Positions 1-64,000 of a stretch of DNA of 64,000 bases are shown in pieces; within the stretch, counting starts at the first letter, position 1; every line of letters begins with the position of its first letter. Both the position numbers and the translations under genes were made by a program. The notes below the pieces were generated by a model. That model saw nothing but the letters and a program-made list of their open reading frames with translations. It did no database searches and was not told the DNA's origin. This stretch comes from a virus. Where the stretch lies: positions 37,469 to 101,468 of IMG/VR virus record IMGVR_UViG_3300050013_000165; one strand, 5' to 3'.

Positions 1-283
1 CTTCACTATCCCAAAAGGTAGGAGCGATACCGACAAGGTGATCCATTGTGATGTTCTCCCCACGCAGGCGAGCGGCCTTACACATCTCGGCGGCTTCGCG
101 TGTCTCAACAAACACGCCGAAACAGAATGAATCGCTCATGGGACCGGAGCGAACGTGAAAACCTCGCACGCCGCGATATTCACCGGCTCGGATTCTGATT
201 TGTTCGTGCGAGGGGCAATCGCAGAAAAGTGGGGTGCAAATACCAGCGCCGCAACTACAGCGACCACAAACTTGACAAGTCAT
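1..283 (-). CDS. Hypothetical protein with Cys-rich N-terminus (partial, runs off window edge)
   Basis: Read manually: GGAGG RBS then ATG at 283; MTCQVCGRCSCGAGICTPLFCDCPSH..., no stop before position 1. Confidence 0.55.
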   Translation of the reverse strand, partial: MTCQVCGRCSCGAGICTPLFCDCPSHEQIRIRAGEYRGVRGFHVRSGPMSDSFCFGVFVETREAAEMCKAARLRGENITMDHLVGIAPTFWDSE

Positions 284-387
284 CTTGAACCTCCCAGTTC
301 ATGTGTTGTTGTCAACATGATAACAGGGCTGTCAATAGCGGTTGACCAGGAGAATTAGATGGCGATTACTCCGGAGGTTTTCATAAC

Positions 388-549
388 ATGAAAACAATAC
401 TCAGTGAGGACGAATTAGACCTGGGAGACTGCCCATACCTCGCGCGATGGAACAATGAAGCTGGGCACGATCCCGAAGCTGTTGAAAAGGTCTGGGATGC
501 GTATTGCCCAAACGTATGCAGGTGGTGGGAAGTCAAAGAAATACCTTGA
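388..549 (+). CDS. Small hypothetical protein (53 aa)
   Basis: GGAGG upstream of ATG 388; MKTILSEDELDLGDCPYLARWNN...; below ORF-track cutoff. Confidence 0.4.
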   Translation: MKTILSEDELDLGDCPYLARWNNEAGHDPEAVEKVWDAYCPNVCRWWEVKEIP

Positions 550-919
550 AACCGTGCGAGCACGGCTAGAGCGTGAGTTCTGGCTCTCGATTTGGCCGTG
601 GTGGATCATCCAGTGGTTCCACACACGTTTCGAGCGTCGTGGGCTCCGCAGATGTCATAACGGTGATCACTGCGACATCATCGAAGAGACGTCGAACTGG
701 ACGACACTGACGCTCCTCTACACCTATTGCAAGTACTGCGGGCGTCCCTCGATGTGCACCTATTCGCATTATCCATACGATGGTTGGGCTCACTGTCACG
801 ACAAACATCGCTTCGAGCACGACACAGTTGAGCGTGTTCGGACGCTAATCAAACCAGAGCACTGGCGATCCATGATGGAGCGAGAAAGGACTTGGTTGCA
901 GCGATGGCCTACCGGTTGA
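455..919 (+). CDS. Hypothetical protein, Cys/His-rich (true start possibly GTG 554)
   Basis: ORF track; CxxC motif; follows the 388-549 ORF. Confidence 0.45.
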   Translation: MKLGTIPKLLKRSGMRIAQTYAGGGKSKKYLETVRARLEREFWLSIWPWWIIQWFHTRFERRGLRRCHNGDHCDIIEETSNWTTLTLLYTYCKYCGRPSMCTYSHYPYDGWAHCHDKHRFEHDTVERVRTLIKPEHWRSMMERERTWLQRWPTG

Positions 920-1110
920 ACGAACGCAGCACCGTCCACGATGGAACGCTCGTCTACAACACAGATACGGATGAACAAGGGAAGGCCACGCGCATACACA
1001 ATCATCTCAACGTGACGTGGCAGAACGGCCGGAGCACGCTGCATCCCATCGACCAGTTTCGTCGGCGCAAAGATGCAAAAGATTTGGAGTATTTAGAGCT
1101 TGCGCCGTGA
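892..1110 (+). CDS. Hypothetical protein
   Basis: ORF track; overlaps the preceding stop. Confidence 0.4.
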   Translation: MVAAMAYRLNERSTVHDGTLVYNTDTDEQGKATRIHNHLNVTWQNGRSTLHPIDQFRRRKDAKDLEYLELAP

Positions 1111-1230
1111 GAATTAGGCATTACAATTGCAATGAAGCGGCGGCTGGGCAGGAGCGGCGACTGGTGACATCGTCGGACCTGAGACCTCCAAATCGATAGG
1201 TTCCTTTCCCTGACCCAGCCGCTGCCCCAA

Positions 1231-1410
1231 TTAGGCCTTTCGGCGTCGATACTTCGTTGAGCCGACTGCGTTGCACGCTCCGAAGTGTGGAGCGTTGTAG
1301 CAAACAGGACAGTGTCCTTGTGTTTGCCGCTTGCCGTGGAAGATGCCTCGATTGCGTAAGTACGCCGCCATCTCACGGTCTTTGTTCTTTTGGACTTGAT
1401 TAGAAGCCAT
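1231..1410 (-). CDS. Small basic Zn-binding-like protein (59 aa)
   Basis: AAGGAGG RBS; MASNQVQKNKDREMAAYLRNRGIFHGKRQTQGHCPVCYNAPHFGACNAVGSTKYRRRKA*. Confidence 0.6.
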   Translation of the reverse strand: MASNQVQKNKDREMAAYLRNRGIFHGKRQTQGHCPVCYNAPHFGACNAVGSTKYRRRKA

Positions 1411-1703
1411 GACGAAAAGTTCACCTCCTTCAGGTTTACCTAGTCGTCATGGCGCGACTCCTTAATCATTTGAATTCCTTTCGTTCCGAATTTCGGAAAG
1501 CCGATCAACGTAGCACGCGATAATGCCCCGACGCAGAGCGAGGGCGACTCTCTCTGAATCAGGGCATCGTCGGGAGCTACCCAACACTCGCCTGCGCTTG
1601 GTGAGCCGGTCATCTTCGTCACGGCCGGAATTTGGACTCCGGCTTGCTCGTCGATGGGAGTGCGGACTTTCGGCGCGCAGACCGCAGCACTCGCATTAGC
1701 CAG

Positions 1704-1776
1704 CTCCCCCAGGAGGACTTGAACCTCCGACCCTCGGATTAACAATCCGGTGCTCTGCCGACTGAGCTACAGGGGA
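1704..1776 (-). tRNA. tRNA-Asn (GTT), CCA not encoded
   Basis: Reverse complement TCCCCTG TA GCTC AGTCGGCA GAGC A CCGGA TTGTTAA TCCGA GGGTC GGAGG TTCAAGT CCTCC TGGGGGA G: full cloverleaf, G73 discriminator. Confidence 0.93.
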
Positions 1777-1831
1777 ATGATGCATCTTGATCTATTAGCA
1801 CCATTGACTCTAATGCTCGACTGGTGCAACA

Positions 1832-2116
1832 TCAATAACGAGCCAGCCGGACGAACTTGCGAAGCGAATAAATCGTCAAATCGACGTCCCCAGGCCCGCT
1901 CGGTTGTCCCTCTGGCTGTGTGCGCCAGGTGTGATGCTCGAACTGCTTGGCTAATCCGCAACCCTCTGCGGCTGTTTCAAGCTTGACCCCCATGAGATCG
2001 AGATCGTCTGTACCGGCAACGTGTAATCCGTGGATAGTTGAACCGATGATTACCCGCAAAAACTCGCCGGGGTAAGCCCGAGGTGATCCATCGGCATTCA
2101 ATTTGATTTCAGGCAT
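1832..2116 (-). pseudogene. Truncated RlaP-like (Pol-beta superfamily, PF10127-type) nucleotidyltransferase, N-terminal fragment
   Basis: LRVIIGSTIHGLHVAGTDDLDLMGV (GS..HG..DxD motif) and DLTIYSLRKFVRLA, then an immediate stop at 94 aa; family members are normally much longer. Confidence 0.7.
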
Positions 2117-2347
2117 AACGCTCCATCGTGCAAATCGGGGAGTCCCCGCAGCCATTATCCATTACACATTAAGTCATTAGATAAAGATTCTAATGACATT
2201 ACGCAATACAAAGATTCCTAATCTCTACTTTTCCGGTGAAGCGAGCGAAGCGAGAAGAGATAAAGGGGAGGCTCGCCCGTTGGTCGGTCAACGTAGTGAG
2301 AAAATCAGACTCTTGTCAAATGCCGAGGCAGACGCTACGTTTTTTCT

Positions 2348-2584
2348 GTGCCGCTTTTCGACAAGCTTCTTGAATCCCCACGTCGTCGCTATCTCGATTT
2401 GAACAACAAGTGGCGACCTTCTCGACAGTCAGTTCAAGGTGTGGCTTGCCCGCATTGTGGAAGTCTCCCCGGCAAAGCATGCGTTCGATGGAGTCGAAGC
2501 GAGAAGAGAACCGTATTACGTAAATCAAATCACGAGGAACGATTAGCTGCTCTTTTGGACTGGTTAGAGGAGACCCTTGGATGA
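2348..2584 (+). CDS. Phage zinc-finger protein
   Basis: CPHCGSLPGKAC...NHEER motif. Confidence 0.65.
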   Translation: MPLFDKLLESPRRRYLDLNNKWRPSRQSVQGVACPHCGSLPGKACVRWSRSEKRTVLRKSNHEERLAALLDWLEETLG

Positions 2585-2850
2585 GCGAGCCCCAACTGGT
2601 GTTTACGAAGCACAGCTTGACCGACAAATGGAAGAGTCAGATTACGGAAGCCTTCGCCGCCTGCCGAACGAATCAGGACGCCAACCATTTGTACAAGCGA
2701 ATTTTTCACTTCTACTTCATCCGCAAGTTTCACGACCCTGGTTACAACGAGCCTGAGTACCAGACTTGGAAGCAAGTGCGGGATTACATCTCTGAGGCAT
2801 TACGTCGCCGCTTTGCTACTTTCGCTGGCTACAAAGATACCAACGTCTAA
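2581..2850 (+). CDS. Hypothetical protein
   Basis: ATGA-coupled ORF. Confidence 0.6.
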   Translation: MSEPQLVFTKHSLTDKWKSQITEAFAACRTNQDANHLYKRIFHFYFIRKFHDPGYNEPEYQTWKQVRDYISEALRRRFATFAGYKDTNV

Positions 2851-2858
2851 CAGGACTT

Positions 2859-3314
2859 TTGTCATATGGGAAGCATTATGGCATTACCGGTGTTAGATTC
2901 ATTAGATGGACAAGGAGGTCCAAGGTGAAAAGGAACAGGCTGCACATAGCGTTTTGGATGTGGATGCTGCTTATCGGCGGGTTCGCTGTTTTACTTGGTT
3001 CGTCTTCACACACTGTTGATGGCATTGCCACCGGCATGATCCTTGTTGCTCTTGCTGCTGCTCTGATTTGGTTTCTCCGTTGCGGGTGGTCGGCTGCCCA
3101 TTATTTCAATCAGCAACTCACCGTCGCTGCGACCCCGGTCATGTCTCCGCAGGAGATCAACCAACGCTTCATTAACGACCAGGGGCGTGAGCCAACTATC
3201 GAAGAGGTTGCTGCAATTCAGCAAATGCTTCGTAATGAGCACAACGACGCCTTGGTGCGTTCGGGGATTGGCATTGGAGCACTTCTCTTCATTGGGCGTA
3301 GCGCCAGGCTCTAA
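2859..3314 (+). CDS. Membrane protein (start possibly GTG 2925)
   Basis: Two N-terminal hydrophobic segments plus one C-terminal segment. Confidence 0.6.
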   Translation: MSYGKHYGITGVRFIRWTRRSKVKRNRLHIAFWMWMLLIGGFAVLLGSSSHTVDGIATGMILVALAAALIWFLRCGWSAAHYFNQQLTVAATPVMSPQEINQRFINDQGREPTIEEVAAIQQMLRNEHNDALVRSGIGIGALLFIGRSARL

Positions 3315-3323
3315 ACTGGGCTC

Positions 3324-3707
3324 ATGCCACGACGCCCAGGCGGATTAGGTGACTACGGTCGCCGTCGAGTAGACGATCTTCTTTCTCCCTTTCTGAGCGT
3401 CGATCCGGTCGAGCCCGAAGGCAACCCGGCGGCGCTCACCATCTCAATTCCCGATGAGCGAGAGTTTGTCCCCGATTACTGGGACACCTTTGATTCTTCG
3501 CGGGTCCGCGAAGCTGTCTATGACCGAGAGCACCAGCGGCTCTATGTTCGGTTCGTAAAACCCGAGCCAGTCGGGACGCCGTGGACCTATGAAGGAGTGC
3601 CAGAGAATGTTTGGCGCAATTTCAAAGCATCAAAGTCGCAAGGGAAATTCGTCAATCGAGTTCTCAACCAGTACTCCTACCACCAAGGGACCTGGAACTC
3701 TCGCTGA
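3324..3707 (+). CDS. KTSC-domain protein
   Basis: SSRVREAVYD..QRLYVRF..WTYEGVPENVWRNFKASKSQGKFVN matches the KTSC consensus. Confidence 0.8.
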   Translation: MPRRPGGLGDYGRRRVDDLLSPFLSVDPVEPEGNPAALTISIPDEREFVPDYWDTFDSSRVREAVYDREHQRLYVRFVKPEPVGTPWTYEGVPENVWRNFKASKSQGKFVNRVLNQYSYHQGTWNSR

Positions 3708-3719
3708 TCAGGTGATTGC

Positions 3720-4136
3720 GTGATCGCCTTCATCCATGCGAGCTTGCGTTACGACCTAGACCACCTCCGGCATTTTTTCGCCTTCGCATTTAATCCAGAC
3801 AACTGGATCACCAACGGGTCCGAACAAGTCATTGCGGCTCTCGTCATCTTCGTCTTCAGTGCATTTTTCGTGAAGAAAATTTGGCCCAAATGGAAGGCTC
3901 GCCTCAGCGCTCGACTGAAGAAGGGCGACACCTTTCTTCACGAAATTGTCGGGCACCTCCTGAAGCCACATCTCGATGCACACCATGATCGAATGGTGCG
4001 CTCGATCCGAGGCGAACTTCGAGCAAAGCCTGTGTTGCCTAAAGCTCCGCAGCGCTCTGCTCCGAGGTTGCCGACCCCGGCAAAGAAAAGCTCTCCAAAG
4101 AGGAGATCACCGACACGAAGGAGTTCTAATTCATGA
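3720..4136 (+). CDS. Membrane protein with basic tail
   Basis: One TM helix; K/R/P-rich C-terminus. Confidence 0.55.
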   Translation: MIAFIHASLRYDLDHLRHFFAFAFNPDNWITNGSEQVIAALVIFVFSAFFVKKIWPKWKARLSARLKKGDTFLHEIVGHLLKPHLDAHHDRMVRSIRGELRAKPVLPKAPQRSAPRLPTPAKKSSPKRRSPTRRSSNS

Positions 4137-5113
4137 CACGTACCGCTGGACGAGTAGGTCCGCATCGCGAAAGTCACGAGGAGTCGCTTCTCGTAACCAA
4201 CTTCTCAGCGGCGGGCGAGTCCAATGCATATGCCGACTGGGATGGGACGCACGGCATTACCGAATGGGGAATGGACAACAACGGTCCTGACCCGACCAAT
4301 CCTCCGGCGTTTCCTGACGGACTTGGTTGTTGTGGAGGTGCTGCACCTGATCACGGCAACATGGCGAAGAAGGACGACGTCTCGTTGCTCGGCACGCTTG
4401 GTCAACCAAAATTTTCTGGCATGCTCGGCACATATTTTGCATTTGGTGTGTCACAAGGTGAGGTCGGCCAACCTCCGGCACCAGAAGATGAGCCCGACCA
4501 AGGTGTTGCAAATGCTCCTTGGTTGAAGTTCCTTTTCGAGAACGGGATCCTCGACGAGTACGCCGAAGTTCCGCTCGATCAGCTAGACACCTATGCGCCG
4601 ATTGGCAACGGTCTTTTGATTGGTGTGCAGCTCGATGCGCAGGCGCAGCAACAGTTCGAGAATCAGGAGCCGTGGGACGGAGCGCCGGACCCCGAGATGG
4701 GGCACGACGTTTGGCTCATCAAGCTCAATGCTGATGGTTCGGGTGAGGTGATTAGTTGGGGAGCGAACCAGGCGTTCACTCTCAACTTCCGACAGAACAA
4801 CATCACCGACGCTTGGTTGATTGGTGACAACGACGACCCGACCGTGGATCATGACGCACTGCATGCAGCAATCGTTGCGCTCGGTGGTGCATCGAACAAC
4901 CAAACGCCGCCAGCAGACGACACGCCACCTCCTGCGCCTCCGGCGAAGGGGAAGTCGAAGATCAAGGACGTGCTCGAATCCGTTGAACACGACATCGAAG
5001 AAGCTGTGCACGATGTTGATGAAGAAGCAAAGCGACTCGCCAGTGACGTCAGTAAGGGCGTTTTCGGTCGAAGCAATGCGGACGTTTCAAACGGGCCTGG
5101 TCCAAGACGGTGA
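4133..5113 (+). CDS. Putative papain-like cysteine peptidase
   Basis: N..GCCGGAA (Cys), GHDVWL (His) and ISWG motifs in papain-fold order. Confidence 0.55.
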   Translation: MTRTAGRVGPHRESHEESLLVTNFSAAGESNAYADWDGTHGITEWGMDNNGPDPTNPPAFPDGLGCCGGAAPDHGNMAKKDDVSLLGTLGQPKFSGMLGTYFAFGVSQGEVGQPPAPEDEPDQGVANAPWLKFLFENGILDEYAEVPLDQLDTYAPIGNGLLIGVQLDAQAQQQFENQEPWDGAPDPEMGHDVWLIKLNADGSGEVISWGANQAFTLNFRQNNITDAWLIGDNDDPTVDHDALHAAIVALGGASNNQTPPADDTPPPAPPAKGKSKIKDVLESVEHDIEEAVHDVDEEAKRLASDVSKGVFGRSNADVSNGPGPRR

Positions 5114-5117
5114 CCTA

Positions 5118-5441
5118 ATGCCGCCAGGAGACATCACTGATGCTCGCCGCGTCTTCTCGTTTGATGAGATCGAGAAGGCTGGTGACTACTTCCTCGGTCA
5201 GATCGACGATGGAGGAGTTATCAAACCGATGGTTTGGTTTTTGTTACCTACTCACAAGGGAACAGACAAATTTGATCGGCCTGACGAGCACAGTGGTCTC
5301 CACGGTTTGACCGAACCACCGTGGACCATTCGAGAGTGTGGAGATGGTTCGATTGAAGTCAGAGCATCAATAGGATGCGGGCCAGAGCCTTACTATTGGC
5401 ACGGCTACCTCGATGAGGGTAATCATTGGCGGGAAGTCTGA
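5118..5441 (+). CDS. DUF6527-like protein
   Basis: W..RECGDGSIEVRASI....WHGYLDEGNHW pattern; ATG 5118. Confidence 0.5.
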   Translation: MPPGDITDARRVFSFDEIEKAGDYFLGQIDDGGVIKPMVWFLLPTHKGTDKFDRPDEHSGLHGLTEPPWTIRECGDGSIEVRASIGCGPEPYYWHGYLDEGNHWREV

Positions 5442-5517
5442 TGAAGGACTGCTCGCAACTGAAGGCTCGAATTGACGAAGTTGCGAACACCATTGATCAA
5501 GTTTTGGAGGAAAACGA

Positions 5518-5886
5518 GTGGCAGTTAACGAAGTCTCAATTAGGGCGCTCTACACCGCCATCGTCAAGCTCGAAAAAGGTGCCCCCCTTGTCCACGTCTC
5601 GGGGTGCATCCAACAGCACCCCCCGTTCCGTCGAGGAAAGGTCCTTATAGTCAAGGTTCTTCCCCGACGAGGCATTGCAGTTGGTGTGTGGACACGGAGA
5701 AAAGTTCCTGACTGGATGCCGGATTGGATGGCCGACGAACTCTGGATTTTGCCGGAGTCGTGGGATAACCTCCCTCCTGAAGATTTGACCAAATTCAAGG
5801 ACATTGCAAATTGGTTTGCCGATGATGCTGAGACGCCGAACAACAGCGAAACAGAACGAGACACCAAACCAGTCGAAGCTGGCTGA
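5518..5886 (+). CDS. Hypothetical phage protein
   Basis: ORF track; operon context. Confidence 0.55.
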   Translation: MAVNEVSIRALYTAIVKLEKGAPLVHVSGCIQQHPPFRRGKVLIVKVLPRRGIAVGVWTRRKVPDWMPDWMADELWILPESWDNLPPEDLTKFKDIANWFADDAETPNNSETERDTKPVEAG

Positions 5887-6106
5887 GCGCGCCTCGAACC
5901 TCGGTGACGATGAGTTAGTGAAGCTCCTCGAAGCGTCCATCGCATCTATGTCGAGCTACGTCCCCGAGTACCGCTCGACGAGAGATGTTGCTTTTCTCGG
6001 GGAGATTCGACTGTCGGCTGAAATGGCCTACTCACTTGCTGATGAACTATTCAGTCGAGGGCAAGACTCCGCAGTCAAGCGCACTCGACAGTTCTTGGGC
6101 CGCTAA
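5804..6106 (+). CDS. Hypothetical helical phage protein
   Basis: TAATG-coupled to the following gene. Confidence 0.6.
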   Translation: MQIGLPMMLRRRTTAKQNETPNQSKLAERASNLGDDELVKLLEASIASMSSYVPEYRSTRDVAFLGEIRLSAEMAYSLADELFSRGQDSAVKRTRQFLGR

Positions 6107-6879
6107 TGCCTGTCGATGTTGTTGTCGTGAACTACAAGACACCGGATTTGCTTCAAGACTTCATTCGTTCTTATGAAGCCTTGGAACTACCGGGTTGCAC
6201 GCTCACTATTGTTGAAGTTGAAGCGAACATTCCTGAAGATTGGCTTCGTGCTGAAGAATCCAATTCAAGGCAAACTCTCTTCTTTCGGGAAAACATTGGA
6301 TATGGAAAAGCGTGCAACGAAGGGGCAGCTCTCGGGCACAATTCCATAATTCTCTTCGCTAACGCTGACACCCTTTTGAGTGATGGGTTCAGGGAATGCC
6401 ATGACGCTTTAAGAGACCATCCGAATTGGGGAGTTCTCGGACCTCGACAAGTGAACGAGTTCAACTGCTTTACTGCGGGCGGCATCCCTGGTGGACCTCA
6501 CGGCCATGTTCAACGTGGTTGGAACCAAACCGATGTTGGTCAGTGCAGCGATGTGCTTGAAGACGTCTACTCGGTTTCGGGTTCGCTTTATTTCATCAAA
6601 CGCTCTGTGTGGAAAGAACTGACTGAGTGTCCGGTTTGGAAAGAGTATGCACCCAATGCTGTTGGAGCCTTCTTGGAGACGCGGCACTACTTCGAAGAGA
6701 CGACGTGTTCTCGGCATCTCACTGCTCACGGGCACATCAATGTGTTCTACGGACCCGTGAAGATGACACACCTCTTTCATCGTTCATCAGATCACGGGGG
6801 TTGGCAGGATCGAGAGGTCACCAACAGCAAAACGATGCACAGAGAATTTCTTGCGCTACACGGCATTGAACATGAGTAA
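6106..6879 (+). CDS. Glycosyltransferase family 2
   Basis: VDVVVVNYKT, NIGYGKACNEG, FANAD, VSGS, YFEE motifs. Confidence 0.85.
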   Translation: MPVDVVVVNYKTPDLLQDFIRSYEALELPGCTLTIVEVEANIPEDWLRAEESNSRQTLFFRENIGYGKACNEGAALGHNSIILFANADTLLSDGFRECHDALRDHPNWGVLGPRQVNEFNCFTAGGIPGGPHGHVQRGWNQTDVGQCSDVLEDVYSVSGSLYFIKRSVWKELTECPVWKEYAPNAVGAFLETRHYFEETTCSRHLTAHGHINVFYGPVKMTHLFHRSSDHGGWQDREVTNSKTMHREFLALHGIEHE

Positions 6880-7309
6880 CAAACTTCGGTGTAGTGCTTG
6901 TCGGCTGAATAAGGGTGAAGCAGAGTTTGCACTGAATTCCCGAACTAAGACTGGGCATCAAAATCAATGCCGTAGTTGCATGAAGAAGCACAACTCTCGT
7001 TATACAACTGATGATTACCGCTGGAAGAAAATCCTTTGGATGTATCATCTGACCCGAGCGCAATTTGAAGCCCTCTTGAAAAAGCAGGGCGGTCGTTGCG
7101 CCATTTGTCGGACGAAACGCCCAGGAGGTCGGTACAACCGTTGGGTAATCGATCACGATCACAAGTGTTGCGACGGCCCTTATTCCTGCGGTAAGTGTGT
7201 TCGAGGATTGCTGTGCAATCGATGTAATCACGGTTTAGGAAACTTTGCAGATAATCAAAAAGCTCTTCAGCGTGCTGTCATCTATCTTGAACGAATCGAG
7301 CACGAGTGA
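6872..7309 (+). mobile_element. Endonuclease VII-family homing endonuclease
   Basis: QGGRCAIC..IDHDH..VRGLLCNRCN.GLG; ends IEHE* like the upstream GT. Confidence 0.85.
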
Positions 7310-7412
7310 TGGAAGACATTCGAGATCGAGACTGGTGTGCTTGTGTTGATCCACTTCTCAATCAGTGCAAGGAGCGTCACTGTCCGTGGAAGAGAAAGCG
7401 ACTTGAAGAAGA

Positions 7413-8144
7413 ATGAGACTTTTTGCTTTTACGGTTGGAAAGAACGAGGAGAGTCGATACCTGTCTTCCATGATTCGCAATCTTGATGGCTTTGTCGATG
7501 ATCACTTTTTTTACGACGATCAATCGACAGATCGAACATTGGATATTGCTGACGTTTTGGGTTGTGTCGCTATCCGGCGTCCTGATGGGGTGGCCTCTTT
7601 TTCAGAAGATGAGGGAATGTTTCGCGAAGCCGCTTGGAAGTCTTTTGAGCTTCATATGCATCCCCGGCTTGGTGATTGGGTTCTCGTAATTGACTGTGAC
7701 GAGTTTCTTTCCATCAAAGGTCAGGGTGTCGAGTTCAACGACATCATGCGTGGTGGAACGGCCGTCAATCTGAGTATCCCCGAAGTTTTCGGCTTTGATA
7801 CAGATGGGTGCCCTCTTGTTCGCACGGATCGAAAGTGGGGAACAATTTTTGCTCCCCGACTTTTCGCCTATCAAGAAAATGGTGGCTTCGCTCGGGGCAA
7901 GGTTGGTGTTCCTGCTGTTCCGAGTTACGTCATGGCGACCCCGAATCGGGTCTCGACGGACGATGTCGTTTTGATGCACTTGGGGTACGCACGGTTTGAA
8001 GATCAAGAGATCAAATACGCTCGATACAACGGCGTCGATGGTCATTCTGACGAACACGTTCAGTCAATTGTGTCACCGGACAAGACGCTTGTTCGGTGCG
8101 AAGAGTGGAAGTGCAGGATTCCGTGGAAACAGTTGATGTCATAG
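7413..8144 (+). CDS. Glycosyltransferase family 2-like
   Basis: KNEE.RYL, DDQSTDRT, WVLVIDCDEF, HLGY motifs. Confidence 0.85.
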   Translation: MRLFAFTVGKNEESRYLSSMIRNLDGFVDDHFFYDDQSTDRTLDIADVLGCVAIRRPDGVASFSEDEGMFREAAWKSFELHMHPRLGDWVLVIDCDEFLSIKGQGVEFNDIMRGGTAVNLSIPEVFGFDTDGCPLVRTDRKWGTIFAPRLFAYQENGGFARGKVGVPAVPSYVMATPNRVSTDDVVLMHLGYARFEDQEIKYARYNGVDGHSDEHVQSIVSPDKTLVRCEEWKCRIPWKQLMS

Positions 8145-8755
8145 TTCCAACCTGTGGCGATATCGATGTATGGAAGCCGTTGGCCGAGCGTGCTCAACAG
8201 TCGGCCTTCAACCAAGTTGTCAAAGCGAATCGAGTGATCTGGTCACACAAGGCGACGGTTTCCGAAGCTCGGAACTTCGGAGCTTCACTCAGCACCGGAG
8301 ATTGGCTGATCTTTCTTGACGCCGACGATGAACTTGACCCACGGTATATCGAGCACATGATCGCGGGGAGTGGAGATATACGGCAACCTTCGACGCTCGG
8401 GGTCGTTAATGGCGTCGAGGATGATTTTCCAGTTCTTATCGAGCAGAAGAGCCTCATCATAGGTAACTATCTGATAATCGGCTCGATGGTCCGGCGGAAG
8501 TTGTTCTTGTCGGTAGGGGGTTTCCGTGACTTCCCGATTCTTGAAGATTGGGATTTATTTATTCGCCTCGCACTGGCTGGGGCTAAAATTGGCAAATGCC
8601 CTGATGCCATTTATCGGGTGCATGTACTTCCCGATAGTCGAAATAAACAGGGAGACTCAATTCATGGCAGCGTCTACAGTCAAATCCAAAGGGAACACGA
8701 AGCCGCTTGGTTCGCAAAGTTCCACCGTGACGAGTCATCCTTGTACGTTGTGTAA
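8096..8755 (+). CDS. Glycosyltransferase family 2 (start probably GTG 8123)
   Basis: VIVPT, ARNFGA, FLDADDEL, EDWDLFIR motifs. Confidence 0.85.
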   Translation: MRRVEVQDSVETVDVIVPTCGDIDVWKPLAERAQQSAFNQVVKANRVIWSHKATVSEARNFGASLSTGDWLIFLDADDELDPRYIEHMIAGSGDIRQPSTLGVVNGVEDDFPVLIEQKSLIIGNYLIIGSMVRRKLFLSVGGFRDFPILEDWDLFIRLALAGAKIGKCPDAIYRVHVLPDSRNKQGDSIHGSVYSQIQREHEAAWFAKFHRDESSLYVV

Positions 8756-9140
8756 GCGACCAATTAAGAGCAAATACAAGCGTTGCAGTAACTGTCGTCA
8801 AGGTCAACGAGAGGATTATTACGCCAATCACGACCGCTTATTGAAGAAAATGCGTGAGCGTGATCCAGAAGGACGATTTGCTTACAACATAAAGCGTTGG
8901 TACGGAATCACGCTTGACGAGTACAACTCTTTGTTGAAAGAGCAGGGCGGGGGGTGCGCCATTTGCCATTCGACAGAACCGGCAGGCAAAAGAGTCAAGC
9001 GGTTTTCTGTTGACCATGACCACCGGACCGGAAAAGTTCGAGGTCTGCTTTGTAATCTTTGCAATCACTTGCTTGGCTGTGCTCGGGATGATTTGCAGCT
9101 TTTAGTAAATGCCGTTGCGTATTTGGAGCGGGTGGCATGA
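8664..9140 (+). mobile_element. Endonuclease VII-family homing endonuclease
   Basis: YGITLDEY..QGGGCAIC..VDHDH.TGKVRGLLCNLCN; GGGAGA RBS before ATG 8664. Confidence 0.85.
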
Positions 9141-9421
9141 CCAATAAAATTTATCTAAATACTAACGAAATTATCTTTCTAAACGCCGACCATCAATTAG
9201 TTGATGGAAGTGCTGTTCATCCTCTGATGTGTGAACAGACAATGGAGCACATGAGAGAAGTCCACGGTGTTACAGACGGTTATACCGAAGGTGCAATTTT
9301 GGACTTGTCGTGGTGGCTGCAACAACACTTGAAACTTCACCCACCAATTACTCGGAAGTGGCCTGACCTTAATGAGCCTGGGTATGGTCGTCCAATAAAA
9401 ATGAAACCTGTAAAACGATGA
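9137..9421 (+). CDS. Hypothetical cargo gene inside the endonuclease cassette
   Basis: ATGA-coupled; lies between the HEG and the displaced GT 3' end. Confidence 0.55.
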   Translation: MTNKIYLNTNEIIFLNADHQLVDGSAVHPLMCEQTMEHMREVHGVTDGYTEGAILDLSWWLQQHLKLHPPITRKWPDLNEPGYGRPIKMKPVKR

Positions 9422-9603
9422 GTTTGTGGATTAGGTGCAAAATGGCCGGGGCTGTAATTTCGGCAGTACCCGAAGCCATCTATCGCGTTCATGTGAACGA
9501 GGGTAGTCGCAACAAACAGCCGCCAGAGTTGCACGGTCAGACCTATATGCAGATTCAGCAGGAACACCAAATGGAATACATGCGAATGTTCGGTCGAACA
9601 TGA
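9418..9603 (+). pseudogene. Displaced duplicate 3' end of the 8096-8755 glycosyltransferase
   Basis: LWIRCKMAGAVISAVPEAIYRVHVNEGSRNKQ aligns to LFIRLALAGAKIGKCPDAIYRVHVLPDSRNKQ. Confidence 0.8.
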
Positions 9604-10319
9604 TCTCGTTCCTGATCCCTTATCTCCCAAATGGTGACGAATACCGAGAACGTGCGTGCAAGTACATTTTGGGGGCGTTGGCAATCGATTGGCATGAGCC
9701 AGATGCCGAAATCATCATTGGAGGAATCGAGCCGTTTAATCGGTCGGCAGCGCGCAACCAGGCGGCAAAGCGTGCCGATGGGGACATTCTCGTTTTTGTC
9801 GATGCCGACTCTTTTGTTCCAAAGCATCAAATTCGTGAAGCCCTTTCTCTGGCCGAGGAACGAGGGTGGGCATTTCCTTACGATCACTATTGCTCTATGA
9901 CGGAGATGGGGACCGAGAACTTCATTGCTGGGGCTGCTCTTCCTGATCCATTGAGCTGGGGAACTGACATGTTTGATCGTGACTATTACGAGTTCATTTT
10001 TCCCTCGAAGGACACTCCTGAGCCCGCAGTCGGCGGGTGTGTTGTTGTGACTAGAGCTGCTTTCGAAACGGTAGGCGGATACGACGAGCGCTTCATTGGC
10101 TGGGGAGAAGAGGATCGAGCCTTCATGCTCGCATTAGACACGCTCGTGAATGCAGAGCATCGGGTGAGCGGCAACATCTTTCACCTATGGCACGAGCACC
10201 CCGAAGAGGAGTGTTTCGCTCAACCGAACTTCAGTGATAACCGGAAGCTCTGTAATCGCTACCGGGAAGCTTGCGGCAACCTTCAAATGATGCGGGAGTT
10301 GATCGCCGAACGAAACTGA
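9600..10319 (+). CDS. Glycosyltransferase (GT2/GT7C-like)
   Basis: FNRSAARN, FVDAD, GGYDERFIGWGEED, HLWH. Confidence 0.85.
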   Translation: MISFLIPYLPNGDEYRERACKYILGALAIDWHEPDAEIIIGGIEPFNRSAARNQAAKRADGDILVFVDADSFVPKHQIREALSLAEERGWAFPYDHYCSMTEMGTENFIAGAALPDPLSWGTDMFDRDYYEFIFPSKDTPEPAVGGCVVVTRAAFETVGGYDERFIGWGEEDRAFMLALDTLVNAEHRVSGNIFHLWHEHPEEECFAQPNFSDNRKLCNRYREACGNLQMMRELIAERN

Positions 10320-10385
10320 CTCGCTTTTGATTAGGGCCGTGCGGTACAACAGGCACAAAGCTCTGATCAAGAGGAGAGCCAGAAA

Positions 10386-10781
10386 ATGACAATTGCACCT
10401 TCGAACATTCCGCCGGAGCGGACGCCGCAGTCGTACCCGCGCTCAATGGGTCCCGACATGGCGGGTCGCACCGGTCCCTTGCGTTTCGAGGAGGGGCTTG
10501 CCACCGACACCGATGTGCCGGACTCGTACACCCACGGGATGCGGGACGGCTATGCGACCGGGCCTGGTTCACCGAACCACAACAACCCCGACTCGCAGTA
10601 CAAGCACGCCGACGAGACAATGGCCGAGCGTGCCCACGTCGGTTCGGCTTCATGGACGGACGCCCCGAGCATGCTCCGGTCGTTCGTTGATGGCGTCACC
10701 GAGCCCCCGGTCACCTTCCCCGACGTCATGCGCTCAGGCAGTCGCTATGAGCGAATGAGTCCAGAAACGGTGACGGACTAA
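10386..10781 (+). CDS. Conserved hypothetical phage protein
   Basis: AGGAG RBS; GPLRFEEGLATDTDVP motif. Confidence 0.65.
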   Translation: MTIAPSNIPPERTPQSYPRSMGPDMAGRTGPLRFEEGLATDTDVPDSYTHGMRDGYATGPGSPNHNNPDSQYKHADETMAERAHVGSASWTDAPSMLRSFVDGVTEPPVTFPDVMRSGSRYERMSPETVTD

Positions 10782-10801
10782 ATTTAGCCCTCGGGCTAAA
10801 T
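10782..10801 (+). terminator. Hairpin, putative terminator
   Basis: ATTTAGCCC-TC-GGGCTAAAT right after the stop, followed by a U-rich tract. Confidence 0.5.
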
Positions 10802-10893
10802 GCTTCTTGTAGTTGTGCATTTCAATCGGAGAACGAATCGTGCTCCCAGGTAATGGCTGGGATTCCTTATGACTCTCACAGGAGGAGAGATAT

Positions 10894-11529
10894 ATGTCCG
10901 GCCTTTATCCGAGCACCGTTCTTGTCGAACGATTTCTTGCATCCGTTTCCGCGGAAACGATGGCTCAGAAGTTCATTGCTCCGTGTGACCTCGAAATCCT
11001 CGGGATGCTTCTTGTCCTTGGGACTGCCGCAGGTGCTGGCGACGGCGTAACCGTCAATGTCAGCAACAACCCGGTGGCTCAGGCCAACGTCGCCAGCACG
11101 CAGTTGTCTCCTAACCCCTACAACCTTTGGACGGCAGCAAACGTCCCCTCGGTTGCGGGTTCGGCGACGAGCAACATCACGTCGGGAACGATCACCACGA
11201 ACGCCTACTTGGGAGCGTTGCTTGAAAACAAGCCTTACGCTCTCGAATACCCGTTCCCTGGTCCGCCGGGAACCGTTGGGTTCGAGACGGCGCAACAGAC
11301 GTCGCAAATCACGTCGGCTCCGGTGACGACTCCTCCGACGATTGTCAAGTTCGGCATCACGGCGGGGCTCGTTGCTCCCGACAACACCTACACTGACGCG
11401 AACGGCTTCACAAGCACGCCAACGTCAACGGTGCACGAAGGTGACATTCTCTCCTTCGTGATCGGTGCCATCAGTTCCGTCGGGGCTGCCGCCAACTTGG
11501 AGATCGTGCTCTACGGCCAAGTTCGGTAA
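10894..11529 (+). CDS. Putative virion structural protein
   Basis: AGGAGG RBS; S/T/A/G-rich beta-type composition. Confidence 0.55.
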   Translation: MSGLYPSTVLVERFLASVSAETMAQKFIAPCDLEILGMLLVLGTAAGAGDGVTVNVSNNPVAQANVASTQLSPNPYNLWTAANVPSVAGSATSNITSGTITTNAYLGALLENKPYALEYPFPGPPGTVGFETAQQTSQITSAPVTTPPTIVKFGITAGLVAPDNTYTDANGFTSTPTSTVHEGDILSFVIGAISSVGAAANLEIVLYGQVR

Positions 11530-11780
11530 TGAACCAAGAAGACGCTCGACTGCCGCAACGGCCTAGAGCTATTCAGGTTTGCGGTGTGTGTAATCCTCCA
11601 TTTCGGACTCTTTCGAAATCCGAAATGGAGGATCACATCGAGAATTACCACGGCACGAATTGGGCTCCTGGCTCCCTGGTGCGTTCCAAAGATCAGTTGG
11701 AATTCCGACCACATCTGATGGACACACCTTGGGGCTCAGAGTTCAAGGAAGGACCGCTGAATCGTCGAAGGAGACGGTAA
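11529..11780 (+). CDS. Small C2H2-like Zn-finger protein
   Basis: CGVC..HIENYH. Confidence 0.5.
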   Translation: MNQEDARLPQRPRAIQVCGVCNPPFRTLSKSEMEDHIENYHGTNWAPGSLVRSKDQLEFRPHLMDTPWGSEFKEGPLNRRRRR

Positions 11781-12635
11781 ATGTCAATTGTCAATTTGCG
11801 TGGTATCGATGCAGCAGGCCACCCATCCGCAGCAGCAGTAAAGGCCGCAGGGTGCAATGTGGTTGGCTTCTATTTGACCGGTAAGTTCGCTCCGACGTCC
11901 GCACTGATCGAGAGCTACTTGGCCGCTGGGCTCGGGTTGATATCGATCTTCGAGACCGGCGCACAGAACGCTCTCGGCGCAGCCGCACAAGCCACGACCG
12001 ATGCTCACGCCGCATTAGCTGCAATGGCGTCCTTCAAGCAGCCCACGGGAACCGCAGCCGTCTTCACAGTGGACTTCGACCCGACCGCTGCGCAACTCGC
12101 TGCTGTTGGTGAGTACGCCCAAACTTTCGCTGGCTTTTTGCGCGCAGCCAAGAACCTCGTCACCGGTTACGGAGGGACGGCCACTCTTCAAGAAGTAGTG
12201 AGCCGTGTTGATTACACCTGGCAAGCAGCCGGTTGGTCAAATGGTGTGCTCTTCCCCGCAAACATTCGCCAGGAGATCACGCAAATCACTGTTGGTGGCG
12301 TGCAGTGCGACCAAGACGCCATCCTGAAGCTCCCGTTTGGTGCGTGGTGTTCGAAGGGCGTTTATCCACCGACGCCGGTTCCAATGACTGCCGACGAATA
12401 CTGCACCGTGCACGGCATGGTCATTATCGATTACGCCGAAGCAGAGATGTGCGTGTTTCCGGCAAAGCGAACGACGGCAAAAGGTAAGGCGTTGCCGGAG
12501 ATCGGCTGGTATCAGTGGAACAATACGACCCACGACATGATGCCGCACAGTGATGCCAACATCCCAAAGACAGGGACCCTTTATGCATTCAAGGCAAATT
12601 TGGACGCAGCGGTCATTCCGCACGCCGGGACATGA
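11781..12635 (+). CDS. Endolysin, DUF1906 (Rv2525c-like GH25-fold) glycoside hydrolase
   Basis: GID, GFYL, SIFE, FTVDFD, GYGG, WQAAGWS motifs. Confidence 0.75.
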   Translation: MSIVNLRGIDAAGHPSAAAVKAAGCNVVGFYLTGKFAPTSALIESYLAAGLGLISIFETGAQNALGAAAQATTDAHAALAAMASFKQPTGTAAVFTVDFDPTAAQLAAVGEYAQTFAGFLRAAKNLVTGYGGTATLQEVVSRVDYTWQAAGWSNGVLFPANIRQEITQITVGGVQCDQDAILKLPFGAWCSKGVYPPTPVPMTADEYCTVHGMVIIDYAEAEMCVFPAKRTTAKGKALPEIGWYQWNNTTHDMMPHSDANIPKTGTLYAFKANLDAAVIPHAGT

Positions 12636-13124
12636 TTGGAGATGTTTGCTGTTACAGGGCCGTTGGTAGGGAACGACTCGGGGACAATAATTCTCGTGGT
12701 TGTGTGTTCTCTTATTTCTGGATTAGGCGCTACAGGGATAAGTGCCTTGGTTCACCGTCGCTCTGATGATCAGGCCAATCAAAGGTTCAATGCTGAACTG
12801 CGCGGGCGCAAGGACGTCCCAGGACTCCCCGACGAGGAGAGCATTATCGAGCGCATAGCGAGCGTTGAGAAGATGCTGAAACCTGGAACGAACGGGGTTA
12901 GGACTCTGTATGACAAGGTTGATTCCATCGAGAAGGTGACAGCGGCTGCCGGTTTGGGAGCAGAGCACGCAGCCCAAGCAGTTACCGAGGCTGCAATGCA
13001 TGCAGCTATGCGAGTTGAAGCCGTTGCCGAGGCGGCAGCCCGACGACTTGATGATGCAGCACAAGCTGCGGCGACTCGACTAGCAGATGCTGAGACAAAA
13101 AAAACTGAAACTGAAAGGGATTGA
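12636..13124 (+). CDS. Membrane protein in the lysis cassette
   Basis: N-terminal TM plus Ala-rich coiled coil. Confidence 0.5.
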   Translation: MEMFAVTGPLVGNDSGTIILVVVCSLISGLGATGISALVHRRSDDQANQRFNAELRGRKDVPGLPDEESIIERIASVEKMLKPGTNGVRTLYDKVDSIEKVTAAAGLGAEHAAQAVTEAAMHAAMRVEAVAEAAARRLDDAAQAAATRLADAETKKTETERD

Positions 13125-13128
13125 ATAA

Positions 13129-13317
13129 ATGGGACCAGTGAGCGCAGTTGCAATTTTCATCTTTTTGTTTCTCTATGGCCTGAATGAAGGCAAATGGATT
13201 ACGGCCAGCGGCAGATTGCTCGGCGTTATTGCGATCATTGTTGGACTCGTGATCTTGATTGACACGTTCTGGTATCAGTCGAGTGCTCGTTGGGCTGCAA
13301 GACATCCCAACGGCTAA
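13129..13317 (+). CDS. Small 2-TM protein, possible holin
   Basis: Two TM helices; adjacent to the lysin. Confidence 0.5.
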   Translation: MGPVSAVAIFIFLFLYGLNEGKWITASGRLLGVIAIIVGLVILIDTFWYQSSARWAARHPNG

Positions 13318-13369
13318 TGTCGGGAAAGTGACTAACCAGTTCTAATCGCCTCTTGTTACCTTTGATGGC

Positions 13370-14083
13370 GTGTCTGAGCAGCAAGCATTCTTCGATCCAA
13401 AGAAGCTCAATCCTCATCAGTTTGAGCCTGTCGGCAGTGCTCTTGAAGGAGCATCGCAGTACACACACGGGCGACACACGATTGAGGGATTAGACGACCG
13501 CATCAATGACCGGCACGCCGGTTACCGGACCCAGCTTGATTATCGCATGGCCGAGAAGCAGCCCGAGTCACCAAACATTCGCCGGAGTTATGGCGCATTT
13601 CGAGGTGCGGTCAACAAGCAATACGACTTCATGACAAAGCCTCGCGAAGAAGGCGGCATGGGACTCCGTCACGAAGCGGTCAATTTTGACCCATATGAGC
13701 CTAGCGCTGAGGGTGCGAAGGCAATGGGCGAGGATGTCAAGCGTGGTGTAATTCGCACGCACGCCACGACTCCTGAAGAGTCGCACGCCTATTTGAGCCC
13801 CGAGGAGAACGACAAGTTCCGAGCGGTGCACGACGTCTTCGGTCACGCAGCCACCGGTCGTGGGTTTGATCGTTATGGCGAAGACGTTGCGTACCTCAGT
13901 CACCGGCAGATGTTTCCGAAGAAGGCTGTTCAAGCACTCACCTCAGAGACTCGCGGGCAGAACACCTATTTGAATTACGGACCTGGGGGACACGGGGCAG
14001 GAACTTTCCCCGATCAGTCCAACAAGCTCATCGGGCTTCCTGCTCGGGCTAGTCGTGTCCGGCGTCCACGGAGAAGTGTGTAA
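13370..14083 (+). CDS. Conserved phage protein with RAVHDxFGH (zincin-like) motif
   Basis: NDKFRAVHDVFGHA...ALTSETRGQN. Confidence 0.6.
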   Translation: MSEQQAFFDPKKLNPHQFEPVGSALEGASQYTHGRHTIEGLDDRINDRHAGYRTQLDYRMAEKQPESPNIRRSYGAFRGAVNKQYDFMTKPREEGGMGLRHEAVNFDPYEPSAEGAKAMGEDVKRGVIRTHATTPEESHAYLSPEENDKFRAVHDVFGHAATGRGFDRYGEDVAYLSHRQMFPKKAVQALTSETRGQNTYLNYGPGGHGAGTFPDQSNKLIGLPARASRVRRPRRSV

Positions 14084-15841
14084 ATGGCGATTAGCTTCGT
14101 TTCTAATTCTTACCGAGCGTCGTCATCAGACCTCACGATTGCGATTAGTCCGCTCGGGCTCGTTGAGCTTGCCGACGAAGAGTTCGAGGTTCACGGGCCA
14201 CGCCTCAATCGGTACGCATCCAACTGGGCCTTCTACCTTGGGCACCACTGGTCGTATCGGCGCGAGATCGGCGAGCCCCAACTCACGTTCAACTGGTGTA
14301 AGACGTTCAGTGATTACCTCACGAACTTCGCACTCACCAACGGAGTCAATTTCTCGTCCCCCGAAGCGACGTCGGCGATTGTGCCGGAGCTGTTGCGCCA
14401 GGTTTGGGAAGAGCACCAGCCAATGGGCAAGATGGCTGTGATGTGGGAGATCATGCAGCAAGGCTCGGTCTCCGGCGACTCGTTTGTCAAGGTTGCATTT
14501 GAAGAGGCCTACGACGACCCGGCGGGCAACTTCCACCCACCGAAGATTCGCATCCTTCCGCTCAACAGTGCCTTCTGTTTTCCTGAGTACCACCCCCACG
14601 ACATGTCGCGCCTAATCCGCTTCAAGATGAAGTACCGCTTTTGGGGAACGGCGCTCGAAGGCACTCGACAGGTGTTCTCATATACCGAGCTTTGGACTGA
14701 AGACGCCTTCCAGTCGTTCATCAATGATGAGCTAATCGAGAGCCAAGAAAACCCGCTCGGGGTAATCCCGTTCATCCATGTCTCGAACACGAAGGTGCCG
14801 TCGTCGCCGTGGGGCTTGTCTGACATTCAAGACGTCACGGACCTCAACCGGCAGTACAACGAGACGGCCACATTGATTACTGACATCGTGAACTACTACG
14901 CATCGCCGGTCACGATCATTACCGGCGCGAAATCGAACAACCTCGAACGCGGCCCCCGCAAGGTATGGGCAATTCCGAATAAGGATGCTCGTGTTGCCAA
15001 CCTCGAAATTAACTCACAGCTCGATGGACCTTTGAAGTTCCTCGAAACGCTGAAAGAGAAGATGCACGAGATTGTCAACATTCCGATGAATGCTTTTGGG
15101 CAGGAGTTGCAGATCAGCAACACCTCGGGCGTCGCACTTCAAATCACGTTGCTGCCATTGATGCAGAAGTTCCGACAGAAGTCGATTCAGTACGAGTCGG
15201 GGCTTGTTCGAGTTAATGAGCTAATCATCCGTGTCGCTTCGGTCTATATGCCGGAGCTTTTGCAGTTCGATCCATCTCGGGATGTCTTGCCTGAACCCGG
15301 TCAGCTTTCCGTGCTCGATCCGCTTGATCCTTTGACGTTTCGAAATAGTGTCGAATTTGCCAACCCGATGCCCATTGACAAGACGTTGGCTCTTCAGGAA
15401 ATCCAAATGGAGATGGCACTCGGGCTCTTGTCGAAGCGTGGCGCTCTTCGCCGTCTTGGCGAGGCTTACCCCGCAGAAAAGCTCGAAGAGCTGTATAACG
15501 AATTGCACCTCGACCAACTCGAACAAGGTGCGCTCGATTTGCAAAGCGCACAGCTTCAGGTACTCATTCCGTTTCTCACCGGCATTTCCCCGACAACTGG
15601 GGAGCCGGTTGGAGAGGAAGGAGGGTCCGCATCTACGACCAGTGCCGGTCCTGCTGTTCAGTCTGCCGGTGGCCCAGGTGTCAACACGGCGACTGCAACA
15701 CAACCAGGCTCGGCGATGCCAAACATTTTCGACAATCCAGAGACGAAGGATTTGCTCACTCGGCTCTCCACACTGGCGGCGGGAACCAAAGTTCCGCAAG
15801 TTCGGAATCCACTTCATGATCCAGAGGACGACAATTCCTGA
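14084..15841 (+). CDS. Portal protein (SPP1 gp6-like)
   Basis: 585 aa; NPLGVIPFIH, WGLSDI, SNTSGVAL motifs; upstream of scaffold and capsid. Confidence 0.85.
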   Translation: MAISFVSNSYRASSSDLTIAISPLGLVELADEEFEVHGPRLNRYASNWAFYLGHHWSYRREIGEPQLTFNWCKTFSDYLTNFALTNGVNFSSPEATSAIVPELLRQVWEEHQPMGKMAVMWEIMQQGSVSGDSFVKVAFEEAYDDPAGNFHPPKIRILPLNSAFCFPEYHPHDMSRLIRFKMKYRFWGTALEGTRQVFSYTELWTEDAFQSFINDELIESQENPLGVIPFIHVSNTKVPSSPWGLSDIQDVTDLNRQYNETATLITDIVNYYASPVTIITGAKSNNLERGPRKVWAIPNKDARVANLEINSQLDGPLKFLETLKEKMHEIVNIPMNAFGQELQISNTSGVALQITLLPLMQKFRQKSIQYESGLVRVNELIIRVASVYMPELLQFDPSRDVLPEPGQLSVLDPLDPLTFRNSVEFANPMPIDKTLALQEIQMEMALGLLSKRGALRRLGEAYPAEKLEELYNELHLDQLEQGALDLQSAQLQVLIPFLTGISPTTGEPVGEEGGSASTTSAGPAVQSAGGPGVNTATATQPGSAMPNIFDNPETKDLLTRLSTLAAGTKVPQVRNPLHDPEDDNS

Positions 15842-16401
15842 TGGCATTGACGTCAGTTGAAAGACGACGGCTGTACGTCCAACGCCATCCCGAACGTGTT
15901 GCTGCTTCCAAGAAGTCCTATGGCGCAACCGAACGAGGCAAGACGACAAAGAGGAATTACAACCGTCGATATTACGAAGAGCATGGCGAAGAAATTCGCT
16001 CCCAGGCGAGAGATTGGTGTAAACAAAATCTTGATCGCAAGCGGCAACTGAACCATGTTTGGCGTGATGCCAATAGAGAGCATTACAACGACACCCAGCG
16101 AAGTTGGTATAAGACCAATCGAGAACAAAACCTATTGCAGCGCCGTGCTTACGACGCTCTGGTTGCAGCCCAAAGGCGTGCTCGAAAGCGTGGGGCTCAA
16201 ATTGGTGCGGTCACTATCGAGCTTCTTCAGGAGAAGTGGAATTATTGGTTTGGGCGTTGCTGGATGTGCGGAAAACAAGCTGAAGCTTGGGATCACGTAA
16301 AACCTCTAGCTAAGGGCGGTGCTCATTGCCTCGCAAACCTTCGTCCGGCATGCAAACCATGCAACAGCCGAAAACGAGATCGTTGGCCGTTTCGTAACTG
16401 A
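15841..16401 (+). mobile_element. HNH endonuclease
   Basis: CWMCG..WDHVKPLAKGGAHCLANLRPACKPCNSRK. Confidence 0.85.
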
Positions 16402-16482
16402 CTTCCGGTCGGCATTAGCCATTAACTACTGTCGCCGACGTAACACTGTGGCCTTAATCGGAGAATTAGAAGGAGAGTTGTA

Positions 16483-17286
16483 ATGACACTCGATCCAGCA
16501 GCGGTAGTTCCTGGCGGAACTCCGCTTCACCTCCACATCGACCCGCGTGCTTCCGCAGTGCCGGATGGCTATATGTCAGCAGCGCAGGTCGAAGAGCTGC
16601 TAAATCGTGAGCGCGAGCGCGTTCGTCAGGAAGAGAAGAACAAGCTCTACCCTGAACTTGAACAGGTTCGAACCGAATTTCGTTCAGCGCAAGAGACGCT
16701 TGCAACGCTCACGACTGAGCGAGAGCAGCAGATCGCCGAGCAGACTCGGATTGCCCAGGAAGCCGAAGCGGAAGCCGAGCGCCTTCGGCAAGAAGGACTC
16801 AGTGCAAACCAGCGCCTCGAAGAGTATCAATCTTCGATGGATCAACGATTTGCCCAAATCGAAGCCGAGCGTTCCGCCGAGCGAGCATTACTCGCAAAGG
16901 AATCGCGTTTGCGTGAACTCGACAACTACGCATCACGGCGTGTGCAAGAAGTGACGCAGGCGGAAGAGATCATGCCGGAACTTGCCACCTTCATTCGTGG
17001 GAACAACGAAGACGAGATTGAGCAGAACATCGAAATCGCCAAGGCGAAGAGCGCCGAAATCGCAGCTCAGATCAGTGCGCGGTTCAACAGTGCGCCTCCA
17101 CGTCGAGTGATGATGCCTCCGACCGGAGCGCCGCCCATCGACGTCGCCGCCTTCACCGGCAACGACCGTCAAATCACTGCACAAGAGATCGCCGACATGC
17201 CGATGGAGGATTACCGGCAAATGCGGGGGGCTCTTCTCGGTGCCGCAAGCGAGCGTGTTCGCACTCTTGGGGCGTATGCGCCGTAA
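16483..17286 (+). CDS. Capsid scaffolding protein
   Basis: E/Q/R coiled coil directly upstream of the MCP. Confidence 0.75.
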   Translation: MTLDPAAVVPGGTPLHLHIDPRASAVPDGYMSAAQVEELLNRERERVRQEEKNKLYPELEQVRTEFRSAQETLATLTTEREQQIAEQTRIAQEAEAEAERLRQEGLSANQRLEEYQSSMDQRFAQIEAERSAERALLAKESRLRELDNYASRRVQEVTQAEEIMPELATFIRGNNEDEIEQNIEIAKAKSAEIAAQISARFNSAPPRRVMMPPTGAPPIDVAAFTGNDRQITAQEIADMPMEDYRQMRGALLGAASERVRTLGAYAP

Positions 17287-17420
17287 TAGTGCCTTGCATT
17301 GCATTAGTGAAATGCACTTTGATGTTTGATTAGCGGATTTTCTTTTGTAGAACCAAATCGTGGCTGCCAGAGTCAGGCATTAGAGGCTCGAATCATTATT
17401 GAGTAAAGGAGACTCAAAGC

Positions 17421-18413
17421 ATGGCCTCTGCAATTACCGGCTCGCCTTATCTGGCCGCTTCGCCGACTGGATATGCGGGCGCAAACTCAACGCTTGGGCA
17501 GGCAATCCAGACGATTTGGTCCAAGGAAATCCTGTTCCAGGCAATGCCCATTCTGCGCTTCGAGCAGTTTGCGGTCAAAAAGACGGAGCTTGGTGTTCAG
17601 CCTGGTCTGACCATCAACTTCATGCGATACAACAACCTGCCAAATGCTTCGCAGTTGGTGGAAGGTGTTCGCATGCAGACCGTCGCTTTGACGGCGAGCC
17701 AGTTCTCGATCACGGTTGCAGAACAGGGCTTCGCTGTGTCGGTCACGGAGCTGTTGCTCAATGCCTCGTTCGACGACGTCATGGCTTCGGCCTCCCGTCT
17801 GCTCGGACGAAACATGGCGCAGTACCTCGACTACAGCGCTCGGAACACACTGCTTTTGGCGTCGTCAGTGATCTTCGGATACAACTACCTCGCCACCGAC
17901 AACCCGCGGACCACGCAGTCGCCGTATGACCACGGCTCCGCTGCAACGTCCACCAACGGGTTGACGGGGAACTACTACTTCACCCCGGCTTTGGTGAAGG
18001 ATGCAGTATTGACCCTTGCTTCGAAGAACGTTCCTCGCCTCGGTGAGACCTACGTCTGCTTCGTGGCACCGACCCAGTCCCGAGAGCTTCGAGACTGCCC
18101 TGAGTTCATCGAGGTTACGAAGTACGCCGCCCCCGGCAACTTCGCCCTTGGCGAGATCGGTCGGCTTTGGGACTGCGTGTTCATTGAGACCACGCAGGTC
18201 AACCAAGCGCAGACCACGGCCGCTACTCCGGCCACGTACTACCAGGCGATCTTCATCGGCGACAATGCTTTCGGGCATGCGATTTCGTTGCCGGTCGAGC
18301 TTCGTGACGGTGGCGTTCTCGACTTCGGTCGAGAGCACGCTCTGGCATGGTACGCGATTTGGGGTCTTGGATTGATTACAGATTGGTCGGTCGTGATCGC
18401 AAATACCAACTAG
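17421..18413 (+). CDS. Major capsid protein (N4-gp56 family)
   Basis: IWSKEILFQAMPILRFEQFA, GEIGRL, DFGREHALAWY motifs; AAAGGAG RBS. Confidence 0.9.
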   Translation: MASAITGSPYLAASPTGYAGANSTLGQAIQTIWSKEILFQAMPILRFEQFAVKKTELGVQPGLTINFMRYNNLPNASQLVEGVRMQTVALTASQFSITVAEQGFAVSVTELLLNASFDDVMASASRLLGRNMAQYLDYSARNTLLLASSVIFGYNYLATDNPRTTQSPYDHGSAATSTNGLTGNYYFTPALVKDAVLTLASKNVPRLGETYVCFVAPTQSRELRDCPEFIEVTKYAAPGNFALGEIGRLWDCVFIETTQVNQAQTTAATPATYYQAIFIGDNAFGHAISLPVELRDGGVLDFGREHALAWYAIWGLGLITDWSVVIANTN

Positions 18414-18447
18414 TTGAACTCCCCAGTAGTTGTGTTAAACTGCTGGG
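18414..18447 (+). promoter_or_regulatory. Sigma70-like promoter embedded in a hairpin, leaderless start of the HEG
   Basis: TTGAAC-16-TAAACT-6-ATG; CCCAGTAGTT/AACTGCTGGG stem. Confidence 0.55.
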
Positions 18448-19191
18448 ATGACAATCAGAACGTGTGCTCTGTGCCCAGCACAGAAAGCTCCATACAAACA
18501 TCCAGAAGACCCTGAGCTTCGTATCTGTCAGGCGTGCAAGCGTCGATTAGAACGACAAGCTCGGGGTCTTTTGCTGCCAGGACCAAAGCCTGATCCAACA
18601 CGACCAAGGTCACGATATGGAACACAACGGGAAGGAAGCCCAAATCGAATATCACGTCGTCAATTTGCGACTGAAACTCGCTGTGCCAACAATCACCTGT
18701 TTACCAATGAGAGCACGTATTGGCGCAAAGACCCAAATGATGGAGTAGAGCGTCGAATCTGCCGAATTTGTTTGCGAGCAGCACAGCGCAAATCAAAAGG
18801 GCTTCCAGCAATTCCAGATGACACTCCGTTTGGACCACGCAATAAAGACAAGACGCATTGTCCACAAAATCATGAGTACACGCCAGAGAACACTTACACC
18901 TATAAGAGCGGTCTTCGTCGATGCCGAAAATGTATGCGAGCGCAGCAAATACGACACGATTATGGGATTGAGCCGGAGCAGTTTGACTTTTTTATCGAGA
19001 AGCAAGGAAATGCTTGTGCGATTTGTGAGCGGTCGTTTGAGGTGGAAACACCGCACGTTGACCACGATCACGCTGACGGGCATGTACGAGGCATTCTCTG
19101 TCGTCCTTGTAACTCGGGCCTCGGGTTCTTTGAGGATTCCCTGACGATGCTCAGGCGGGCCGTTCGCTACTTGGATAGGATTTCAGCATGA
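18448..19191 (+). mobile_element. Endonuclease VII-family homing endonuclease with Zn-ribbon repeats
   Basis: THCPQNHEYTPENTY repeats; CAIC..HVDHDH..VRGILCRPCN. Confidence 0.85.
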
Positions 19192-19610
19192 GCAGGATTT
19201 CACCGCAGGCTCAACGACTAAAGGACGCCGCCGCCAATGTCACCGGCCACCCAAAAAGCTTTTTTACGGTTCGCACCGAGAAGAACCGTTATGGCGAATA
19301 CGGTGATGCTCATCTCGATTTGAACATCCGAAATATCGTTCGAAAAGGAAATGGGCTGACGCATAGAGATGTTCACGAGAATCTTGCGGATCACGCCGAT
19401 GATCTTGCAAAGCAAGGCTTGACCGTGAATGTGATTCACTCTTTGGACGGTCGCCGGAGCACCCATGTCTCGTCTACTCACAACCCTCGGCAAGAGGTGG
19501 CGGAATATCAAAATGGCAAGTGGAACACCCGTTCTCTGTTTCACGACCGTCGTCAATTGAGCGCCCAGGAACTTCGAACACTTCAAAAGCCGGATTCGGA
19601 GTGGAACTAA
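19188..19610 (+). CDS. Hypothetical cargo gene inside the endonuclease cassette
   Basis: ATGA-coupled; its stop abuts the duplicated MCP end. Confidence 0.6.
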   Translation: MSRISPQAQRLKDAAANVTGHPKSFFTVRTEKNRYGEYGDAHLDLNIRNIVRKGNGLTHRDVHENLADHADDLAKQGLTVNVIHSLDGRRSTHVSSTHNPRQEVAEYQNGKWNTRSLFHDRRQLSAQELRTLQKPDSEWN

Positions 19611-19645
19611 CCGACTGGTCGGTGGTTGTGGCGAATACGAACTAA
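19610..19645 (+). repeat. Displaced duplicate of the last 11 MCP codons
   Basis: acc gac tgg tcg gtg gtt gtg gcg aat acg aac taa = TDWSVVVANTN* vs MCP TDWSVVIANTN* (18378-18413). Confidence 0.85.
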
Positions 19646-19674
19646 CGTCTCCAATCGAGACGTCTGCAAGGCTG

Positions 19675-19700
19675 AGGCCCGCCCTTCGGGGCGGGTCTTT
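19675..19700 (+). terminator. Rho-independent terminator
   Basis: AGGCCCGCCC-TTCG-GGGCGGGTCT-TT. Confidence 0.8.
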
Positions 19701-19701
19701 G

Positions 19702-19902
19702 CTATTCGAGGGCTTCTGTAATGAGGAAGCTCACTCGTTCGTCGTCGCGCCATCGCACATAGAGATCGACCATTTCGTCAATCGCTTCCCACGTTGTGAC
19801 GAATCCACAACGGGCGGCTTCTCGGGCAGCGGAATTGCGCAGACGAACACGCACCTCATCGTTGCTGATTGTCGTCCAGTACGGAACGAATCCGCCGAGC
19901 AT
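19702..19902 (-). CDS. Small hypothetical protein (leaderless)
   Basis: TAGGCT-6nt-ATG on the minus strand; ends at the terminator. Confidence 0.45.
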   Translation of the reverse strand: MLGGFVPYWTTISNDEVRVRLRNSAAREAARCGFVTTWEAIDEMVDLYVRWRDDERVSFLITEALE

Positions 19903-20001
19903 TAGAGCAGCCTAACTGACGTGAAGTGGGATTAGGCCGCATGGCAAGCTCTTTCTCATTGGGAACCCGGGACTAACCATGTCCCAAAAAGGAGAATTCA
20001 A

Positions 20002-20580
20002 ATGGCGCAGCCAAAAGGTAATCGAGGTCCAGACCGGGCGAGTGCGGGAAGCCGTCGCTCTGCTCGTTCCCCCGGCGACATGACCGGGCGAGTAAAGGAC
20101 CAACAGGCGAAGGCAGCCAAGGCTGATCTTGAAGAGCGCGGAGCAGAACTCACAATGATGAACTCAGCGCAGGCCGACGACGAAGAGCACGGTGTCTTCG
20201 ACGGCCAGTCCGGTGACCGTGTTGATTTGCGTGATGCACAAAACCGTCACGTTGTAATCGATGACGAAGGCGATGACGATGAGAGCTTCCGATTCGCTCC
20301 TCAATTTGCCGAGGAAGAGCCCACTTTGACTGGTAAGGAAAGCGCCGAAACGCTTGCGCCAATCATCGCCGCCCGACGACAGCACGCAGCGCCTCCGGCG
20401 CACGCAGTTCGTTCGTCGATGGCAACCATTCGCGTCGATCAAGACATCGAGGATATGACCTACGGAGTCGTGAACGGCCGACCAAATAACTTCACACTCC
20501 GTGAGGGGTTGAAGTATCGATTGCCGCTTCCCGTGGCCGAGCATTTGAACGATCTCGGGTTGGTTCGCCAATGGTTCTAA
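20002..20580 (+). CDS. Hypothetical protein (head region)
   Basis: AAAGGAG RBS. Confidence 0.7.
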   Translation: MAQPKGNRGPDRASAGSRRSARSPGDMTGRVKDQQAKAAKADLEERGAELTMMNSAQADDEEHGVFDGQSGDRVDLRDAQNRHVVIDDEGDDDESFRFAPQFAEEEPTLTGKESAETLAPIIAARRQHAAPPAHAVRSSMATIRVDQDIEDMTYGVVNGRPNNFTLREGLKYRLPLPVAEHLNDLGLVRQWF

Positions 20581-20593
20581 CGAGGAGAACACT

Positions 20594-20902
20594 ATGCCGT
20601 CCGTCCAACAGACGTTGGTCCCCAATCAGTTCTTTCGGTACACCATTACCGATGCAATTTGTCGCGGGGTCACTGTTTATCAAGTAGCCAACGTTGCAGA
20701 ATGTTGGGCGACGGCAAATGGGCAGGACCCCGTTGTGCCCTCCGGTGGTGTTGAAGTGACCGATGGTCAAACGACTCTTTCGGGAGTTCTCGGATTGGCG
20801 GGTGCACGGGTCCTGCATCCTCCGTATCCGGCGGGCCAACCTGTTCAACCAAACATTCGAATTCTCTCGCAAGGATCGCCAACAATCGTAATCGAGTGGT
20901 GA
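20594..20902 (+). CDS. Hypothetical structural protein
   Basis: GAGGAG RBS. Confidence 0.6.
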   Translation: MPSVQQTLVPNQFFRYTITDAICRGVTVYQVANVAECWATANGQDPVVPSGGVEVTDGQTTLSGVLGLAGARVLHPPYPAGQPVQPNIRILSQGSPTIVIEW

Positions 20903-20906
20903 TCAA

Positions 20907-21746
20907 ATGGCGCTCGATAACCTAGTCAACCTTGCTTATTCGCTTGTAACTGGCGCACCGTCGCCGCCAACGTCGGGAACGGCGTGCACGGTTCAAGCGG
21001 GCATCACCTGGCCGACCGGCAACTTCGACATGTTGTTCTGGCCTCCCGGTGACATCCCTCTGCTTTCGAACGCAGAGATTTGTCGTTGTTCGGCGGTTGG
21101 CAACACAATCACGATGACTCGCGGTGCATATGGCACTACCGAGCAAGCCATCGCCATTGGTTGGCAGTGTGCTCAGGTCATTACGGCCGATCTCTTCACC
21201 GAGATTGTGGCTTTGATTAACGCCACTGTGACGAGCTTCAATACTCGAACTGGTGCCGTGACCCTTGCTGCGGCAGACATCGAGGGGTTGTTCACCGCTG
21301 CGGGTCAGTTGTTTGTTGGAACTGGTTCAGGAACTGGTTCGCTCCTTGCCGGTGGAGCAACTGGCACATTCCTTGGCGCTAATACCGGCGGGGCTCCCAC
21401 TTGGAAGGCCGTCACGAGCAGTGTTGCTGCTACGGCAAGTGAGGTTGAGTGCACCACCACCGGGGCTACTCAAATTGTCACCTATACGCCAAGCGGTGAC
21501 GGAAACTTTCACATCAGTGTTTACTTTCGAGTCGTCACGGCAACGACCGTTGTCACCATTACGGTGACTTGGACAGACGCCACTGGTTCGCAAACAATGA
21601 CGTTGATAAATGCTGTTTCGTGTGCAACTGGTTCGTACTCACTCACCGATTTCATGATCAACGCAGAAGCAGATGCGATAACCGTTTCAATGACCGCTGG
21701 AACCTCAAATCAGGTCTACGGTTCCGCTTCGATACTCGTGGGTTAG
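20907..21746 (+). CDS. Putative fibre/decoration protein
   Basis: VTSFNTRTGAVTL fibre motif; T/G/A-rich. Confidence 0.55.
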   Translation: MALDNLVNLAYSLVTGAPSPPTSGTACTVQAGITWPTGNFDMLFWPPGDIPLLSNAEICRCSAVGNTITMTRGAYGTTEQAIAIGWQCAQVITADLFTEIVALINATVTSFNTRTGAVTLAAADIEGLFTAAGQLFVGTGSGTGSLLAGGATGTFLGANTGGAPTWKAVTSSVAATASEVECTTTGATQIVTYTPSGDGNFHISVYFRVVTATTVVTITVTWTDATGSQTMTLINAVSCATGSYSLTDFMINAEADAITVSMTAGTSNQVYGSASILVG

Positions 21747-21757
21747 GAAGAATAAAA

Positions 21758-22612
21758 ATGGATACAAGGGGCGCAATCGATCTCGACGAAGAATTTCTTG
21801 GTCGTAAGTATCACGACAAGAGTTTGATTCGACCGGCATTAATTGCTGCTCGTCGAAATATGGGCATGATGGCAACTGCAACTTTGCTCAATGGTGGATT
21901 GCAGGGAACAGCACTTACATCGCACGTTGCTCACGGTAAGACGTTTAGTTCGGCTTCGGCCGGATTCAATCAAACTGGTTCGCTGTTTTGGGCCGCATCA
22001 CCAGTGAATGGGGCGGTTTACAACGGCTCCCTTTACAACAACACCCTTAGTGTTCCATACAACGGATGCCCGATTTTTTTGGCAGGAGCTATTGGTAACA
22101 GTCTCACGGCGACGACAATCACGGATACGTTTAGTAGTAGTTATACGTGGACTTTGATTGATTCTGTTGCAATTGGTGCGGGAATCCAAAACAATTACAT
22201 ATGGATTGGGCAGGGCGGCTCAGGATTATCGGGAACTGTCGCCATCAATTTTTCCGGTAGCACAGACTGCATGGGATTCGCTGTTCCGATTATTGGATGT
22301 TCTCAGGCATCCGGCACCGGAGCCGTTGATGTGCACGGTCATAACAGCGGAAGTTCGTCAACCGCCTCTGGTCCTTCGTTGACACCATCCGTTGCGGGGG
22401 AAGTTGGACTTTGGTTTGCGGCCGCTCTCATGAACACCGACGCATTTACTAATGGCAATTACAAAAGCGGGGCTATGGCGATGTATGGGCCTTCTGTTGC
22501 TGGCATTTTAGAGACTGCTTGTGCGCTGCCAACGTCTGCTCAAAATCCAAGTTGGGGGCTTAACGGATCAAATTATTGGGGCACGATGGGTGCAATTTTC
22601 AAGGGCGCATGA
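21758..22612 (+). CDS. Putative structural/receptor-binding protein
   Basis: G/S/T/N-rich beta protein; ATG 21758. Confidence 0.5.
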   Translation: MDTRGAIDLDEEFLGRKYHDKSLIRPALIAARRNMGMMATATLLNGGLQGTALTSHVAHGKTFSSASAGFNQTGSLFWAASPVNGAVYNGSLYNNTLSVPYNGCPIFLAGAIGNSLTATTITDTFSSSYTWTLIDSVAIGAGIQNNYIWIGQGGSGLSGTVAINFSGSTDCMGFAVPIIGCSQASGTGAVDVHGHNSGSSSTASGPSLTPSVAGEVGLWFAAALMNTDAFTNGNYKSGAMAMYGPSVAGILETACALPTSAQNPSWGLNGSNYWGTMGAIFKGA

Positions 22613-22616
22613 GCTT

Positions 22617-22763
22617 GTGACTACCATCGGACGTCAATCATTACAACTCGTTGTGCAACCGGCACTCGTCGGAGATCAAGAAAATCTCGGCTTAGTTGTA
22701 CAACCGGCAATGAAGCCGGATCAGGAATCACTTGACTTAACAGTGCAGCCCGCTCTTCAATAG
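22617..22763 (+). CDS. 48-aa microprotein made of three 15-aa repeats
   Basis: GRQSLQLVVQPALVG / DQENLGLVVQPAMKP / DQESLDLTVQPALQ. Confidence 0.5.
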   Translation: MTTIGRQSLQLVVQPALVGDQENLGLVVQPAMKPDQESLDLTVQPALQ

Positions 22764-22773
22764 GATTTCTTCC

Positions 22774-23808
22774 ATGTCCACAGCGTCAATCACATTGAGA
22801 ACTCGGTTCGAGATTCAGGACACCGGCATGCCTTTCGCGTGCGCTGTGGTGCTCGATGGCGTCTCGACTGTTTACGATTTGCCGGTTGAGTCAATTTCTT
22901 CGACGGCGACGCCTCCGACCGTAATCATTGATGGCGCTGTTGTTCCGGCCAATCAAGCGACACCGGCTTACACATTTGATTACAAGCACGGGATCATCGT
23001 CTTTCCGACACCCCCACAACCGCAAGGTGGATCGCTTCAAGTATCCGGTATTACCTACGACTACTTCATTGATGCGGAAGTCTCCCAAGCCGTAACCGAC
23101 GCATTCAACTTGCACGTTGCTGACGAAGAACCGTTGCCGGTAATCGACCCGGTCTCCGGCGAACTGGGGATCAACTCGAACAATCAATATCTCGTGTCCC
23201 TTATGGCGGCTGTCGAGCTGCTTTGGTTTCGCGCAACGGATGCTTCGAAGGACATTGACATTCATACGCCCGAGGGAGTCTCGCTTCCTCGTGCGCAGCG
23301 TTATCGTCAAATCCTTCAACAAATTCAGGGATTGCAGCAACAGTACAAAGACTTGTGTGCCGCACTCGGTGTCGGTATCTGGCGCATTCAAATCCTCAAT
23401 CAGCGCCGAGTTAGTTACACGACAAACCGCCTCATCCCGATCTTTCGAGAGCAGAATTACAACGAGCCCTATACCGGGTTCTTTCCGACCACGGGGTTGG
23501 TTGGAGCACTTATTACGATCAATGGCAAATACTTCAATAGAACAACTCAGGTCACCTTTGGTGGTGTTCCGGCACTCACGTCCGTGCCGTATCCATACTC
23601 GACTCCGTTGGTCGCCGGACAGTTCTCTGTCGTCAACGATGGGCAACTTCAGGTAGCTGTTCCTGTGGGAGCCATGACGGGCCAAATCGGGGTTGTCACG
23701 CCCTATGGCGTTGTGCTTTCGACGGCGCAGTTCGTTGTGGGGCAACCTGCTCCGTTCGTTGACTATGGACCAGAGCTGGTCCCGATCCCAATTCCTCCTG
23801 GTCATTGA
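22774..23808 (+). CDS. Head-tail connector-like protein with C-terminal IPT/TIG domain
   Basis: DIDIHTPEGVSLPRAQRYRQ; FFPTTGLVGALITING..VTFGG..VPVGAMTGQI (IPT). Confidence 0.6.
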   Translation: MSTASITLRTRFEIQDTGMPFACAVVLDGVSTVYDLPVESISSTATPPTVIIDGAVVPANQATPAYTFDYKHGIIVFPTPPQPQGGSLQVSGITYDYFIDAEVSQAVTDAFNLHVADEEPLPVIDPVSGELGINSNNQYLVSLMAAVELLWFRATDASKDIDIHTPEGVSLPRAQRYRQILQQIQGLQQQYKDLCAALGVGIWRIQILNQRRVSYTTNRLIPIFREQNYNEPYTGFFPTTGLVGALITINGKYFNRTTQVTFGGVPALTSVPYPYSTPLVAGQFSVVNDGQLQVAVPVGAMTGQIGVVTPYGVVLSTAQFVVGQPAPFVDYGPELVPIPIPPGH

Positions 23809-23837
23809 TCGTGAAAAAAGTTCCGGTGGAGCACTAA

Positions 23838-24353
23838 ATGCCGAACGCTAATGGTCCTTCAGATCGCCGGTTATGGCGAGAGATTTGGGGAGCGCGTCAA
23901 GCCTTCAAGGACTACCAACTCGAAGCTGGTCAATGGGTCCAGTGGTTCCGTTTCAACAAGCCGGGGACCACAGCTAATCCGATCTATGACACCGGGCCTC
24001 AGCGTGTGTGGTATCCGGCGATCACTCTGCCGGTAATGCTGGCTGAGCAAACCCGAGCATCGCAGAACTTCGACGACGATGGGTTGTACCTCGTTTCTCG
24101 ACTGCATTTGATCTTCAGCTACTACGCCTTCTTTCAAACTACGATGCCGGACCCTGACCCCTACGGACAGGATCACGTCAACGACCGTGTGGGCTTCGAT
24201 ACCACCCTCTTTTCGGTGGATTCGTTCATTCCTCACGGTCGCGTGGCGGGACAATGGTTGACGGTCTCGTGTGATTTGACTGAGGTCGCTTCCGAGGATT
24301 TGGCAGAAGACGTTCCCGCTCCGATGTTCGCTCCGTATGTGGTTGCCTCCTAA
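23838..24353 (+). CDS. Putative head-closure/neck protein
   Basis: Position and size. Confidence 0.5.
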   Translation: MPNANGPSDRRLWREIWGARQAFKDYQLEAGQWVQWFRFNKPGTTANPIYDTGPQRVWYPAITLPVMLAEQTRASQNFDDDGLYLVSRLHLIFSYYAFFQTTMPDPDPYGQDHVNDRVGFDTTLFSVDSFIPHGRVAGQWLTVSCDLTEVASEDLAEDVPAPMFAPYVVAS

Positions 24354-24823
24354 CTTGGAAAATTGAGCTTCGGGAACTCGCTTCCGTAATGCTTGATGGT
24401 TTCCCTATCCCTCGCAATTGCTGCTTCTTTTGGCGTGCCAAAGCCTCCGATATAGGTGTTTTTCTTATTCACTTTGAGCATTGCGATCCACATACCTCGG
24501 CGTGAGTCATAGTGGACCCCGATGAACCCTGATTTGTTGTCAGACCTGATGTTGTTGTTCAGATTGTTTTGAGTTTTGGTTGCTAGTCGAAGGTTCTTTC
24601 GGCGGTTGTCCAATCCGTTGCCGTTGACGTGATCTACATCGAACTCGCTTGGGGCTTGCAAGATCAGCCGGTGCATGAGGTGCGGCGATTTTCCGATGTT
24701 GCGTCTCGCGTAATACCGTCCTGGTTCGGATTCAAGTGTGGTCCAGTGCCATTGATTGAGGTAATCAAAATCTTCGTCATCGATCAATGCAAGTTTGCTT
24801 CTTGTTAGCTCGATTTGCGCCAT
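24350..24823 (-). mobile_element. HNH-AP2 homing endonuclease
   Basis: ALIDDEDF..MHRLIL..VDHVNGNGLDNRRKNLR plus AP2 (SGFIGV..W.A..GGFGTPKEAAIARD); TATGAT-6-ATG. Confidence 0.9.
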
Positions 24824-24949
24824 TGACAAATCATAGTCAGTTAGTGACTTCCATTTCGCTCTCCGCTTTTGGGATCATCGTTTCGACGGATCGCAGTGTC
24901 CGTTGAAGTACATGCGAAGTGCAATTGCCTATACGGAGGTGGTGGCGGA

Positions 24950-25354
24950 ATGTTCCGTCTAATCGATAACGCCATTAGCCCCCGTAAGCACTCGTTCGAA
25001 ACCGCCGTCAAGCGCCTTCCTTCGGCTCACCGGGAGGCCCAGCACGCTGCGGTCACTCACCTTCACGGGCGTGCGATTGAAGCTCTCGACTCTGCTGGGC
25101 TCAGTCAGCACCGGAGAGCCATCGACGTATTCACAGATCGACCAGAGCCCTACGTCGGAATCGTTGGCGGCCCGAGTGGTGACGAGATTTCCGATATTGA
25201 ATTCGGGCGGCCACAACGAACCCTCGACAAAGAAGGGCGAGAACTCGACAGCGGGGCTCCAAACCCCGTTCTTCGAACCGCCCTGCATCGAGCACGACCA
25301 GAGGCTGAGACTGTCTACAACTCGGTCCTTGTTGATCGATTGGGGCTCGGATGA
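24950..25354 (+). CDS. Putative neck/tail-joining protein
   Basis: GGAGG RBS; DIEFG...PNPVLR motif. Confidence 0.5.
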   Translation: MFRLIDNAISPRKHSFETAVKRLPSAHREAQHAAVTHLHGRAIEALDSAGLSQHRRAIDVFTDRPEPYVGIVGGPSGDEISDIEFGRPQRTLDKEGRELDSGAPNPVLRTALHRARPEAETVYNSVLVDRLGLG

Positions 25355-25992
25355 CTCTGATTCCTACCCCTCAGACGGGAATGTGGCTGCGGGATGAAGA
25401 CAACGCCCTGAAGACAAAACTCTCGGGTTTTGCCGTCTCGAACTACGGCCAAGGAGGTCCTGGCGGCGTTCCGAAAGAGAACATCGCTGTGTACTTCCGC
25501 TTCCCTGATCCCGAAGAGCGCACACGCACATTTCCCCACATCGCCATCGATCTAATCGACGTCGAGTACGACCAGACACGCGCCCACCGAGCCGGTGGCT
25601 ACATCGTGCAGTATCCGTTGGAAATGGCAACTCCTCCGGTGGGAACCAACTTGGTCTCGGACGACATGCCTTGGCCCTCGACGCTCGTTTACCAACTGGC
25701 TGCATATTCACGTCAGCCGTGGCACGACCGTCAATTGTCATTGATGCTGTATCAATTTTTCCCCGAGCAGTTTGGGTTTCTCGATATGACTACGTGGGAC
25801 GGCACTGTCCGTCGCGCCGATCTGCGTGGGGTTGCTCGACGAGACATCATCGATGCAAATCGCAAGCGAACGTTTAGAAATGTTTTCACGATTGGCGTTT
25901 CATCCGAACTTTACCTGTACCAAATCCAAGACATCATGCAAGTTCTTTCGGTTTCCGCTGACGTCGAAGTCAGCATTAACTCACCACTCTAA
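25351..25992 (+). CDS. Tail completion/terminator protein
   Basis: Immediately upstream of the sheath; FPHIAIDL, YQL..YSR motifs. Confidence 0.6.
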   Translation: MTLIPTPQTGMWLRDEDNALKTKLSGFAVSNYGQGGPGGVPKENIAVYFRFPDPEERTRTFPHIAIDLIDVEYDQTRAHRAGGYIVQYPLEMATPPVGTNLVSDDMPWPSTLVYQLAAYSRQPWHDRQLSLMLYQFFPEQFGFLDMTTWDGTVRRADLRGVARRDIIDANRKRTFRNVFTIGVSSELYLYQIQDIMQVLSVSADVEVSINSPL

Positions 25993-26015
25993 GAACGTAA
26001 AGGTAAGGAGACGAA

Positions 26016-27614
26016 ATGCCTACACCAACCACTGGGGCTCCCGGCGTCACTGTTGTCGAGAACCTGAGTCCTGCGTCGCCGCCACCCCCAGCCGCATCTC
26101 CTTCAGTTTGCGGCTTTATGGGAGAGCACTGGGCTGGCCCGGTCAACGAGGCTATCTTGTGCAATTCGTGGCAAGACTTCCAGAAGTATTTTCAGGGGTT
26201 CAACCCGAATTCTATTCCGACGCTTGCCAATCCATATCTGGCATATGCCGTGTCGAAGTTCTTCCAGAACGGCGGGACGATGTGTTACATCGTTCGTGTC
26301 ATGTCGTCGGCGTCACCGGGCGCATCTGCATCAGCGACTCTTGTTGATGGCACTGCAACTCCTCAACAGACGTTGAAGCTGACGGCTGGTTCACTTGGGG
26401 TCATTGGTAACCCAGGCACGTGGGGCAATGGGCTCTTCTTTGCCGTTACACAGACGACAACGGCTAATCGATTCAATGTTGCCATCTACAACGGGGCATT
26501 GAACCAGGCGAATCTCGTTGAGACTTGGTACGACATGTCGATGAATCCAACCGATAGTCGTTATGCACCGACCGTTATCAACTCACCCACGGCTGGGTCG
26601 CTTTGGGTTGTTGCAACCGATTTGCACGACGTCGATGTATTAGCGAACGCACCGGCAGTCAGCAACGGGCAGTTTTCCGGCGGTGCCGATCCTGCGGACC
26701 CGACGACGCAGGACAAAGTGAACGCAATCACGTTTGGCTCTTCGGCGTTCGATGTGATCCCCGACGTTCTAAACTTTGCTCTTCCCGGTGAGACCACGAA
26801 CGCTGTTGTCACAGCGGCGTTGCAGTATTCACAAGGACCTGCCGAGGGCGGGACCGGTCGGCCATTCTCGTTCTTTGTGATCGATCCCCCATCCGGCGAG
26901 ACTCCTGCTGCGGCCGTGGCCTATTTGGAAGGGCTCACGCCGATTACATCATCGGCGGCGATGTATTCCCCGTGGCTTGTGTGCACGAACCCTGCATCGC
27001 CGAACCTGCAATCGACGATTCTTTTGCCGCCGAGCGGTTGCGTGCTCGGGCAAATGGTATCAACCGATACTGCCCAAGGCCCGTGGAGGGCTCCCGCTGG
27101 CACAGGGACTGTGCTTGGGGGCGTTGTTCAAGCAGAACGCAAGCTCACCCAGGTCGATCTTGGGACCCTCAACAATGCAAACGTCAACGCTCTTCGGACG
27201 TTGCCGAACGGTCGAGTAATCATTTGGGGTGCTCGAACGATGGCACCGGGGTATTCGTCGTTGTACGTCAACGTTCGGCGAACCTTGAACTACATCGAGG
27301 CCTCAATCAACGACATGCTTCAGCCGTTTGTCTTTGCACCGAACGACGCCGTTACTTGGAGCAACGTCACGTCGTCGATCACACAGTTCCTCACCGGGTT
27401 GGCTCAAAACGGTGCATTCGCTACCACAAATCCGACGAATGCTTTTGTTGTCACATGCAATTCGTCAAACAACACTCCACAGTCAATTGCCCAAGGCATC
27501 TTGAACGTCTCAGTGCAGTTGGCTTTGCAGTACCCAATTGAATTCATTGTTCTGACCATCGCTCAAATTCAAGGCAGTGGGACGACGTCCATTTCAACTT
27601 CACTTCCGAGCTAA
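26016..27614 (+). CDS. Contractile tail sheath protein
   Basis: PGVTVVE, FFQNGG, WRAPAG, IWGART, YVNVRR, FVFAPND, PIEFI motifs. Confidence 0.95.
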   Translation: MPTPTTGAPGVTVVENLSPASPPPPAASPSVCGFMGEHWAGPVNEAILCNSWQDFQKYFQGFNPNSIPTLANPYLAYAVSKFFQNGGTMCYIVRVMSSASPGASASATLVDGTATPQQTLKLTAGSLGVIGNPGTWGNGLFFAVTQTTTANRFNVAIYNGALNQANLVETWYDMSMNPTDSRYAPTVINSPTAGSLWVVATDLHDVDVLANAPAVSNGQFSGGADPADPTTQDKVNAITFGSSAFDVIPDVLNFALPGETTNAVVTAALQYSQGPAEGGTGRPFSFFVIDPPSGETPAAAVAYLEGLTPITSSAAMYSPWLVCTNPASPNLQSTILLPPSGCVLGQMVSTDTAQGPWRAPAGTGTVLGGVVQAERKLTQVDLGTLNNANVNALRTLPNGRVIIWGARTMAPGYSSLYVNVRRTLNYIEASINDMLQPFVFAPNDAVTWSNVTSSITQFLTGLAQNGAFATTNPTNAFVVTCNSSNNTPQSIAQGILNVSVQLALQYPIEFIVLTIAQIQGSGTTSISTSLPS

Positions 27615-27647
27615 CTCGATCTCCTAGTCGGTGAAAGGACAATAGAA

Positions 27648-28289
27648 ATGGCGACAGTAAGAGCGCTCAATACTGACCCGCTGCGTAGCTTCAAGTTCAA
27701 CGTCTACATTCCGTTGGCAACAAGCGAGTTGACGCCCACGGGCGGCATGGCGCGCCTTGGGTTCATGTCGGTCTCTGGTCTCGGATTGTCTATCGAGCCG
27801 TTGACATACCGTGAGGGTGGCGACAATCTCACGACACGCAAGATGCCGGGACAGGCCGACTTCGGTCCCATCACGTTGTCTCGGGGGCTCTTCCCGACCG
27901 ACAACGACAACTGGATTTGGATGCAGATGTTGTTCTCTGCCATGTACGGTGCAGGGACTTCAAATGAGCCCATCTCTGGTGGTGGAGCTTCACAAGGCTC
28001 TCCCCCTGGAATGCAGAACTTCCGAACGTACATGTACATCAATGTGCTTGCACATCCGATGACAAATACGACTGGGAGTTTTGGCAACGCTGTGGGAGCC
28101 GACTATCCGAGTCAGAGCATTGTGCAAGTGAGTTTCAAGCTCTACTCGGCATGGATCGGGAGCCTTGCCTATTCCGACATGGATGCGGGCGGGAACGCTG
28201 TCGCAGTCGAACAGATGACCCTGAACTATGAAGGGTTTGACATCAACTGGGGCGGCACAGGTTACGTTCAAAATCCGACAAGTTGGTAA
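27648..28289 (+). CDS. Tail tube protein (T4 gp19-like)
   Basis: DPLRSFKF, GFMSVSGL, YREGG, KMPGQ..ITLSRG, VEQMTLNYEG. Confidence 0.9.
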   Translation: MATVRALNTDPLRSFKFNVYIPLATSELTPTGGMARLGFMSVSGLGLSIEPLTYREGGDNLTTRKMPGQADFGPITLSRGLFPTDNDNWIWMQMLFSAMYGAGTSNEPISGGGASQGSPPGMQNFRTYMYINVLAHPMTNTTGSFGNAVGADYPSQSIVQVSFKLYSAWIGSLAYSDMDAGGNAVAVEQMTLNYEGFDINWGGTGYVQNPTSW

Positions 28290-28308
28290 TTAACGAGGAG
28301 AACATTTT

Positions 28309-29148
28309 ATGACCATGACCGGTGAAATCGGTGGGCGAACAAGGGTTCCCGATCCAGGGAACGTTCCAACCAAAGGAGAGGTCGAGGCTGCTTTAGACGG
28401 TCTCGATCAGCAACCTGAGCTTGAAGAGCTTCCAGACCTAACGGTGATGTTGCCGAGCGGGTTGGTCGATGGTGAAGATTTGATTCAACACGCCATCGTT
28501 CGGGAACTCAACGGATTTGACGAAGAGAAATTGTCGCGTCTCGATATGGACAAGAACCCGGCAATCTTTACGACGAAGTTGCTTGCAATGGCGGTCGAGT
28601 CAATTGGCAGTAGGACCCCAAACGAAGAGACCATTCGTCAGCTTCTAATGGGTGACCGCGATGCTCTGGTTGTTGGTATTCGTCGTGCAACCTACGGGAA
28701 TCTTGTTCCATTCAAATTGACCTGTAGTGAGTGTGAACAGCTTTCGCAGGTTGACATTGAACTGGACAAGGACATTGAAGTCCAAATTCCTGAAGACCCA
28801 AGGAAGCGAGAGTTTGAGGTTCCTCTTCGTCGAGGTGCGATAGCGAAGATTGCACTAATCAATGGAGCTGCGCAAGAAGCTTTTTCAGAAGGTCAGAGCA
28901 AGAAGACTCAGGCTGAGATCAATTCGTTGATTTTGGCAAGAACACTGATTTCAATCGACGGGGTTCCTACGCACGGTTCCGAGGAAACGTCGAAGCGACT
29001 TTCGCTTGCAGATCGCGACACGTTGATCGACTGGATTGCTCAGAACCAACCTGGGCCGCAACTTCAAAAGGAGATCAGAGTGCATTGCGCAACGTGTGAT
29101 GCAGAGTATCCAATCTTCCTCGGGACTCTGAATCTGTTTCGCTTCTAA
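28309..29148 (+). CDS. Tail assembly chaperone / T4 gp26-like protein
   Basis: VRELNGFDEE, GDRDAL..IRRATYG, two CxxC; lies between tube and TMP. Confidence 0.75.
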   Translation: MTMTGEIGGRTRVPDPGNVPTKGEVEAALDGLDQQPELEELPDLTVMLPSGLVDGEDLIQHAIVRELNGFDEEKLSRLDMDKNPAIFTTKLLAMAVESIGSRTPNEETIRQLLMGDRDALVVGIRRATYGNLVPFKLTCSECEQLSQVDIELDKDIEVQIPEDPRKREFEVPLRRGAIAKIALINGAAQEAFSEGQSKKTQAEINSLILARTLISIDGVPTHGSEETSKRLSLADRDTLIDWIAQNQPGPQLQKEIRVHCATCDAEYPIFLGTLNLFRF

Positions 29149-29302
29149 AGAGAGAGACGTTGTCAATGATTTCTACGATCTTCAACTTGTATATCCGAAT
29201 TGGAGTCTCGGTGACATAAAGGCTCTGTCGCCAAGGCATCGTCGTTTCTGGTTTGAGCGTGCGGTTTGGCTTTCAGAAAGAAGAAAAAGGCGACCGAGTT
29301 AA
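29132..29302 (+). CDS. Start-less second chaperone ORF, probably reached by +1 frameshift
   Basis: CFASKERDVVNDFYDLQLVYPNWSLGDIKALSPRHRRFWFERAVW...*; no ATG/GTG/TTG; stop abuts the TMP ATG. Confidence 0.65.
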   Translation: MCFASKERDVVNDFYDLQLVYPNWSLGDIKALSPRHRRFWFERAVWLSERRKRRPS

Positions 29303-32095
29303 ATGACTGACATAAGCAATATGGCGCGAGGCGGCTCGCGAACTCGACAAAACCAGATGTTTCCTGGGCAAAATCCTGTGGGACCTGCTCCGTCTGCACC
29401 AATTGCTCAATTTTCTGGCAGCATGACCCAATCGAACAGTATTAAGGCGCTTCGGACTGAATTGGGGCTCCTTGTTACCGACATGGGGAAGCTTGACAAG
29501 GCCATCCAAAGCATCAACGAGCACTTGGAACAAACAGCCAACAACTTTGGCAATCTCACTGGTAAGGGCGGGGGCAATGGGCCTGGTGGAAAAGGAAACA
29601 GTTCAGCCCCGATTAGTGCTGTTGCCTTTGGTGTAGGTGCCGAGTTTGCCGCACAGACAGCCGGGGGCATCAACTCATATCTCAGCGGCGTCAAGAGCCC
29701 AGGAGCAGCAACCAGAGTCACGGCGGCACAAGTAAGTACGTCATTTGGCGGAAACACTGGTGCCAGTGTTGTGTCGGCTGTCAATCAATATGCCAAGATC
29801 AGAAACCTGAGTTCTAGTGATTTGGTTCAAGCGCTTGGGACATTGACCGGTAATGCGCTGCTTCGCGTAAACCCCAACAGTAAGAGTCAAGGCAATCTTA
29901 AAAATGTCATGAACTCACTCACCGGGTTGAATCCTGTTCTTGGTGCCGGGGGTGCGGCAAGCTTTTTGAACACTCTTGCTTCTGGCCCTGCTTTGAACAT
30001 GTTCAATCAGAAGCTTGGTGGTTCGCAGGGTGTTCTTGTTCAACCAGGACCCGGTGGGAAGGACACCATTAATACCCCACAACAGGTGTTCTCGCGTCTA
30101 ATCAAGGCATTGACTGGTGGTCAGGTTTCGTCTCCTTCTCAAATGAAGAAGTGGGCGAGTACGCCGGGGCAAATGGCTATTATGCAACAGAACGCTTCCG
30201 CTATCGGAATTTCGCCTACTGACTTCATGTTGATTCAACAGGTCATGGCTAAGGGTGGCAACGTACAACAAGCGGTAAATCAAATGCAGAAGGTCGGTGC
30301 ACCAGCGGCAACTGCTGCACAAACAGCATCCACGCAAGCGACGGCAACGGGACTCACTGTTTACGATCAAAGTCAGGCGGCACAAAAAACCCTGTCGAGC
30401 ATTGATGCGGGGATTCAACGCCTCGTTCAGCTTATTTCTGGTAAGAGCAGTCTTTTGAGCGACATCGGTATTGGAGGAGCGGGCGCTGTCTCTAAAGGAC
30501 TCTCGGGTGTTTCGCAGGTTGGCGGGCTTATGGCTATTGGCAAACTTCTTGGCGGTGGAGGGGCGGCTGCTGGTGAAGGTGCTGCAACAGCGGGGCTCCT
30601 TTCGCGACTCCTTAAAAGCTCGGCAGGAAAAGGGCTGGGGATCGGTGTTGCGGGGAATCTTGTGGGAGCTGGAATCAAAGGCAATGCGCCAAGTACGGGG
30701 GCTCGTGGTCGTGTCGGCGCAGCCGTAAGCGATGCTGCTACTGCGGCAATGCTTGGGATGATGCTTCCTATCCCCGGTGCCGACGCTGTTGTGGCCGGAG
30801 TTGGTGGATTGCTTGGTGGAGCGTTTGGTGCAATAACCGGAATGGGCGACCCCGGTTTGTCGCCGGATATGTCGCGAAAAGTTGCAGCCATGCGCGCCGT
30901 TAATCCGAGCATCAAAGTTAATTCTGGTCGTCGTTCAAAAGCACAACAGGCTCTTCTTTATGCGCTCAAAGGTGGGCGCGGTGTTGCCAAGCCTGGTCAG
31001 TCAAGACACGAACACGGGCTTGCTGCCGACATTGGTCCTCCATCGCAAATGGGTTGGTTGATGAAAAACGCCAATCGGTTTGGGCTCTATCATCCAGCGG
31101 CCGGTTCTGAGCCTTGGCATGTTGAGTCGATGGGTGATCCCATGACGCCGACTTCGTTTTCCCAAGACCTTCTTAAAAAATTGGGGATACATCCATCAAG
31201 TGTGGACGTTTCTAATCTTGCAAAATGGCAGGCTGGTGAAGGGCAGTGGGGGGCGAGTGGCGGGTTTAACGCTGCGAACATGTACGACCCGTTGAATACG
31301 AAACTTACAACCGGTGCCGGTACTGGTGGAGCTCCTATTGGCGGTGGCGCAACAGTTGCCTACAAAAACTGGAATCAAGGCATTGCGGCTACCGCACAGA
31401 CAATGCAGCAATCAAATATGGCTCCTCTTGTTAAAGCTCTTAAAGCTAATGCGAGTCCTTCCAATTTCTATCGAGCCATTCTGGCCTCATCTTGGGGTGG
31501 TTCGGGCCGCACCTCGCTTTACGGAGGAAGTTTGCCGGGGAGTCCCGCTGTTGCTGTTCCAATGGGTCCAGGTAGTGCAATAAGTACGCCAACAGTTGGC
31601 GGGGGCGGTGGTCCTTCATCGTCGTCCTCGTCTTCGAGCGGCCCGAGCATCAATCGACTTCTTTCGCTTCTTGGTCATTCGGGTGGAACAGGTCTCAGCA
31701 ACGACTTTTTGCAACAAGTAAGCAGTAATAGTTGGTTACACAGTCTTGCGGGTGGAGGAGGCGGCACTTCGTCTAATGCGCTTCTCGCCAAAGTTCGATC
31801 TTTGTCGAGTAATTCAGGCACGCAAGCAGAACTTCTTGCTGGCGCTCTTTTGGGGTCTGGTGAGTCCATCAATCCCTCGGCCCTTCGTTCCATGATGGGG
31901 GACCCCGCACCTGTTATCACGGCAATGCCTATGTCGGGGAGTGCGGGCAGTTGGTTCCACGGTGCGCGAGTCACGGTCAATCTTCAAATGGCTCCTGGGT
32001 CAGGCACAAGCATGGACGACGCTCGTCAATTCACAAAGAACGTGAAGACGGCGCTCGAAGAGATGGCCCAAGAAAAAATGATGGCGGGCAAGTAA
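29303..32095 (+). CDS. Tape measure protein with M15 (VanY-like) peptidase and lysozyme-like domains
   Basis: G/A-rich; SGRRS..QQ.LY..AKPGQSRHEHGLAADI..EPWH; WQAGEG..PLNT..YKNWNQGI. Confidence 0.8.
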   Translation: MTDISNMARGGSRTRQNQMFPGQNPVGPAPSAPIAQFSGSMTQSNSIKALRTELGLLVTDMGKLDKAIQSINEHLEQTANNFGNLTGKGGGNGPGGKGNSSAPISAVAFGVGAEFAAQTAGGINSYLSGVKSPGAATRVTAAQVSTSFGGNTGASVVSAVNQYAKIRNLSSSDLVQALGTLTGNALLRVNPNSKSQGNLKNVMNSLTGLNPVLGAGGAASFLNTLASGPALNMFNQKLGGSQGVLVQPGPGGKDTINTPQQVFSRLIKALTGGQVSSPSQMKKWASTPGQMAIMQQNASAIGISPTDFMLIQQVMAKGGNVQQAVNQMQKVGAPAATAAQTASTQATATGLTVYDQSQAAQKTLSSIDAGIQRLVQLISGKSSLLSDIGIGGAGAVSKGLSGVSQVGGLMAIGKLLGGGGAAAGEGAATAGLLSRLLKSSAGKGLGIGVAGNLVGAGIKGNAPSTGARGRVGAAVSDAATAAMLGMMLPIPGADAVVAGVGGLLGGAFGAITGMGDPGLSPDMSRKVAAMRAVNPSIKVNSGRRSKAQQALLYALKGGRGVAKPGQSRHEHGLAADIGPPSQMGWLMKNANRFGLYHPAAGSEPWHVESMGDPMTPTSFSQDLLKKLGIHPSSVDVSNLAKWQAGEGQWGASGGFNAANMYDPLNTKLTTGAGTGGAPIGGGATVAYKNWNQGIAATAQTMQQSNMAPLVKALKANASPSNFYRAILASSWGGSGRTSLYGGSLPGSPAVAVPMGPGSAISTPTVGGGGGPSSSSSSSSGPSINRLLSLLGHSGGTGLSNDFLQQVSSNSWLHSLAGGGGGTSSNALLAKVRSLSSNSGTQAELLAGALLGSGESINPSALRSMMGDPAPVITAMPMSGSAGSWFHGARVTVNLQMAPGSGTSMDDARQFTKNVKTALEEMAQEKMMAGK

Positions 32096-33036
32096 TGGCG
32101 ATCTCGAAGCCAATCAAAAACGGGCTGACATCAACAACGCCAAATCTCGTTCCGGTTGGGCGAGATATCGTCAGCACGAGCAAGATCAACACTCAAACGC
32201 TCGACAGCTTGATGACGGCTGGCTATGGCGATACAGGTGACCTTTCAAAGAACCCAAGCCACACTTCGAACCCTCCGGCATACCCCGGCACCTATGGAGG
32301 AAACCCGAGCGCACAACCACAACGTCTCGGAGTAATCCGCAACGTTCCCGGTGTTCTTGGCAAGCAACAGATTGCTTTGTACTTCATCTTCAACCCGAAC
32401 GAAATTGTTGTGCAGTTCGAGACGAGCCAAAGTCAAATTCCGTACAACTACATCTACGGAGTTGGACCAAACAATCCAGGGAGCCTCGGGAGCTACAGCG
32501 GCTCAAAGGCAATCCCGAACATCACGTCTGCCCAATCGGTTTCGTGGTCTCTGATATTTGATCGAACTTACGACATGTTGTACACGCCAAATGCAAATAC
32601 GAACGCTGACGTAAACCGAGGGGTGCTTCGAGACACCGCAGCGCTTTACAACCTCATGGGTACATTTGAAGGCAACAGTGGAACGCCGTACTCCACACCT
32701 TGTCGCGTTATCTTTGGGCGCAACGGCGGCCCGAGTAACAACCTCTTCGGATTCACGGGGTTCATCAGTGGGGTCGAGATTACCTACGGCATCTTTCGCA
32801 ACACGATGATTCCGTCTCGTGCCGAAGTCGATATAACCATGACCGCTGTCTACATCGCCGCCTCGACCCCTCCGGGTCCGGCTGATCCGAAGAGCACCAA
32901 GACCACGACAAAGGCCAAAGTCACTGGTGGACAAAACGGGAGCACCGGGGCGGCTGTTCAAGGGGGAGGTCCTGTGGGCGCTAATGGCCCTACCGGTCCA
33001 TATGCTCCTGTCGGCGCTTCTCCTGGCGGTATTTGA
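32095..33036 (+). CDS. Baseplate/tube-initiator protein
   Basis: FIFNPNEI, LIFDRTYD, F.G.I..V.ITY..F...MIP.RA.VDIT. Confidence 0.65.
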   Translation: MAISKPIKNGLTSTTPNLVPVGRDIVSTSKINTQTLDSLMTAGYGDTGDLSKNPSHTSNPPAYPGTYGGNPSAQPQRLGVIRNVPGVLGKQQIALYFIFNPNEIVVQFETSQSQIPYNYIYGVGPNNPGSLGSYSGSKAIPNITSAQSVSWSLIFDRTYDMLYTPNANTNADVNRGVLRDTAALYNLMGTFEGNSGTPYSTPCRVIFGRNGGPSNNLFGFTGFISGVEITYGIFRNTMIPSRAEVDITMTAVYIAASTPPGPADPKSTKTTTKAKVTGGQNGSTGAAVQGGGPVGANGPTGPYAPVGASPGGI

Positions 33037-33037
33037 A

Positions 33038-33340
33038 ATGATCACGCAGGACTCTCGTTACCAACAAGGCACCATTACGCGGATGCCCGACATGGACGGC
33101 ACATATCAGCTTGCTGTTCTTCGGACTGTTCCAGCGACATCGAGCGGCTTTGCTCTTTATGTGTGGCAGGCCGGGGATCGACCCGACATTGTTGCAGCCA
33201 ACGAACTTGGCGACCCAACTCTCTGGTGGCAAATCTTTGATCTCAATCCAGAGATCATTGATCCATTGAACGTGTTGGCCGGGACTGTTCTCCGGCTTCC
33301 AAATACAGTCGTACCCGCAACGGGAGCAATCCTCCAATGA
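33038..33340 (+). CDS. LysM/tail-X-like baseplate protein
   Basis: YVWQAGDRPDIVA..LGDPTLWWQIFDLNP..GTVLRLP. Confidence 0.8.
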   Translation: MITQDSRYQQGTITRMPDMDGTYQLAVLRTVPATSSGFALYVWQAGDRPDIVAANELGDPTLWWQIFDLNPEIIDPLNVLAGTVLRLPNTVVPATGAILQ

Positions 33341-34458
33341 GTTCAGTTGCTCCGTTTACGTCATCGGTTCAGTTCTACGGCGACATCAAAGCGTTGACAC
33401 TTGGACCAAACACACTTCGAATTGTGCAAGAAGAGTTCAAGCATGATTATGCCGTGATGGATTTTTGGGGTGGCGACATCTCTTCGGATGCCCTTAACTC
33501 CGGCATGCCAATGTTAATTACGTGGGGGCGTTCTGGCACACAGCGGTCTTTCTACGGGTATGTCAACCAACCAAAAGGTAATCGCAGTCGATTGAAAGGT
33601 GGTTCGTTGGTGGACCACAACTCGACGATTGTTTACTGCGTTGGCGCTTCGTGGCCGTTACAGCAGACAGATTCCAAATCATGGTCGAATGTCACTGCTC
33701 CCCAGGTTGCACAACAAATAGCGAAGCAGTTCAAGTTGGATTCACTTGTTGGACCAGACAAAACGCTTTGGCCGAATCTTCAAATGAGCGGTCGGAGTTA
33801 CTTCGATTTTCTCTGCAATCTCGCCAAGCGAATTGGTTACGTGTTCTATGTGAACGGTGTGCAACTCACATTCGTTCCGCGGCAGACGAACCCAAAGCAG
33901 TTGAAGTCTGTTGCAGCTATTTACGACTACAACGCCGACCCTGGTGCTATCCCAAAGTTTTCTCCGACATTGGGAGCGAATTCCACATCGGGAGGTCAGC
34001 TTCGTAATCGAAAGATTGCGGGGGTCAATCTCAGAACCAGTCAGCCGATTTCGGCAACAGTGTCTGGTAATCCCGCTCCAACGATCTTGGGGCAGACTGC
34101 CGATACCGCTATCTTTGATCACACTGAACACGCTGTCGTGACATCACAAGCGGAGGCCACGAGCAAGCTCAATGGTTCGGCACTGTTGAATCAACTCTAT
34201 GCATCAGCAAAAGCAACGCTTATTGGGAACCCGTTCATTGCTCAGGGCTCTATTGTCTTCATCAAGAACGTGAACGGGTCTCAAAACGGCTTGTGGTTTG
34301 TGCAACGTGCCGAGCATACGCTCGACCGAAACACTTATTCGATTGACGCCGATCTCGGTCGCGATAGCACAGGTGCGGCTCCGACAATTGCCTTCACCAT
34401 TTCTACGGCAAATTTGCCGAAGGCGTCTCTTTCTAATGGTCTGTGGGTGGCATCGTGA
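33337..34458 (+). CDS. Baseplate hub (gpD/VgrG N-terminal-like)
   Basis: Position; SYFDFLCNLAKRIGY; GLWFVQRAEH. Confidence 0.7.
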   Translation: MSSVAPFTSSVQFYGDIKALTLGPNTLRIVQEEFKHDYAVMDFWGGDISSDALNSGMPMLITWGRSGTQRSFYGYVNQPKGNRSRLKGGSLVDHNSTIVYCVGASWPLQQTDSKSWSNVTAPQVAQQIAKQFKLDSLVGPDKTLWPNLQMSGRSYFDFLCNLAKRIGYVFYVNGVQLTFVPRQTNPKQLKSVAAIYDYNADPGAIPKFSPTLGANSTSGGQLRNRKIAGVNLRTSQPISATVSGNPAPTILGQTADTAIFDHTEHAVVTSQAEATSKLNGSALLNQLYASAKATLIGNPFIAQGSIVFIKNVNGSQNGLWFVQRAEHTLDRNTYSIDADLGRDSTGAAPTIAFTISTANLPKASLSNGLWVAS

Positions 34459-34727
34459 TTTCGCCAGAGATGACAATGACTGGTGAGCCAGAGTACGGGG
34501 GTATCTATCCAGGGTTTTGCCAGAACAACAAGGACCCCGAAGGGCTCTCACGAATCACGGCAACTTGCCCCCAAGTATTTGGCAACAACACGACGCTTAC
34601 GGATTGGGCATGGCCTTGCTTTTCTCCTGGTTCGAAGGTCTCACCTCCCGTGCCTGGTGAAGGAGTCTGGTTGATGTTTCAAGGCGGCGACGTCGAACAT
34701 CCTGTTTGGTTGGGGGTGTGGAAGTGA
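34455..34727 (+). CDS. Baseplate spike gp5-type OB-fold protein (short)
   Basis: YGGIYPG....NKDPEGLSRI....P....WAWPC...PVPGEGVWLMFQGGDVEHPVWLG. Confidence 0.85.
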   Translation: MISPEMTMTGEPEYGGIYPGFCQNNKDPEGLSRITATCPQVFGNNTTLTDWAWPCFSPGSKVSPPVPGEGVWLMFQGGDVEHPVWLGVWK

Positions 34728-35443
34728 GTTTGATTACACAGCAGGCACCGTTTTCGGGGGCTGTTCCGGCGAACCTAAGCATCAACTACACCAACCAACT
34801 TCTCGTCTCGGGATTTACCGGACTGCTTCTTTTTGAGACCACGACTGCGTCGGCTGCTCTCACTGTTCTTTCTGATGGTGAGGTCTCTGCCGCTGATGCG
34901 CTGAGCCCAGGCACGTATATTGTCTCCGGCGTTGTTTATGACAGCGCCAACAATTCAGGGCCGTGGTCCTTCACACTGACCGTGAGTGGGCCAGCAACAC
35001 CACAAACGTCAGTCACGCCGTTTACATCTCCGCTTTCGACTGGCACTGAAGTCCTCGTGCCATTTCAAATCGATCCAGCGACGGGCGCTGTAGCCGTCAT
35101 CTCCGATTACGTCAGCGTCATCAATCAGCACATTGCGACGATCATCATGACTCGTGGCGAAGAGCGCGTCATGCAACCGACTTTTGGTGCGGGAGCGGAA
35201 TCGGCAATCTTTCAAGATTTGGATGGGCCTGATCTTTCGTTATTGATCGACAACATTCAAAGTCAATTAGCAACCTGGCAGCCCGAGATCAATGTTCTCG
35301 GTGTGACGCCAGCCCTCGTCCCTGGTTCGCCAACGACGGTTTCCATTACCGTGACATATTCGATAGCGTCAATTAACACGGTCAACTCGGTCACTGTCAC
35401 GACTGGCGGAACAATTACCCAAGTAAGCGGTGGTGGAGCATGA
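34724..35443 (+). CDS. gp25/GpW-like baseplate wedge protein with N-terminal extension
   Basis: IMTRGEERVMQPTFG...WQPEI. Confidence 0.75.
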   Translation: MSLITQQAPFSGAVPANLSINYTNQLLVSGFTGLLLFETTTASAALTVLSDGEVSAADALSPGTYIVSGVVYDSANNSGPWSFTLTVSGPATPQTSVTPFTSPLSTGTEVLVPFQIDPATGAVAVISDYVSVINQHIATIIMTRGEERVMQPTFGAGAESAIFQDLDGPDLSLLIDNIQSQLATWQPEINVLGVTPALVPGSPTTVSITVTYSIASINTVNSVTVTTGGTITQVSGGGA

Positions 35444-37431
35444 CGTTCATTGAAAACACGCCCCCAGCGGCGACTCCCGTAATCGACTATTCAAGTCGCG
35501 ATTATCTGTCGATCTACAACGACCTGCTCGAACGGCGAAGCATCTACATGCCCGAGTGGACATCGACATCAACTGCCGACTTCGGAATTGCACTCATCCA
35601 AATGTTCTCCTACGTCGGAGACATCATTGGGTATTACCTCGACCGTCTTGCGGGTGAGGCCTTTATTCAAACGGCAACACAGCCTGTTTCGATCCTCAAT
35701 CTGGCAGCGATGCTCGATTATCAGCCGACGCTATCTGTCGGCGCTTCAGTGAACCTCTTGTTGACTGTGAGCCCGTTGCTCGCCTCGACGTACTTCCCCT
35801 ACACCGTTCCGGCGGGCACGCAGTTCTCAACGATAGGGACAGCAGCACAGGCGGCAATCATCTTCGAGACGACGCAGGCTGTTACATTTCCCAATCCAAA
35901 TGGTGCCGGAACGACGTTGGCTGTTGCACTCACGGCAAACAGCACCTACACAGCGATCACTGTTGCCGCTGGTGGAATTAGCGAAGCGCTCTTTGTCGGT
36001 GATTATGTTGAAATTCTCAACACGCTTGCTACTCCATCAACTCAGTTGTTGGAAGTAACTTCAAATGCCAGTGTCGGTGCGACGGCGATTTCGGTCGCTT
36101 CGTTTGTCGCTAATGCGAACTACGCAATTGGTTCGCAGGTTGAATACACCGATCAAGCTCTTGTTCCGGCGGTCCAAGGCATCACCAACTTCACCGAAGC
36201 GGTGGGGACGTCCAATGGTTCGTTGAACCAACAGTTCTCGTTGCTCTACAACCCCGTGAGTGCTGACAGTTTTTCGCAAGGCGGCATCGTCACTGTTCTC
36301 GGGGCTCCAACTCTTGCACCGACCATCGTGTATGTCGATCTCGGGCTCGGACCACAACCGTGGACTTACGTCACCAACTTGGCGAACTATGGGCCTAATG
36401 CTCAGGTGTACACGAGCTTCGTTGATGCAGACGGAACTTTCTACATTGTCTTTGGCGACAGTGTGAACGGATTTGTGCCGCCTCTTGCTAGTCCGATTAC
36501 CTGCACTTATGTAGTGAGTGACGGCGTAACTGGCAATGTGGGTGCCAATACAATTGTGAGTCCGGTTACAGCGCTCACCGGCATTTCGTGCACGAACCCG
36601 TTGCCAGCTAATGGCGGCATGGATGCAGAGTCGTTGACTTCAATTCAATTAAACGCACCGGCTTCTCTGAAAGCGCTCAATCGCGCTGTGACTGTGCAGG
36701 ATTTTTCTACACTCGCTATTCAGATTCCTGGTGTGCAATGGGCGTCAGCGGTAGAGGTGACCTATCAGTTGGTCAACCTTTTTGTTGCCCCATTTGGTGG
36801 CGGGGCTCCGACTTCGGTATTGACTAGCTCGGTTGCGAGCTTTATCGATCCGCTCGTAATGGCAAATACGACGGTGACGCTTTTGTCGCCGACCTATGTG
36901 CCAATCAACATTTCGGCAAATGTCAGCATTTACCCGAACTACGGCAACACGGCTGTGCAACAAGCGGTCGTGAACGCTTTGAACAGTTTGCTCGCTTTGT
37001 CCAATACCGGCTTCGGCTTCCGAGTCTCGTTGGGTGCCGTCTACAACACCATTCTGAGTGTGGCCGGGGTCAATTACGCCAACCTCACTGTCCTTAATCG
37101 GTCGATGCTTGCGTTGACGACATCTGTTCTCACTAGCGGGCAGAGCTATAGCTCGATTCCGGTCAGTGCGTTGCCGCAGGCGGTCGCCAGCGGCGACACA
37201 ATCGTTCTGAGCAACGGTGTTAGCACGCAGACACTGACGGCGAGCGGTGCGGCCTTGGCAGGGGCTGCGTCTGTTCCTGTTACCCCGTTCCTTGCGAACG
37301 CCACTTATGCCATTGGCTCGACGATCCAAGACACCACGCAGTTTGGCGATTGCGTGTTGCTTGCAAATGAGATTCCCGAGGCTCCCAATTCCTACGGGAT
37401 TATTGTTTCCGGCGGGGTGGTGGGATCATGA
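35440..37431 (+). CDS. Baseplate J-like wedge protein
   Basis: DYSSRDY, DFGIALI, YYLDR..EAFI.TA, FGD..NG..P, RAVTVQDF. Confidence 0.9.
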   Translation: MTFIENTPPAATPVIDYSSRDYLSIYNDLLERRSIYMPEWTSTSTADFGIALIQMFSYVGDIIGYYLDRLAGEAFIQTATQPVSILNLAAMLDYQPTLSVGASVNLLLTVSPLLASTYFPYTVPAGTQFSTIGTAAQAAIIFETTQAVTFPNPNGAGTTLAVALTANSTYTAITVAAGGISEALFVGDYVEILNTLATPSTQLLEVTSNASVGATAISVASFVANANYAIGSQVEYTDQALVPAVQGITNFTEAVGTSNGSLNQQFSLLYNPVSADSFSQGGIVTVLGAPTLAPTIVYVDLGLGPQPWTYVTNLANYGPNAQVYTSFVDADGTFYIVFGDSVNGFVPPLASPITCTYVVSDGVTGNVGANTIVSPVTALTGISCTNPLPANGGMDAESLTSIQLNAPASLKALNRAVTVQDFSTLAIQIPGVQWASAVEVTYQLVNLFVAPFGGGAPTSVLTSSVASFIDPLVMANTTVTLLSPTYVPINISANVSIYPNYGNTAVQQAVVNALNSLLALSNTGFGFRVSLGAVYNTILSVAGVNYANLTVLNRSMLALTTSVLTSGQSYSSIPVSALPQAVASGDTIVLSNGVSTQTLTASGAALAGAASVPVTPFLANATYAIGSTIQDTTQFGDCVLLANEIPEAPNSYGIIVSGGVVGS

Positions 37432-39938
37432 GCAATATGGCTAACGCCATTACGTCCACGCTCAATGTTCAACCGTCCAACTACAACGGGCTCGAAGTTA
37501 GTTGGACACTTCCGAGCGGTAATTGGACTCAGCTTTATTTGCTTCGATCCTCGTTTGGGACGCCACTCAGCATATTTTCAAATGACGGTGTCGTGTTGCT
37601 CGAACAGACGAGCAACTTCTCGACGTCGTTCGTTAACGAACCGCTCGAATCAGGATTCTTCTACTACTACAGCATCATCGTCTATAGCCCAACACTGGGC
37701 GAGTACGTGTTGGCCGGAGCCGCACAAGGGCTCGTGCTCACTGAGTTCGATCTCGGGAGCACATTTCAGGCCTGGATGCCGGATTGGTACAACGAGCAAG
37801 ATCAAGCCTTCATCACAACGCAACAGCCCGAAGGTCCATTAGAGCGGTTTCTCAATCTGTTGGGGTATGAAGAGGATTGGATCAAATCGGAAATCCAGTC
37901 TTTCTTCACGGCAACGAACATCGATCTTGCATCTGGTTATCTAATCCCGTTCATCGGTGGGAACTTCGATATCGATTATGAGCCCGAGTTAGGCATGACG
38001 CGCTCGCGTGCGCTCGTAAAGAACGCCGTCTTCCTTTACAAGTTCAAGGGGACGACGGGTGGCATTGCTGCCGCAGCTTCTTCGTTTTCAGGGTTCGGGT
38101 GTGAAGTCACTGCTGGCAAGAACCTTGAAATCCAGCTCGACGATTATGCGTTTGATCGTTCGACTGGGCACTGGGTTCCAGGGAATTCGAGCACGACCAT
38201 TTCCAGGGAGGGCGCTGCAACTGCCGGGGTTTCTCCGGCGTACACCAGCTATGACCCGGCGACAACGAATGCAGGTTCGCCGTGGGTGAGTGGTCAGTTG
38301 TATTTGGCTGGCACCTACGTCACTGCTGTGGTTGGTGGCGTGACGTGTGTCTATTTCTCTATTCATACAGTCCAGAGCACGACATCGCCGCCTAATGATC
38401 GAACAAACTGGATTCCGGTCAACTATCTGCCGGTCAACAATTTCAACGTTGGGGTTATGTCGGGTAATGCCGCCACACCGCAGCCAATTTGGTTGACGAC
38501 GTGTACCGAGGCCACAGCAACAACGCTCGGCATACCGGTGGCGCAGACAGCTACGCCGCCGATGTACGTCTTCAGTTATTACGTGCAACCACAGCAACAG
38601 ACAACGCCGACTCTTCGTTCGTTTCTTGCACAGATCGATTGGTACAACATTTTCGGAGCGTTCATTAGCTCAACGGTTGGTTCTGCTGTTGCTGAAGTAG
38701 CAGACACATGGGTTCGCCCCTATGTCGTCGGTACGCCTCCGGCCGGTGCCTATTACTTTGGGCGCACCGTCAAATCTGTTCAGAGCATCACAGGCGACAA
38801 TCATTTGTTCTGTGGCGCACAGAGCGAGATCAATACTCAGGCAACGCCGGGTCCTTCGTCGCTCGAACCACCAAGGGCCATCAAGCTCAATCTCTTCCCG
38901 TCGCGTCAGAACCTAATTCCAAATCCGGTCGGGCGAGCTGCTGCAAATTCTGGTGTATTTGGTTGGTCAACATCAAACGGGGCGTTCGCTGCTTCGGCCT
39001 TCATGGCGACACCGCCAGCAATTACATGGCCCGCCAATACCTCCTCTGGTTTCGTCATTACGACGTTCATTGGTGGAACGCAGGTTCCTGGTCCGGCGAT
39101 GTTTGGTGCGATCATCCCAGGCATCAGCGGGCTCGGCTTCAGCATGCTCGGCGGCAATCTCTCGACAGGACCGGGGAATGTAATCAGCAGTCTGTTGATT
39201 TCCGTCAACGCCGGAGACCCGTATTCGCTGTCGGTTTATTTCATGGCCGCAACGGTCTCTCGCGAAATCCAACTCTCGATCACTTATTACAACGCAGCGG
39301 GACAGCTTCTCGCTCTTCCGGCATTTGCTGCATCGTTGTCGAGCGAACTTCTTTCGGGACAGACCTATAACGCTCTTCCGTTGAATTCTCTGCCGTTTGC
39401 GGTGAGTGCTGGGGAGCCAATCATTATCAACTTCGGAACAAGCTCTCAACAGCTTGTGCACGCTTCAGCGGCACTTCCGGCCACTGGGAGCCCCGTTGCA
39501 TTGCCTGTCTTCCCGTTCGTTGCTGCGGGCACCTATCCCGCCTCTACGCCGGTCTCGTTTTCATATATCACCTTCACTGATGCCGTTGGCGTGTGGACGC
39601 GGGGCGATTTGATTAACGCCCTGATTCCGATTGGAGCTACGCAGGCTTTCTTGCAGTTCACAATCGTCAACCCAGCGACCGATGAGGTGCATTACCTCGG
39701 GGCTCCGCTGTTTGAGCCCGTCGCTTATTTGGGAACGTACTTTGATGCAAACTTCTTGCCCTCGACAGACTTCTTTTGGGAGGGCATTGCGAACGAGTCG
39801 ATTTCGGATTACTATCCGAGCCTGCAATCGAAGCTCTCACGGCTCATCTCCGTAATGCCCGAATTCACTCCTATCGGGAGCACCTTCAGTCTGGTTACGA
39901 TGCAGCGTGCCTTTACTAATGTGAATGAGATCGGTTAG
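37428..39938 (+). CDS. Baseplate wedge gpI-like / fibre-attachment protein
   Basis: [17 protein letters not shown] motif; CBM-like modules. Confidence 0.7.
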
Positions 39939-39948
39939 ATTTTGCTGC

Positions 39949-40443
39949 ATGCAGAAAAGGTTCACGGTCAAACAAGAACAAGCCATCATCCGTCAATACG
40001 AGCGCGGTGATTCGACCTACAAAATTGCGGAACGGTTCGGTGTGGCAAATAGCACAACGATCATCAATGTTTTGAAGAGAGCGGGCATTCCTCGGCGACC
40101 CCGTTCGTTTTACTTTCCTCACAGCCCTTGGGTGACCACAGATGGGTACATTTGGGTGTGGGCCGAAGGTCCGTTAGCCGAGAGCATGTGTAATCACCGT
40201 GGGATGGTTTTGGAGCACAGGCTCGTAATGGCACAAAGTTTGGGTCGCCCTTTGCGAAGGGATGAAACTGTTCACCATATAAACGGTGACCGTCAAGACA
40301 ACCGTCTTGAAAATTTGCAGCTTCGTCAGGGTAATCATGGGAGTGGTGCTGTATTTCGTTGTTTGGATTGTGGCTCCTACAATGTGCGCCCGAGGAAGCT
40401 TCGAAAGAAGAAAGCATTTGCCAACGTCTCTGAAATTGGATAG
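39949..40443 (+). mobile_element. HNH (HNH_3) homing endonuclease with N-terminal HTH
   Basis: [34 protein letters not shown]; ends AFANVSEIG*. Confidence 0.85.
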
Positions 40444-40455
40444 AAAGGTAATCAA

Positions 40456-40722
40456 ATGAAGAACATCAACTGGCCTGTTATCGGATCGGTCGCAGCGTTC
40501 CTTGCCGGGGTTGTCGGTTCGATCTTGACCCCCGTCCTTGGGCCGACTCCGGCCACCGTGACGTCTGACATCTTGCAAGCGCTCTCGGGTGTTGCAGCGA
40601 TCATTGGTGGCGGCGCAGCTACTTACGTGGCGGCTTCTGCGGCCAAGCAGAGAGCACTTTTTAAGGCCCAGCGCGAGCACGACTCGCTAGTGGCACTGTC
40701 AGGGAAGGGTCTGAACGGTTGA
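40456..40722 (+). CDS. 2-TM holin-like protein
   Basis: Two TM helices. Confidence 0.5.
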   Translation: MKNINWPVIGSVAAFLAGVVGSILTPVLGPTPATVTSDILQALSGVAAIIGGGAATYVAASAAKQRALFKAQREHDSLVALSGKGLNG

Positions 40723-40994
40723 CACTTTTGCTGTGCGCCCTCGGCGGATTTTTGGTGCCGGAGGTTGCGAAAGTAATTTTCATTTTTGATCCAAAGCGAC
40801 CCTCTTCTGGCTACATCAAAATGGTGTTGGCCTTGGGAGGGTCGTTTGCGATTTCGGTTCTAATGAGCCACGGCACACGGGGCATCGTTTACGGGATTTC
40901 AGGAGCGGGGCTCGCCATCGTTATTCATCGTCTAGCTCGGCTTTTGATGCGTCTCGGCGATTTGGTTCGCCAACGTTTCGAGACCGGCAGATGA
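40719..40994 (+). CDS. Membrane protein
   Basis: Three hydrophobic segments. Confidence 0.5.
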   Translation: MTLLLCALGGFLVPEVAKVIFIFDPKRPSSGYIKMVLALGGSFAISVLMSHGTRGIVYGISGAGLAIVIHRLARLLMRLGDLVRQRFETGR

Positions 40995-41007
40995 TCGGCA
41001 TTACCAA

Positions 41008-41036
41008 TTGACAGTTCCTGGTGTTTTGATTAGGGT
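41008..41036 (+). promoter_or_regulatory. Sigma70/HrdB-like promoter
   Basis: TTGACA-17-TAGGGT. Confidence 0.65.
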
Positions 41037-41178
41037 GCTGGCCGAACATCTAATGCAGGGTCTTTTATGCAGGGATTCGGCCAATGGTGTTCTGGCGGCG
41101 GGTAGCCCTTGTTGAGGGGGCTGGGGAGTGAGTAATCGCTTCCCAGCCTTTCTCTCTCGATTTTTGAAGAAGAGGATT

Positions 41179-42501
41179 ATGAGCGAATCGACTGAAAGCG
41201 TCCTAGTCCTCGGATTCGTAGGAGATCAGGAAGTTCCTGGGGGACGCGCAAATGCGGATGCACTTCTTACCGAGCTAATCGCCGCAAACCGTAAGCGCAA
41301 CAAAGGCGAATTGGTCCGCTTTGTAATCTCGGTCGAACCATTCACCGAGTCACTCCAAGAGATCGCCGATTACTGCATCGAATCAAAATACGAACTATGC
41401 CTCGTTGGTCACGAAAAAGCCATCGCTTCGAAGCGCATCGAGTTCTACACTTCGCGGGCCAAAGATGTGGTCCCATTAGGTCCAACGGTTTACACACCGG
41501 TTGGAGTCGTCAACCTTCTTTCGTTGCAGCCCAATGCGAGATTGATTCTGCTTTCGCAGGTCATCGACGATAGCTATGACGAATTGACGTCGCTCGCTTT
41601 TCAGGCGGCGATTGAACGCAACATCCCAGTCCGCGACATGCTCAAAGGATTGGATTCTGTCCGTTACACAGATGAGGAGGAACCAGACCAGATGGCTCGG
41701 CGACACGAAGATGATGACGACGATTTCGACCCTGACGCTGATTACGACGACGATGGGGAAGGCGATGATGACGGGGACGACGGCATCGGTGAATCTGACG
41801 ACGATGACGACGACCAAGGGTCCGACGACTCTGAAGAGGGCGGTGACGACACCGACTGGGACGATTCTGACGAAGAGACCGGCGATGACGACGACACTTC
41901 TGATGGAGACGACGATGGCGAAGACGACGACGATGAACCAGAAGAGCCCCCAGCTCGATCCTCGTCACGAAGCTCGACCCGAAAGCCGCCTGTTCGAACT
42001 CCGGCGAAAAAGGCCGTAGCGAAGCCCACACCACCGGCACGCAAGCCGTCTCGGCCCGCAGCGGCACCGGCAGCAACGAAATCAGATGCGAAGCGGAAGC
42101 CAGTCCCAGGCAGCACCGGCACCAAATGGACTGAGCAACGATTAGCAGCCATTGCGGCCCGAGACATGGGGCGTTTTTGGGAGGTTGCAGGAGAGTTTGG
42201 TGTTGTGCGCGGTAAAGGAATGAAAGTTCCGGTTGTCATTAAGCGAGTTCTCGCTGCGCAAGATGGCGGCGTGACTCCTAAAGCAGCACCGGCAGCAAAG
42301 ACGGCGGCTCCTGCGAAGAAGGCAGCTCCACAACGCACTGCTTCGAAACCGGCGCACGTTCCCGATCCAAAGCCGCGACCACAGCGGCCGAAGGAAACAC
42401 CGAACGAGCCCATTAACGAAGGTGTTGATGTTGACACCATTGTGAAGAACCTCATTCGAGAGATCGGCGAAGCTCTAATCGCCCGAGCAGAACAACTTTG
42501 A
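41179..42501 (+). CDS. Hypothetical protein with long acidic tract and AKP-rich region
   Basis: GAGGA RBS before ATG 41179. Confidence 0.7.
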   Translation: MSESTESVLVLGFVGDQEVPGGRANADALLTELIAANRKRNKGELVRFVISVEPFTESLQEIADYCIESKYELCLVGHEKAIASKRIEFYTSRAKDVVPLGPTVYTPVGVVNLLSLQPNARLILLSQVIDDSYDELTSLAFQAAIERNIPVRDMLKGLDSVRYTDEEEPDQMARRHEDDDDDFDPDADYDDDGEGDDDGDDGIGESDDDDDDQGSDDSEEGGDDTDWDDSDEETGDDDDTSDGDDDGEDDDDEPEEPPARSSSRSSTRKPPVRTPAKKAVAKPTPPARKPSRPAAAPAATKSDAKRKPVPGSTGTKWTEQRLAAIAARDMGRFWEVAGEFGVVRGKGMKVPVVIKRVLAAQDGGVTPKAAPAAKTAAPAKKAAPQRTASKPAHVPDPKPRPQRPKETPNEPINEGVDVDTIVKNLIREIGEALIARAEQL

Positions 42502-42506
42502 TTTGA

Positions 42507-42554
42507 ATCCGGTGAGGGGTGCGGCATAGGCCTCTCACCGGATATCAAATTTTT
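42507..42554 (+). terminator. Putative terminator
   Basis: ATCCGGTGAGGGG...CCTCTCACCGGAT followed by a T tract. Confidence 0.55.
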
Positions 42555-42697
42555 GGCTTGACGTTTCGAGAACGATGGTTGTACGTTCTCTTTTTGCACA
42601 TATCGGTGCCCGCCGATTGCGCTCCGTTTTTTGAGGAGAGTAACAAAATGAATCCCTGCGAAGCCGCGTCTTCGGACGCTTTAGTCCCTCACGTCTC

Positions 42698-43333
42698 GTG
42701 ATTGATCGAGTGCTGGTGAGCACGAACATACCGAGGCTTTTCAAGCAAACATTGTTTCGGGACTACGACACAAAACGCAGACCCGGTACAGCGAGCGTGC
42801 TTCGAGAACTCGATAAGTGGAACCCAACAGACAGCCATCCGTTTGCTTTGTTGCAAGGTCCACCCAATGTCGGAAAGACAATGCTCGCCTCTGCTCTTGA
42901 AAACGAATATCACAGTGGGTATGCAGTACCCGAGAACGTGGATGCTGAAACCGCAACCGTTCTTCGACAGAAGAAGTGCCCGCTTTATTTCATTCAACTT
43001 GCAGAATTGATTGACCTTCACCTCCGAGCCTTTCGTCTCCAAGGTCTCGTCGAGAAGGGGCTTCAAGAGCCCGACGAGTTTTTGGAGATAGACAAGCTTT
43101 TACAAGATTTGAAAAACCGTGTAAAAGTCCTTGTGATCGATGATGTCGGAAAGGAACACCGCACATCCTCCGGCTTTGCCGAGGATGCTTTTGATCTATT
43201 GGTTCGCACTCGTCACAACGCAGGACTAACCACTGTCTTTACGACAAATCTTCCAATCAAGAAGTGGTCGTATCAGTACTCCGACAGCATGCAGTCTTTG
43301 ATCGAGCGCTCTTCGGTAGTTCTTAGCTTCTAG
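42698..43333 (+). CDS. DnaC/IstB-like AAA+ helicase loader
   Basis: GPPNVGKT, VLVIDDVGKE, TVFTTN. Confidence 0.85.
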   Translation: MIDRVLVSTNIPRLFKQTLFRDYDTKRRPGTASVLRELDKWNPTDSHPFALLQGPPNVGKTMLASALENEYHSGYAVPENVDAETATVLRQKKCPLYFIQLAELIDLHLRAFRLQGLVEKGLQEPDEFLEIDKLLQDLKNRVKVLVIDDVGKEHRTSSGFAEDAFDLLVRTRHNAGLTTVFTTNLPIKKWSYQYSDSMQSLIERSSVVLSF

Positions 43334-43737
43334 TGGAGCGCGGCCAGTTCGCCGTCGAGACGCTGCCTTGTTGGTTGTTCGTTTTCGATGGGTTGATTGC
43401 TCATTGTGACCGCCCGAAAGCGGAGCGCCTAGCGGTTCGGGCTCGTCGTTGGACAACGGCGTTTTCGATGTGGGCCGTGAACTACAAAGTCTGCGACTAC
43501 ATGAACCTCGTCATGTCGAGGGGAATGCAAGTTGAAGTGCTTACGTGGCACGAACCTGAATTTGCAGAACTTGTGCACGACCGTCTTTGGTCGATGGGGG
43601 TGCGTGTGCGAGAGACGCGAAGCTCTGACTATGCATGGGAGTCGCCACACATCGCCGTCGATTCTTTGGTGCAGGTTGTTTTCGATCCCGACCCGAGTCA
43701 TCGCTTTGGATACGGGTGGAAAGCCCGTGAGCTGTAA
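43333..43737 (+). CDS. Conserved hypothetical protein (HAD-like?)
   Basis: LFVFDGLIA; coupled between the loader and DnaB. Confidence 0.55.
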   Translation: MERGQFAVETLPCWLFVFDGLIAHCDRPKAERLAVRARRWTTAFSMWAVNYKVCDYMNLVMSRGMQVEVLTWHEPEFAELVHDRLWSMGVRVRETRSSDYAWESPHIAVDSLVQVVFDPDPSHRFGYGWKAREL

Positions 43738-44969
43738 TGGATGTCGGGCGCGCACTACTTACACAGATCATTGACGAAGACGATCTCAATTCGGTCCTTA
43801 ATGTCGGGGTCAGAGCTGACTGGTTCGAAGACAAAGACCAGCGGAAGATTTACCTCTGGATCAAGGAGTATTTCGACCGGTATGGAGAAACACCAACCGA
43901 TGAAGTATTGAGTCACCAGTTCCCGACTTTTCGTCTGTCGAGCAATCCGCCGCCTTACGACTACTGCGTGGACCGGTTTGTAGAACAGCGCACTCGCGTG
44001 ATCCTGATGGACGCAATCATCGAGGCCAATCAAGCTCTTGATCTCGACAACCAGAAGGACGCACAATCGGCATTTTCGAAAGCGCTGCTGCGAGTAGGAA
44101 CTGAGGTAACGCCCATTGACGACTCGAACGCCATCAAGACGTTGCGAGATCGCTTCGAGTTCTATCGAGAGCACTGCAAGAACGCAGGAAAGCTTCGTGG
44201 GGTTACGACTGGGTTCTCGACGCTCGACACCATTACCGGCGGTTTTCAACCCGAGCAGTTCATTCTCTTTGGTGGGTTTGCGAAGCAGTGCAAGTCGTGG
44301 GTTCTCATGACGTCGGCCTTTCGGGCGCATGGGCAAGGAAAGACGGCGCTCTTCGTTACCTTTGAGATGTCTGTGTTTGAACAGCTCTGTCGGTTTGACG
44401 CTCTTGCTGCTGGGATTAACGCCAACAGTCTTTTGTACGGGCGAATGAAGAACGACGATTGGCGCAAGCTCAAAAAAGGAATGAGCCTTGTTCGAGGCCT
44501 TCGTCCGTTCATCATTACTGCTGATCTGTCTCGAACAATGACGCTTTCTGGTCTCGCTGGCAAAATCGAGCAACACCAGCCCGACATTGTTTACGTCGAT
44601 GGTTGTTATCTCATGGACAACGAAGTTGGTGCAGAGCCTTTCTCGACACAGGCTTATACCTCGATCTCTCGTGGCCTGAAGCGTCTCGCCCAACGTAAGA
44701 AGATTCCCATCGTCTGCACTACACAAGCACTCACTGGAAAAGCGAGAGATGGTCGCGTCACTATGCACTCTCTCGGGTGGACGAGTGCGTGGTCACAAGA
44801 TGCCGATCTCATTATGGGGGTCGAGAAGCCAGAGAAGACACGGATCATTGATCTGCGTGTCGTTGGGGCTCGAAATGTCGCACCACGAGACATCAGTGTT
44901 TCGTGCAATTTTGAAGAGAGCATTTTTGAAGAATGTGATACCGACGAGGAGGATGATGACGATGATTAG
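43737..44969 (+). CDS. dnaB: Replicative DNA helicase (DnaB-like)
   Basis: TGFSTLD.ITGG, TFEMS, VYVDG, SRGLKRLA, QDAD. Confidence 0.9.
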   Translation: MDVGRALLTQIIDEDDLNSVLNVGVRADWFEDKDQRKIYLWIKEYFDRYGETPTDEVLSHQFPTFRLSSNPPPYDYCVDRFVEQRTRVILMDAIIEANQALDLDNQKDAQSAFSKALLRVGTEVTPIDDSNAIKTLRDRFEFYREHCKNAGKLRGVTTGFSTLDTITGGFQPEQFILFGGFAKQCKSWVLMTSAFRAHGQGKTALFVTFEMSVFEQLCRFDALAAGINANSLLYGRMKNDDWRKLKKGMSLVRGLRPFIITADLSRTMTLSGLAGKIEQHQPDIVYVDGCYLMDNEVGAEPFSTQAYTSISRGLKRLAQRKKIPIVCTTQALTGKARDGRVTMHSLGWTSAWSQDADLIMGVEKPEKTRIIDLRVVGARNVAPRDISVSCNFEESIFEECDTDEEDDDDD

Positions 44970-45234
44970 TGGACTCGATCCCAAGAAGTACACCGTACTG
45001 AAAGGTGAAGAGCGGTTGGATGACGAGAGTGTTTTCGTTATTCGAAGCGGCGACATTTTGGCTGTTCCTGCTCTGTCGGCATACCGTCAGACAATTTTGC
45101 AATTACTCGATCTTGACGACGTGCAGAAACAACTCACCGAGAACCAACGAGACCATTTGATCAATCTCGCAGAAGGTGTTGACAATCGTATTGACAAATG
45201 GTCAGCCGTGGTCATTAAGAAGATTCCCGACTGA
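44962..45234 (+). CDS. Hypothetical protein
   Basis: ATG 44962; coupled to primase. Confidence 0.55.
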   Translation: MISGLDPKKYTVLKGEERLDDESVFVIRSGDILAVPALSAYRQTILQLLDLDDVQKQLTENQRDHLINLAEGVDNRIDKWSAVVIKKIPD

Positions 45235-46100
45235 TGGACGATGTCGAGCAGATTCTCGACCAGCTCAACATTGTCGTTCGTTCAAAAGGTCGAGAACTGT
45301 CTGCGGAATGCCCATTCCACACTGATAGCCATCCATCATTTTCCATCAATGCGAACTCGGGGCTTTGGATTTGCTATCAGTGTGGGCGTGCGGGCACGCT
45401 CGAAATGCTCATACAGGAGATCACCGGGGAAACGGCTACCGGTGCCTCCTTGTTACGCGAGGTCCGACGTCGTCCAAAGAAGGCCAAGGAGGAGCTAGAA
45501 GCTCCACAAGAGATTGACATCAACATTGTGCGAGCGATCTATGCCAGCTTGAAGACACCGCCATCGTGGGCTTGCGAGGAGCGTTCCTTCGGTCGAGCTG
45601 AGGCAAAGGAGTACAGCATCAAATGGGATCATGGATGGGTGTTGCCTATTTGGGACCCTGAAGGTGTTCACGGTGACGTCTTTGATTTGTGGGGATGGCA
45701 GTACAAGCAGATCGACTTCCATTCGAACTTTCCAAAGACTGTCAAGAAGTCAATGACCCTTTTTGGCCTTCGAGAGTTCCTTTGGCACGGCGACGGCAAT
45801 TCGCTCATATTGGTCGAGTCCCCGCTCGATGTTGTTCGACTGGCAACGGTCGGTTTGTGGGCTGTGGCGAGCTTTGGAGCCATTGTCTCGAAGCGGCAAA
45901 TGGAGCTGCTGATTGATGCGACAGACCGAGTTGTGTTGGCGCTCGATAATGATGATGCTGGGAGGGAGGCGACGAAGCGCATCTATCGCCCGCTCATCGG
46001 TCGAGTACATCGAGTCCATGTGGTTACGGAGCGGTTTCCAGACAAGTGCAAGGACCCCGGTGAAATGTCAGACAAGCAAATCGAGAAGGTATTTGGGTGA
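45234..46100 (+). CDS. dnaG: DNA primase (CHC2 zinc finger + TOPRIM)
   Basis: CPFH..PSF..CYQCG; LVESPLD; ALDNDDAG; KDPG. Confidence 0.9.
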   Translation: MDDVEQILDQLNIVVRSKGRELSAECPFHTDSHPSFSINANSGLWICYQCGRAGTLEMLIQEITGETATGASLLREVRRRPKKAKEELEAPQEIDINIVRAIYASLKTPPSWACEERSFGRAEAKEYSIKWDHGWVLPIWDPEGVHGDVFDLWGWQYKQIDFHSNFPKTVKKSMTLFGLREFLWHGDGNSLILVESPLDVVRLATVGLWAVASFGAIVSKRQMELLIDATDRVVLALDNDDAGREATKRIYRPLIGRVHRVHVVTERFPDKCKDPGEMSDKQIEKVFG

Positions 46101-47629
46101 CGTTCAAAGGCGAGCTGTACGAGTTCCAAGCTAAGTGTGTCGAGAAAATGCTCAAACGACGTCGCGTCTTGGTAGCCCATCGCATGGGGCTCGGGAAGAC
46201 CGTCACCGCTATTGCAGCCGTCGAGTCGTTGATTGATGACGGGCTCGTCCGTTCGGTGCTTGTGATTTGTACTGCATCGATTCAATGGCAGTGGAAGCGA
46301 AGAATCGACGAGTTCACTGATGGAGCCCTCACGCTCATAATCGAGGGTCCGCAGCCGGATCGTGTAGCCCAGTATCGCAAGGTGAAGCGTGGAGACGTCG
46401 AATACGTCATCATGAGCTACAACCAAGTGGTGTCAGACTGGGACATAGTCAAACTGCTGCACTGGGACGCCATCGTTTGCGACGAGGTGGCTGCAATCAA
46501 GAACACTGGCGCAGATCGCTCTCGACACATCAAGCGGTTGAAGGCTCGTTATCGATTTGGTTTGACGGGGCAGCCGATTGAGAATCGACCTGAAGATGCT
46601 TTCTCGATCATGGAATGGATTGATCGACCGTTTCTCGGTGACGCCGGAGAGTTCGACATGCGTTACATCGTCCGGCGAGATAACGGAACGGTTCGCTTCT
46701 ACAAGAGGCTCAACGAGTTTCGAAAGAAGATTCAGGACGTTATGGATCGACGCACACGCAAAGACGTCGCCGATCAAATGCCAGCTCTCGTGGAGACTGC
46801 TGAGTACGTCTACTTCGATGCACCGGGACGAAAGCTATATCGCAAGATTTCACGGGAGTTGGTAGACGTCATTGTTTCCACTCCTCGATATTCGACGTTT
46901 GATTTGCAAGCGCATTACGCCGGGGTCAACGATGGGACAGCACAAGGCGACATCATGGCGCGAATGTTGGCATTACGAATGTTGTGTGACCATCCAGAGC
47001 TAATCCGAATCTCGGCACGCCTCTACAACAAGACTGGCGGTAAGCACGGTTCCGCATATGCGGTTGAACTCATGGATCAAAAACTCGTTGATCCGGTAAA
47101 GGCAAGCCCGAAGCTACATGCGACGCTGGAACTAATCGACCGCACACTCGAAGAGGATGATGAGAACAAAGTCGTTCTCTTCAGTTTCTTCAAACCGATG
47201 CTTGCAATTATCGCCAAGGAACTGAAGTGGGGTTACGAAATGTTTACCGGTGATCTTTCGGCACGAGATCGCGATGCAGCTATTGAACACTTTGGCAGTG
47301 ATCCAAACTGTCGAGTGTTTTTGTCGTCCGATGCGGGTGGTGTCGGTGTTGACCTTCCAATGGCGAACTACTTGATCTCTTACGATCTTCCGTGGAGTGC
47401 CGGAGCGTTCGAGCAACGCAAGGGGCGCATCGACCGCATTAGCTCAAAGTTTCCTGAGGTCACGATGATTTCAATGCTCATGCATAATTCTATAGAAGAG
47501 CGCATGCTCGAAATGCTCAACCAGAAGAGCGCCATTGCCGCCGCTTTCCTTGATGGGGAGGGGTTGGATCGAGGCACTTTCAAGCTCACCCTCGGGACTC
47601 TCGCTGATTTTCTTCAGGAAAGACATTAG
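46097..47629 (+). CDS. SNF2-family helicase
   Basis: MGLGKT, DEV, LTGQPIEN, AGGVGVDL, QRKGRIDRI. Confidence 0.9.
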   Translation: MTFKGELYEFQAKCVEKMLKRRRVLVAHRMGLGKTVTAIAAVESLIDDGLVRSVLVICTASIQWQWKRRIDEFTDGALTLIIEGPQPDRVAQYRKVKRGDVEYVIMSYNQVVSDWDIVKLLHWDAIVCDEVAAIKNTGADRSRHIKRLKARYRFGLTGQPIENRPEDAFSIMEWIDRPFLGDAGEFDMRYIVRRDNGTVRFYKRLNEFRKKIQDVMDRRTRKDVADQMPALVETAEYVYFDAPGRKLYRKISRELVDVIVSTPRYSTFDLQAHYAGVNDGTAQGDIMARMLALRMLCDHPELIRISARLYNKTGGKHGSAYAVELMDQKLVDPVKASPKLHATLELIDRTLEEDDENKVVLFSFFKPMLAIIAKELKWGYEMFTGDLSARDRDAAIEHFGSDPNCRVFLSSDAGGVGVDLPMANYLISYDLPWSAGAFEQRKGRIDRISSKFPEVTMISMLMHNSIEERMLEMLNQKSAIAAAFLDGEGLDRGTFKLTLGTLADFLQERH

Positions 47630-47631
47630 AA

Positions 47632-47829
47632 GTGAAACGGTGTAGCAAATGCAAAACCGACAAACAGCTTGATGCTTTCGGTCCTGAATGGCCTCACCCC
47701 GAATCGGCATCTATTGACCACGTCATCCCCCTCAGTTGTGGGGGAGGGGACGTGTTTGACAATGTGCAATCTGCTCACCTTCGGTGCAATCTTCGCAAGG
47801 GGAGTCGAGCCGTGCAAGAACGTCACTGA
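47632..47829 (+). mobile_element. Miniature/internally deleted HNH endonuclease
   Basis: CSKC..SIDHVIPLSCGG..NVQSAHLRCN; ends QERH* like the helicase. Confidence 0.75.
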
Positions 47830-47853
47830 TCAAAAGTCCTGGTAGATGCGCTC

Positions 47854-47882
47854 TTGCACGACCAGCCTGTAGCTGTTATGTT
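47854..47882 (+). promoter_or_regulatory. Sigma70-like extended -10 promoter upstream of the Y RNA/Ro60 unit
   Basis: TTGCAC-17-TATGTT with TGn. Confidence 0.55.
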
Positions 47883-47948
47883 CTTTTTCCATTCGGGTGA
47901 TACACCCCCTGCGTACTGTGGCCGCACGAACCTAAAGAGGAGGCAGCA

Positions 47949-48482
47949 ATGTCAACAGCAACGGAAGTAACAAGGCGGTCAAGCACGCGTCCACGACGCC
48001 CTGATTTCATCAAGCTGTTCAAGCAGTGGCTTGGTGTGAAGGACATTGTTGGGCAGACATCTGATCGACAGGACACTCTTCGCAAGCGGATTCTCACTGG
48101 CGTTGAAGAGTTCGGGGAAGAGGATGACAACGGCAACCACTGGATTTATCTTCCAGAGCCGATTTCATTCACCGACTGGAACGGGAAGACGTTTCGTTAT
48201 GCAGCGTTGAAGCGAGAACGTCACCTCACACCAGCAAATCCTGTCCCGGTCGATGACAAAGCTGAAGTGCTTCTTCGCAAGAAGGGTCTGTGGCTAACCG
48301 CAGCGCAGGAAAAGGTTCTTACGGACATTCAAACGGCGAACCCGTTTGTGAACATCAGCATTGAGCTGAATCGAGATGAGTTCACGCGAGGGCTCTTCTT
48401 GAAGCGATATACGGATGCTGAGTACGAGCGCACATTGTGCGAGCAGAAGCCGTCATTTCAATTTCGACCGAGTGAGTCATAA
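47949..48482 (+). CDS. Conserved hypothetical phage protein
   Basis: GAGGAGG RBS; GEEDDNGNHW motif. Confidence 0.7.
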   Translation: MSTATEVTRRSSTRPRRPDFIKLFKQWLGVKDIVGQTSDRQDTLRKRILTGVEEFGEEDDNGNHWIYLPEPISFTDWNGKTFRYAALKRERHLTPANPVPVDDKAEVLLRKKGLWLTAAQEKVLTDIQTANPFVNISIELNRDEFTRGLFLKRYTDAEYERTLCEQKPSFQFRPSES

Positions 48483-48510
48483 GGAGGTTCACAAGGACAA
48501 AAGATTCGCA

Positions 48511-48583
48511 CTGGCTGGTGCGTAGCTCTGAGTTACTTCTCACTATTGCAGACAAATACTCGGGGTAATTGGTTCTCAGCCAG
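48511..48583 (+). ncRNA. Y-RNA-like ncRNA, unit 1 (minimal)
   Basis: Closing stem CTGGCTG/CAGCCAG; GTGCGTA; inner stem GCTCTGAGT/ACTCGGGGT; GTTACTTC; TTGGTTCT. Confidence 0.75.
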
Positions 48584-48591
48584 GTTTCGCA

Positions 48592-48662
48592 GCGGTAGAT
48601 GCGAAGGCAATGGGTTACTTCTTTTGGTGAAAACACCCGACGCCGTTTTGGTTCACTGCCGC
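48592..48662 (+). ncRNA. Y-RNA-like ncRNA, unit 2 (minimal)
   Basis: GCGGTAG/CTGCCGC; ATGCGAA; GGC..GGGT/ACCC..GCC; GTTACTTC; TTGGTTCA. Confidence 0.75.
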
Positions 48663-48671
48663 GATATTTAA

Positions 48672-48807
48672 GTGGGCGATGCGAAGATTTGGGTTACTTC
48701 CATGTTAAGGACGGAGTCGCTGGTTCGAATCCAGTCATCGGGGCTTGCCTCGATGTAGCTCAGTGGTAGAGCACGTACATTTCCCGAGTCGTTTGGTTCA
48801 CGTCCAC
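48672..48807 (+). ncRNA. YrlA-like Y RNA, unit 3, with circularly permuted tRNA domain
   Basis: GTGGGCG/CGTCCAC; T arm GCTGG-TTCGAAT-CCAGT, closed acceptor CATCGGGG..CCTCGATG, then D arm TAGCTCAGTGGTAGAGC. Confidence 0.88.
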
Positions 48808-48815
48808 GCTTTGTA

Positions 48816-48919
48816 GTTGCAGATGTGATGTTTACCGGTTACTTCTTTGGATTAGAGAGAGGTCTTCGGGCCTTGGTGGTTCAAACCCACCTCACCGGTT
48901 GCGAACGGTTCACTGCAAC
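48816..48919 (+). ncRNA. Y-RNA-like ncRNA, unit 4 (UUCG hairpin + T arm)
   Basis: GTTGCAG/CTGCAAC; GTTACTTC; AGGTC-TTCG-GGCCT; GGTGG-TTCAAAC-CCACC. Confidence 0.78.
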
Positions 48920-48927
48920 GCTTTTTG

Positions 48928-49047
48928 AGTGCCAGAAGTGAAGAGAGCGAGTTACTTCTATGAGTATTGGTTCGAATCCAAGCGTCCTGAAAGGGGCGAC
49001 GCCCTAACGGCTTGGGCAAACTCGTTTTCGTTTGGTTCTCTGGCACT
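48928..49047 (+). ncRNA. Y-RNA-like ncRNA, unit 5 (T arm + two hairpins)
   Basis: AGTGCCAGA/TCTGGCACT; GAGAGCGAGT/ACTCGTTTTC; GTTACTTC; TTGG-TTCGAAT-CCAA; GCCC..GGGC. Confidence 0.8.
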
Positions 49048-49090
49048 GCCAATTTCAATCAAATTCAATTCAACTGAGGAAAGGAACGAA

Positions 49091-50617
49091 ATGCCAAAGT
49101 TCTCGCAGCATCCAAAGCCTGCGGTGCACCACCCGATTCAAACGTCGGGTGAAGACGTTATTAACTGGGAGGGAGCGAGCGCCTATGGCCTCGATCCCAA
49201 GTCCGATCTGTTCTTGCTCGCTTGCACAAACATGGTCGGAGAAGAGACTTTCTATGAGAGCGCTTCTGATCGAGACAACCGGTTCGAAAAACTCATTCAC
49301 CGAAACGTGCACGAAGACCCCGAGTGGGTTGCACGGTTCGCCCCATTTCTCCGCGGCCCAATGGGCATGCGCTCCGCTTCGGCGGTTCTTGCGTGTGAGT
49401 ACATCAAGGCCGGTGGTCCTGAGGGCCGTAAAGTCGTTGACTCAGTCTGCCAGCGTGCAGACGAGCCCGCCGAGATCATCGGGTACTGGCATTCCCGCCA
49501 CGGTCGCAAGTTGCCACAGCCGATCAAGCGTGGCGTTGCTGACGCTGCCAAGCGTCTGTACAACGAGCGCAACGTTCTTCGGTACGACGGCGAGCGTCGA
49601 GGAATTCGCTTCGCTGACGTAATCGAGCTGACTCACCCCAAGCCGCGAGAGGATTGGCAGGCTCGCCTATTCAAGTACCTGCTCGACAATCGTCACCACG
49701 ACGATGCGAACATTGAAGGCCTTGGCCTCATTGCCGGTGACCGGCTTTGGCTCGACATGCCAGAAGACATGCGTCGAGTCAACCTTCGAGAGAACGGAAT
49801 TCCTGATGGTTGGTCGTGGGAGCGTCTTGCCGGTTGGCTCCCCGGCGGCATGGATGCTGAAGGGTGGGAGGCTGTTATCCCGAACATGGGTGTAATGGCG
49901 CTCATCCGAAACCTTCGGAACTTTGATCAGAAGAACATCTCGGATGCGGCTATCGACAAGGTGATTGCGAAGATCACCGACAAGACCGAGGTCGAGAAGT
50001 CTCGTATTTGGCCGCATCAAGTGTGGGCGGCTTATCGCGAGGCTCCATCAGACAACTGGAAGCGAGCGCTTGGGACAACCCTGACGCTGGCAACACAGAA
50101 CACGCCGGAGCTTCCTGGTTCGACGTTGATCCTGATCGACATGTCAGGCTCAATGCAACAGGGCATCTCCAATCGTGGAACCGTTCAGCGAATCGAGATC
50201 GCTGCTGTAATGGCGACTGCAATGGCAAAGAAGAACAACGCCGACATTGTTGTCTTCGGTCAGAGTCATGCTCGATTTGATTTGCCATCGGGCGCATCAA
50301 CGCTCAATTGGGTGCAGGAGATTGTTCGCAACATTGGTTGTGTCGGTCATTCCACGTATCTTCACTCGGCGATTCGTGCAACATGGCATCCGCATTACAG
50401 CCGGGTTGTCGTGTTCACCGATGACCAGGCTCAGGATGCTCGTCAGGTGCCGCTCAACGATGTTTCGCCGATCTACACCTTCGACCTTGCCGGTTACGGC
50501 CGAGCATCGTTGACAGCGGGTGAGCGGGGACGGTTCCGTTTCGGCGGATTCTCCGACAAGCTCCTGACGGCCATTCCAGTGCTCGAATCGGGCAATGACG
50601 GAACCTGGCCGTTCTAA
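49091..50617 (+). CDS. rsr: Ro60/Rsr orthologue (TROVE + vWA domain)
   Basis: TFYES, RADE, DVIELTHPKP, MALIRNLRN, vWA MIDAS DMSGSM and VFTDDQ, GFSD; RBS GAGGAAAGGA before ATG 49091. Confidence 0.92.
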   Translation: MPKFSQHPKPAVHHPIQTSGEDVINWEGASAYGLDPKSDLFLLACTNMVGEETFYESASDRDNRFEKLIHRNVHEDPEWVARFAPFLRGPMGMRSASAVLACEYIKAGGPEGRKVVDSVCQRADEPAEIIGYWHSRHGRKLPQPIKRGVADAAKRLYNERNVLRYDGERRGIRFADVIELTHPKPREDWQARLFKYLLDNRHHDDANIEGLGLIAGDRLWLDMPEDMRRVNLRENGIPDGWSWERLAGWLPGGMDAEGWEAVIPNMGVMALIRNLRNFDQKNISDAAIDKVIAKITDKTEVEKSRIWPHQVWAAYREAPSDNWKRALGTTLTLATQNTPELPGSTLILIDMSGSMQQGISNRGTVQRIEIAAVMATAMAKKNNADIVVFGQSHARFDLPSGASTLNWVQEIVRNIGCVGHSTYLHSAIRATWHPHYSRVVVFTDDQAQDARQVPLNDVSPIYTFDLAGYGRASLTAGERGRFRFGGFSDKLLTAIPVLESGNDGTWPF

Positions 50618-50643
50618 GGTCTTCGACGGAGCGACGTTCGACT

Positions 50644-51195
50644 ATGAACTCGATAAAGGAATCAATCCTGAACTGTCGCAATTGTGCATTACACAAAGTC
50701 GGCAGTGGTCCAATTCCATACACGGGACGCCCGTGTGACGTAATGATTCTCGGGGAAGCTCCTGGGATTGAAGAAGACGAACGAGGCAAGCCGTTTATTG
50801 GGCTCGCTGGGAAACTTCTTTGGGAAGAACTTCGCAGTGTTGGCATCGAGCGACGAGATTGCTTTGTAGCAAATGCTGTCTCGTGCTGGCCGGATCGAAC
50901 TCCGACCGATGCAGAAATGTATGCGTGTCGTGGCAACCTCTACCGACAGATCAAGCGCTGCAACCCGTTCATCATCTTGGCCTTGGGGAACATTCCGAAC
51001 AGCTCTCTCGGCAAGAAAGAGGGTATTGGCGAGATTAGGGGCGAGTGGTACGTTCTTCCCTGGTTTAAGTCAAACACGGACGAAGACATTTGGGTGTTCC
51101 CAACATGGCACCCCGCTTACCTCCTTCGCCGTCGTCTTGCATTGCCTGAATGGAGAAACGATTTGCGTGAGTTTGCGAGAGCGCTGAATGCCTAG
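50644..51195 (+). CDS. Uracil-DNA glycosylase family 4
   Basis: CRNCAL, GEAPG..ED..G.PFIG.AG.LL, TWHPAYLLR. Confidence 0.9.
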   Translation: MNSIKESILNCRNCALHKVGSGPIPYTGRPCDVMILGEAPGIEEDERGKPFIGLAGKLLWEELRSVGIERRDCFVANAVSCWPDRTPTDAEMYACRGNLYRQIKRCNPFIILALGNIPNSSLGKKEGIGEIRGEWYVLPWFKSNTDEDIWVFPTWHPAYLLRRRLALPEWRNDLREFARALNA

Positions 51196-51529
51196 ACGCG
51201 AGCGCTGGGATAGCGAACCACATTTCATGTATTACCAAGGGCAGACAATCGAGGTCTTTACTCGTGCGGCTCTTGCAAAAGCGCTCAATCGCTCTGTTGT
51301 AACTATTCGAAAAATGGAGACGGATGGAGTACTGTGCCATCCCCGATTGAAGAAGCTTACGAATAACAACAAGGTTTGTCTTTGGCTTTACACGAGAGAT
51401 CAGATTCGTGATCTTGTAGAGCTTGCACGACGTGAGGGAGTTTTGGAACTCCAAAACGGGAAGCGATATCCAGATCGTTTCTGTAAGGAAGCACAAGCAA
51501 TACTTCGGCGAAGGCCGAAGCTCATTTGA
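51188..51529 (+). CDS. MerR-like HTH DNA-binding protein
   Basis: FT..ALAKALNRSVVTIRKME..G..LYTRDQI. Confidence 0.7.
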   Translation: MPRRERWDSEPHFMYYQGQTIEVFTRAALAKALNRSVVTIRKMETDGVLCHPRLKKLTNNNKVCLWLYTRDQIRDLVELARREGVLELQNGKRYPDRFCKEAQAILRRRPKLI

Positions 51530-51547
51530 AAAAGGAGAATCCCTGCC

Positions 51548-52627
51548 ATGCCTGAAGTTCGTCGCCGTACCCGCACATCCTCAACACGATCTACCGGTCG
51601 TGTCACTCGTCCTCGTGATCGAGATGTCGATCCTGAAGACGACGATGACGATGTCGATGCAACTGATGAACCGGCTCGTCGCCCAGCATCTCGAACAACC
51701 TCGCGTCCAAAGACGCGTCGTGAGGAGCCAGAAGACGACGAAGAACCAGACGATGACGACGACGCCGATGAGGGCGACGACGATGACGAGGAGCCTGAAG
51801 AGAAGCCTCGTGCTCGTACATCAAGTCGCTCGGGTTCGAAGTCTCGAACGACTGCACGCCGACCAAAGCCAGAACCTGAAGACGACGATGACGACGCTGA
51901 CGCTGACGACGATGAGCCAGCGTCACGCCGAACGTCTCGTTCGTCATCTTCTCGTTCGTCTTCGAGCAAAGAGAAGGTTGCGAGCGGTGTTCGTAGCGGG
52001 TGGGAAGGTGCCGAGGCTGTTCGAAAGCAGGGCGGCAGCGGTCCTAATCGGTTGAGCATTACCGGTGAGCCCGAGTTGATCAAGTTCTTGGAGGCAGCGC
52101 CTTTTGCGAACTTCAAGCAACACTGGGTTCCGCAAGGAAAGCGGCAGCCAGATCGTCCTTACACTTGTCCAGGTACGGGTTGCCCTCTCTGCAAGATCGG
52201 TGATGTTGGAAGCAAGGCGTTCTGTTTCAACGTCTTGCACCTTTCAACCGGCGGTGATCCTGAGCCCAAGATGCTCCAAGTTGCCGTGAAGGCATTTGAG
52301 GCGTTGAAGGAAGCAGCGACGCCGCGAGACGCAGACCGTCCGAAGATTCGAGTCGGTTATTGGGCCGTCACTCGTTCCGGTAAGGGACAGCGTTCACAGA
52401 CGAACTTTCGTCCGGTGAAGGAACGAGACCTCGAAGAGGATTGGTCAGAAATCTTCGAGCACTTCAACTTCGACGAGTTGCCGGACATCATCGAAGAAGC
52501 CAAGACGCAGCTTCTGAAGCCCGACTTCGTTCGGCCATCGACAATCGCACAACTTCAAAAGGTTGCACGATTGTTGTCCGAAGAGGGCGGCGACGATGAT
52601 GACGACGACGCGGATGACGACGATTGA
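51548..52627 (+). CDS. Single-stranded DNA-binding protein (gp32-like) with charged disordered N-terminus
   Basis: LIKFLE, QHWV, CxxxxCPLC, acidic C-tail. Confidence 0.7.
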   Translation: MPEVRRRTRTSSTRSTGRVTRPRDRDVDPEDDDDDVDATDEPARRPASRTTSRPKTRREEPEDDEEPDDDDDADEGDDDDEEPEEKPRARTSSRSGSKSRTTARRPKPEPEDDDDDADADDDEPASRRTSRSSSSRSSSSKEKVASGVRSGWEGAEAVRKQGGSGPNRLSITGEPELIKFLEAAPFANFKQHWVPQGKRQPDRPYTCPGTGCPLCKIGDVGSKAFCFNVLHLSTGGDPEPKMLQVAVKAFEALKEAATPRDADRPKIRVGYWAVTRSGKGQRSQTNFRPVKERDLEEDWSEIFEHFNFDELPDIIEEAKTQLLKPDFVRPSTIAQLQKVARLLSEEGGDDDDDDADDDD

Positions 52628-53238
52628 TCGTTCGTGCCGAGTACTGGAAGTCCAACGCTGAGGTAATAGTGGCGGCAAATCAGCTCGGTTACATTACGGA
52701 CGACGATTTTGTCCTTGATGCAACTTTTGGGATCGGCGTTTGGTGGAAGGTTTACCGACCACCAGCGCTGATCACCAATTCTCTTCTCGAAACCATCGAG
52801 AGCGACTTTCATTACGACTTCAGGAAGTTCCCCGATCATTGGAAAGACCTGTTCAACGTCGTAGCGTATGACCCTCCATATAAGTTGAACGGGAAGCCAT
52901 CAGAGGCTGACATTAGATATGGAGTGGATGTGCGGGCAACATGGGAAGAGCGGTACGAGCTAATCGAACAGGGCATCGTTGGGTGCTCCGAAATCGTTGC
53001 TCCCGACGGTCGGTTGTTCCTCAAATGCATGGATCAGGTTTGTCTATTTGAAGTTCGGTGGCAGACCAAAGACTTCGCTAATTTCGCTGAAAAGCACGGA
53101 TTTGTTCTCGAAGACCGACTCGACAGGTTACGCAAGCCTCGTGTACAACCTGTCAAGAACAAAGACGGCTCTAAGCGCACGCAGCGACACGCTCAGGCCA
53201 ATTCAAGCTCACTTCTCATCTTGAAGAAGGTCGCATGA
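52624..53238 (+). CDS. DNA amino-methyltransferase (m6A/m4C)
   Basis: LDATFGIG (motif I-like) and DPPY. Confidence 0.7.
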   Translation: MIVRAEYWKSNAEVIVAANQLGYITDDDFVLDATFGIGVWWKVYRPPALITNSLLETIESDFHYDFRKFPDHWKDLFNVVAYDPPYKLNGKPSEADIRYGVDVRATWEERYELIEQGIVGCSEIVAPDGRLFLKCMDQVCLFEVRWQTKDFANFAEKHGFVLEDRLDRLRKPRVQPVKNKDGSKRTQRHAQANSSSLLILKKVA

Positions 53239-55256
53239 CTCTCGGGATCACCACCATCGCCGAACTCAAAGAGATGGTCGATGACTACATGAAGTTCAAC
53301 GAGTTCGTCATCGATGTTGAGACAAAGGGTGAGACAGAGGCTATGCAACTCGACCCGACTCGTAACGAGGTCTTCTGGATTTCGTTCGCAACATTCGGTC
53401 GAGCAGATGTCGTTGCTTGTGGGCATCCATTGGGGGAACGGATTGCCTTCCCTCCGGTCGATGACGAACATCGATTCAAGAAGAACGGTAAAGACTTCGA
53501 GGAGCGCAGAGTCAACCCCGAAACGGGAAAGATGAAATGGTTCCCGTACCCGCAAGAATTCACACCACCTCCGCAACAACTTTGGCTTGTTGAGGTAATC
53601 GACATCATTAAACCGTTGCTCTTCAGTGACCGGCGCAAGATCGGTCACAACGTGAAGTTCGATATGGAATCGCTTGCCAAATACTTCGGAGCTATGCCTC
53701 CTGGCCCGTTTGGCGACACGATGGTTGCAGCCAAGCTCGTCGATGAAAACCAAATGGGCTATGGGCTCAAAGACATGGTCAAGCGCGAGTTCAATTTTGA
53801 ATACGACAAGATTGGGAAGTTCGTTGCTAAGGCTCCATATTCAGAGGCCTATCAGTATTCGTTTTACGACTCGAAGTACTGCTGGCTTTTGTGGAGACGT
53901 CTTGGTCCACGTCTTGTCAAAGAGAACTTGTGGGAACTCTTCGAGCTAGAAATGGATTTGGTTCCCGGCATTGTGGACATGGAATTGACGGGGATTGCTA
54001 TTGATCAAAAAGCACTTTCGTCATTAGACAACGAATTCCATTTCGATCTTGCCAAACTGCAACTCGAACTCAGTGAAGCTGCGGGCTTTGAGATCAACAT
54101 GAACGCCGGTCGCCAAAAGGCGGAACTGATTTACGACATTCTCGAAATCCCATGCCCTAAATGTGGCAAGCGAGTTTCGAAGACTCCCGATTTGGATTTG
54201 CATCCGAGCGGCGACGGTCCCGACAATTGCAACATCTATACCAAGAGTGGCGAACGCACGACGGCAGCGAACACGCTCGAAGAGATGGACGATCCGCTAA
54301 TCGAAAAGATGCTCGATTACGCAAAGCTCGCAAAGCTCACACAGGCGTTCACGACAGGGATCACCGAAAAGCTGAACGAGGGAAGGATTCACGCCGACTT
54401 CGATCAGTCCGGCGCTCGCTCCGGCCGGTTCTCGTGTCGTAACCCCAACTTGCAGCAAATTCCATCTCGCTCCGAGCGAGGCAAGCGTGTGCGAGAACTG
54501 TTTGTGGCGAGCCCCGGCAACGTTCTAATCGTGTCAGACCTTTCGCAAATCGAACTGCGAATGCTGGCGCACTACACCCAAGACAAAGGGTTGCTCTCGT
54601 GTTATCACCAGAACCTGGATTTGCACGCTCAGACGGCGGCAATCGCCTATGGCGAGAAGTTCACGCCAATCGACCGCACCTACGCCAAGAACGTGAATTT
54701 CTCCATCGTCTACGGCGCTGGGGCTCGAACGATTACACGCAAATATCATCTACCTAATCAGCGGGTCGCCGAGAAGCTTTTGGCGGCGTTCTATGACGCC
54801 TACCCACGAGTCCAGCCGTGGAAGGAAGAGATTTGGGACGAGGCCTGTCGGCGCTTTCGTAAAGGAAGGGTCCCGCCATACGTCACGACGATCCTGGGGC
54901 GCAAGAGACGGCTTCCTGCGCTCCTGTGGGGCGGTACGAAGGAGAAGAACCGCCTGCGCTCGGCAGCGGAGCGTCAGGCCATTTCCGTGACCATTTCGGG
55001 CTCGGCGGCAGACCTGTTCAAAACCATTGTGATCGACGCCAACAACGTATTTGAAGATTTCGGCTGGGGGCATTGTCTAATGCTCGTGCACGATGAGATT
55101 GTGGCCGAGGTCCCTGAGAAGTACGCTGAAGATGGCCTCATTGTGATCAAAGAGGTCATGGAGAACGTAAGGAACCCGTTCACCGATGAGAAGTTCTTGT
55201 CGGTGCCAATCGTCGCAGATACGCACCTCGTGACACGATGGAGTGATGCCAAATGA
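53235..55256 (+). CDS. polA: DNA polymerase family A with 3'-5' exonuclease
   Basis: DVET, GHNVKFD, SGRFS..PNLQQIP, DLSQIELR, KNVNFSIVYG, VHDEI. Confidence 0.95.
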   Translation: MTLGITTIAELKEMVDDYMKFNEFVIDVETKGETEAMQLDPTRNEVFWISFATFGRADVVACGHPLGERIAFPPVDDEHRFKKNGKDFEERRVNPETGKMKWFPYPQEFTPPPQQLWLVEVIDIIKPLLFSDRRKIGHNVKFDMESLAKYFGAMPPGPFGDTMVAAKLVDENQMGYGLKDMVKREFNFEYDKIGKFVAKAPYSEAYQYSFYDSKYCWLLWRRLGPRLVKENLWELFELEMDLVPGIVDMELTGIAIDQKALSSLDNEFHFDLAKLQLELSEAAGFEINMNAGRQKAELIYDILEIPCPKCGKRVSKTPDLDLHPSGDGPDNCNIYTKSGERTTAANTLEEMDDPLIEKMLDYAKLAKLTQAFTTGITEKLNEGRIHADFDQSGARSGRFSCRNPNLQQIPSRSERGKRVRELFVASPGNVLIVSDLSQIELRMLAHYTQDKGLLSCYHQNLDLHAQTAAIAYGEKFTPIDRTYAKNVNFSIVYGAGARTITRKYHLPNQRVAEKLLAAFYDAYPRVQPWKEEIWDEACRRFRKGRVPPYVTTILGRKRRLPALLWGGTKEKNRLRSAAERQAISVTISGSAADLFKTIVIDANNVFEDFGWGHCLMLVHDEIVAEVPEKYAEDGLIVIKEVMENVRNPFTDEKFLSVPIVADTHLVTRWSDAK

Positions 55257-55825
55257 GTTGGTGGGACAAGGTCGGCGGTGATCGCCCAAACGAAGCTCCA
55301 CGGCGGGCTCCATTCGACCCGAGCATTATGCCTCGGGGAATGGGTCAAGACCACGGACGAGCAATCGATCATTACATGGGTCGCGAGCAACCCCAAGACC
55401 CGTATGAGGATCAGCGTTACCAACAGCAGCGGCAGCAAATGCCGACAGATGGGTCGCTCCCCCCGCTACCAGGCCCGCCTACCATCTTCGACAGGCGGGC
55501 GATGGTGCAAAGCGACATACGGAAGACCGAGGCTCCCGACGTAGGCGTGTGCCCCTCGTGCGGGTCTCCGCGATGGATGGTTCCGTTGAATCAGACCGTG
55601 CAAGGCGAAAAAGGTCAAGGAAGGCCTCGGGCCTATTGTTCCGATTGCGGACATACCGAAAACCGAGTTGACCAAGGCTCTCTCATCTTTGATGGGACGC
55701 AAGGTGCAATCGTCGGTTCCACGATGGGAGCAAAGCTCATCGGAAGACCTCACGACACGCGACAAGGTGACATGTTGCCATCGAACTTCGCTGAGTTCGA
55801 GTCTCAGCACACGCGGCAACAGTGA
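55253..55825 (+). CDS. Zn-ribbon hypothetical protein
   Basis: CPSCGS...CSDCG. Confidence 0.6.
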   Translation: MSWWDKVGGDRPNEAPRRAPFDPSIMPRGMGQDHGRAIDHYMGREQPQDPYEDQRYQQQRQQMPTDGSLPPLPGPPTIFDRRAMVQSDIRKTEAPDVGVCPSCGSPRWMVPLNQTVQGEKGQGRPRAYCSDCGHTENRVDQGSLIFDGTQGAIVGSTMGAKLIGRPHDTRQGDMLPSNFAEFESQHTRQQ

Positions 55826-56919
55826 GCGTTAATGCCTCTGTGCGCGCCGTCATTACACGGCACAACAAAAAGCAGGGAGCCGGGACAGTAGTTATTGGGT
55901 CAGACATCATCGGGGCAGAGCATCCAACGATTACCTCTGGCTCACTCAGTATCGACGTCGCTCTCGGTGGTGGTTGGGCCGTCAATCACTTCATCGAAGT
56001 AATCGGGCACAAGTCCGCAGGCAAGACAGCCATCATCCTGAAGACAATCGCCGCCAATCAAAAACGTGATCCAAACTGGACCGTCGTTTGGTTGGCATCT
56101 GAAGACTTTGTCGAGACCTATGCGCTCATGCTCGGTGTCGATATGGCTCGGGTCATCATCGTGAACGACTGCATCATGGAGAGCGTTTTCGAAACGGCAA
56201 TCGAGTTTGCCGAGACCAACGAGATTGACTGCATTGTGATCGATTCTCTTCCGGCGCTCGTACCCGAGAAAGAGTTCGAAGACATGATGGGGGACTTCCA
56301 AGTGGGGCTCGCTCCACGTCTCACGAACAAGTGGTTACGCAAGATGAACCCGTTTGTGAAGCGCTCACTGATCGAGCAGGGACGTCCGCTGACCGTTTTC
56401 ATGCTCAACCAATGGCGAAATAAAATTGGTGGTTACGGCGATCCTCGAACGGCTCCCGGCGGCATGGGGAAGGACTTCTATGCCTTCCAACAGGTCGAGG
56501 TCATCAACGATGAAGACATCAAGAACACCAAGAACATGCCCATTGGTCAGGTACTTCGTATTAGGAACATCAAGAACAAGTTTGCTCCCCGAGGGCGCAC
56601 CGGCTACGTGGATTACTACTTCGACCGGGGTAATGGGTTCAGCCCAGGTTCCTACGATTTGGTCAAGGACATGATTTCAGCCGCTCTGGCGTATGACGTT
56701 ATTGCGCGAGAGGGACAAAGGAATTATGTTTTTGGCGACTACAACTGGTCAGGAAGGCCAGCCGTCGAGAAGGCCATTAGAGGGGACCGAGACGTAAGGG
56801 CTCGGCTTCGCAAAGCCATCTTGGCTGTTGCTTCTAAGCCAGCTACAGAGCAACCGAAATCGAGGGTCCGTGGACGAACGGCAGCGAGTGTCGAGGAAAC
56901 AGGAGACGCAAGTCAGTAA
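55822..56919 (+). CDS. recA: RecA-like recombinase
   Basis: SGSLSIDVALGGG, GHKSAGKT, IVIDSLPAL, LNQWR, PGG, KNKFAP. Confidence 0.92.
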   Translation: MSVNASVRAVITRHNKKQGAGTVVIGSDIIGAEHPTITSGSLSIDVALGGGWAVNHFIEVIGHKSAGKTAIILKTIAANQKRDPNWTVVWLASEDFVETYALMLGVDMARVIIVNDCIMESVFETAIEFAETNEIDCIVIDSLPALVPEKEFEDMMGDFQVGLAPRLTNKWLRKMNPFVKRSLIEQGRPLTVFMLNQWRNKIGGYGDPRTAPGGMGKDFYAFQQVEVINDEDIKNTKNMPIGQVLRIRNIKNKFAPRGRTGYVDYYFDRGNGFSPGSYDLVKDMISAALAYDVIAREGQRNYVFGDYNWSGRPAVEKAIRGDRDVRARLRKAILAVASKPATEQPKSRVRGRTAASVEETGDASQ

Positions 56920-57172
56920 TCGTTTCTCTGCACGCCGTCATGCCGGTTCAGGCTCGGGCCATCGTAAGCACGACATGCACACCGAAGAAACACTGATCGA
57001 GTGCAAGACGGTGCTTAGTGGTAATCGTCAAATCACAATTCACGAAGACGATCTCAAATCGTTGAAGTACAACGCAGCGATTCAAGATCGGTCGCCGATG
57101 ATGCACATCCGAATTGCAAAAGAGAACTGGGTCCTCATTCCTGAAACTCGTTTCTACGAGTTGACTGAATAA
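56870..57172 (+). CDS. PD-(D/E)XK nuclease, possible Holliday junction resolvase
   Basis: AGSGS...D.....LIECK. Confidence 0.6.
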   Translation: MDERQRVSRKQETQVSNRFSARRHAGSGSGHRKHDMHTEETLIECKTVLSGNRQITIHEDDLKSLKYNAAIQDRSPMMHIRIAKENWVLIPETRFYELTE

Positions 57173-57240
57173 ATCGTAAAACACAGTGGTAGACGGCGGT
57201 GAGTCGTCTAGCAAATTAGAAGCCAACTGATGGAGGAGTT

Positions 57241-57624
57241 GTGGCTACCGCTGTGCGAAGTATTCCCTCGCTTGGGCCGTCTTGGAAAGGCGACTCCCGA
57301 GTTCGATGTTTCGGCATCGTAGATTTCATGTATCCAACGCAACCAAGTTCCGAGGTGTCGTTAGCAAAAGAGGTTTGCAACGGGATCGCCGGAGTGACTG
57401 CACCGTGCTATTACAGAAACGAATGTCTTGCATATGCGCTTGATCACAAAGAGAATTTTGGAGTTTGGGGCGGGACGTCGGAACGTGAGCGTCGCCGGAT
57501 GCTGCGGGCAAGAACCCGCTTCAACAATCCTCACATCTACAGTCTCGAAGACATCAAGTTTCCGAACATCGTTTTCATCAAGCCTCAGGCAGTCAACTTC
57601 ATCAAGCGTCGAACTGCTGCGTAA
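57241..57624 (+). CDS. whiB: WhiB-family transcription factor
   Basis: Four Cys; AKEVC..C..R.ECLAYAL..E.FGVWGGTSERERR. Confidence 0.88.
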   Translation: MATAVRSIPSLGPSWKGDSRVRCFGIVDFMYPTQPSSEVSLAKEVCNGIAGVTAPCYYRNECLAYALDHKENFGVWGGTSERERRRMLRARTRFNNPHIYSLEDIKFPNIVFIKPQAVNFIKRRTAA

Positions 57625-58529
57625 TGCCTGACGGGCTCGCGAAGCTCGTTGGTGCCACCTTTCGGGATAACGACAAGCTCATCACGCACGTAGCTCGTCA
57701 CCTAATGCTTCGATCCGATGTCTCGGGTCGTCGTTCTGACGTAATTCACCCTTCTGAGGTGGCAAAAGCTGATTGGTGTCCTCGCTCGACGTATTACCGC
57801 ATGGTCGGAGCTGAGGCTGAAGTGATTCCGCCGGGGCTGGCAATGGAGATTGTCTTCGAAACCGGTAACGAGGCCCACACGAAGTACCAAACATGGCTTT
57901 GGGAGATGGGCATTATGCGAGGCATTTGGCATTGCCTCTTTTGTGATCTTCACTGGGAAGACGTGAGCCCCCACAGTTGCCCTCGGTGCGAGCACGGGCG
58001 AGACCTTCTTGAATATGCCGAAGTTCCTGTCACAAAGCCCGAGTATTTGCTCGACGGTTCAATGGACGGCGATGTTTTGTTGAACGACGAATGGATGCCT
58101 ATCGAGTGCAAGACAATCGGGATGGGAACCCTTCGTTATGAGGCACCCGAGTTAATCAAGAAGTACTCCTACGAACACATTGACACGAACGACAAGACAC
58201 GAAGCGGTCTCGATTGGAACGCTCTGTGGAACGGAATTCGACGACCATTTCCAAGCCACCTTCGACAGGGCATGATTTATCTCTTTTGTGCCGGTCGCAA
58301 AAAGATGCGTTACATCTATGAGTGCAAATACCTCACTGTGACGCCAAAGGAATATGTCATTGCACTCGATATGGAACTAATCGAGGAACGCCTCGAATCG
58401 TGTTTGCAAGTAAAGAAATCGCTCGAATTGGGGCGGCCTCCGAAGCGTCCAGTGTGGGCAGAACCCCAGGTCAATACATGCAAAAGATGTGCGTATTTCC
58501 GTACTTGTTGGAATGGAAGAGATTCTTGA
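57624..58529 (+). CDS. Cas4-like PD-(D/E)XK exonuclease
   Basis: HPSE..WCPR, GSMDG, IECKT, Q..IY, C-terminal CxxC...C. Confidence 0.8.
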   Translation: MPDGLAKLVGATFRDNDKLITHVARHLMLRSDVSGRRSDVIHPSEVAKADWCPRSTYYRMVGAEAEVIPPGLAMEIVFETGNEAHTKYQTWLWEMGIMRGIWHCLFCDLHWEDVSPHSCPRCEHGRDLLEYAEVPVTKPEYLLDGSMDGDVLLNDEWMPIECKTIGMGTLRYEAPELIKKYSYEHIDTNDKTRSGLDWNALWNGIRRPFPSHLRQGMIYLFCAGRKKMRYIYECKYLTVTPKEYVIALDMELIEERLESCLQVKKSLELGRPPKRPVWAEPQVNTCKRCAYFRTCWNGRDS

Positions 58530-58555
58530 CAGCTTGATGTAACGGCCGCTATCGT
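58526..58555 (+). promoter_or_regulatory. Sigma70-like promoter
   Basis: TTGACA-18-TATCGT. Confidence 0.55.
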
Positions 58556-58593
58556 CTCCTGACACGCTATTTGACTTTAGTTTTGGAGAGTGA

Positions 58594-58974
58594 ATGCCAA
58601 CATCATCGAAGGTTGTCAACATCAATTCTCGTCGGCGTCCTGCGGCAAAGAAAGCAGCGACGAAGCCAGTGGCAAAGCGTCCGGCGAAAAAAGTTCCCGC
58701 AAAGAAGGCCGTTGCTAAGAAAGTTGCTGCACCCGTTCAAGCAACAGACGGACGGCGAGAGCGTGGGGATGCAACAAAGCTTGAAATCCTTGAAGCTGCT
58801 CGTGAGTACATCGACACCTACGACAAGGTGCCGACGGTGCAAGAAGTAGCAAATCGCTCGAACAGAGCGCTTCGCACGATTTACCATCACTTCCCTGATG
58901 CAGCGTCGATGGTTCGACACGCCTTGGCTCTTGAACCGCGGCGTTCGTTGACAGTTGTGATCGAGCCAGCTTGA
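58594..58974 (+). CDS. TetR-like HTH protein with PAKK histone-like N-terminus
   Basis: ILEAA..PTVQEVA...RTIYHHF. Confidence 0.75.
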   Translation: MPTSSKVVNINSRRRPAAKKAATKPVAKRPAKKVPAKKAVAKKVAAPVQATDGRRERGDATKLEILEAAREYIDTYDKVPTVQEVANRSNRALRTIYHHFPDAASMVRHALALEPRRSLTVVIEPA

Positions 58975-59189
58975 TGACAGTAAAAACTTTCTACGTGGTT
59001 GTCAGTGATGACTCGCACATGCCGCGTGTGCGGCAGAGTCCTCCATCATTAGGGCCACGAGAAGTCGCAATCCGACTCAAAGTGAAATTCCCCGAGTCTC
59101 GACGGGTCATTCCAGAGATTGAAGTGACGTTGCCGGAACTTGAAGACCCCGAGGTCACACTGGACGGAGTGGAGGTCCCGCCAAAGTGA
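58971..59189 (+). CDS. Hypothetical protein
   Basis: Coupled ORF. Confidence 0.5.
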   Translation: MMTVKTFYVVVSDDSHMPRVRQSPPSLGPREVAIRLKVKFPESRRVIPEIEVTLPELEDPEVTLDGVEVPPK

Positions 59190-59395
59190 TACTTGCAATC
59201 GAACGTGCTCTGAACATACCGTGGTGGCTTCTCTTGCTCTGTGTTTTGTTCTTTTGGCGTCGTCATGTTGTGGCGAAGCAACGCCAGCGAAGACAACGAG
59301 GAGGCCATCCAATGACAAAGGTTCCTACGCACGCGATCAAAAGAGGTGACGTCATCTTCCTTGATCAAGCACGGAAGAAGGTGGTTCATGAGTGA
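59186..59395 (+). CDS. Small membrane protein
   Basis: One TM; coupled. Confidence 0.45.
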   Translation: MILAIERALNIPWWLLLLCVLFFWRRHVVAKQRQRRQRGGHPMTKVPTHAIKRGDVIFLDQARKKVVHE

Positions 59396-60006
59396 GGGCT
59401 CGAACGTGGTGCCTATCCACGATCCTCATAGGCGTGACAATTCTGCTGAGTCTTTTAACGAGTGGGCCGAAGGTGTCATTAGAAGCGACGCCGTCCCACC
59501 TCTCGTTCGGATTAGGGCTCAGCTCGCAAGCGAGATTGCAAAGCAGATCGTCTCTAAGCAAGACGCTCTTCGCTCCGATTTTGACATCGCAGTTGACATC
59601 AACGCTGCTGTCCTTCTCACAGACGTCGAGTTCGACGACCTCGACGACATTGACTCCTACCTCCGCACCAAGTACGACGGTTCCATCGACGACTTCGCCG
59701 CCGGTTATCACGACGACTTTGGTGTCGAGTGGACCAAGCGGCGAGCAGCAATGGCTCGCCACCCAAGCCGCTCAGTGCATCGAGTTGCACGAGTCAACGA
59801 CAATCAATGGGGTGACTCACGACGCCAACGCAGGCGGCAACATTTGGCAGTTCGAGGGAACGACGTGGTACAACACGACTGGGCTCACAGGCTCCCCTGG
59901 TTCTTATTCGGCATCAACGCAAAACGCAACCGCTTACAAGTTGCATTTGGAAGATGGCTACTCCGATTGGGTAGCCGACAATCCCTGGTGCGCTCAGTAC
60001 GAATGA
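59392..60006 (+). CDS. Secreted Rpf-like (resuscitation-promoting factor) lytic transglycosylase
   Basis: Signal/TM, S/T linker, CIELHES..WQF..TTW...Q.A.A.KL...G...W..C. Confidence 0.72.
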   Translation: MRARTWCLSTILIGVTILLSLLTSGPKVSLEATPSHLSFGLGLSSQARLQSRSSLSKTLFAPILTSQLTSTLLSFSQTSSSTTSTTLTPTSAPSTTVPSTTSPPVITTTLVSSGPSGEQQWLATQAAQCIELHESTTINGVTHDANAGGNIWQFEGTTWYNTTGLTGSPGSYSASTQNATAYKLHLEDGYSDWVADNPWCAQYE

Positions 60007-60051
60007 AAGGAATGTCTTGAACACTTCATCGAAAATCTTGATCGGTAAAAG

Positions 60052-60483
60052 ATGAAGCAACGCGAGGATCGGTGGCCGAGCCCGTCAGAACTCGGCAACG
60101 TCGTTGAAGAATTAGGAACCCTTCAACGAATCTCGGGGACGGGACGAGCCCTCGCTAAAGCGCTTCAAAAAGAGCGTCGGACGGCGAGTGTGCTTCGTAC
60201 AGCACTCCGGCGAGACCAAGATCGAATTGTTGGTCAACGTGACCAGCTTCGTCGGCTCGAAGAGTGCCGACTGTTCGAACTGGAATCAGAGCACATGCTT
60301 GCCGATGCTTTGAGAGACGCCCTAAGAGAAATCGAGCGAGATCGGGTTCGAAATCCGAATGTTGTTGCGGGATTGGACGTCCTCTCGCGGGCTCTTGCAA
60401 CGTATGCGATTCGAAAAGGTTCTCGACCGATTGTGAACGGAGAAGCGTATAGTGCTTCGACTCTTGCGCCCGAAGACAACTGA
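60052..60483 (+). CDS. Hypothetical coiled-coil protein
   Basis: ORF track. Confidence 0.55.
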   Translation: MKQREDRWPSPSELGNVVEELGTLQRISGTGRALAKALQKERRTASVLRTALRRDQDRIVGQRDQLRRLEECRLFELESEHMLADALRDALREIERDRVRNPNVVAGLDVLSRALATYAIRKGSRPIVNGEAYSASTLAPEDN

Positions 60484-60666
60484 GTACGAAAGAGTTGAGC
60501 CGAGCACTGTTCGGCTTCTGCACGATACGAGTGAAATCATTGAAGCTCGTCGAAATGCAGAAGCCAACAGTGCTGCATTAAAGCGGCTCACCAAATTGAA
60601 GCTCACGCCGAAGTTCGCTTCGGTGACGCCCGGTTCTGAAATCGGTAAGCGGAAGCCGATGACTTT

Positions 60667-61119
60667 GTGACGAACTCCGCAAAGGACAAAGGGGACGAAG
60701 GTGAGCGAGAAATCGAGCGATGGGGTAGAGAGCGATTTGCTCGCTACAGCTTTGCAAAGCGCATACGACGATCTCTCGGAGCAGGTCGAAAAGATGATGT
60801 TGGAGACATCACCGGTTTTCCTTTCACGGCCCTACAAGTCGCCCGTCATGAACAGCGGCTCATTCACGTTATTCGGGCGAAGGTTCGAGATGTGGAGGGT
60901 CAACGGAAGAACGCTCATGCTCGCTATGCCGCCGTCATTGCTCGATCAAATCGCACAGATTGGCTTGTGTGCATGAGTTTGGAGCAGTTCGCTCGATTAT
61001 GGATTGATGCATATCAATGGCGTCGGCGGCAGGCTGGTTCACAAAACGCCTGGACAGCGCGTGAAGAATCGAGCAAGATGACCCCCAATGTCCCTAAACG
61101 GCCAGGAGCCAAAACCTGA
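60667..61119 (+). CDS. Hjc-like Holliday junction resolvase
   Basis: SAKDKGDEGEREI..GAGRKDDVGDI; ExK position reads QVA. Confidence 0.65.
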   Translation: MTNSAKDKGDEGEREIERWGRERFARYSFAKRIRRSLGAGRKDDVGDITGFPFTALQVARHEQRLIHVIRAKVRDVEGQRKNAHARYAAVIARSNRTDWLVCMSLEQFARLWIDAYQWRRRQAGSQNAWTAREESSKMTPNVPKRPGAKT

Positions 61120-61390
61120 ACGAGACGACCTCATGCGGGTTCGTAATGACTCCAATCCGAAGCTGATCGGGGCATCGATTTACGAGGCGTTCCAAGAGTC
61201 CAGCAAGGTCACCATTCGAGTAATCGGTGCCGGTGCACTCAACCAGGCATACAAAGGTGCTGCTCTCGCCCGTCAACGCCTCGCAGCTAATGCCGAGGAT
61301 TTGGTCATTCGTCCTGGGTTCGCCACCGTCAAAAGCGACGACGGGAACCATGACGTCACTGCTCTGGTACTGGCTTGCACCCTTTTGTAA
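61088..61390 (+). CDS. spoVS: SpoVS-family protein
   Basis: SNPK.IG.SI..V.IRVIGAGALNQAYK..ALAR..L.I.PGF. Confidence 0.85.
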   Translation: MSLNGQEPKPERDDLMRVRNDSNPKLIGASIYEAFQESSKVTIRVIGAGALNQAYKGAALARQRLAANAEDLVIRPGFATVKSDDGNHDVTALVLACTLL

Positions 61391-61411
61391 TCGAGCGTTA
61401 GGGTCTCCTCA

Positions 61412-61675
61412 ATGGACACTCGTCGAGTTGGTCACGCACAGCGCCGCAGAGTTGGCGCACCCTCCAACGTCTATGCCGACGTCATGGAGCCGCCCCGTTT
61501 TGGTGCAGGCGAAGCCGTTCGCGCTAAGGGGCGCTACCGAGACCAGATGATTGAAGAGGTCCTTCCAAACATCGCTCGACCAGATGCCGACAACGACGGG
61601 CACGGTTACGTTGTCTCCGGCGGCAAGATGGGTCGCAAGTCGGTGCACACTTCGAGTGAACTGCGGGGTTCCTGA
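61412..61675 (+). CDS. Hypothetical protein (leaderless)
   Basis: TTGCAC-18-TAGGGT-7-ATG. Confidence 0.55.
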   Translation: MDTRRVGHAQRRRVGAPSNVYADVMEPPRFGAGEAVRAKGRYRDQMIEEVLPNIARPDADNDGHGYVVSGGKMGRKSVHTSSELRGS

Positions 61676-61965
61676 TGGAGCGCAAGCAACCGGTTGGCAC
61701 CAAAGACATGCCGGAACTCGACAACGCTCTCGATGCAAATCAAGAGGTCATGGTCGATGAGCTGATCACTCCTCACGTCAAGATGCCCGAGCGAGGTGGA
61801 GCAATCCACAAAATCGTGGCGAGTTACCCGGCCCAAGAGCAAGAACGCCAGCCCACCCAAGCGCGTGGTCACGTCGTGTGGAGCGATGCGTATTCATTCC
61901 AACGACGCGGGCCGAGCTACCTTGACCCCATTGAGAACCCAGGGGCGTTGAGCGATGCCAGATAA
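61675..61965 (+). CDS. Hypothetical protein
   Basis: TGATG coupling. Confidence 0.55.
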   Translation: MERKQPVGTKDMPELDNALDANQEVMVDELITPHVKMPERGGAIHKIVASYPAQEQERQPTQARGHVVWSDAYSFQRRGPSYLDPIENPGALSDAR

Positions 61966-62326
61966 CTTCACGGCCGGTGAGACTGACGCTGACATGGCGA
62001 TGCCACCGATTGCGGCACCGGAAAGCTCCGAAATGCTCGGGGCTCGACTTGGCGTGCGAGTCGCCCATCCTGGTCCCCCATCGCCGGACCCGATTAGCGA
62101 GCCCTACCTCATGCCGTCTGTCGCCGGTCGTAATGGTTCGACAGAAAAGGTCGATCCAGCAATCGTTCAGACCCCACTCGGGGGCATGATGCCTGGGCCT
62201 AATGCAATCGCTCCGGCGGTTGTGGTCGGCCAGGATTACCGAGCCCCAGTGCCGGACGAGGCGCACGGCTGGGGGGCTGGCATTAGAGACGGCTACCCCG
62301 AAGGCAGCCCCATTCCTCATCGGTAA
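61955..62326 (+). CDS. Pro-rich hypothetical protein
   Basis: Coupled ORF. Confidence 0.55.
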   Translation: MPDNFTAGETDADMAMPPIAAPESSEMLGARLGVRVAHPGPPSPDPISEPYLMPSVAGRNGSTEKVDPAIVQTPLGGMMPGPNAIAPAVVVGQDYRAPVPDEAHGWGAGIRDGYPEGSPIPHR

Positions 62327-62781
62327 TGACTGTCTCTGAGAAGCGACGCAATTACCCATCGGTACTCGATGACCGAGATCGCCCAGCGAAAAAGGGTGAA
62401 GTCGTTTGTGCTGTTAGTGATTGCGAAAGAGTGCGGAAGCGCCGTCAGTACTGTCTGAAGCATTATGCCAGATGGCGTCGAAATGCCGATCTTACAACCC
62501 TTGGTCATGCTGCAAATGAGGTCGGTAAGGATCGGGCCTTCAAAAAAGCCTGGGTTGACAATTACAAGCTGGAACATGGCTGTGCTGACTGCGGTTACAA
62601 CGAGCCCCCTGCCGCCCTCGATTTCGACCACCGACCTGGGACGAAGAAGATTCGCAACATTAAGGCCGGTCACCAGTTTGGATGGCTCGCTCTCTTGGCG
62701 GAAGTCGCTAAGTGTGATGTGGTTTGTGCAAATTGTCATCGAATTCGGACGGTAAATCGCCGTCATATCCCGCACAAGTAG
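62326..62781 (+). mobile_element. HNH homing endonuclease
   Basis: CADCG..LDFDH..EVAKCDVVCANCHRIRT. Confidence 0.85.
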
Positions 62782-62805
62782 TTGCACGGGCATTAGAGTT
62801 AGCTC

Positions 62806-63249
62806 ATGCCTACATGGAACGGCGGGAAAGACTTCTTCGAACAGAACGAGGAACACCGTCGAAAGCTGAACTTGCAGCAGCAACAGTTCGGCTCAGACGA
62901 AGGAACACCCACTAATACTCGTGGCGTCTACCGTCCTGGTTGGGATCCCCCCGACGACGCATTTGACGACAAAGGTCTACGTCCTGGGGCTCCGAAGTAT
63001 TACACCAGGACCGACAGCAAGAGCATTGAGGCTGTCCGTCGCGACCGAGATCAGTATCGGGAGCGCCAGGAAGCTCGAAGGTGGGGAGCAACCGACGACG
63101 ACCTCACGCACATGTACGACCGTGTTCCGGCCGACGATGCCGACCCAACTCGTCGCCTGGTTAGAGATGTCCGGCAGACGCAACGTACAGTGAAGAAAAT
63201 CAGTTCGCTTGCTCGCATGGCGAGAGGCACGAAGGGACGGCGACGGTAA
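62806..63249 (+). CDS. Hypothetical protein
   Basis: TAGAGT-6-ATG; TAATG coupling downstream. Confidence 0.55.
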   Translation: MPTWNGGKDFFEQNEEHRRKLNLQQQQFGSDEGTPTNTRGVYRPGWDPPDDAFDDKGLRPGAPKYYTRTDSKSIEAVRRDRDQYRERQEARRWGATDDDLTHMYDRVPADDADPTRRLVRDVRQTQRTVKKISSLARMARGTKGRRR

Positions 63250-63482
63250 TGGAAGCAGTTCCCTCGACTCGACCAGATTCACACCAAGCCGTGGACGATG
63301 CCTACGACAAGATTTTGCATTCGACGGGTACTTGGCACAACCACGAAGAGTCGAACGACGGCGAAACGATGGTTCGTCACGCTCACGAGGGCGGCGAGAA
63401 AGACCACACCCACGACGGTCCAGGGTTCAAAGCTCGACAAGCGCGAGAGGTTCACCCACTGCATGGAAGGTTGGGAATGTAA
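63249..63482 (+). CDS. His-rich small protein
   Basis: HNH..HAH..HTH motifs; coupled on both sides. Confidence 0.5.
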   Translation: MEAVPSTRPDSHQAVDDAYDKILHSTGTWHNHEESNDGETMVRHAHEGGEKDHTHDGPGFKARQAREVHPLHGRLGM

Positions 63483-63793
63483 TGGAGTTCGGCGACACGA
63501 TTGGCCCACATATTGCTTCCCTGAAGCCGGGGGAGCGTACCCGCATGTCAATCAACAAGGGAACCCGAGTTCAGGGTGACTCGAAGTACTCGTTCCCGAA
63601 GCCTTCAACGCTTCGTCAAATGTCGGCTACTGAGTTGGCTTGGCTCGCCGGTTGGTTAGAGGGCGAAGGCTCTTTTTCAATCAAACACATCAAGGGATGG
63701 AATTACGCTTCCATCGTTGGAGGCTCAACCGATTTCGATTCAATTCAGAGATTGGTGGAACTCACAAACGTCGGGCGTGTAATCGAAAGGTGA
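63482..63793 (+). pseudogene. Truncated LAGLIDADG homing endonuclease
   Basis: ELAWLAGWLEGEGSFSI motif; stops about 40 aa later. Confidence 0.65.
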
Positions 63794-64000
63794 TGCCCCA
63801 CTTAGAGGACCCAACAAGCAACGTCCCTAGTCAGGGGGCAGAGGGGCAATCCGTTGATTACCTCGACGAAAGTGCCTACCTCGTGGAGCGCGGTGTCCGC
63901 CTTATCGCTATCGCTGGCAATTGTCGCGCGAAAGCCAGCGAAATGGGAACAATTCGATCTCAGCTTGGGATGATGAAAAGGAACGATGCCATCGCCTTTA
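63793..64000 (+). CDS. Hypothetical protein (partial)
   Basis: TGATG-coupled ATG; open to the window end. Confidence 0.35.
   Translation, partial: MPHLEDPTSNVPSQGAEGQSVDYLDESAYLVERGVRLIAIAGNCRAKASEMGTIRSQLGMMKRNDAIAF

What the first reader, a model, noticed from the sequence alone, without database searches (positions are those of the whole stretch)
6865..62781. Systematic 3'-end-replacement homing: six endonucleases flanked by recoded duplicates of the host gene's C-terminus
Seen pairs (host end / copy after HEG): GT IEHE* 6865-79 / IEHE* 7295-309; GT last ~55 codons / 9418-9603; MCP TDWSVVIANTN* / TDWSVVVANTN* 19610-45; baseplate AFTNVNEIG* 39909-38 / AFANVSEIG* 40414-43; helicase QERH* 47615-29 / QERH* 47815-29; ORF61955 IPHR* 62312-26 / IPHK* 62767-81. 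The copies differ mostly at synonymous positions. In four cases the endonuclease ORF is fused in frame to the displaced tail and uses its stop codon. Established: free-standing HEGs can invade genes while supplying a cleavage-resistant gene end. Inference: unrelated nuclease families (EndoVII, HNH, HNH_3) use the same splice-free strategy here, preserving coupling to the next gene.
Basis: partly seen in the sequence, partly recalled or inferred. Interest (0 to 1): 0.72.

Follow-up and report, generated by a model that had tools for sequence, protein, structure and literature searches.

The report
Phage endonuclease genes that swap gene ends
In this uncultured actinophage, six selfish DNA-cutting-enzyme genes sit inside the last codons of working genes. 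Each leaves a second, differently spelled copy of those codons, so the host gene stays whole without an intron or intein; this layout is documented in fungal mitochondria, and I found no description of it for phages.

Summary
All six repeat pairs lie at the stated coordinates and are far beyond chance as a set. The copies keep the amino acids, but 21 of 28 conserved codons are spelled differently.

The enzymes are three EndoVII-type, one HNH_3, one HNH (PF01844) and one HNH found only by PHROGs. These are distinct families of one His-Me-finger superfamily, so "unrelated" is too strong. The closest long relative (G001) has none of the endonucleases and a single gene end at four sites, and most likely at the fifth.

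The key prediction could not be tested in the window, because its relatives are only about 80% identical in DNA. It holds in a sister case found here. In L058 an HNH of the window's sixth family ends in its host's last five codons. The downstream copy plus flank is 54/54 identical to the endonuclease-free L061, while the upstream copy is unusually diverged.

In the window, the upstream copies have nuclease-like GC3 and the downstream copies have host-like GC3 (p=0.025).

Best reading: homing events that brought a donor's gene end and pushed the resident end downstream, as in fungal mitochondrial mobile ORFs. Cleavage resistance is untested. The layout is not obligatory, because homologous endonucleases elsewhere usually lack the duplicate. 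This scan has noted the same layout in at least seven other phage genomes.

The parts
6106..6879 (+). Its last four codons plus stop (6865-6879, IEHE*) are the upstream copy.
   Evidence: The G001 homologue (55% identity) ends HGIESE*, and its stop overlaps the next gene's start.
6872..7309 (+). Endonuclease 1, EndoVII type. Its ATG lies inside the upstream copy. Its last four codons plus stop (7295-7309, IEHE*) are the downstream copy.
   Evidence: Pfam PF02945, E=2.3e-22. Sequence read. Absent from G001.
7309..7416 (+). Small Cys-rich ORF (35 aa). It overlaps the stop of the downstream copy and the start of the next glycosyltransferase (7413). It has no counterpart in G001.
   Evidence: No PHROG hit.
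8096..8755 (+). Host gene 2, a family-2 glycosyltransferase. Its tail from about 8555 to 8728 is the upstream copy, with GC3 of 0.46 like the cassette.
   Evidence: Pfam PF00535 and PF10111. Alignment to the orphan, 30/58. GC3.
8664..9140 (+). Endonuclease 2, EndoVII type. The frame is open from 8526 and the true start is not fixed; it overlaps the end of host gene 2.
   Evidence: Pfam PF02945, E=1.4e-25. Start candidates.
9137..9421 (+). Passenger ORF (94 aa) of unknown function, with the lowest GC3 of the region (0.37).
   Evidence: No Pfam or PHROG hit. GC3.
9418..9603 (+). Displaced tail of host gene 2, kept as a 61-codon ORF. It overlaps (ATGA) the passenger ORF on one side and the next glycosyltransferase (9600) on the other. 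Its GC3 of 0.57 matches the host genes.
   Evidence: In G001 the single tail overlaps the next gene's start in the same way.
17421..18413 (+). Major capsid gene. Its last 11 codons plus stop (18378-18413) are the upstream copy.
   Evidence: Pfam PF25209. 598 relatives found. Relatives L001-L004 have one tail and no endonuclease.
18448..19191 (+). Endonuclease 3, EndoVII type. A 10-bp hairpin (18422-18447) precedes it and reaches its ATG.
   Evidence: Pfam PF02945, E=1.1e-21. Hairpin -17.1 kcal/mol, z=-4.8. Homologues sit right after the capsid stop in L015, L023, L035, L041, L063 and L104.
19188..19610 (+). Passenger ORF (140 aa) of unknown function.
   Evidence: No Pfam, PHROG or Atlas lead.
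19610..19645 (+). Displaced capsid tail (11 codons plus stop). It lies out of frame with the passenger ORF, so it is probably untranslated. Its residues equal the tail of relatives L001 and L002.
19645..19703 (+). Two hairpins after the displaced capsid tail, the second an 11-bp G+C stem followed by a U-rich run. This is probably the capsid gene's own terminator, now downstream of the cassette.
   Evidence: Fold -37.1 kcal/mol, z=-5.4. A flank motif is shared with L004's post-capsid spacer. The simple terminator scan did not call it.
37428..39938 (+). Host gene 4, an 836-aa tail-module protein (weak Tail_P2_I match, below cut-off). Its last 9 codons plus stop (39909-39938) are the upstream copy.
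   Evidence: The G001 homologue has a single end of the same type.
39925..40443 (+). Endonuclease 4, HTH plus HNH_3. Its first ATG lies inside the upstream copy. Its last 9 codons plus stop (40414-40443) are the downstream copy.
   Evidence: Pfam PF13392, E=2.7e-9..
46097..47629 (+). Host gene 5, an SNF2-family helicase. Its last four codons plus stop (47615-47629, QERH*) are the upstream copy.
   Evidence: Pfam PF00176 and PF00271. The G001 homologue ends SERY* and has no endonuclease before the next gene.
47632..47829 (+). Endonuclease 5, a minimal HNH of 65 aa. Its last four codons plus stop (47815-47829, QERH*) are the downstream copy.
   Evidence: Pfam PF01844, E=1.3e-9..
61955..62326 (+). 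Host gene 6 (123 aa, unknown function). Its last four codons plus stop (62312-62326, IPHR*) are the upstream copy.
   Evidence: No Pfam or PHROG hit.
62326..62781 (+). Endonuclease 6, an HNH. Its ATG overlaps the host stop (TAATG). Its last four codons plus stop (62767-62781, IPHK*) are the downstream copy.
   Evidence: phrog_2255, E=1.8e-25; no Pfam hit. Relatives of this family end differently after the conserved CANCHR motif.

Best explanation
Each site is a free-standing homing-endonuclease cassette that entered the last codons of a resident gene and brought a donor phage's version of that gene's end.

The resident gene now finishes in the donor-derived upstream copy. The resident's own last codons, with their native link to the next gene or terminator, were pushed downstream of the cassette.

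Most likely origin (inferred):
- The nuclease cut the resident gene a few codons before its stop.
- The left end was repaired by homologous copying from the donor, through the donor's gene end and the endonuclease gene.
- The right end was joined without homology, at or near the break.
- The downstream copy would therefore begin close to the cut site.

Where the join fell inside the nuclease's variable C-terminus, the nuclease now reads into the displaced tail and uses its stop (sites 1, 4, 5, 6). At sites 1, 4, 5 and 6 the nuclease start sits in the upstream copy or within 2 nt of its stop, so translation is probably coupled to the host gene.

Shown: the anatomy, the insertion polarity relative to endonuclease-free relatives, the two-allele origin of the copies, and the identity of the downstream copy with the empty allele in the sister case L058/L061.

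Inferred: the cut positions, the one-sided repair, and any benefit of the different spelling (immunity to self-cleavage, or protection from loss by recombination between the repeats).
For: 1. Anatomy and statistics.
2. All six ORFs are nucleases, and the three EndoVII-type ORFs keep the DHDH...C..CN motif.
3. G001 has the same gene order without the nucleases and with single ends. Its stop-start overlaps correspond to those that the window keeps at the downstream copies of sites 1 and 2.
4. The copies are saturated at synonymous sites, yet the probably untranslated capsid orphan still spells the exact tail of L001 and L002, while the upstream copy spells that of L003. The two are therefore separate functional alleles.
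5. Pooled GC3 is 39/90 for upstream copies and 55/90 for downstream copies (Fisher p=0.025). Nuclease ORFs have GC3 of 0.42-0.52 and host genes 0.50-0.72.
6. L058 against L061: the downstream copy plus flank is 54/54 identical to the empty allele. The upstream 48 nt carry 14 differences against an 11.4% background (p=7e-4).
7. L177 shows a 13-14-codon case with the same HNH family. Its downstream copy resembles the host tail of L144.
8. The same layout, with experimental backing, is described for fungal mitochondrial mobile ORFs (PMC3630166).
Against: - No relative close enough exists to say directly which copy is native in the window. Capsid relatives are about 80% identical in DNA, and both copies are equally distant from them.
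- At site 2 the upstream tail is somewhat nearer to G001 than the orphan is: 52/81 over a longer stretch, against 25/48.
- At site 1 a small ORF absent from G001 lies between the downstream copy and the next gene, so the native junction is not strictly preserved there.
- The IPHR/IPHK pair is weak on its own.
- No cleavage data exist.
Confidence: 0.8

Rival explanations
1. The recoded end plus the endonuclease gene is a stable, selected mobile unit, not a scar of one-off illegitimate repair. It homes repeatedly, using the gene body as the left homology arm and the displaced tail plus flank as the right arm. The different spelling is selected because it blocks self-cleavage and stops recombination between the repeats from deleting the element. 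This differs from the best explanation in propagation and selection, not in anatomy.
For: - Eight cases in one genome.
- Conserved codons differ slightly more often than independent draws predict (21 against 15.9, p=0.027).
- Start codons are built into the upstream copies.
- The same layout occurs in L058 and L177, and was noted by this scan in at least seven other phage genomes (unchecked notes).
Against: - Homologous endonucleases at the same capsid site in six relatives carry no duplicate.
- Only 1 of 71 loci of the sixth HNH family has the in-frame repeat.
- The excess of codon differences can also come from the differing GC3 of donor and host.
- No two genomes with the same composite element were found.
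Confidence: 0.35
2. The repeats are target-site duplications made in place at insertion, and later drifted apart.
For: Direct repeats flank each insert.
Against: - The copies share no nucleotide similarity beyond what the amino acids impose.
- The probably untranslated capsid orphan nevertheless keeps a perfect natural tail.
- In L058 the downstream copy is identical to the empty allele, while the upstream one is more diverged than the gene average.
- GC3 differs between the copies.
Confidence: 0.04
3. The three 4-codon matches (IEHE, QERH, IPHR/K) are coincidences. Only the capsid, tail-protein and glycosyltransferase cases are real.
For: In the any-stop test, QERH (p=5.6e-3) and IPHR/K (p=0.019) are not significant across 153 genes.
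Against: - Against the adjacent nuclease's own tail, the single-pair p values are 2.6e-4 to 7.8e-4.
- Four or more such matches among about 12 nuclease ORFs is about 2e-8 by my arithmetic.
- The matching residues lie beyond the conserved end of each nuclease family.
Confidence: 0.05
4. The inserts are introns or inteins that are spliced out, so the downstream copy is the real exon end.
For: Relatives carry group I introns in the capsid gene, one only about ten codons upstream of this site.
Against: - No intron model matches anywhere in the window at E<=0.01.
- Every host frame closes with its own stop before the nuclease ORF.
- The nuclease ORFs are not embedded in frame within the host proteins.
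Confidence: 0.02

Closest known systems
Mobile endonuclease ORFs (mORFs) that form gene hybrids in fungal mitochondria: Allomyces macrogynus atp6; Glomus atp6, atp9, cox2, nad3 (PMC3630166, read; also C-terminal duplications of cob and atp6 in PMC6279837)
   Same: - An endonuclease ORF sits at a gene's 3' end.
- The inserted C-terminus continues the gene, and the native C-terminus is displaced downstream.
- The copies are much more alike in protein than in DNA.
- The native copy matches close relatives.
- The ORF is sometimes in phase with neighbouring coding sequence.
   Different: - Host is a phage genome, not an organelle.
- The nucleases are HNH and EndoVII types, not LAGLIDADG or GIY-YIG.
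- The replaced ends are very short (4-11 codons in five of six sites).
- The nuclease reads into the displaced tail and starts inside or beside the new tail, so almost no spacer is added.
- No cleavage or expression data exist here.
Free-standing homing endonucleases of T-even and other phages (Seg and Mob proteins; 'intronless homing'), and F-CphI, an EndoVII-motif homing endonuclease of cyanophage S-PM2 (PMC6083498, listed)
   Same: - Nuclease genes lie between conserved genes and are sporadically present among relatives.
- They sit next to the gene they presumably cut.
- An EndoVII catalytic motif is used for homing.
- The same family sits downstream of the same gene across diverged phages.
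   Different: As I recall them, the classical cases lie in intergenic spacers, or split a gene in two, without a second copy of the gene end. Here the insert lies inside the last codons and a duplicate end keeps the gene whole.
Illegitimate double-strand-break repair during intron homing with limited exon homology in phage T4 (Parker, Belisle and Belfort 1999; recalled from memory, not read here)
   Same: One-sided homologous repair plus a non-homologous join would produce flanking duplications of target sequence. That is the origin proposed here.
   Different: That is a laboratory system with an intron. Here the products are natural, intron-free and fixed in a genome.
Integrating elements that insert into the 3' end of a tRNA or protein gene and carry a replacement end
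   Same: The target gene is kept functional by a replacement 3' end carried on the element.
   Different: Those use integrases and identical attachment-site repeats. Here there is no integrase, and the repeats differ at most synonymous positions.

Membership tests
Mobile endonuclease ORF with gene C-terminus replacement (fungal-mitochondrion-type gene hybrid) | An endonuclease ORF is inserted at or within the 3' end of a conserved gene | tested here: met
   Six nuclease ORFs start within or just after the last codons of their host genes.
Mobile endonuclease ORF with gene C-terminus replacement (fungal-mitochondrion-type gene hybrid) | The C-terminal coding segment is duplicated: one copy completes the gene and one is displaced downstream of the ORF | tested here: met
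   Significance.
Mobile endonuclease ORF with gene C-terminus replacement (fungal-mitochondrion-type gene hybrid) | The copies are far more alike in protein than in DNA | tested here: met
   In the five short pairs, 28 of 32 residues are identical and 21 of those codons differ. Nucleotide identity is 0.55-0.76.
Mobile endonuclease ORF with gene C-terminus replacement (fungal-mitochondrion-type gene hybrid) | The displaced downstream copy is the native one, matching endonuclease-free relatives | tested here: inconclusive
   In the window, relatives are too distant, and only GC3 (p=0.025) and flank continuity point that way. The feature is met in the sister case L058/L061: 54/54 identity.
Mobile endonuclease ORF with gene C-terminus replacement (fungal-mitochondrion-type gene hybrid) | The encoded enzyme cleaves the uninterrupted allele near the insertion point | not testable with these tools
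   Needs enzyme assays.
Free-standing homing endonuclease gene of phages | A recognisable nuclease domain with its catalytic motif | tested here: met
   PF02945 three times, PF13392, PF01844 and phrog_2255. Motifs are visible. Endonuclease 5 is only 65 aa and may lack a DNA-binding part.
Free-standing homing endonuclease gene of phages | Sporadic presence among related genomes at an otherwise syntenic site | tested here: met
   G001 lacks them at four sites. L001-L004 lack the capsid one. L061, L073 and BRock lack the L058 one.
Free-standing homing endonuclease gene of phages | Co-conversion of flanking markers from the donor | tested here: inconclusive
   L058 has a tract of raised divergence in the last 48 nt of its host gene (p=7e-4). 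No such test is possible in the window.
Intron- or intein-encoded homing endonuclease | A self-splicing RNA fold, or an in-frame intein, around the nuclease ORF | tested here: not met
   Rfam finds no intron in the window at E<=0.01. Host frames end in a stop before each nuclease ORF.
Transposon-type target-site duplication | Identical short direct repeats made at insertion | tested here: not met
   The repeats differ at 24-45% of bases and at most synonymous sites.

The most novel reading that the evidence does not exclude
Terminus swapping is a general third way, beside introns and inteins, for homing endonucleases to occupy coding sequence in phages. In this reading the differently spelled gene end is a selected, integral part of the mobile element: it gives immunity to self-cleavage and prevents loss by repeat recombination. 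Some phage lineages, such as this one with eight cases, would be invaded mainly in this way, while their relatives carry introns at neighbouring positions.
Probability: 0.35. Interest if true: 0.75.

Novelty: new variant of a known kind. Interest (0 to 1): 0.6.

Why it matters
- **Mobility.** It shows how selfish nuclease genes can sit inside essential phage genes (capsid, tail, helicase, glycosyltransferases) with no splicing machinery. It also shows that each invasion imports a foreign gene end, producing chimeric proteins such as a glycosyltransferase with about 60 replaced residues.
- **Annotation and phylogeny.** Gene ends next to nucleases may be foreign. Orphan tails can be miscalled as genes. 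Nuclease C-termini may be borrowed.
- **Target prediction.** If the downstream copy starts at the break, these repeats give the approximate cut sites of uncharacterised HNH and EndoVII enzymes from sequence alone. That makes target-site prediction directly testable.
- **Generality.** One 101-kb genome with eight cases, and sister cases with empty-site relatives, give material for a systematic survey.

Tried and rejected
**Closer relatives**
- Single-protein scans of viral contigs with the helicase, the tail-protein C-terminus and the glycosyltransferase at 7413 found nothing.
- The one metagenome scan, with the portal protein, gave a single 74%-identical 4-kb contig.
- As a result, the native copy could not be identified directly in the window.

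**Sliding identity**
- The capsid gene against L001-L003 shows no foreign tract. Both copies are 0.75-0.83 identical to the relatives' tails.

**Wider scans for the same signature**
- G001, G002 and G005 gave only a whole-gene duplicate in G001.
- 661 kb of related loci gave L058.

**Other dead ends**
- DNA search of the L058 cassette against cultured phages: no match.
- Protein search of endonuclease 3 against cultured phages: only distant EndoVII genes.
- The passenger ORFs have no Pfam, PHROG or Atlas lead.

**Literature**
- Five full-text searches and a reading of PMC10448857 found no phage description of this layout.
- PMC2248197 turned out to be irrelevant.
- Absence from this open-access library does not prove that the layout is unpublished.

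**Readings rejected**
- Intron or intein.
- Target-site duplication.
- Chance, for the set as a whole.

Full report
**What the window is**

The window is the last 64 kb of a 101,468-bp IMG/VR phage record. Nearly all genes are on the + strand. Its capsid gene places it among uncultured relatives of Streptomyces phage BRock and similar actinophages.

**The observation**

Translation and codon-by-codon comparison reproduce all six pairs at the stated coordinates.

The intervening ORFs are nucleases:
- three EndoVII type (PF02945);
- one HTH plus HNH_3;
- one HNH (PF01844);
- one HNH recognised only by PHROGs.

By established knowledge these are separate families of one His-Me-finger superfamily, so "unrelated" overstates the case.

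The host genes are a family-2 glycosyltransferase, the major capsid protein, an SNF2 helicase, an 836-aa tail-module protein with a weak baseplate match, and two proteins without a family match.

In sites 1, 4, 5 and 6 the nuclease frame ends in the downstream copy. In sites 2 and 3 a passenger ORF of unknown function follows the nuclease, and the displaced tail lies after it.

**Chance**

I compared each gene's last residues with every stop-anchored peptide in the 2.5 kb downstream of unrelated genes.
- The capsid and tail-protein pairs exceed the maximum of 21,638 null comparisons.
- IEHE has p=7e-4.
- QERH and IPHR/K are not significant on that broad test.

Against the sharper hypothesis, that the host's tail equals the adjacent nuclease's own tail, they give p of 4.4e-4 and 7.8e-4. 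Four or more such matches among about twelve nuclease ORFs of the genome is about 2e-8 by my arithmetic.

The whole genome adds two cases outside the window: MFR*, and GGVSW* beside a decayed HNH remnant.

**Are these insertions?**

The closest long relative, G001 (the contig of L004), has the same gene order with none of these nucleases.
- Host gene 1 abuts the next glycosyltransferase with an overlapping stop and start.
- The second glycosyltransferase abuts the third in the same way.
- The helicase is followed after 120 nt by the same next gene.
- The tail protein ends in a homologous single tail.
- L001 to L004 have a single capsid tail followed by the same next gene.
- No intron model matches anywhere in the window, and each host frame has its own stop, so splicing is not involved.

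**Two alleles, not one duplication**

In the five short pairs, 28 of 32 residues are identical, yet 21 of those 28 codons differ. Independent draws from the phage's own codon usage predict 15.9 (p=0.027). Site 2 is likewise saturated.

The capsid orphan is out of frame with the passenger ORF and probably untranslated. It still spells exactly the tail found in L001 and L002, while the upstream copy spells the tail of L003. In-place duplication followed by drift cannot give this result. Two functional alleles from diverged lineages can.

**Which copy is native?**

This cannot be answered directly. The nearest capsid relatives are only about 80% identical in DNA, and both copies are equally distant from them. 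Scans for closer relatives failed.

Three indirect lines point to the downstream copy.
1. Pooled GC3 is 0.43 for upstream copies and 0.61 for downstream copies (p=0.025). Nuclease ORFs run 0.42-0.52 and host genes 0.50-0.72. At site 2 the active tail (0.46) matches the cassette, and the orphan (0.57) matches the gene body and the next gene.
2. The downstream copies keep the native right-hand context. At sites 1 and 2 they keep the stop-start overlaps seen in G001. At the capsid site the orphan is followed by strong hairpins and a flank motif shared with L004.
3. The upstream copies are adapted to the nucleases. At sites 1 and 4 the nuclease ATG lies inside the upstream copy, at a position where the downstream copy's spelling has no ATG. 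At site 6 it overlaps the host stop, and at site 5 the GTG start follows the stop by two bases.

Against this reading, at site 2 the upstream tail is a little nearer to G001 than the orphan is. At site 1 a small Cys-rich ORF absent from G001 separates the downstream copy from the next gene.

**A direct test in a sister case**

Scanning 661 kb of related loci for the same signature found L058.
- There, an HNH of the same family as the window's sixth nuclease ends in the last five residues (GMWGL) of the upstream gene.
- L061, L073 and BRock itself have that gene with one end and no nuclease.
- L058's downstream copy plus 36 nt of flank is 54/54 identical to L061.
- The last 48 nt of L058's host gene carry 14 differences, against an 11.4% background (p=7e-4).

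A further case, L177, has a 13-14-codon tail fused to an HNH of that family. Its downstream copy resembles the host tail of L144, where the same gene is followed by such an HNH without a duplicate.

**How general is it?**

The layout is not a rule.
- The HNH after the portal gene (15841-16401) has no repeat.
- Several nuclease ORFs in the first 37 kb of the genome show no repeat.
- Homologues of endonuclease 3 sit directly after the capsid stop in L015, L023, L035, L041, L063 and L104 with no duplicate.
- Only 1 of 71 loci of the sixth HNH family shows the in-frame repeat.

The usual state is therefore an ordinary free-standing gene after its target. The duplicated end marks particular invasion events, and this genome is unusually rich in them. 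Relatives occupy nearby positions differently: L040 has a group I intron about ten codons upstream of this capsid site, and G001 has one near the capsid 5' end.

**Mechanism**

Most likely, the nuclease cut the resident gene a few codons before its stop. The left end was repaired from a diverged donor, copying the donor's gene end and the nuclease gene. The right end, lacking homology, was joined at or near the break.

This explains:
- the polarity of the two copies;
- the saturated synonymous differences;
- the compositional split;
- the variable repeat length;
- fusions within the non-conserved nuclease C-terminus (compare the natural ends).

It also predicts that the downstream copy starts near the cut. 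Whether the different spelling is selected, for immunity or against excision, or is simply allelic divergence, remains open.

**Comparison with what is known**

The anatomy matches mobile endonuclease ORFs of fungal mitochondria. In those, an inserted foreign C-terminus completes atp6, atp9, cox2 or nad3, and the native C-terminus lies downstream. Protein identity is high and DNA identity low. For Allomyces, endonuclease activity has been demonstrated (PMC3630166; PMC6279837).

Five full-text searches and one targeted reading found no description of the layout for phages. That is not proof of absence.

Notes from this scan report the same layout in at least seven other phage genomes. Those notes are unchecked, and I do not count them as evidence.

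**Verdict**

- The core reading, gene-end replacement by homing-endonuclease cassettes, is well supported.
- The claims about cleavage resistance and a fixed strategy are untested or overstated.
- I rate it a new variant of a known kind, of moderate to high interest.

Noticed in passing
L040:2031-2288 and L004:4094-4317: There are ORF-less group I introns in the capsid genes of relatives. L040's (Rfam 70 bits) interrupts the gene about ten codons upstream of where the window's cassette sits. L004/G001's (40 bits, below the gathering score) lies after codon 34.
   Followed up: partly
G001 (loci L089-L090), about 36419-41258 of that contig: The portal gene of the closest relative matches in five pieces spread over 4.8 kb instead of 1.75 kb. 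This suggests about three insertions of roughly 1 kb each (introns, inteins or nuclease genes).
   Followed up: no
It shares no tail with the portal gene. It may be a packaging-associated HNH and not a homing enzyme.
   Followed up: partly
window 18422-18447: A 10-bp hairpin (-17.1 kcal/mol, z=-4.8) lies between the capsid stop and the ATG of endonuclease 3 and ends at the start codon. It could hold down translation of the nuclease within the abundant capsid transcript.
   Followed up: partly
window 7309-7416: A 35-codon Cys/His-rich ORF overlaps both neighbours' stop and start. It is absent from G001 and has no family match.
   Followed up: partly
own genome 3829-4432 and 16481-17625 (before the window): There are two more gene-end repeats. 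GGVSW* lies beside a decayed fragment of the sixth HNH family. MFR* is shared by a glycosyltransferase and an HNH_3-like ORF whose ATG overlaps the host stop.
   Followed up: partly
L177:1-700 and L144:1998-2899: A small conserved gene ahead of a 631-aa protein is followed by an HNH of the sixth family in two unrelated contigs. In L177 there is a 13-14-codon displaced tail fused to the nuclease; in L144 there is none.
   Followed up: partly
G001 contig about 57100-59900, minus strand: Two full-length paralogues of a 74-aa Cys-rich gene lie 1.9 kb apart, with no clear gene between them.
   Followed up: no
window 48678-48798 and 1704-1776: There is a Y-RNA-like (YrlA) match at 34.9 bits, below the gathering score of 69, upstream of the gene at 48929. 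There is also a tRNA on the minus strand.
   Followed up: no

What the first reader, a model, noticed from the sequence alone, without database searches (positions are those of the whole stretch)
48511..50617. Phage Ro60 gene preceded by a tandem array of five Y-RNA-like ncRNAs with one scaffold and different payloads
Seen: the ~540 nt upstream of the TROVE/vWA gene contains five units (48511-583, 48592-662, 48672-807, 48816-919, 48928-49047). Each has a 7-9 bp closing stem whose sequence differs between units but always pairs, then a 5' RWGYGWWG motif and an inner stem. An invariant GTTACTTC follows (48532, 48614, 48693, 48838, 48951), then a variable insert and YGGTTCW before the closing strand. 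Unit 1 begins GGCTGGTGCGTAG, close to the vertebrate Y RNA 5' end GGCUGGUCCGA. Inserts: short loops (units 1, 2), full permuted tRNA (3), UUCG hairpin plus T arm (4), T arm plus two hairpins (5). Established: bacterial Ro60 (Rsr) binds Y RNAs (Yrn, YrlA/B) encoded next to it, which act as gates/tethers, e.g. to PNPase; some phages carry Ro/Y pairs. Inference: a five-member modular array in a phage is a repertoire of Ro60 RNPs with interchangeable effector modules. It could redirect host RNA decay/repair or neutralise tRNA-targeting defences. No RtcB is seen in the window.
Basis: partly seen in the sequence, partly recalled or inferred. Interest (0 to 1): 0.92.

Follow-up and report, generated by a model that had tools for sequence, protein, structure and literature searches.

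The report
Five Y RNAs before phage Ro60
A peat-soil phage carries five small Y-RNA-type genes in a row in front of its Ro60 RNA-binding protein gene; the array is real, but arrays of two to six such RNAs proved common next to Ro60 in actinobacteria and their phages, so this is a large example of a known system.

Summary
Five units (48511-49047, + strand) share one scaffold: a closing stem, a Ro60-type 5' motif, an inner stem, invariant GUUACUUC, a variable insert and a GGUUC 3' motif. Both stems differ between units yet always pair. The gene behind them (49091-50617) is a TROVE + vWA Ro60 homologue, related to the solved Thermus phage phiLo Ro60.

The array is not exceptional. The same scaffold lies upstream of Ro60, on the same strand, in cultured actinophages (Trax 4 units, BRock 4, GiJojo 5). 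It also occurs in most of 80 viral and 80 cellular actinobacterial Ro60 loci. Detected units per locus run from 0 to 6, usually 2 or 3. Covariation across 32 short units is strong.

Unit 3 is a YrlA-type tRNA mimic. Units 1 and 2 are short YrlB-like hairpins. Units 4 and 5 are intermediate forms with a T arm.

This is a large new member of the known Ro60/Y-RNA kind, published with at least two Y RNAs per species. Expression, Ro60 binding and the proposed anti-defence role are untested.

Two points may interest specialists: the invariant UUACUUC at the start of the loop domain, where eukaryotic Y RNAs carry UUAUC, and the size of the array.

This scan has noted Ro60-like genes beside RNA arrays on other DNA (175 notes).

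The parts
48511..48583 (+). Unit 1: short Y RNA (YrlB-like). It has an 8-bp closing stem, GGUGCGUAG (48517-48525), GUUACUUC (48532-48539), a short loop and UGGUUCU.
   Evidence: Fold -25.5 kcal/mol, z -3.1. Model R1 scores 55.1 bits, but this unit was in the training set. Its 5' 28 nt share 22/28 positions with mouse Y1.
48592..48662 (+). Unit 2: short Y RNA (YrlB-like). It has a 7-bp closing stem, GAUGCGAAG (48598-48606), GUUACUUC (48614-48621) and UUUGGUUCA (48647-48655).
   Evidence: R1 scores 54.2 bits, but this unit was in the training set.
48672..48807 (+). Unit 3: YrlA-type Y RNA. It has GAUGCGAAG (48678-48686) and GUUACUUC (48693-48700). A small hairpin with the 7-nt loop AUGUUAA follows, then a T arm (48719-48735). 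Next come a closed 7-8 bp acceptor-like stem (48736-48755), UA plus a D arm (48756-48772) and UUUGGUUCA (48792-48800).
   Evidence: Rfam YrlA RF02553 aligns full length (model 1-114) at 34.9 bits, E 8.6e-6, which is below the gathering score of 69. Fold; positions.
48816..48919 (+). Unit 4: Y RNA with a tRNA-shaped module in unpermuted order. It has GAUGUGAUG (48822-48830) and GUUACUUC (48838-48845). A hairpin with a GG-containing loop, a UUCG-capped hairpin (UUCG at 48865-48868) and a T arm (48875-48891) follow, then CGGUUCA.
   Evidence: R1 scores 35.9 bits, E 6e-6, and this unit was not in the training set. Fold z -2.9. There is a weak tRNA-Sec-like alignment of 17.5 bits.
48928..49047 (+). 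Unit 5: divergent YrlA-like Y RNA. It has a 9-bp closing stem, GAAGUGAAG (48935-48943), GUUACUUC (48951-48958) and a T arm (48967-48981). Two further hairpins follow, the second with a 4-bp stem and a 9-nt GG-containing loop like a D arm. The unit ends with UUUGGUUCU (49031-49039).
   Evidence: Fold -47.6 kcal/mol, z -3.9. Positions. The 5'-half HMM gives 9.6 bits, the fourth best hit in the 101-kb record.
48584..48927 (+). Four U-rich spacers of 8-9 nt between the units: 48584-48591, 48663-48671, 48808-48815 and 48920-48927. They are the likely endonucleolytic processing sites of a common precursor.
   Evidence: Sequences. No terminator-like or promoter-like site lies inside the array on the + strand. 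That these are processing sites is inferred from the M. smegmatis precedent (PMC4201824).
49076..49085 (+). Ribosome-binding site GAGGAAAGGA of the Ro60 gene.
   Evidence: Read directly from the sequence.
49091..50617 (+). Phage Ro60 (TROVE + vWA) gene, 508 aa (P0001).
   Evidence: Pfam TROVE 44 bits (cut-off 23) and VWA_2 26.5 bits (cut-off 27). PDB 9KOP/9L5Y, the phiLo Ro60, at E 2.9e-43. 38% identity to the 'Ro-like RNA binding protein' of Streptomyces and Gordonia phages. 51-56% identity to Acidimicrobiales MAG proteins.

Best explanation
The 537-nt stretch 48511-49047 is a tandem array of five Y RNA genes that belongs to the phage's Ro60 gene.

Shown:
- Each unit has the architecture of bacterial Y RNAs: the 5' and 3' ends pair into a long stem that carries the Ro60-type 5'-strand motif.
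- The stems covary.
- The scaffold is conserved upstream of Ro60 genes across actinobacteria and their phages.

Inferred:
- The array is transcribed together with the neighbouring genes. No promoter or terminator is detectable, and only 28 nt separate it from the preceding ORF and 43 nt from the Ro60 start.
- Host RNases cut it at the 8-9 nt U-rich spacers. RNase P may also cut at the 7-bp acceptor-like stem of unit 3.
- The five RNAs each bind phage Ro60 through the common stem.
- Their different apical modules (two plain loops, one YrlA tRNA mimic, two partial tRNA mimics) then gate Ro60 or tether it to different partners. Partners could include host PNPase or tRNA-binding enzymes, retargeting host RNA decay or quality control during infection.
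For: - Motif enrichment and anatomy.
- Every unit folds with its ends paired.
- Cognate strands pair far better than non-cognate strands.
- A MAFFT alignment of 32 short units from phages and bacteria gives 97.6% paired cells in the closing stem, with 7 of 10 pairs changed on both sides. The inner stem gives 87.9%, with 6 of 7. The covariation score is 0.404, against 0.129 for shuffles (0/500 as high) and at most 0.107 for slid partners.
- A covariance model of the scaffold finds unit 4, which was not in the training set, at 35.9 bits. It finds nothing else in 64 kb on either strand.
- Unit 3 aligns full length to Rfam YrlA at E 8.6e-6.
- All 356 hits of the 5'-half HMM lie on the Ro60 strand. 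In the 160 viral and cellular loci tallied, 317 of 328 hits lie within 1.6 kb upstream of the gene.
- The protein is a TROVE + vWA homologue of the phiLo Ro60. That protein binds two upstream Yrl RNAs and forms a complex with host PNPase in vitro (PMC12135203).
- In M. smegmatis, YrlA and YrlB lie upstream of rsr, bind Rsr and are cut from one precursor. YrlB has a T arm (PMC4201824).
Against: - Only contigs from DNA or unclassified runs could be laid, so there are no transcript data. Discrete RNAs, their ends and Ro60 binding are not shown.
- Units 4 and 5 have GUG instead of GCG in the Ro60 motif. They score weakly with the family HMM (8.8 and 9.6 bits), so they may bind less well or not at all.
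- Unit 3 is below Rfam's gathering score (34.9 against 69 bits).
- Partners of the apical modules are unknown for any YrlA-type RNA.
Confidence: 0.8

Rival explanations
1. The structured region is mainly a cis-acting leader of the Ro60 mRNA. Ro60 would bind its own 5' UTR to autoregulate translation or stability, and no stable separate RNAs would accumulate.
For: The array ends 43 nt before the Ro60 start codon. No terminator-like site lies between them and no promoter-like site lies within or after the array. In most loci the units lie within 1.6 kb upstream on the same strand.
Against: In the species tested experimentally, such upstream units accumulate as separate Rsr-bound RNAs processed from a precursor (PMC4201824). 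Closed stems separated by short U-rich spacers are what a processed polycistron looks like. The two roles do not exclude each other.
Confidence: 0.1
2. The tRNA-like modules act mainly as decoys or sponges for host tRNA-directed factors such as anticodon nucleases, modification enzymes or tRNA-sensing defences. Ro60 would serve only to stabilise them.
For: Three of the five units carry canonical T loops (GGUUCGAAUCC, GGUUCAAACCC). Unit 3 has T, acceptor-like and D arms. In 60 YrlA-type units of the family, the hairpin after UUACUUC has an anticodon-loop-like 7-nt loop: C32 in 40/60, U33 in 41/60, A38 in 44/60. [quoted passage not shown]
Against: Units 1 and 2 have no tRNA-like part yet keep the scaffold. 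Cellular actinobacteria carry the same kinds of units, so the system is not phage-specific counter-defence. No tRNA repair gene (RtcB) is in the record.
Confidence: 0.07
3. The units are decayed remnants of a tRNA gene cluster or small protein-coding ORFs, with no Ro60-related role.
For: In BRock-like phages the Ro60 gene lies inside a tRNA cluster. Annotators have placed small hypothetical ORFs (Trax genes 89-93) and a tRNA-Arg (GiJojo gene 29) over such units.
Against: ARAGORN finds no tRNA in the array. The conserved parts are the non-tRNA handle and UUACUUC. Compensatory stem changes and strict strand and position linkage to Ro60 are not expected of pseudogenes or ORFs.
Confidence: 0.02

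Closest known systems
Mycobacterium smegmatis YrlA and YrlB with Rsr (Chen et al. 2014, PMC4201824); Rfam YrlA RF02553
   Same: The RNAs lie upstream of the Ro60 gene on the same strand and are cut from one precursor. The 5' and 3' ends pair into a stem with a GCGAAG-type 5' motif. One RNA has T, acceptor-like (7 bp) and D arms, and another is shorter with a T arm. The published M. smegmatis YrlA 5' probe is complementary to UUACCACUUC, a close variant of UUACUUC.
   Different: There are five units instead of two, separated by only 8-9 nt. The 3' strand motif (UGGUUC) is also conserved. Unit 3 scores below the Rfam gathering cut-off. The element is phage-borne.
Thermus phage phiLo Ro60 with Yrl1 and Yrl2 (PMC12135203; PDB 9KOP, 9L5Y)
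   Same: A phage-encoded Ro60 with Y-like RNAs carrying a CGAA motif directly upstream. The proteins are homologous (E 2.9e-43). In phiLo, binding to the RNAs and a complex with host PNPase were shown in vitro.
   Different: Two RNAs against five. No tRNA-like modules are described for phiLo. The host phylum differs.
Actinophage loci found here: Streptomyces phages GiJojo (5 units) and BRock (4), Gordonia phage Trax (4)
   Same: The scaffold is identical (GAUGCG[A/U/C]AG, 7-8 nt, (G/A)UUACUUC). The arrays mix YrlA-type, T-arm-only and short units in tandem just upstream of the 'Ro-like RNA binding protein' gene.
   Different: Ro60 is only 38% identical. The 3' motifs differ by lineage: UUUCUA in BRock-like phages, AGUUCCC in Gordonia phages and GGUUC(A/U) here. 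Those loci sit in tRNA clusters, whereas this one sits in the DNA replication module. The RNAs are unannotated or mis-annotated in the records.
Vertebrate Y RNAs and nematode sbRNAs
   Same: Several paralogous RNAs share one Ro60-binding stem and have different loops. A conserved UUAUC lies at the 5' end of the loop domain (PMC4450293, PMC4726728), where these units have UUACUUC. The unit 1 5' half shares 22/28 positions with mouse Y1 (Y1 sequence from PMC4597359).
   Different: There is no match to the Rfam Y_RNA model at E up to 10. The Ro helix here has an internal loop rather than a bulged C. tRNA-like modules are absent from animal Y RNAs. Reviews regard bacterial Y RNAs as not homologous to the vertebrate clades (PMC4726728).

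Membership tests
Bacterial/phage Y RNA (Ro60-associated, YrlA/YrlB class; Chen et al. 2014) | Encoded within about 4 kb of a Ro60 ortholog, on the same strand | tested here: met
   The units lie at 48511-49047 (+) and the Ro60 CDS at 49091-50617 (+).
Bacterial/phage Y RNA (Ro60-associated, YrlA/YrlB class; Chen et al. 2014) | Long stem formed by pairing of the 5' and 3' ends | tested here: met
   All five folds close with 7-9 bp plus an inner stem. Cognate strands pair better than non-cognate strands. Family covariation supports the stems.
Bacterial/phage Y RNA (Ro60-associated, YrlA/YrlB class; Chen et al. 2014) | Conserved 5'-strand Ro60-binding motif (GNCGAAN0-1G) | tested here: inconclusive
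   Units 2 and 3 have GCGAAG. Unit 1 has GCGUAG, a variant common in the family. Units 4 and 5 have GUGAUG and GUGAAG, variants that are rare in the family.
Bacterial/phage Y RNA (Ro60-associated, YrlA/YrlB class; Chen et al. 2014) | Accumulates as a discrete small RNA and is bound by Ro60 | not testable with these tools
   Expression and binding need transcript data and a binding assay, which these tools could not supply.
YrlA (Rfam RF02553) | T arm, closed acceptor-like stem and D arm, in that order, on top of the Ro60-binding stem | tested here: met
   Unit 3 has a T arm at 48719-48735, an acceptor-like stem at 48736-48755 and a D arm at 48758-48772. It aligns to model positions 1-114. Unit 5 has the same order with a degenerate D arm.
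YrlA (Rfam RF02553) | Score at or above Rfam's gathering cut-off (69 bits) | tested here: not met
   Unit 3 scores 34.9 bits, E 8.6e-6 in the local search, and nothing passes at gathering. It is YrlA-like by anatomy but is not called by the curated threshold.
Metazoan Y RNA (Rfam Y_RNA) | Match to the covariance model | tested here: not met
   There is no Y_RNA match at E up to 10, either in 48400-49150 or in the most Y-like relative, L095. Only the 28-nt 5' half resembles it.
Ro60 / Rsr protein (TROVE + vWA) | TROVE domain followed by a vWA domain, with homology to solved Ro60 structures | tested here: met
   TROVE scores 44 bits (cut-off 23). VWA_2 scores 26.5 bits (cut-off 27, just under). 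PDB 9KOP matches at E 2.9e-43. The NCBIfam Rsr equivalog scores only 28 bits against a cut-off of 900, so this is a divergent ortholog.
tRNA | Recognised as a tRNA gene (cloverleaf with anticodon arm) | tested here: not met
   ARAGORN finds only tRNA-Asn at 1703-1776. The Rfam tRNA model gives 16 bits against a cut-off of 29 in unit 3.

The most novel reading that the evidence does not exclude
The invariant UUACUUC at the 5' end of the loop domain is the bacterial and phage counterpart of the eukaryotic Y RNA/sbRNA UUAUC motif. It would then mark a second, so far unknown, conserved binding partner of Y RNAs across domains of life. It keeps the same position and the same 6-8 nt spacing from the Ro60 motif, and it is retained even in units that have no tRNA-like part. 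Phages such as this one would have expanded the scaffold into five adaptors to reprogram host RNA metabolism or to decoy tRNA-directed defences. Here the array sits in the DNA replication module.
Probability: 0.12. Interest if true: 0.75.

Novelty: new member of a known kind. Interest (0 to 1): 0.4.

Why it matters
This array shows that phage and actinobacterial Ro60 genes typically come with sets of Y RNAs built on one handle. These sets are often larger than the two per species documented experimentally.

It also gives a simple hallmark for annotating them: GNUGCGNAG, then 6-8 nt, then UUACUUC. Public phage records currently leave these RNAs unannotated, or label them as small ORFs or as a tRNA.

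Cultured relatives with 4-5 units (GiJojo, BRock, Trax) offer tractable systems. They could be used to ask what the different apical modules recruit and what a phage gains from Ro60.

Tried and rejected
- **Rfam at gathering thresholds:** nothing in the array.
- **Megablast of the locus against phages:** no match.
- **Single-protein scan of IMG/VR:** no relatives. An alignment query was needed.
- **Exact pattern GATGCGWAG-N7-9-GTTACTTC in IMG/VR:** 49 loci. Only about 12 are real (TROVE gene plus several motifs). The rest are single matches at about the number I estimate by chance.
- **First MAFFT alignments of units (A1, A2):** they misaligned the 3' ends and were not used.
- **Covariance model R1:** it handles short units only. 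It truncates unit 3 and misses unit 5 because of the long inserts, even with filters off. Array sizes were therefore counted with a 5'-half HMM, which undercounts variant units.
- **Helix 2 of my first structure (Ro-motif pairing):** poorly supported, 55% paired, and trimmed from four pairs to two for the model.
- **The look-up of encoding contigs:** The closest protein relatives (59-68% identity) could not be placed on DNA.
- **Sequencing runs:** no RNA holder listed. Contigs from peat and permafrost runs were identical to the window where they covered it, so they gave no natural variants.
- **Supplementary tables of Chen et al. 2014:** not held.
- **Sim et al. 2020 review:** not held.
- **'Permuted tRNA-Asn with a GUU anticodon' for unit 3:** across 60 YrlA-type relatives the three loop positions vary (GUU 14, GCU 6, UUU 4, many others), while the loop frame is conserved. 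A specific Asn origin is therefore not supported.
Full report
**What is in the sequence**

The intergenic stretch runs from a 177-aa ORF of no known family (stop at 48480-48482) to the next gene. It holds five units at exactly the coordinates given: 48511-48583, 48592-48662, 48672-48807, 48816-48919 and 48928-49047.

Each unit is built the same way:
- a closing stem of 7-9 bp;
- a 5' motif (GGUGCGUAG, GAUGCGAAG twice, GAUGUGAUG, GAAGUGAAG);
- a 6-7 nt inner-stem strand;
- the invariant GUUACUUC;
- an insert of 28-94 nt, measured from GUUACUUC to the GGUUC motif;
- the other inner-stem strand;
- YGGUUC(A/U);
- the closing strand.

GTTACTTC occurs five times in 427 nt on the + strand. The whole window, both strands, has 8 copies against 0.94 expected.

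All five units fold with their ends paired. The stem sequences differ between units but match within a unit. For the closing stems, cognate duplex energies average -11.5 kcal/mol and non-cognate ones -3.5. For the inner stems the figures are -10.6 and -4.0.

The spacers are 8-9 nt and U-rich. No sigma-70-like promoter or intrinsic terminator lies in or after the array on the + strand.

**The gene and the genome**

The ORF that formally opens at GTG 48929 overlaps unit 5. The real start is ATG 49091, behind GAGGAAAGGA. Homologues, including the annotated BRock protein, align from residue 1 of that start.

The 508-aa product has a TROVE domain (44 bits, cut-off 23) and a vWA domain (26.5 bits, cut-off 27). 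It matches the solved Ro60 of Thermus phage phiLo at E 2.9e-43.

The window is part of a 101-kb IMG/VR record, estimated 68% complete. It encodes a portal, a tail sheath, a baseplate protein and DnaB. Around the locus lie a primase, an SNF2 helicase, UDG, PolA and RecA.

The record has one tRNA gene (Asn) and no RtcB.

The DNA recurs unchanged in contigs of peat and permafrost metagenome runs. The nearest Ro60 proteins on cellular contigs are from Acidimicrobiales/Acidimicrobiia MAGs, at 51-56% identity. This suggests a host of that class. The host assignment is an inference.

**The units belong to a large family**

Looking upstream of Ro60 genes elsewhere changed the picture.

Cultured actinophages carry the same scaffold in tandem just before their 'Ro-like RNA binding protein' gene. 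Gordonia phage Trax has 4 units, and Streptomyces phages BRock and GiJojo have 4 and 5. YrlA-type and short units are mixed.

I examined 80 IMG/VR Ro60 loci and 80 cellular actinobacterial loci. The heptamer UUACUUC, preceded by (C)CGGUGCG(A/C/U)AG and 6-8 nt, is present upstream on the gene's strand in most of them.

An HMM of the 5' half gave 356 hits, all on the Ro60 strand. In the 160 viral and cellular loci tallied, 317 of 328 hits lay within 1.6 kb upstream of the gene.

Detected units per locus:

| Units | 0 | 1 | 2 | 3 | 4 | 5 | 6 |
|---|---|---|---|---|---|---|---|
| Viral loci | 7 | 9 | 41 | 15 | 3 | 2 | 0 |
| Cellular loci | 11 | 13 | 20 | 24 | 7 | 0 | 1 |

The single six-unit locus is from a Micromonospora. 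These counts are lower bounds, because variant units score weakly.

Five units is therefore the upper tail, not a singular case. The nearest relatives of this Ro60 have fewer detectable units. Viral loci L055, L056 and L073 have 0-2, and Acidimicrobiia MAGs have 0-2. This array thus looks like a lineage-specific expansion.

**Structure support**

I aligned 32 short units from phages and bacteria with MAFFT, which does not fit the alignment to any structure. The pair counts follow.
- The closing stem is paired in 97.6% of cells, with changes on both sides at 7 of 10 pairs.
- The inner stem is paired in 87.9%, with 6 of 7 pairs changed on both sides.
- The covariation score is 0.404, against 0.129 for shuffles (0 of 500 as high) and at most 0.107 for slid partners.

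A covariance model from that alignment recovers unit 4, which was not in the training set, at 35.9 bits (E 6e-6). It finds nothing else in the 64-kb window. It cannot span the long inserts of units 3 and 5.

In the whole 101-kb record, the five best hits of the 5'-half HMM are the five units.

**The inserts**

- **Unit 3** aligns over the full length of Rfam YrlA (34.9 bits, E 8.6e-6, below the gathering score of 69). It has a T arm, a closed 7-8 bp acceptor-like stem, UA and a canonical D arm.
- **Unit 5** has the same order with a degenerate D-like hairpin.
- **Unit 4** has a GG-loop hairpin, a UUCG-capped hairpin and a T arm in normal tRNA order.
- **Units 1 and 2** are plain hairpins, like the short 'YrlB' class.

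This matches what is published. [quoted passage not shown] The M. smegmatis YrlA and YrlB are cut from one precursor upstream of rsr, and YrlB has a T arm. [quoted passage not shown]

**The conserved motifs**

The 5' strand is the known Ro60-binding side (PMC4201824; bioRxiv 10.1101/312249).

The 3' motif varies with the Ro60 lineage:
- GGUUC(A/U)C here, in an Acidimicrobiales MAG (L160) and in the closest viral loci;
- UGAUCUC in most other actinobacteria;
- UUUCUA in BRock-like phages;
- AGUUCCC in Gordonia phages.

This pattern suggests co-evolution with the protein. That is an inference.

UUACUUC contains the UA that kinks Salmonella YrlA and is conserved in YrlAs (10.1101/312249). In YrlA-type units its UUC starts a small hairpin with an anticodon-loop-like 7-nt loop. 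It is equally invariant in units with no tRNA-like part.

UUACUUC occupies the position of the UUAUC motif of nematode sbRNAs and vertebrate Y RNAs (PMC4450293, PMC4726728). The 5' 28 nt of unit 1 share 22/28 positions with mouse Y1, and 0 of 2000 shuffles score as well (Y1 sequence from PMC4597359, Y4 from PMC4346264). No unit matches the Rfam Y_RNA model. This is therefore a resemblance, not demonstrated homology.

**How it most likely works**

Shown:
- the anatomy;
- covariation;
- linkage to Ro60;
- family membership by architecture.

Inferred:
- co-transcription with the flanking genes;
- cleavage at the U-rich spacers;
- binding of each RNA to phage Ro60 through the common stem;
- recruitment of different partners by the apical modules.

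The phiLo Ro60/Yrl/host PNPase complex, formed in vitro, is the nearest phage precedent (PMC12135203).

**Novelty**

Phage Ro60/Y RNA pairs are published, and so are multiple modular Y RNAs per genome. I found no paper that describes tandem sets of 4-6 units or the UUACUUC hallmark. The library is incomplete, so this is not proof of absence.

Earlier notes of this scan report RNA arrays beside Ro60-like genes in many other phages. Those listed mostly concern more divergent proteins, some with a different handle. I did not test them.

I file this as a new, unusually large member of a known kind, of moderate interest.

Noticed in passing
L005 (Streptomyces phage GiJojo) 1262-1410; L002 (Gordonia phage Trax) 849-1259: Public annotations overlie Y-RNA units. 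GiJojo gene 29, 'tRNA-Arg(cct)' (1269-1343, also called by ARAGORN), starts at the GAUGCGUAG handle of a YrlA-type unit. Trax hypothetical protein genes 91-93 cover three of its four units. These are probably mis-annotations.
   Followed up: partly
Loci L055-L214, upstream of Ro60 genes: In 60 YrlA-type units, the hairpin that begins with the UUC of UUACUUC has a 7-nt loop with an anticodon-loop frame: C32 in 40/60, U33 in 41/60, A37 in 36/60, A38 in 44/60. The middle triplet is variable, with GUU the commonest (14/60). Unit 3 of the window has AUGUUAA.
   Followed up: partly
L003 848-920 (BRock), L005 718-791 (GiJojo); window 1703-1776 (-): In BRock-like phages a genuine tRNA-Asn(GUU) gene lies directly upstream of the first Y-RNA unit. 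The only tRNA gene of this phage's 101-kb record is also Asn(GUU), but it lies 47 kb away on the other strand.
   Followed up: no
Many loci, about 10-16 nt upstream of the CCGGUGCG handle: A short motif (A)ACUUCA recurs just 5' of many units in cellular and viral arrays. BRock has AACUUCA and AAUUUCA. It may be a processing or promoter signal. The window's spacers do not carry it, but the stretch after unit 5 (49048-49075) has AAUUUCAA and AAUUCAA repeats.
   Followed up: no
L194 (Micromonospora sp.), 1042-1778: Six scaffold hits lie upstream of one cellular Ro60 gene, the largest array seen here.
   Followed up: no
window 47949-48482 (+): The 177-aa ORF directly before the array has no match in Pfam, PHROGs or NCBIfam. 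It ends 28 nt before unit 1 and may belong to the same transcription unit.
   Followed up: partly
L002 830-887 (Trax): Just before the first Trax unit lies a stem (CUGACUG...CAGUCAG) that encloses a canonical T arm (GCGGGUUCGAAUCCCGC). It has no Ro60 handle and may be a further tRNA-like minihelix element.
   Followed up: no
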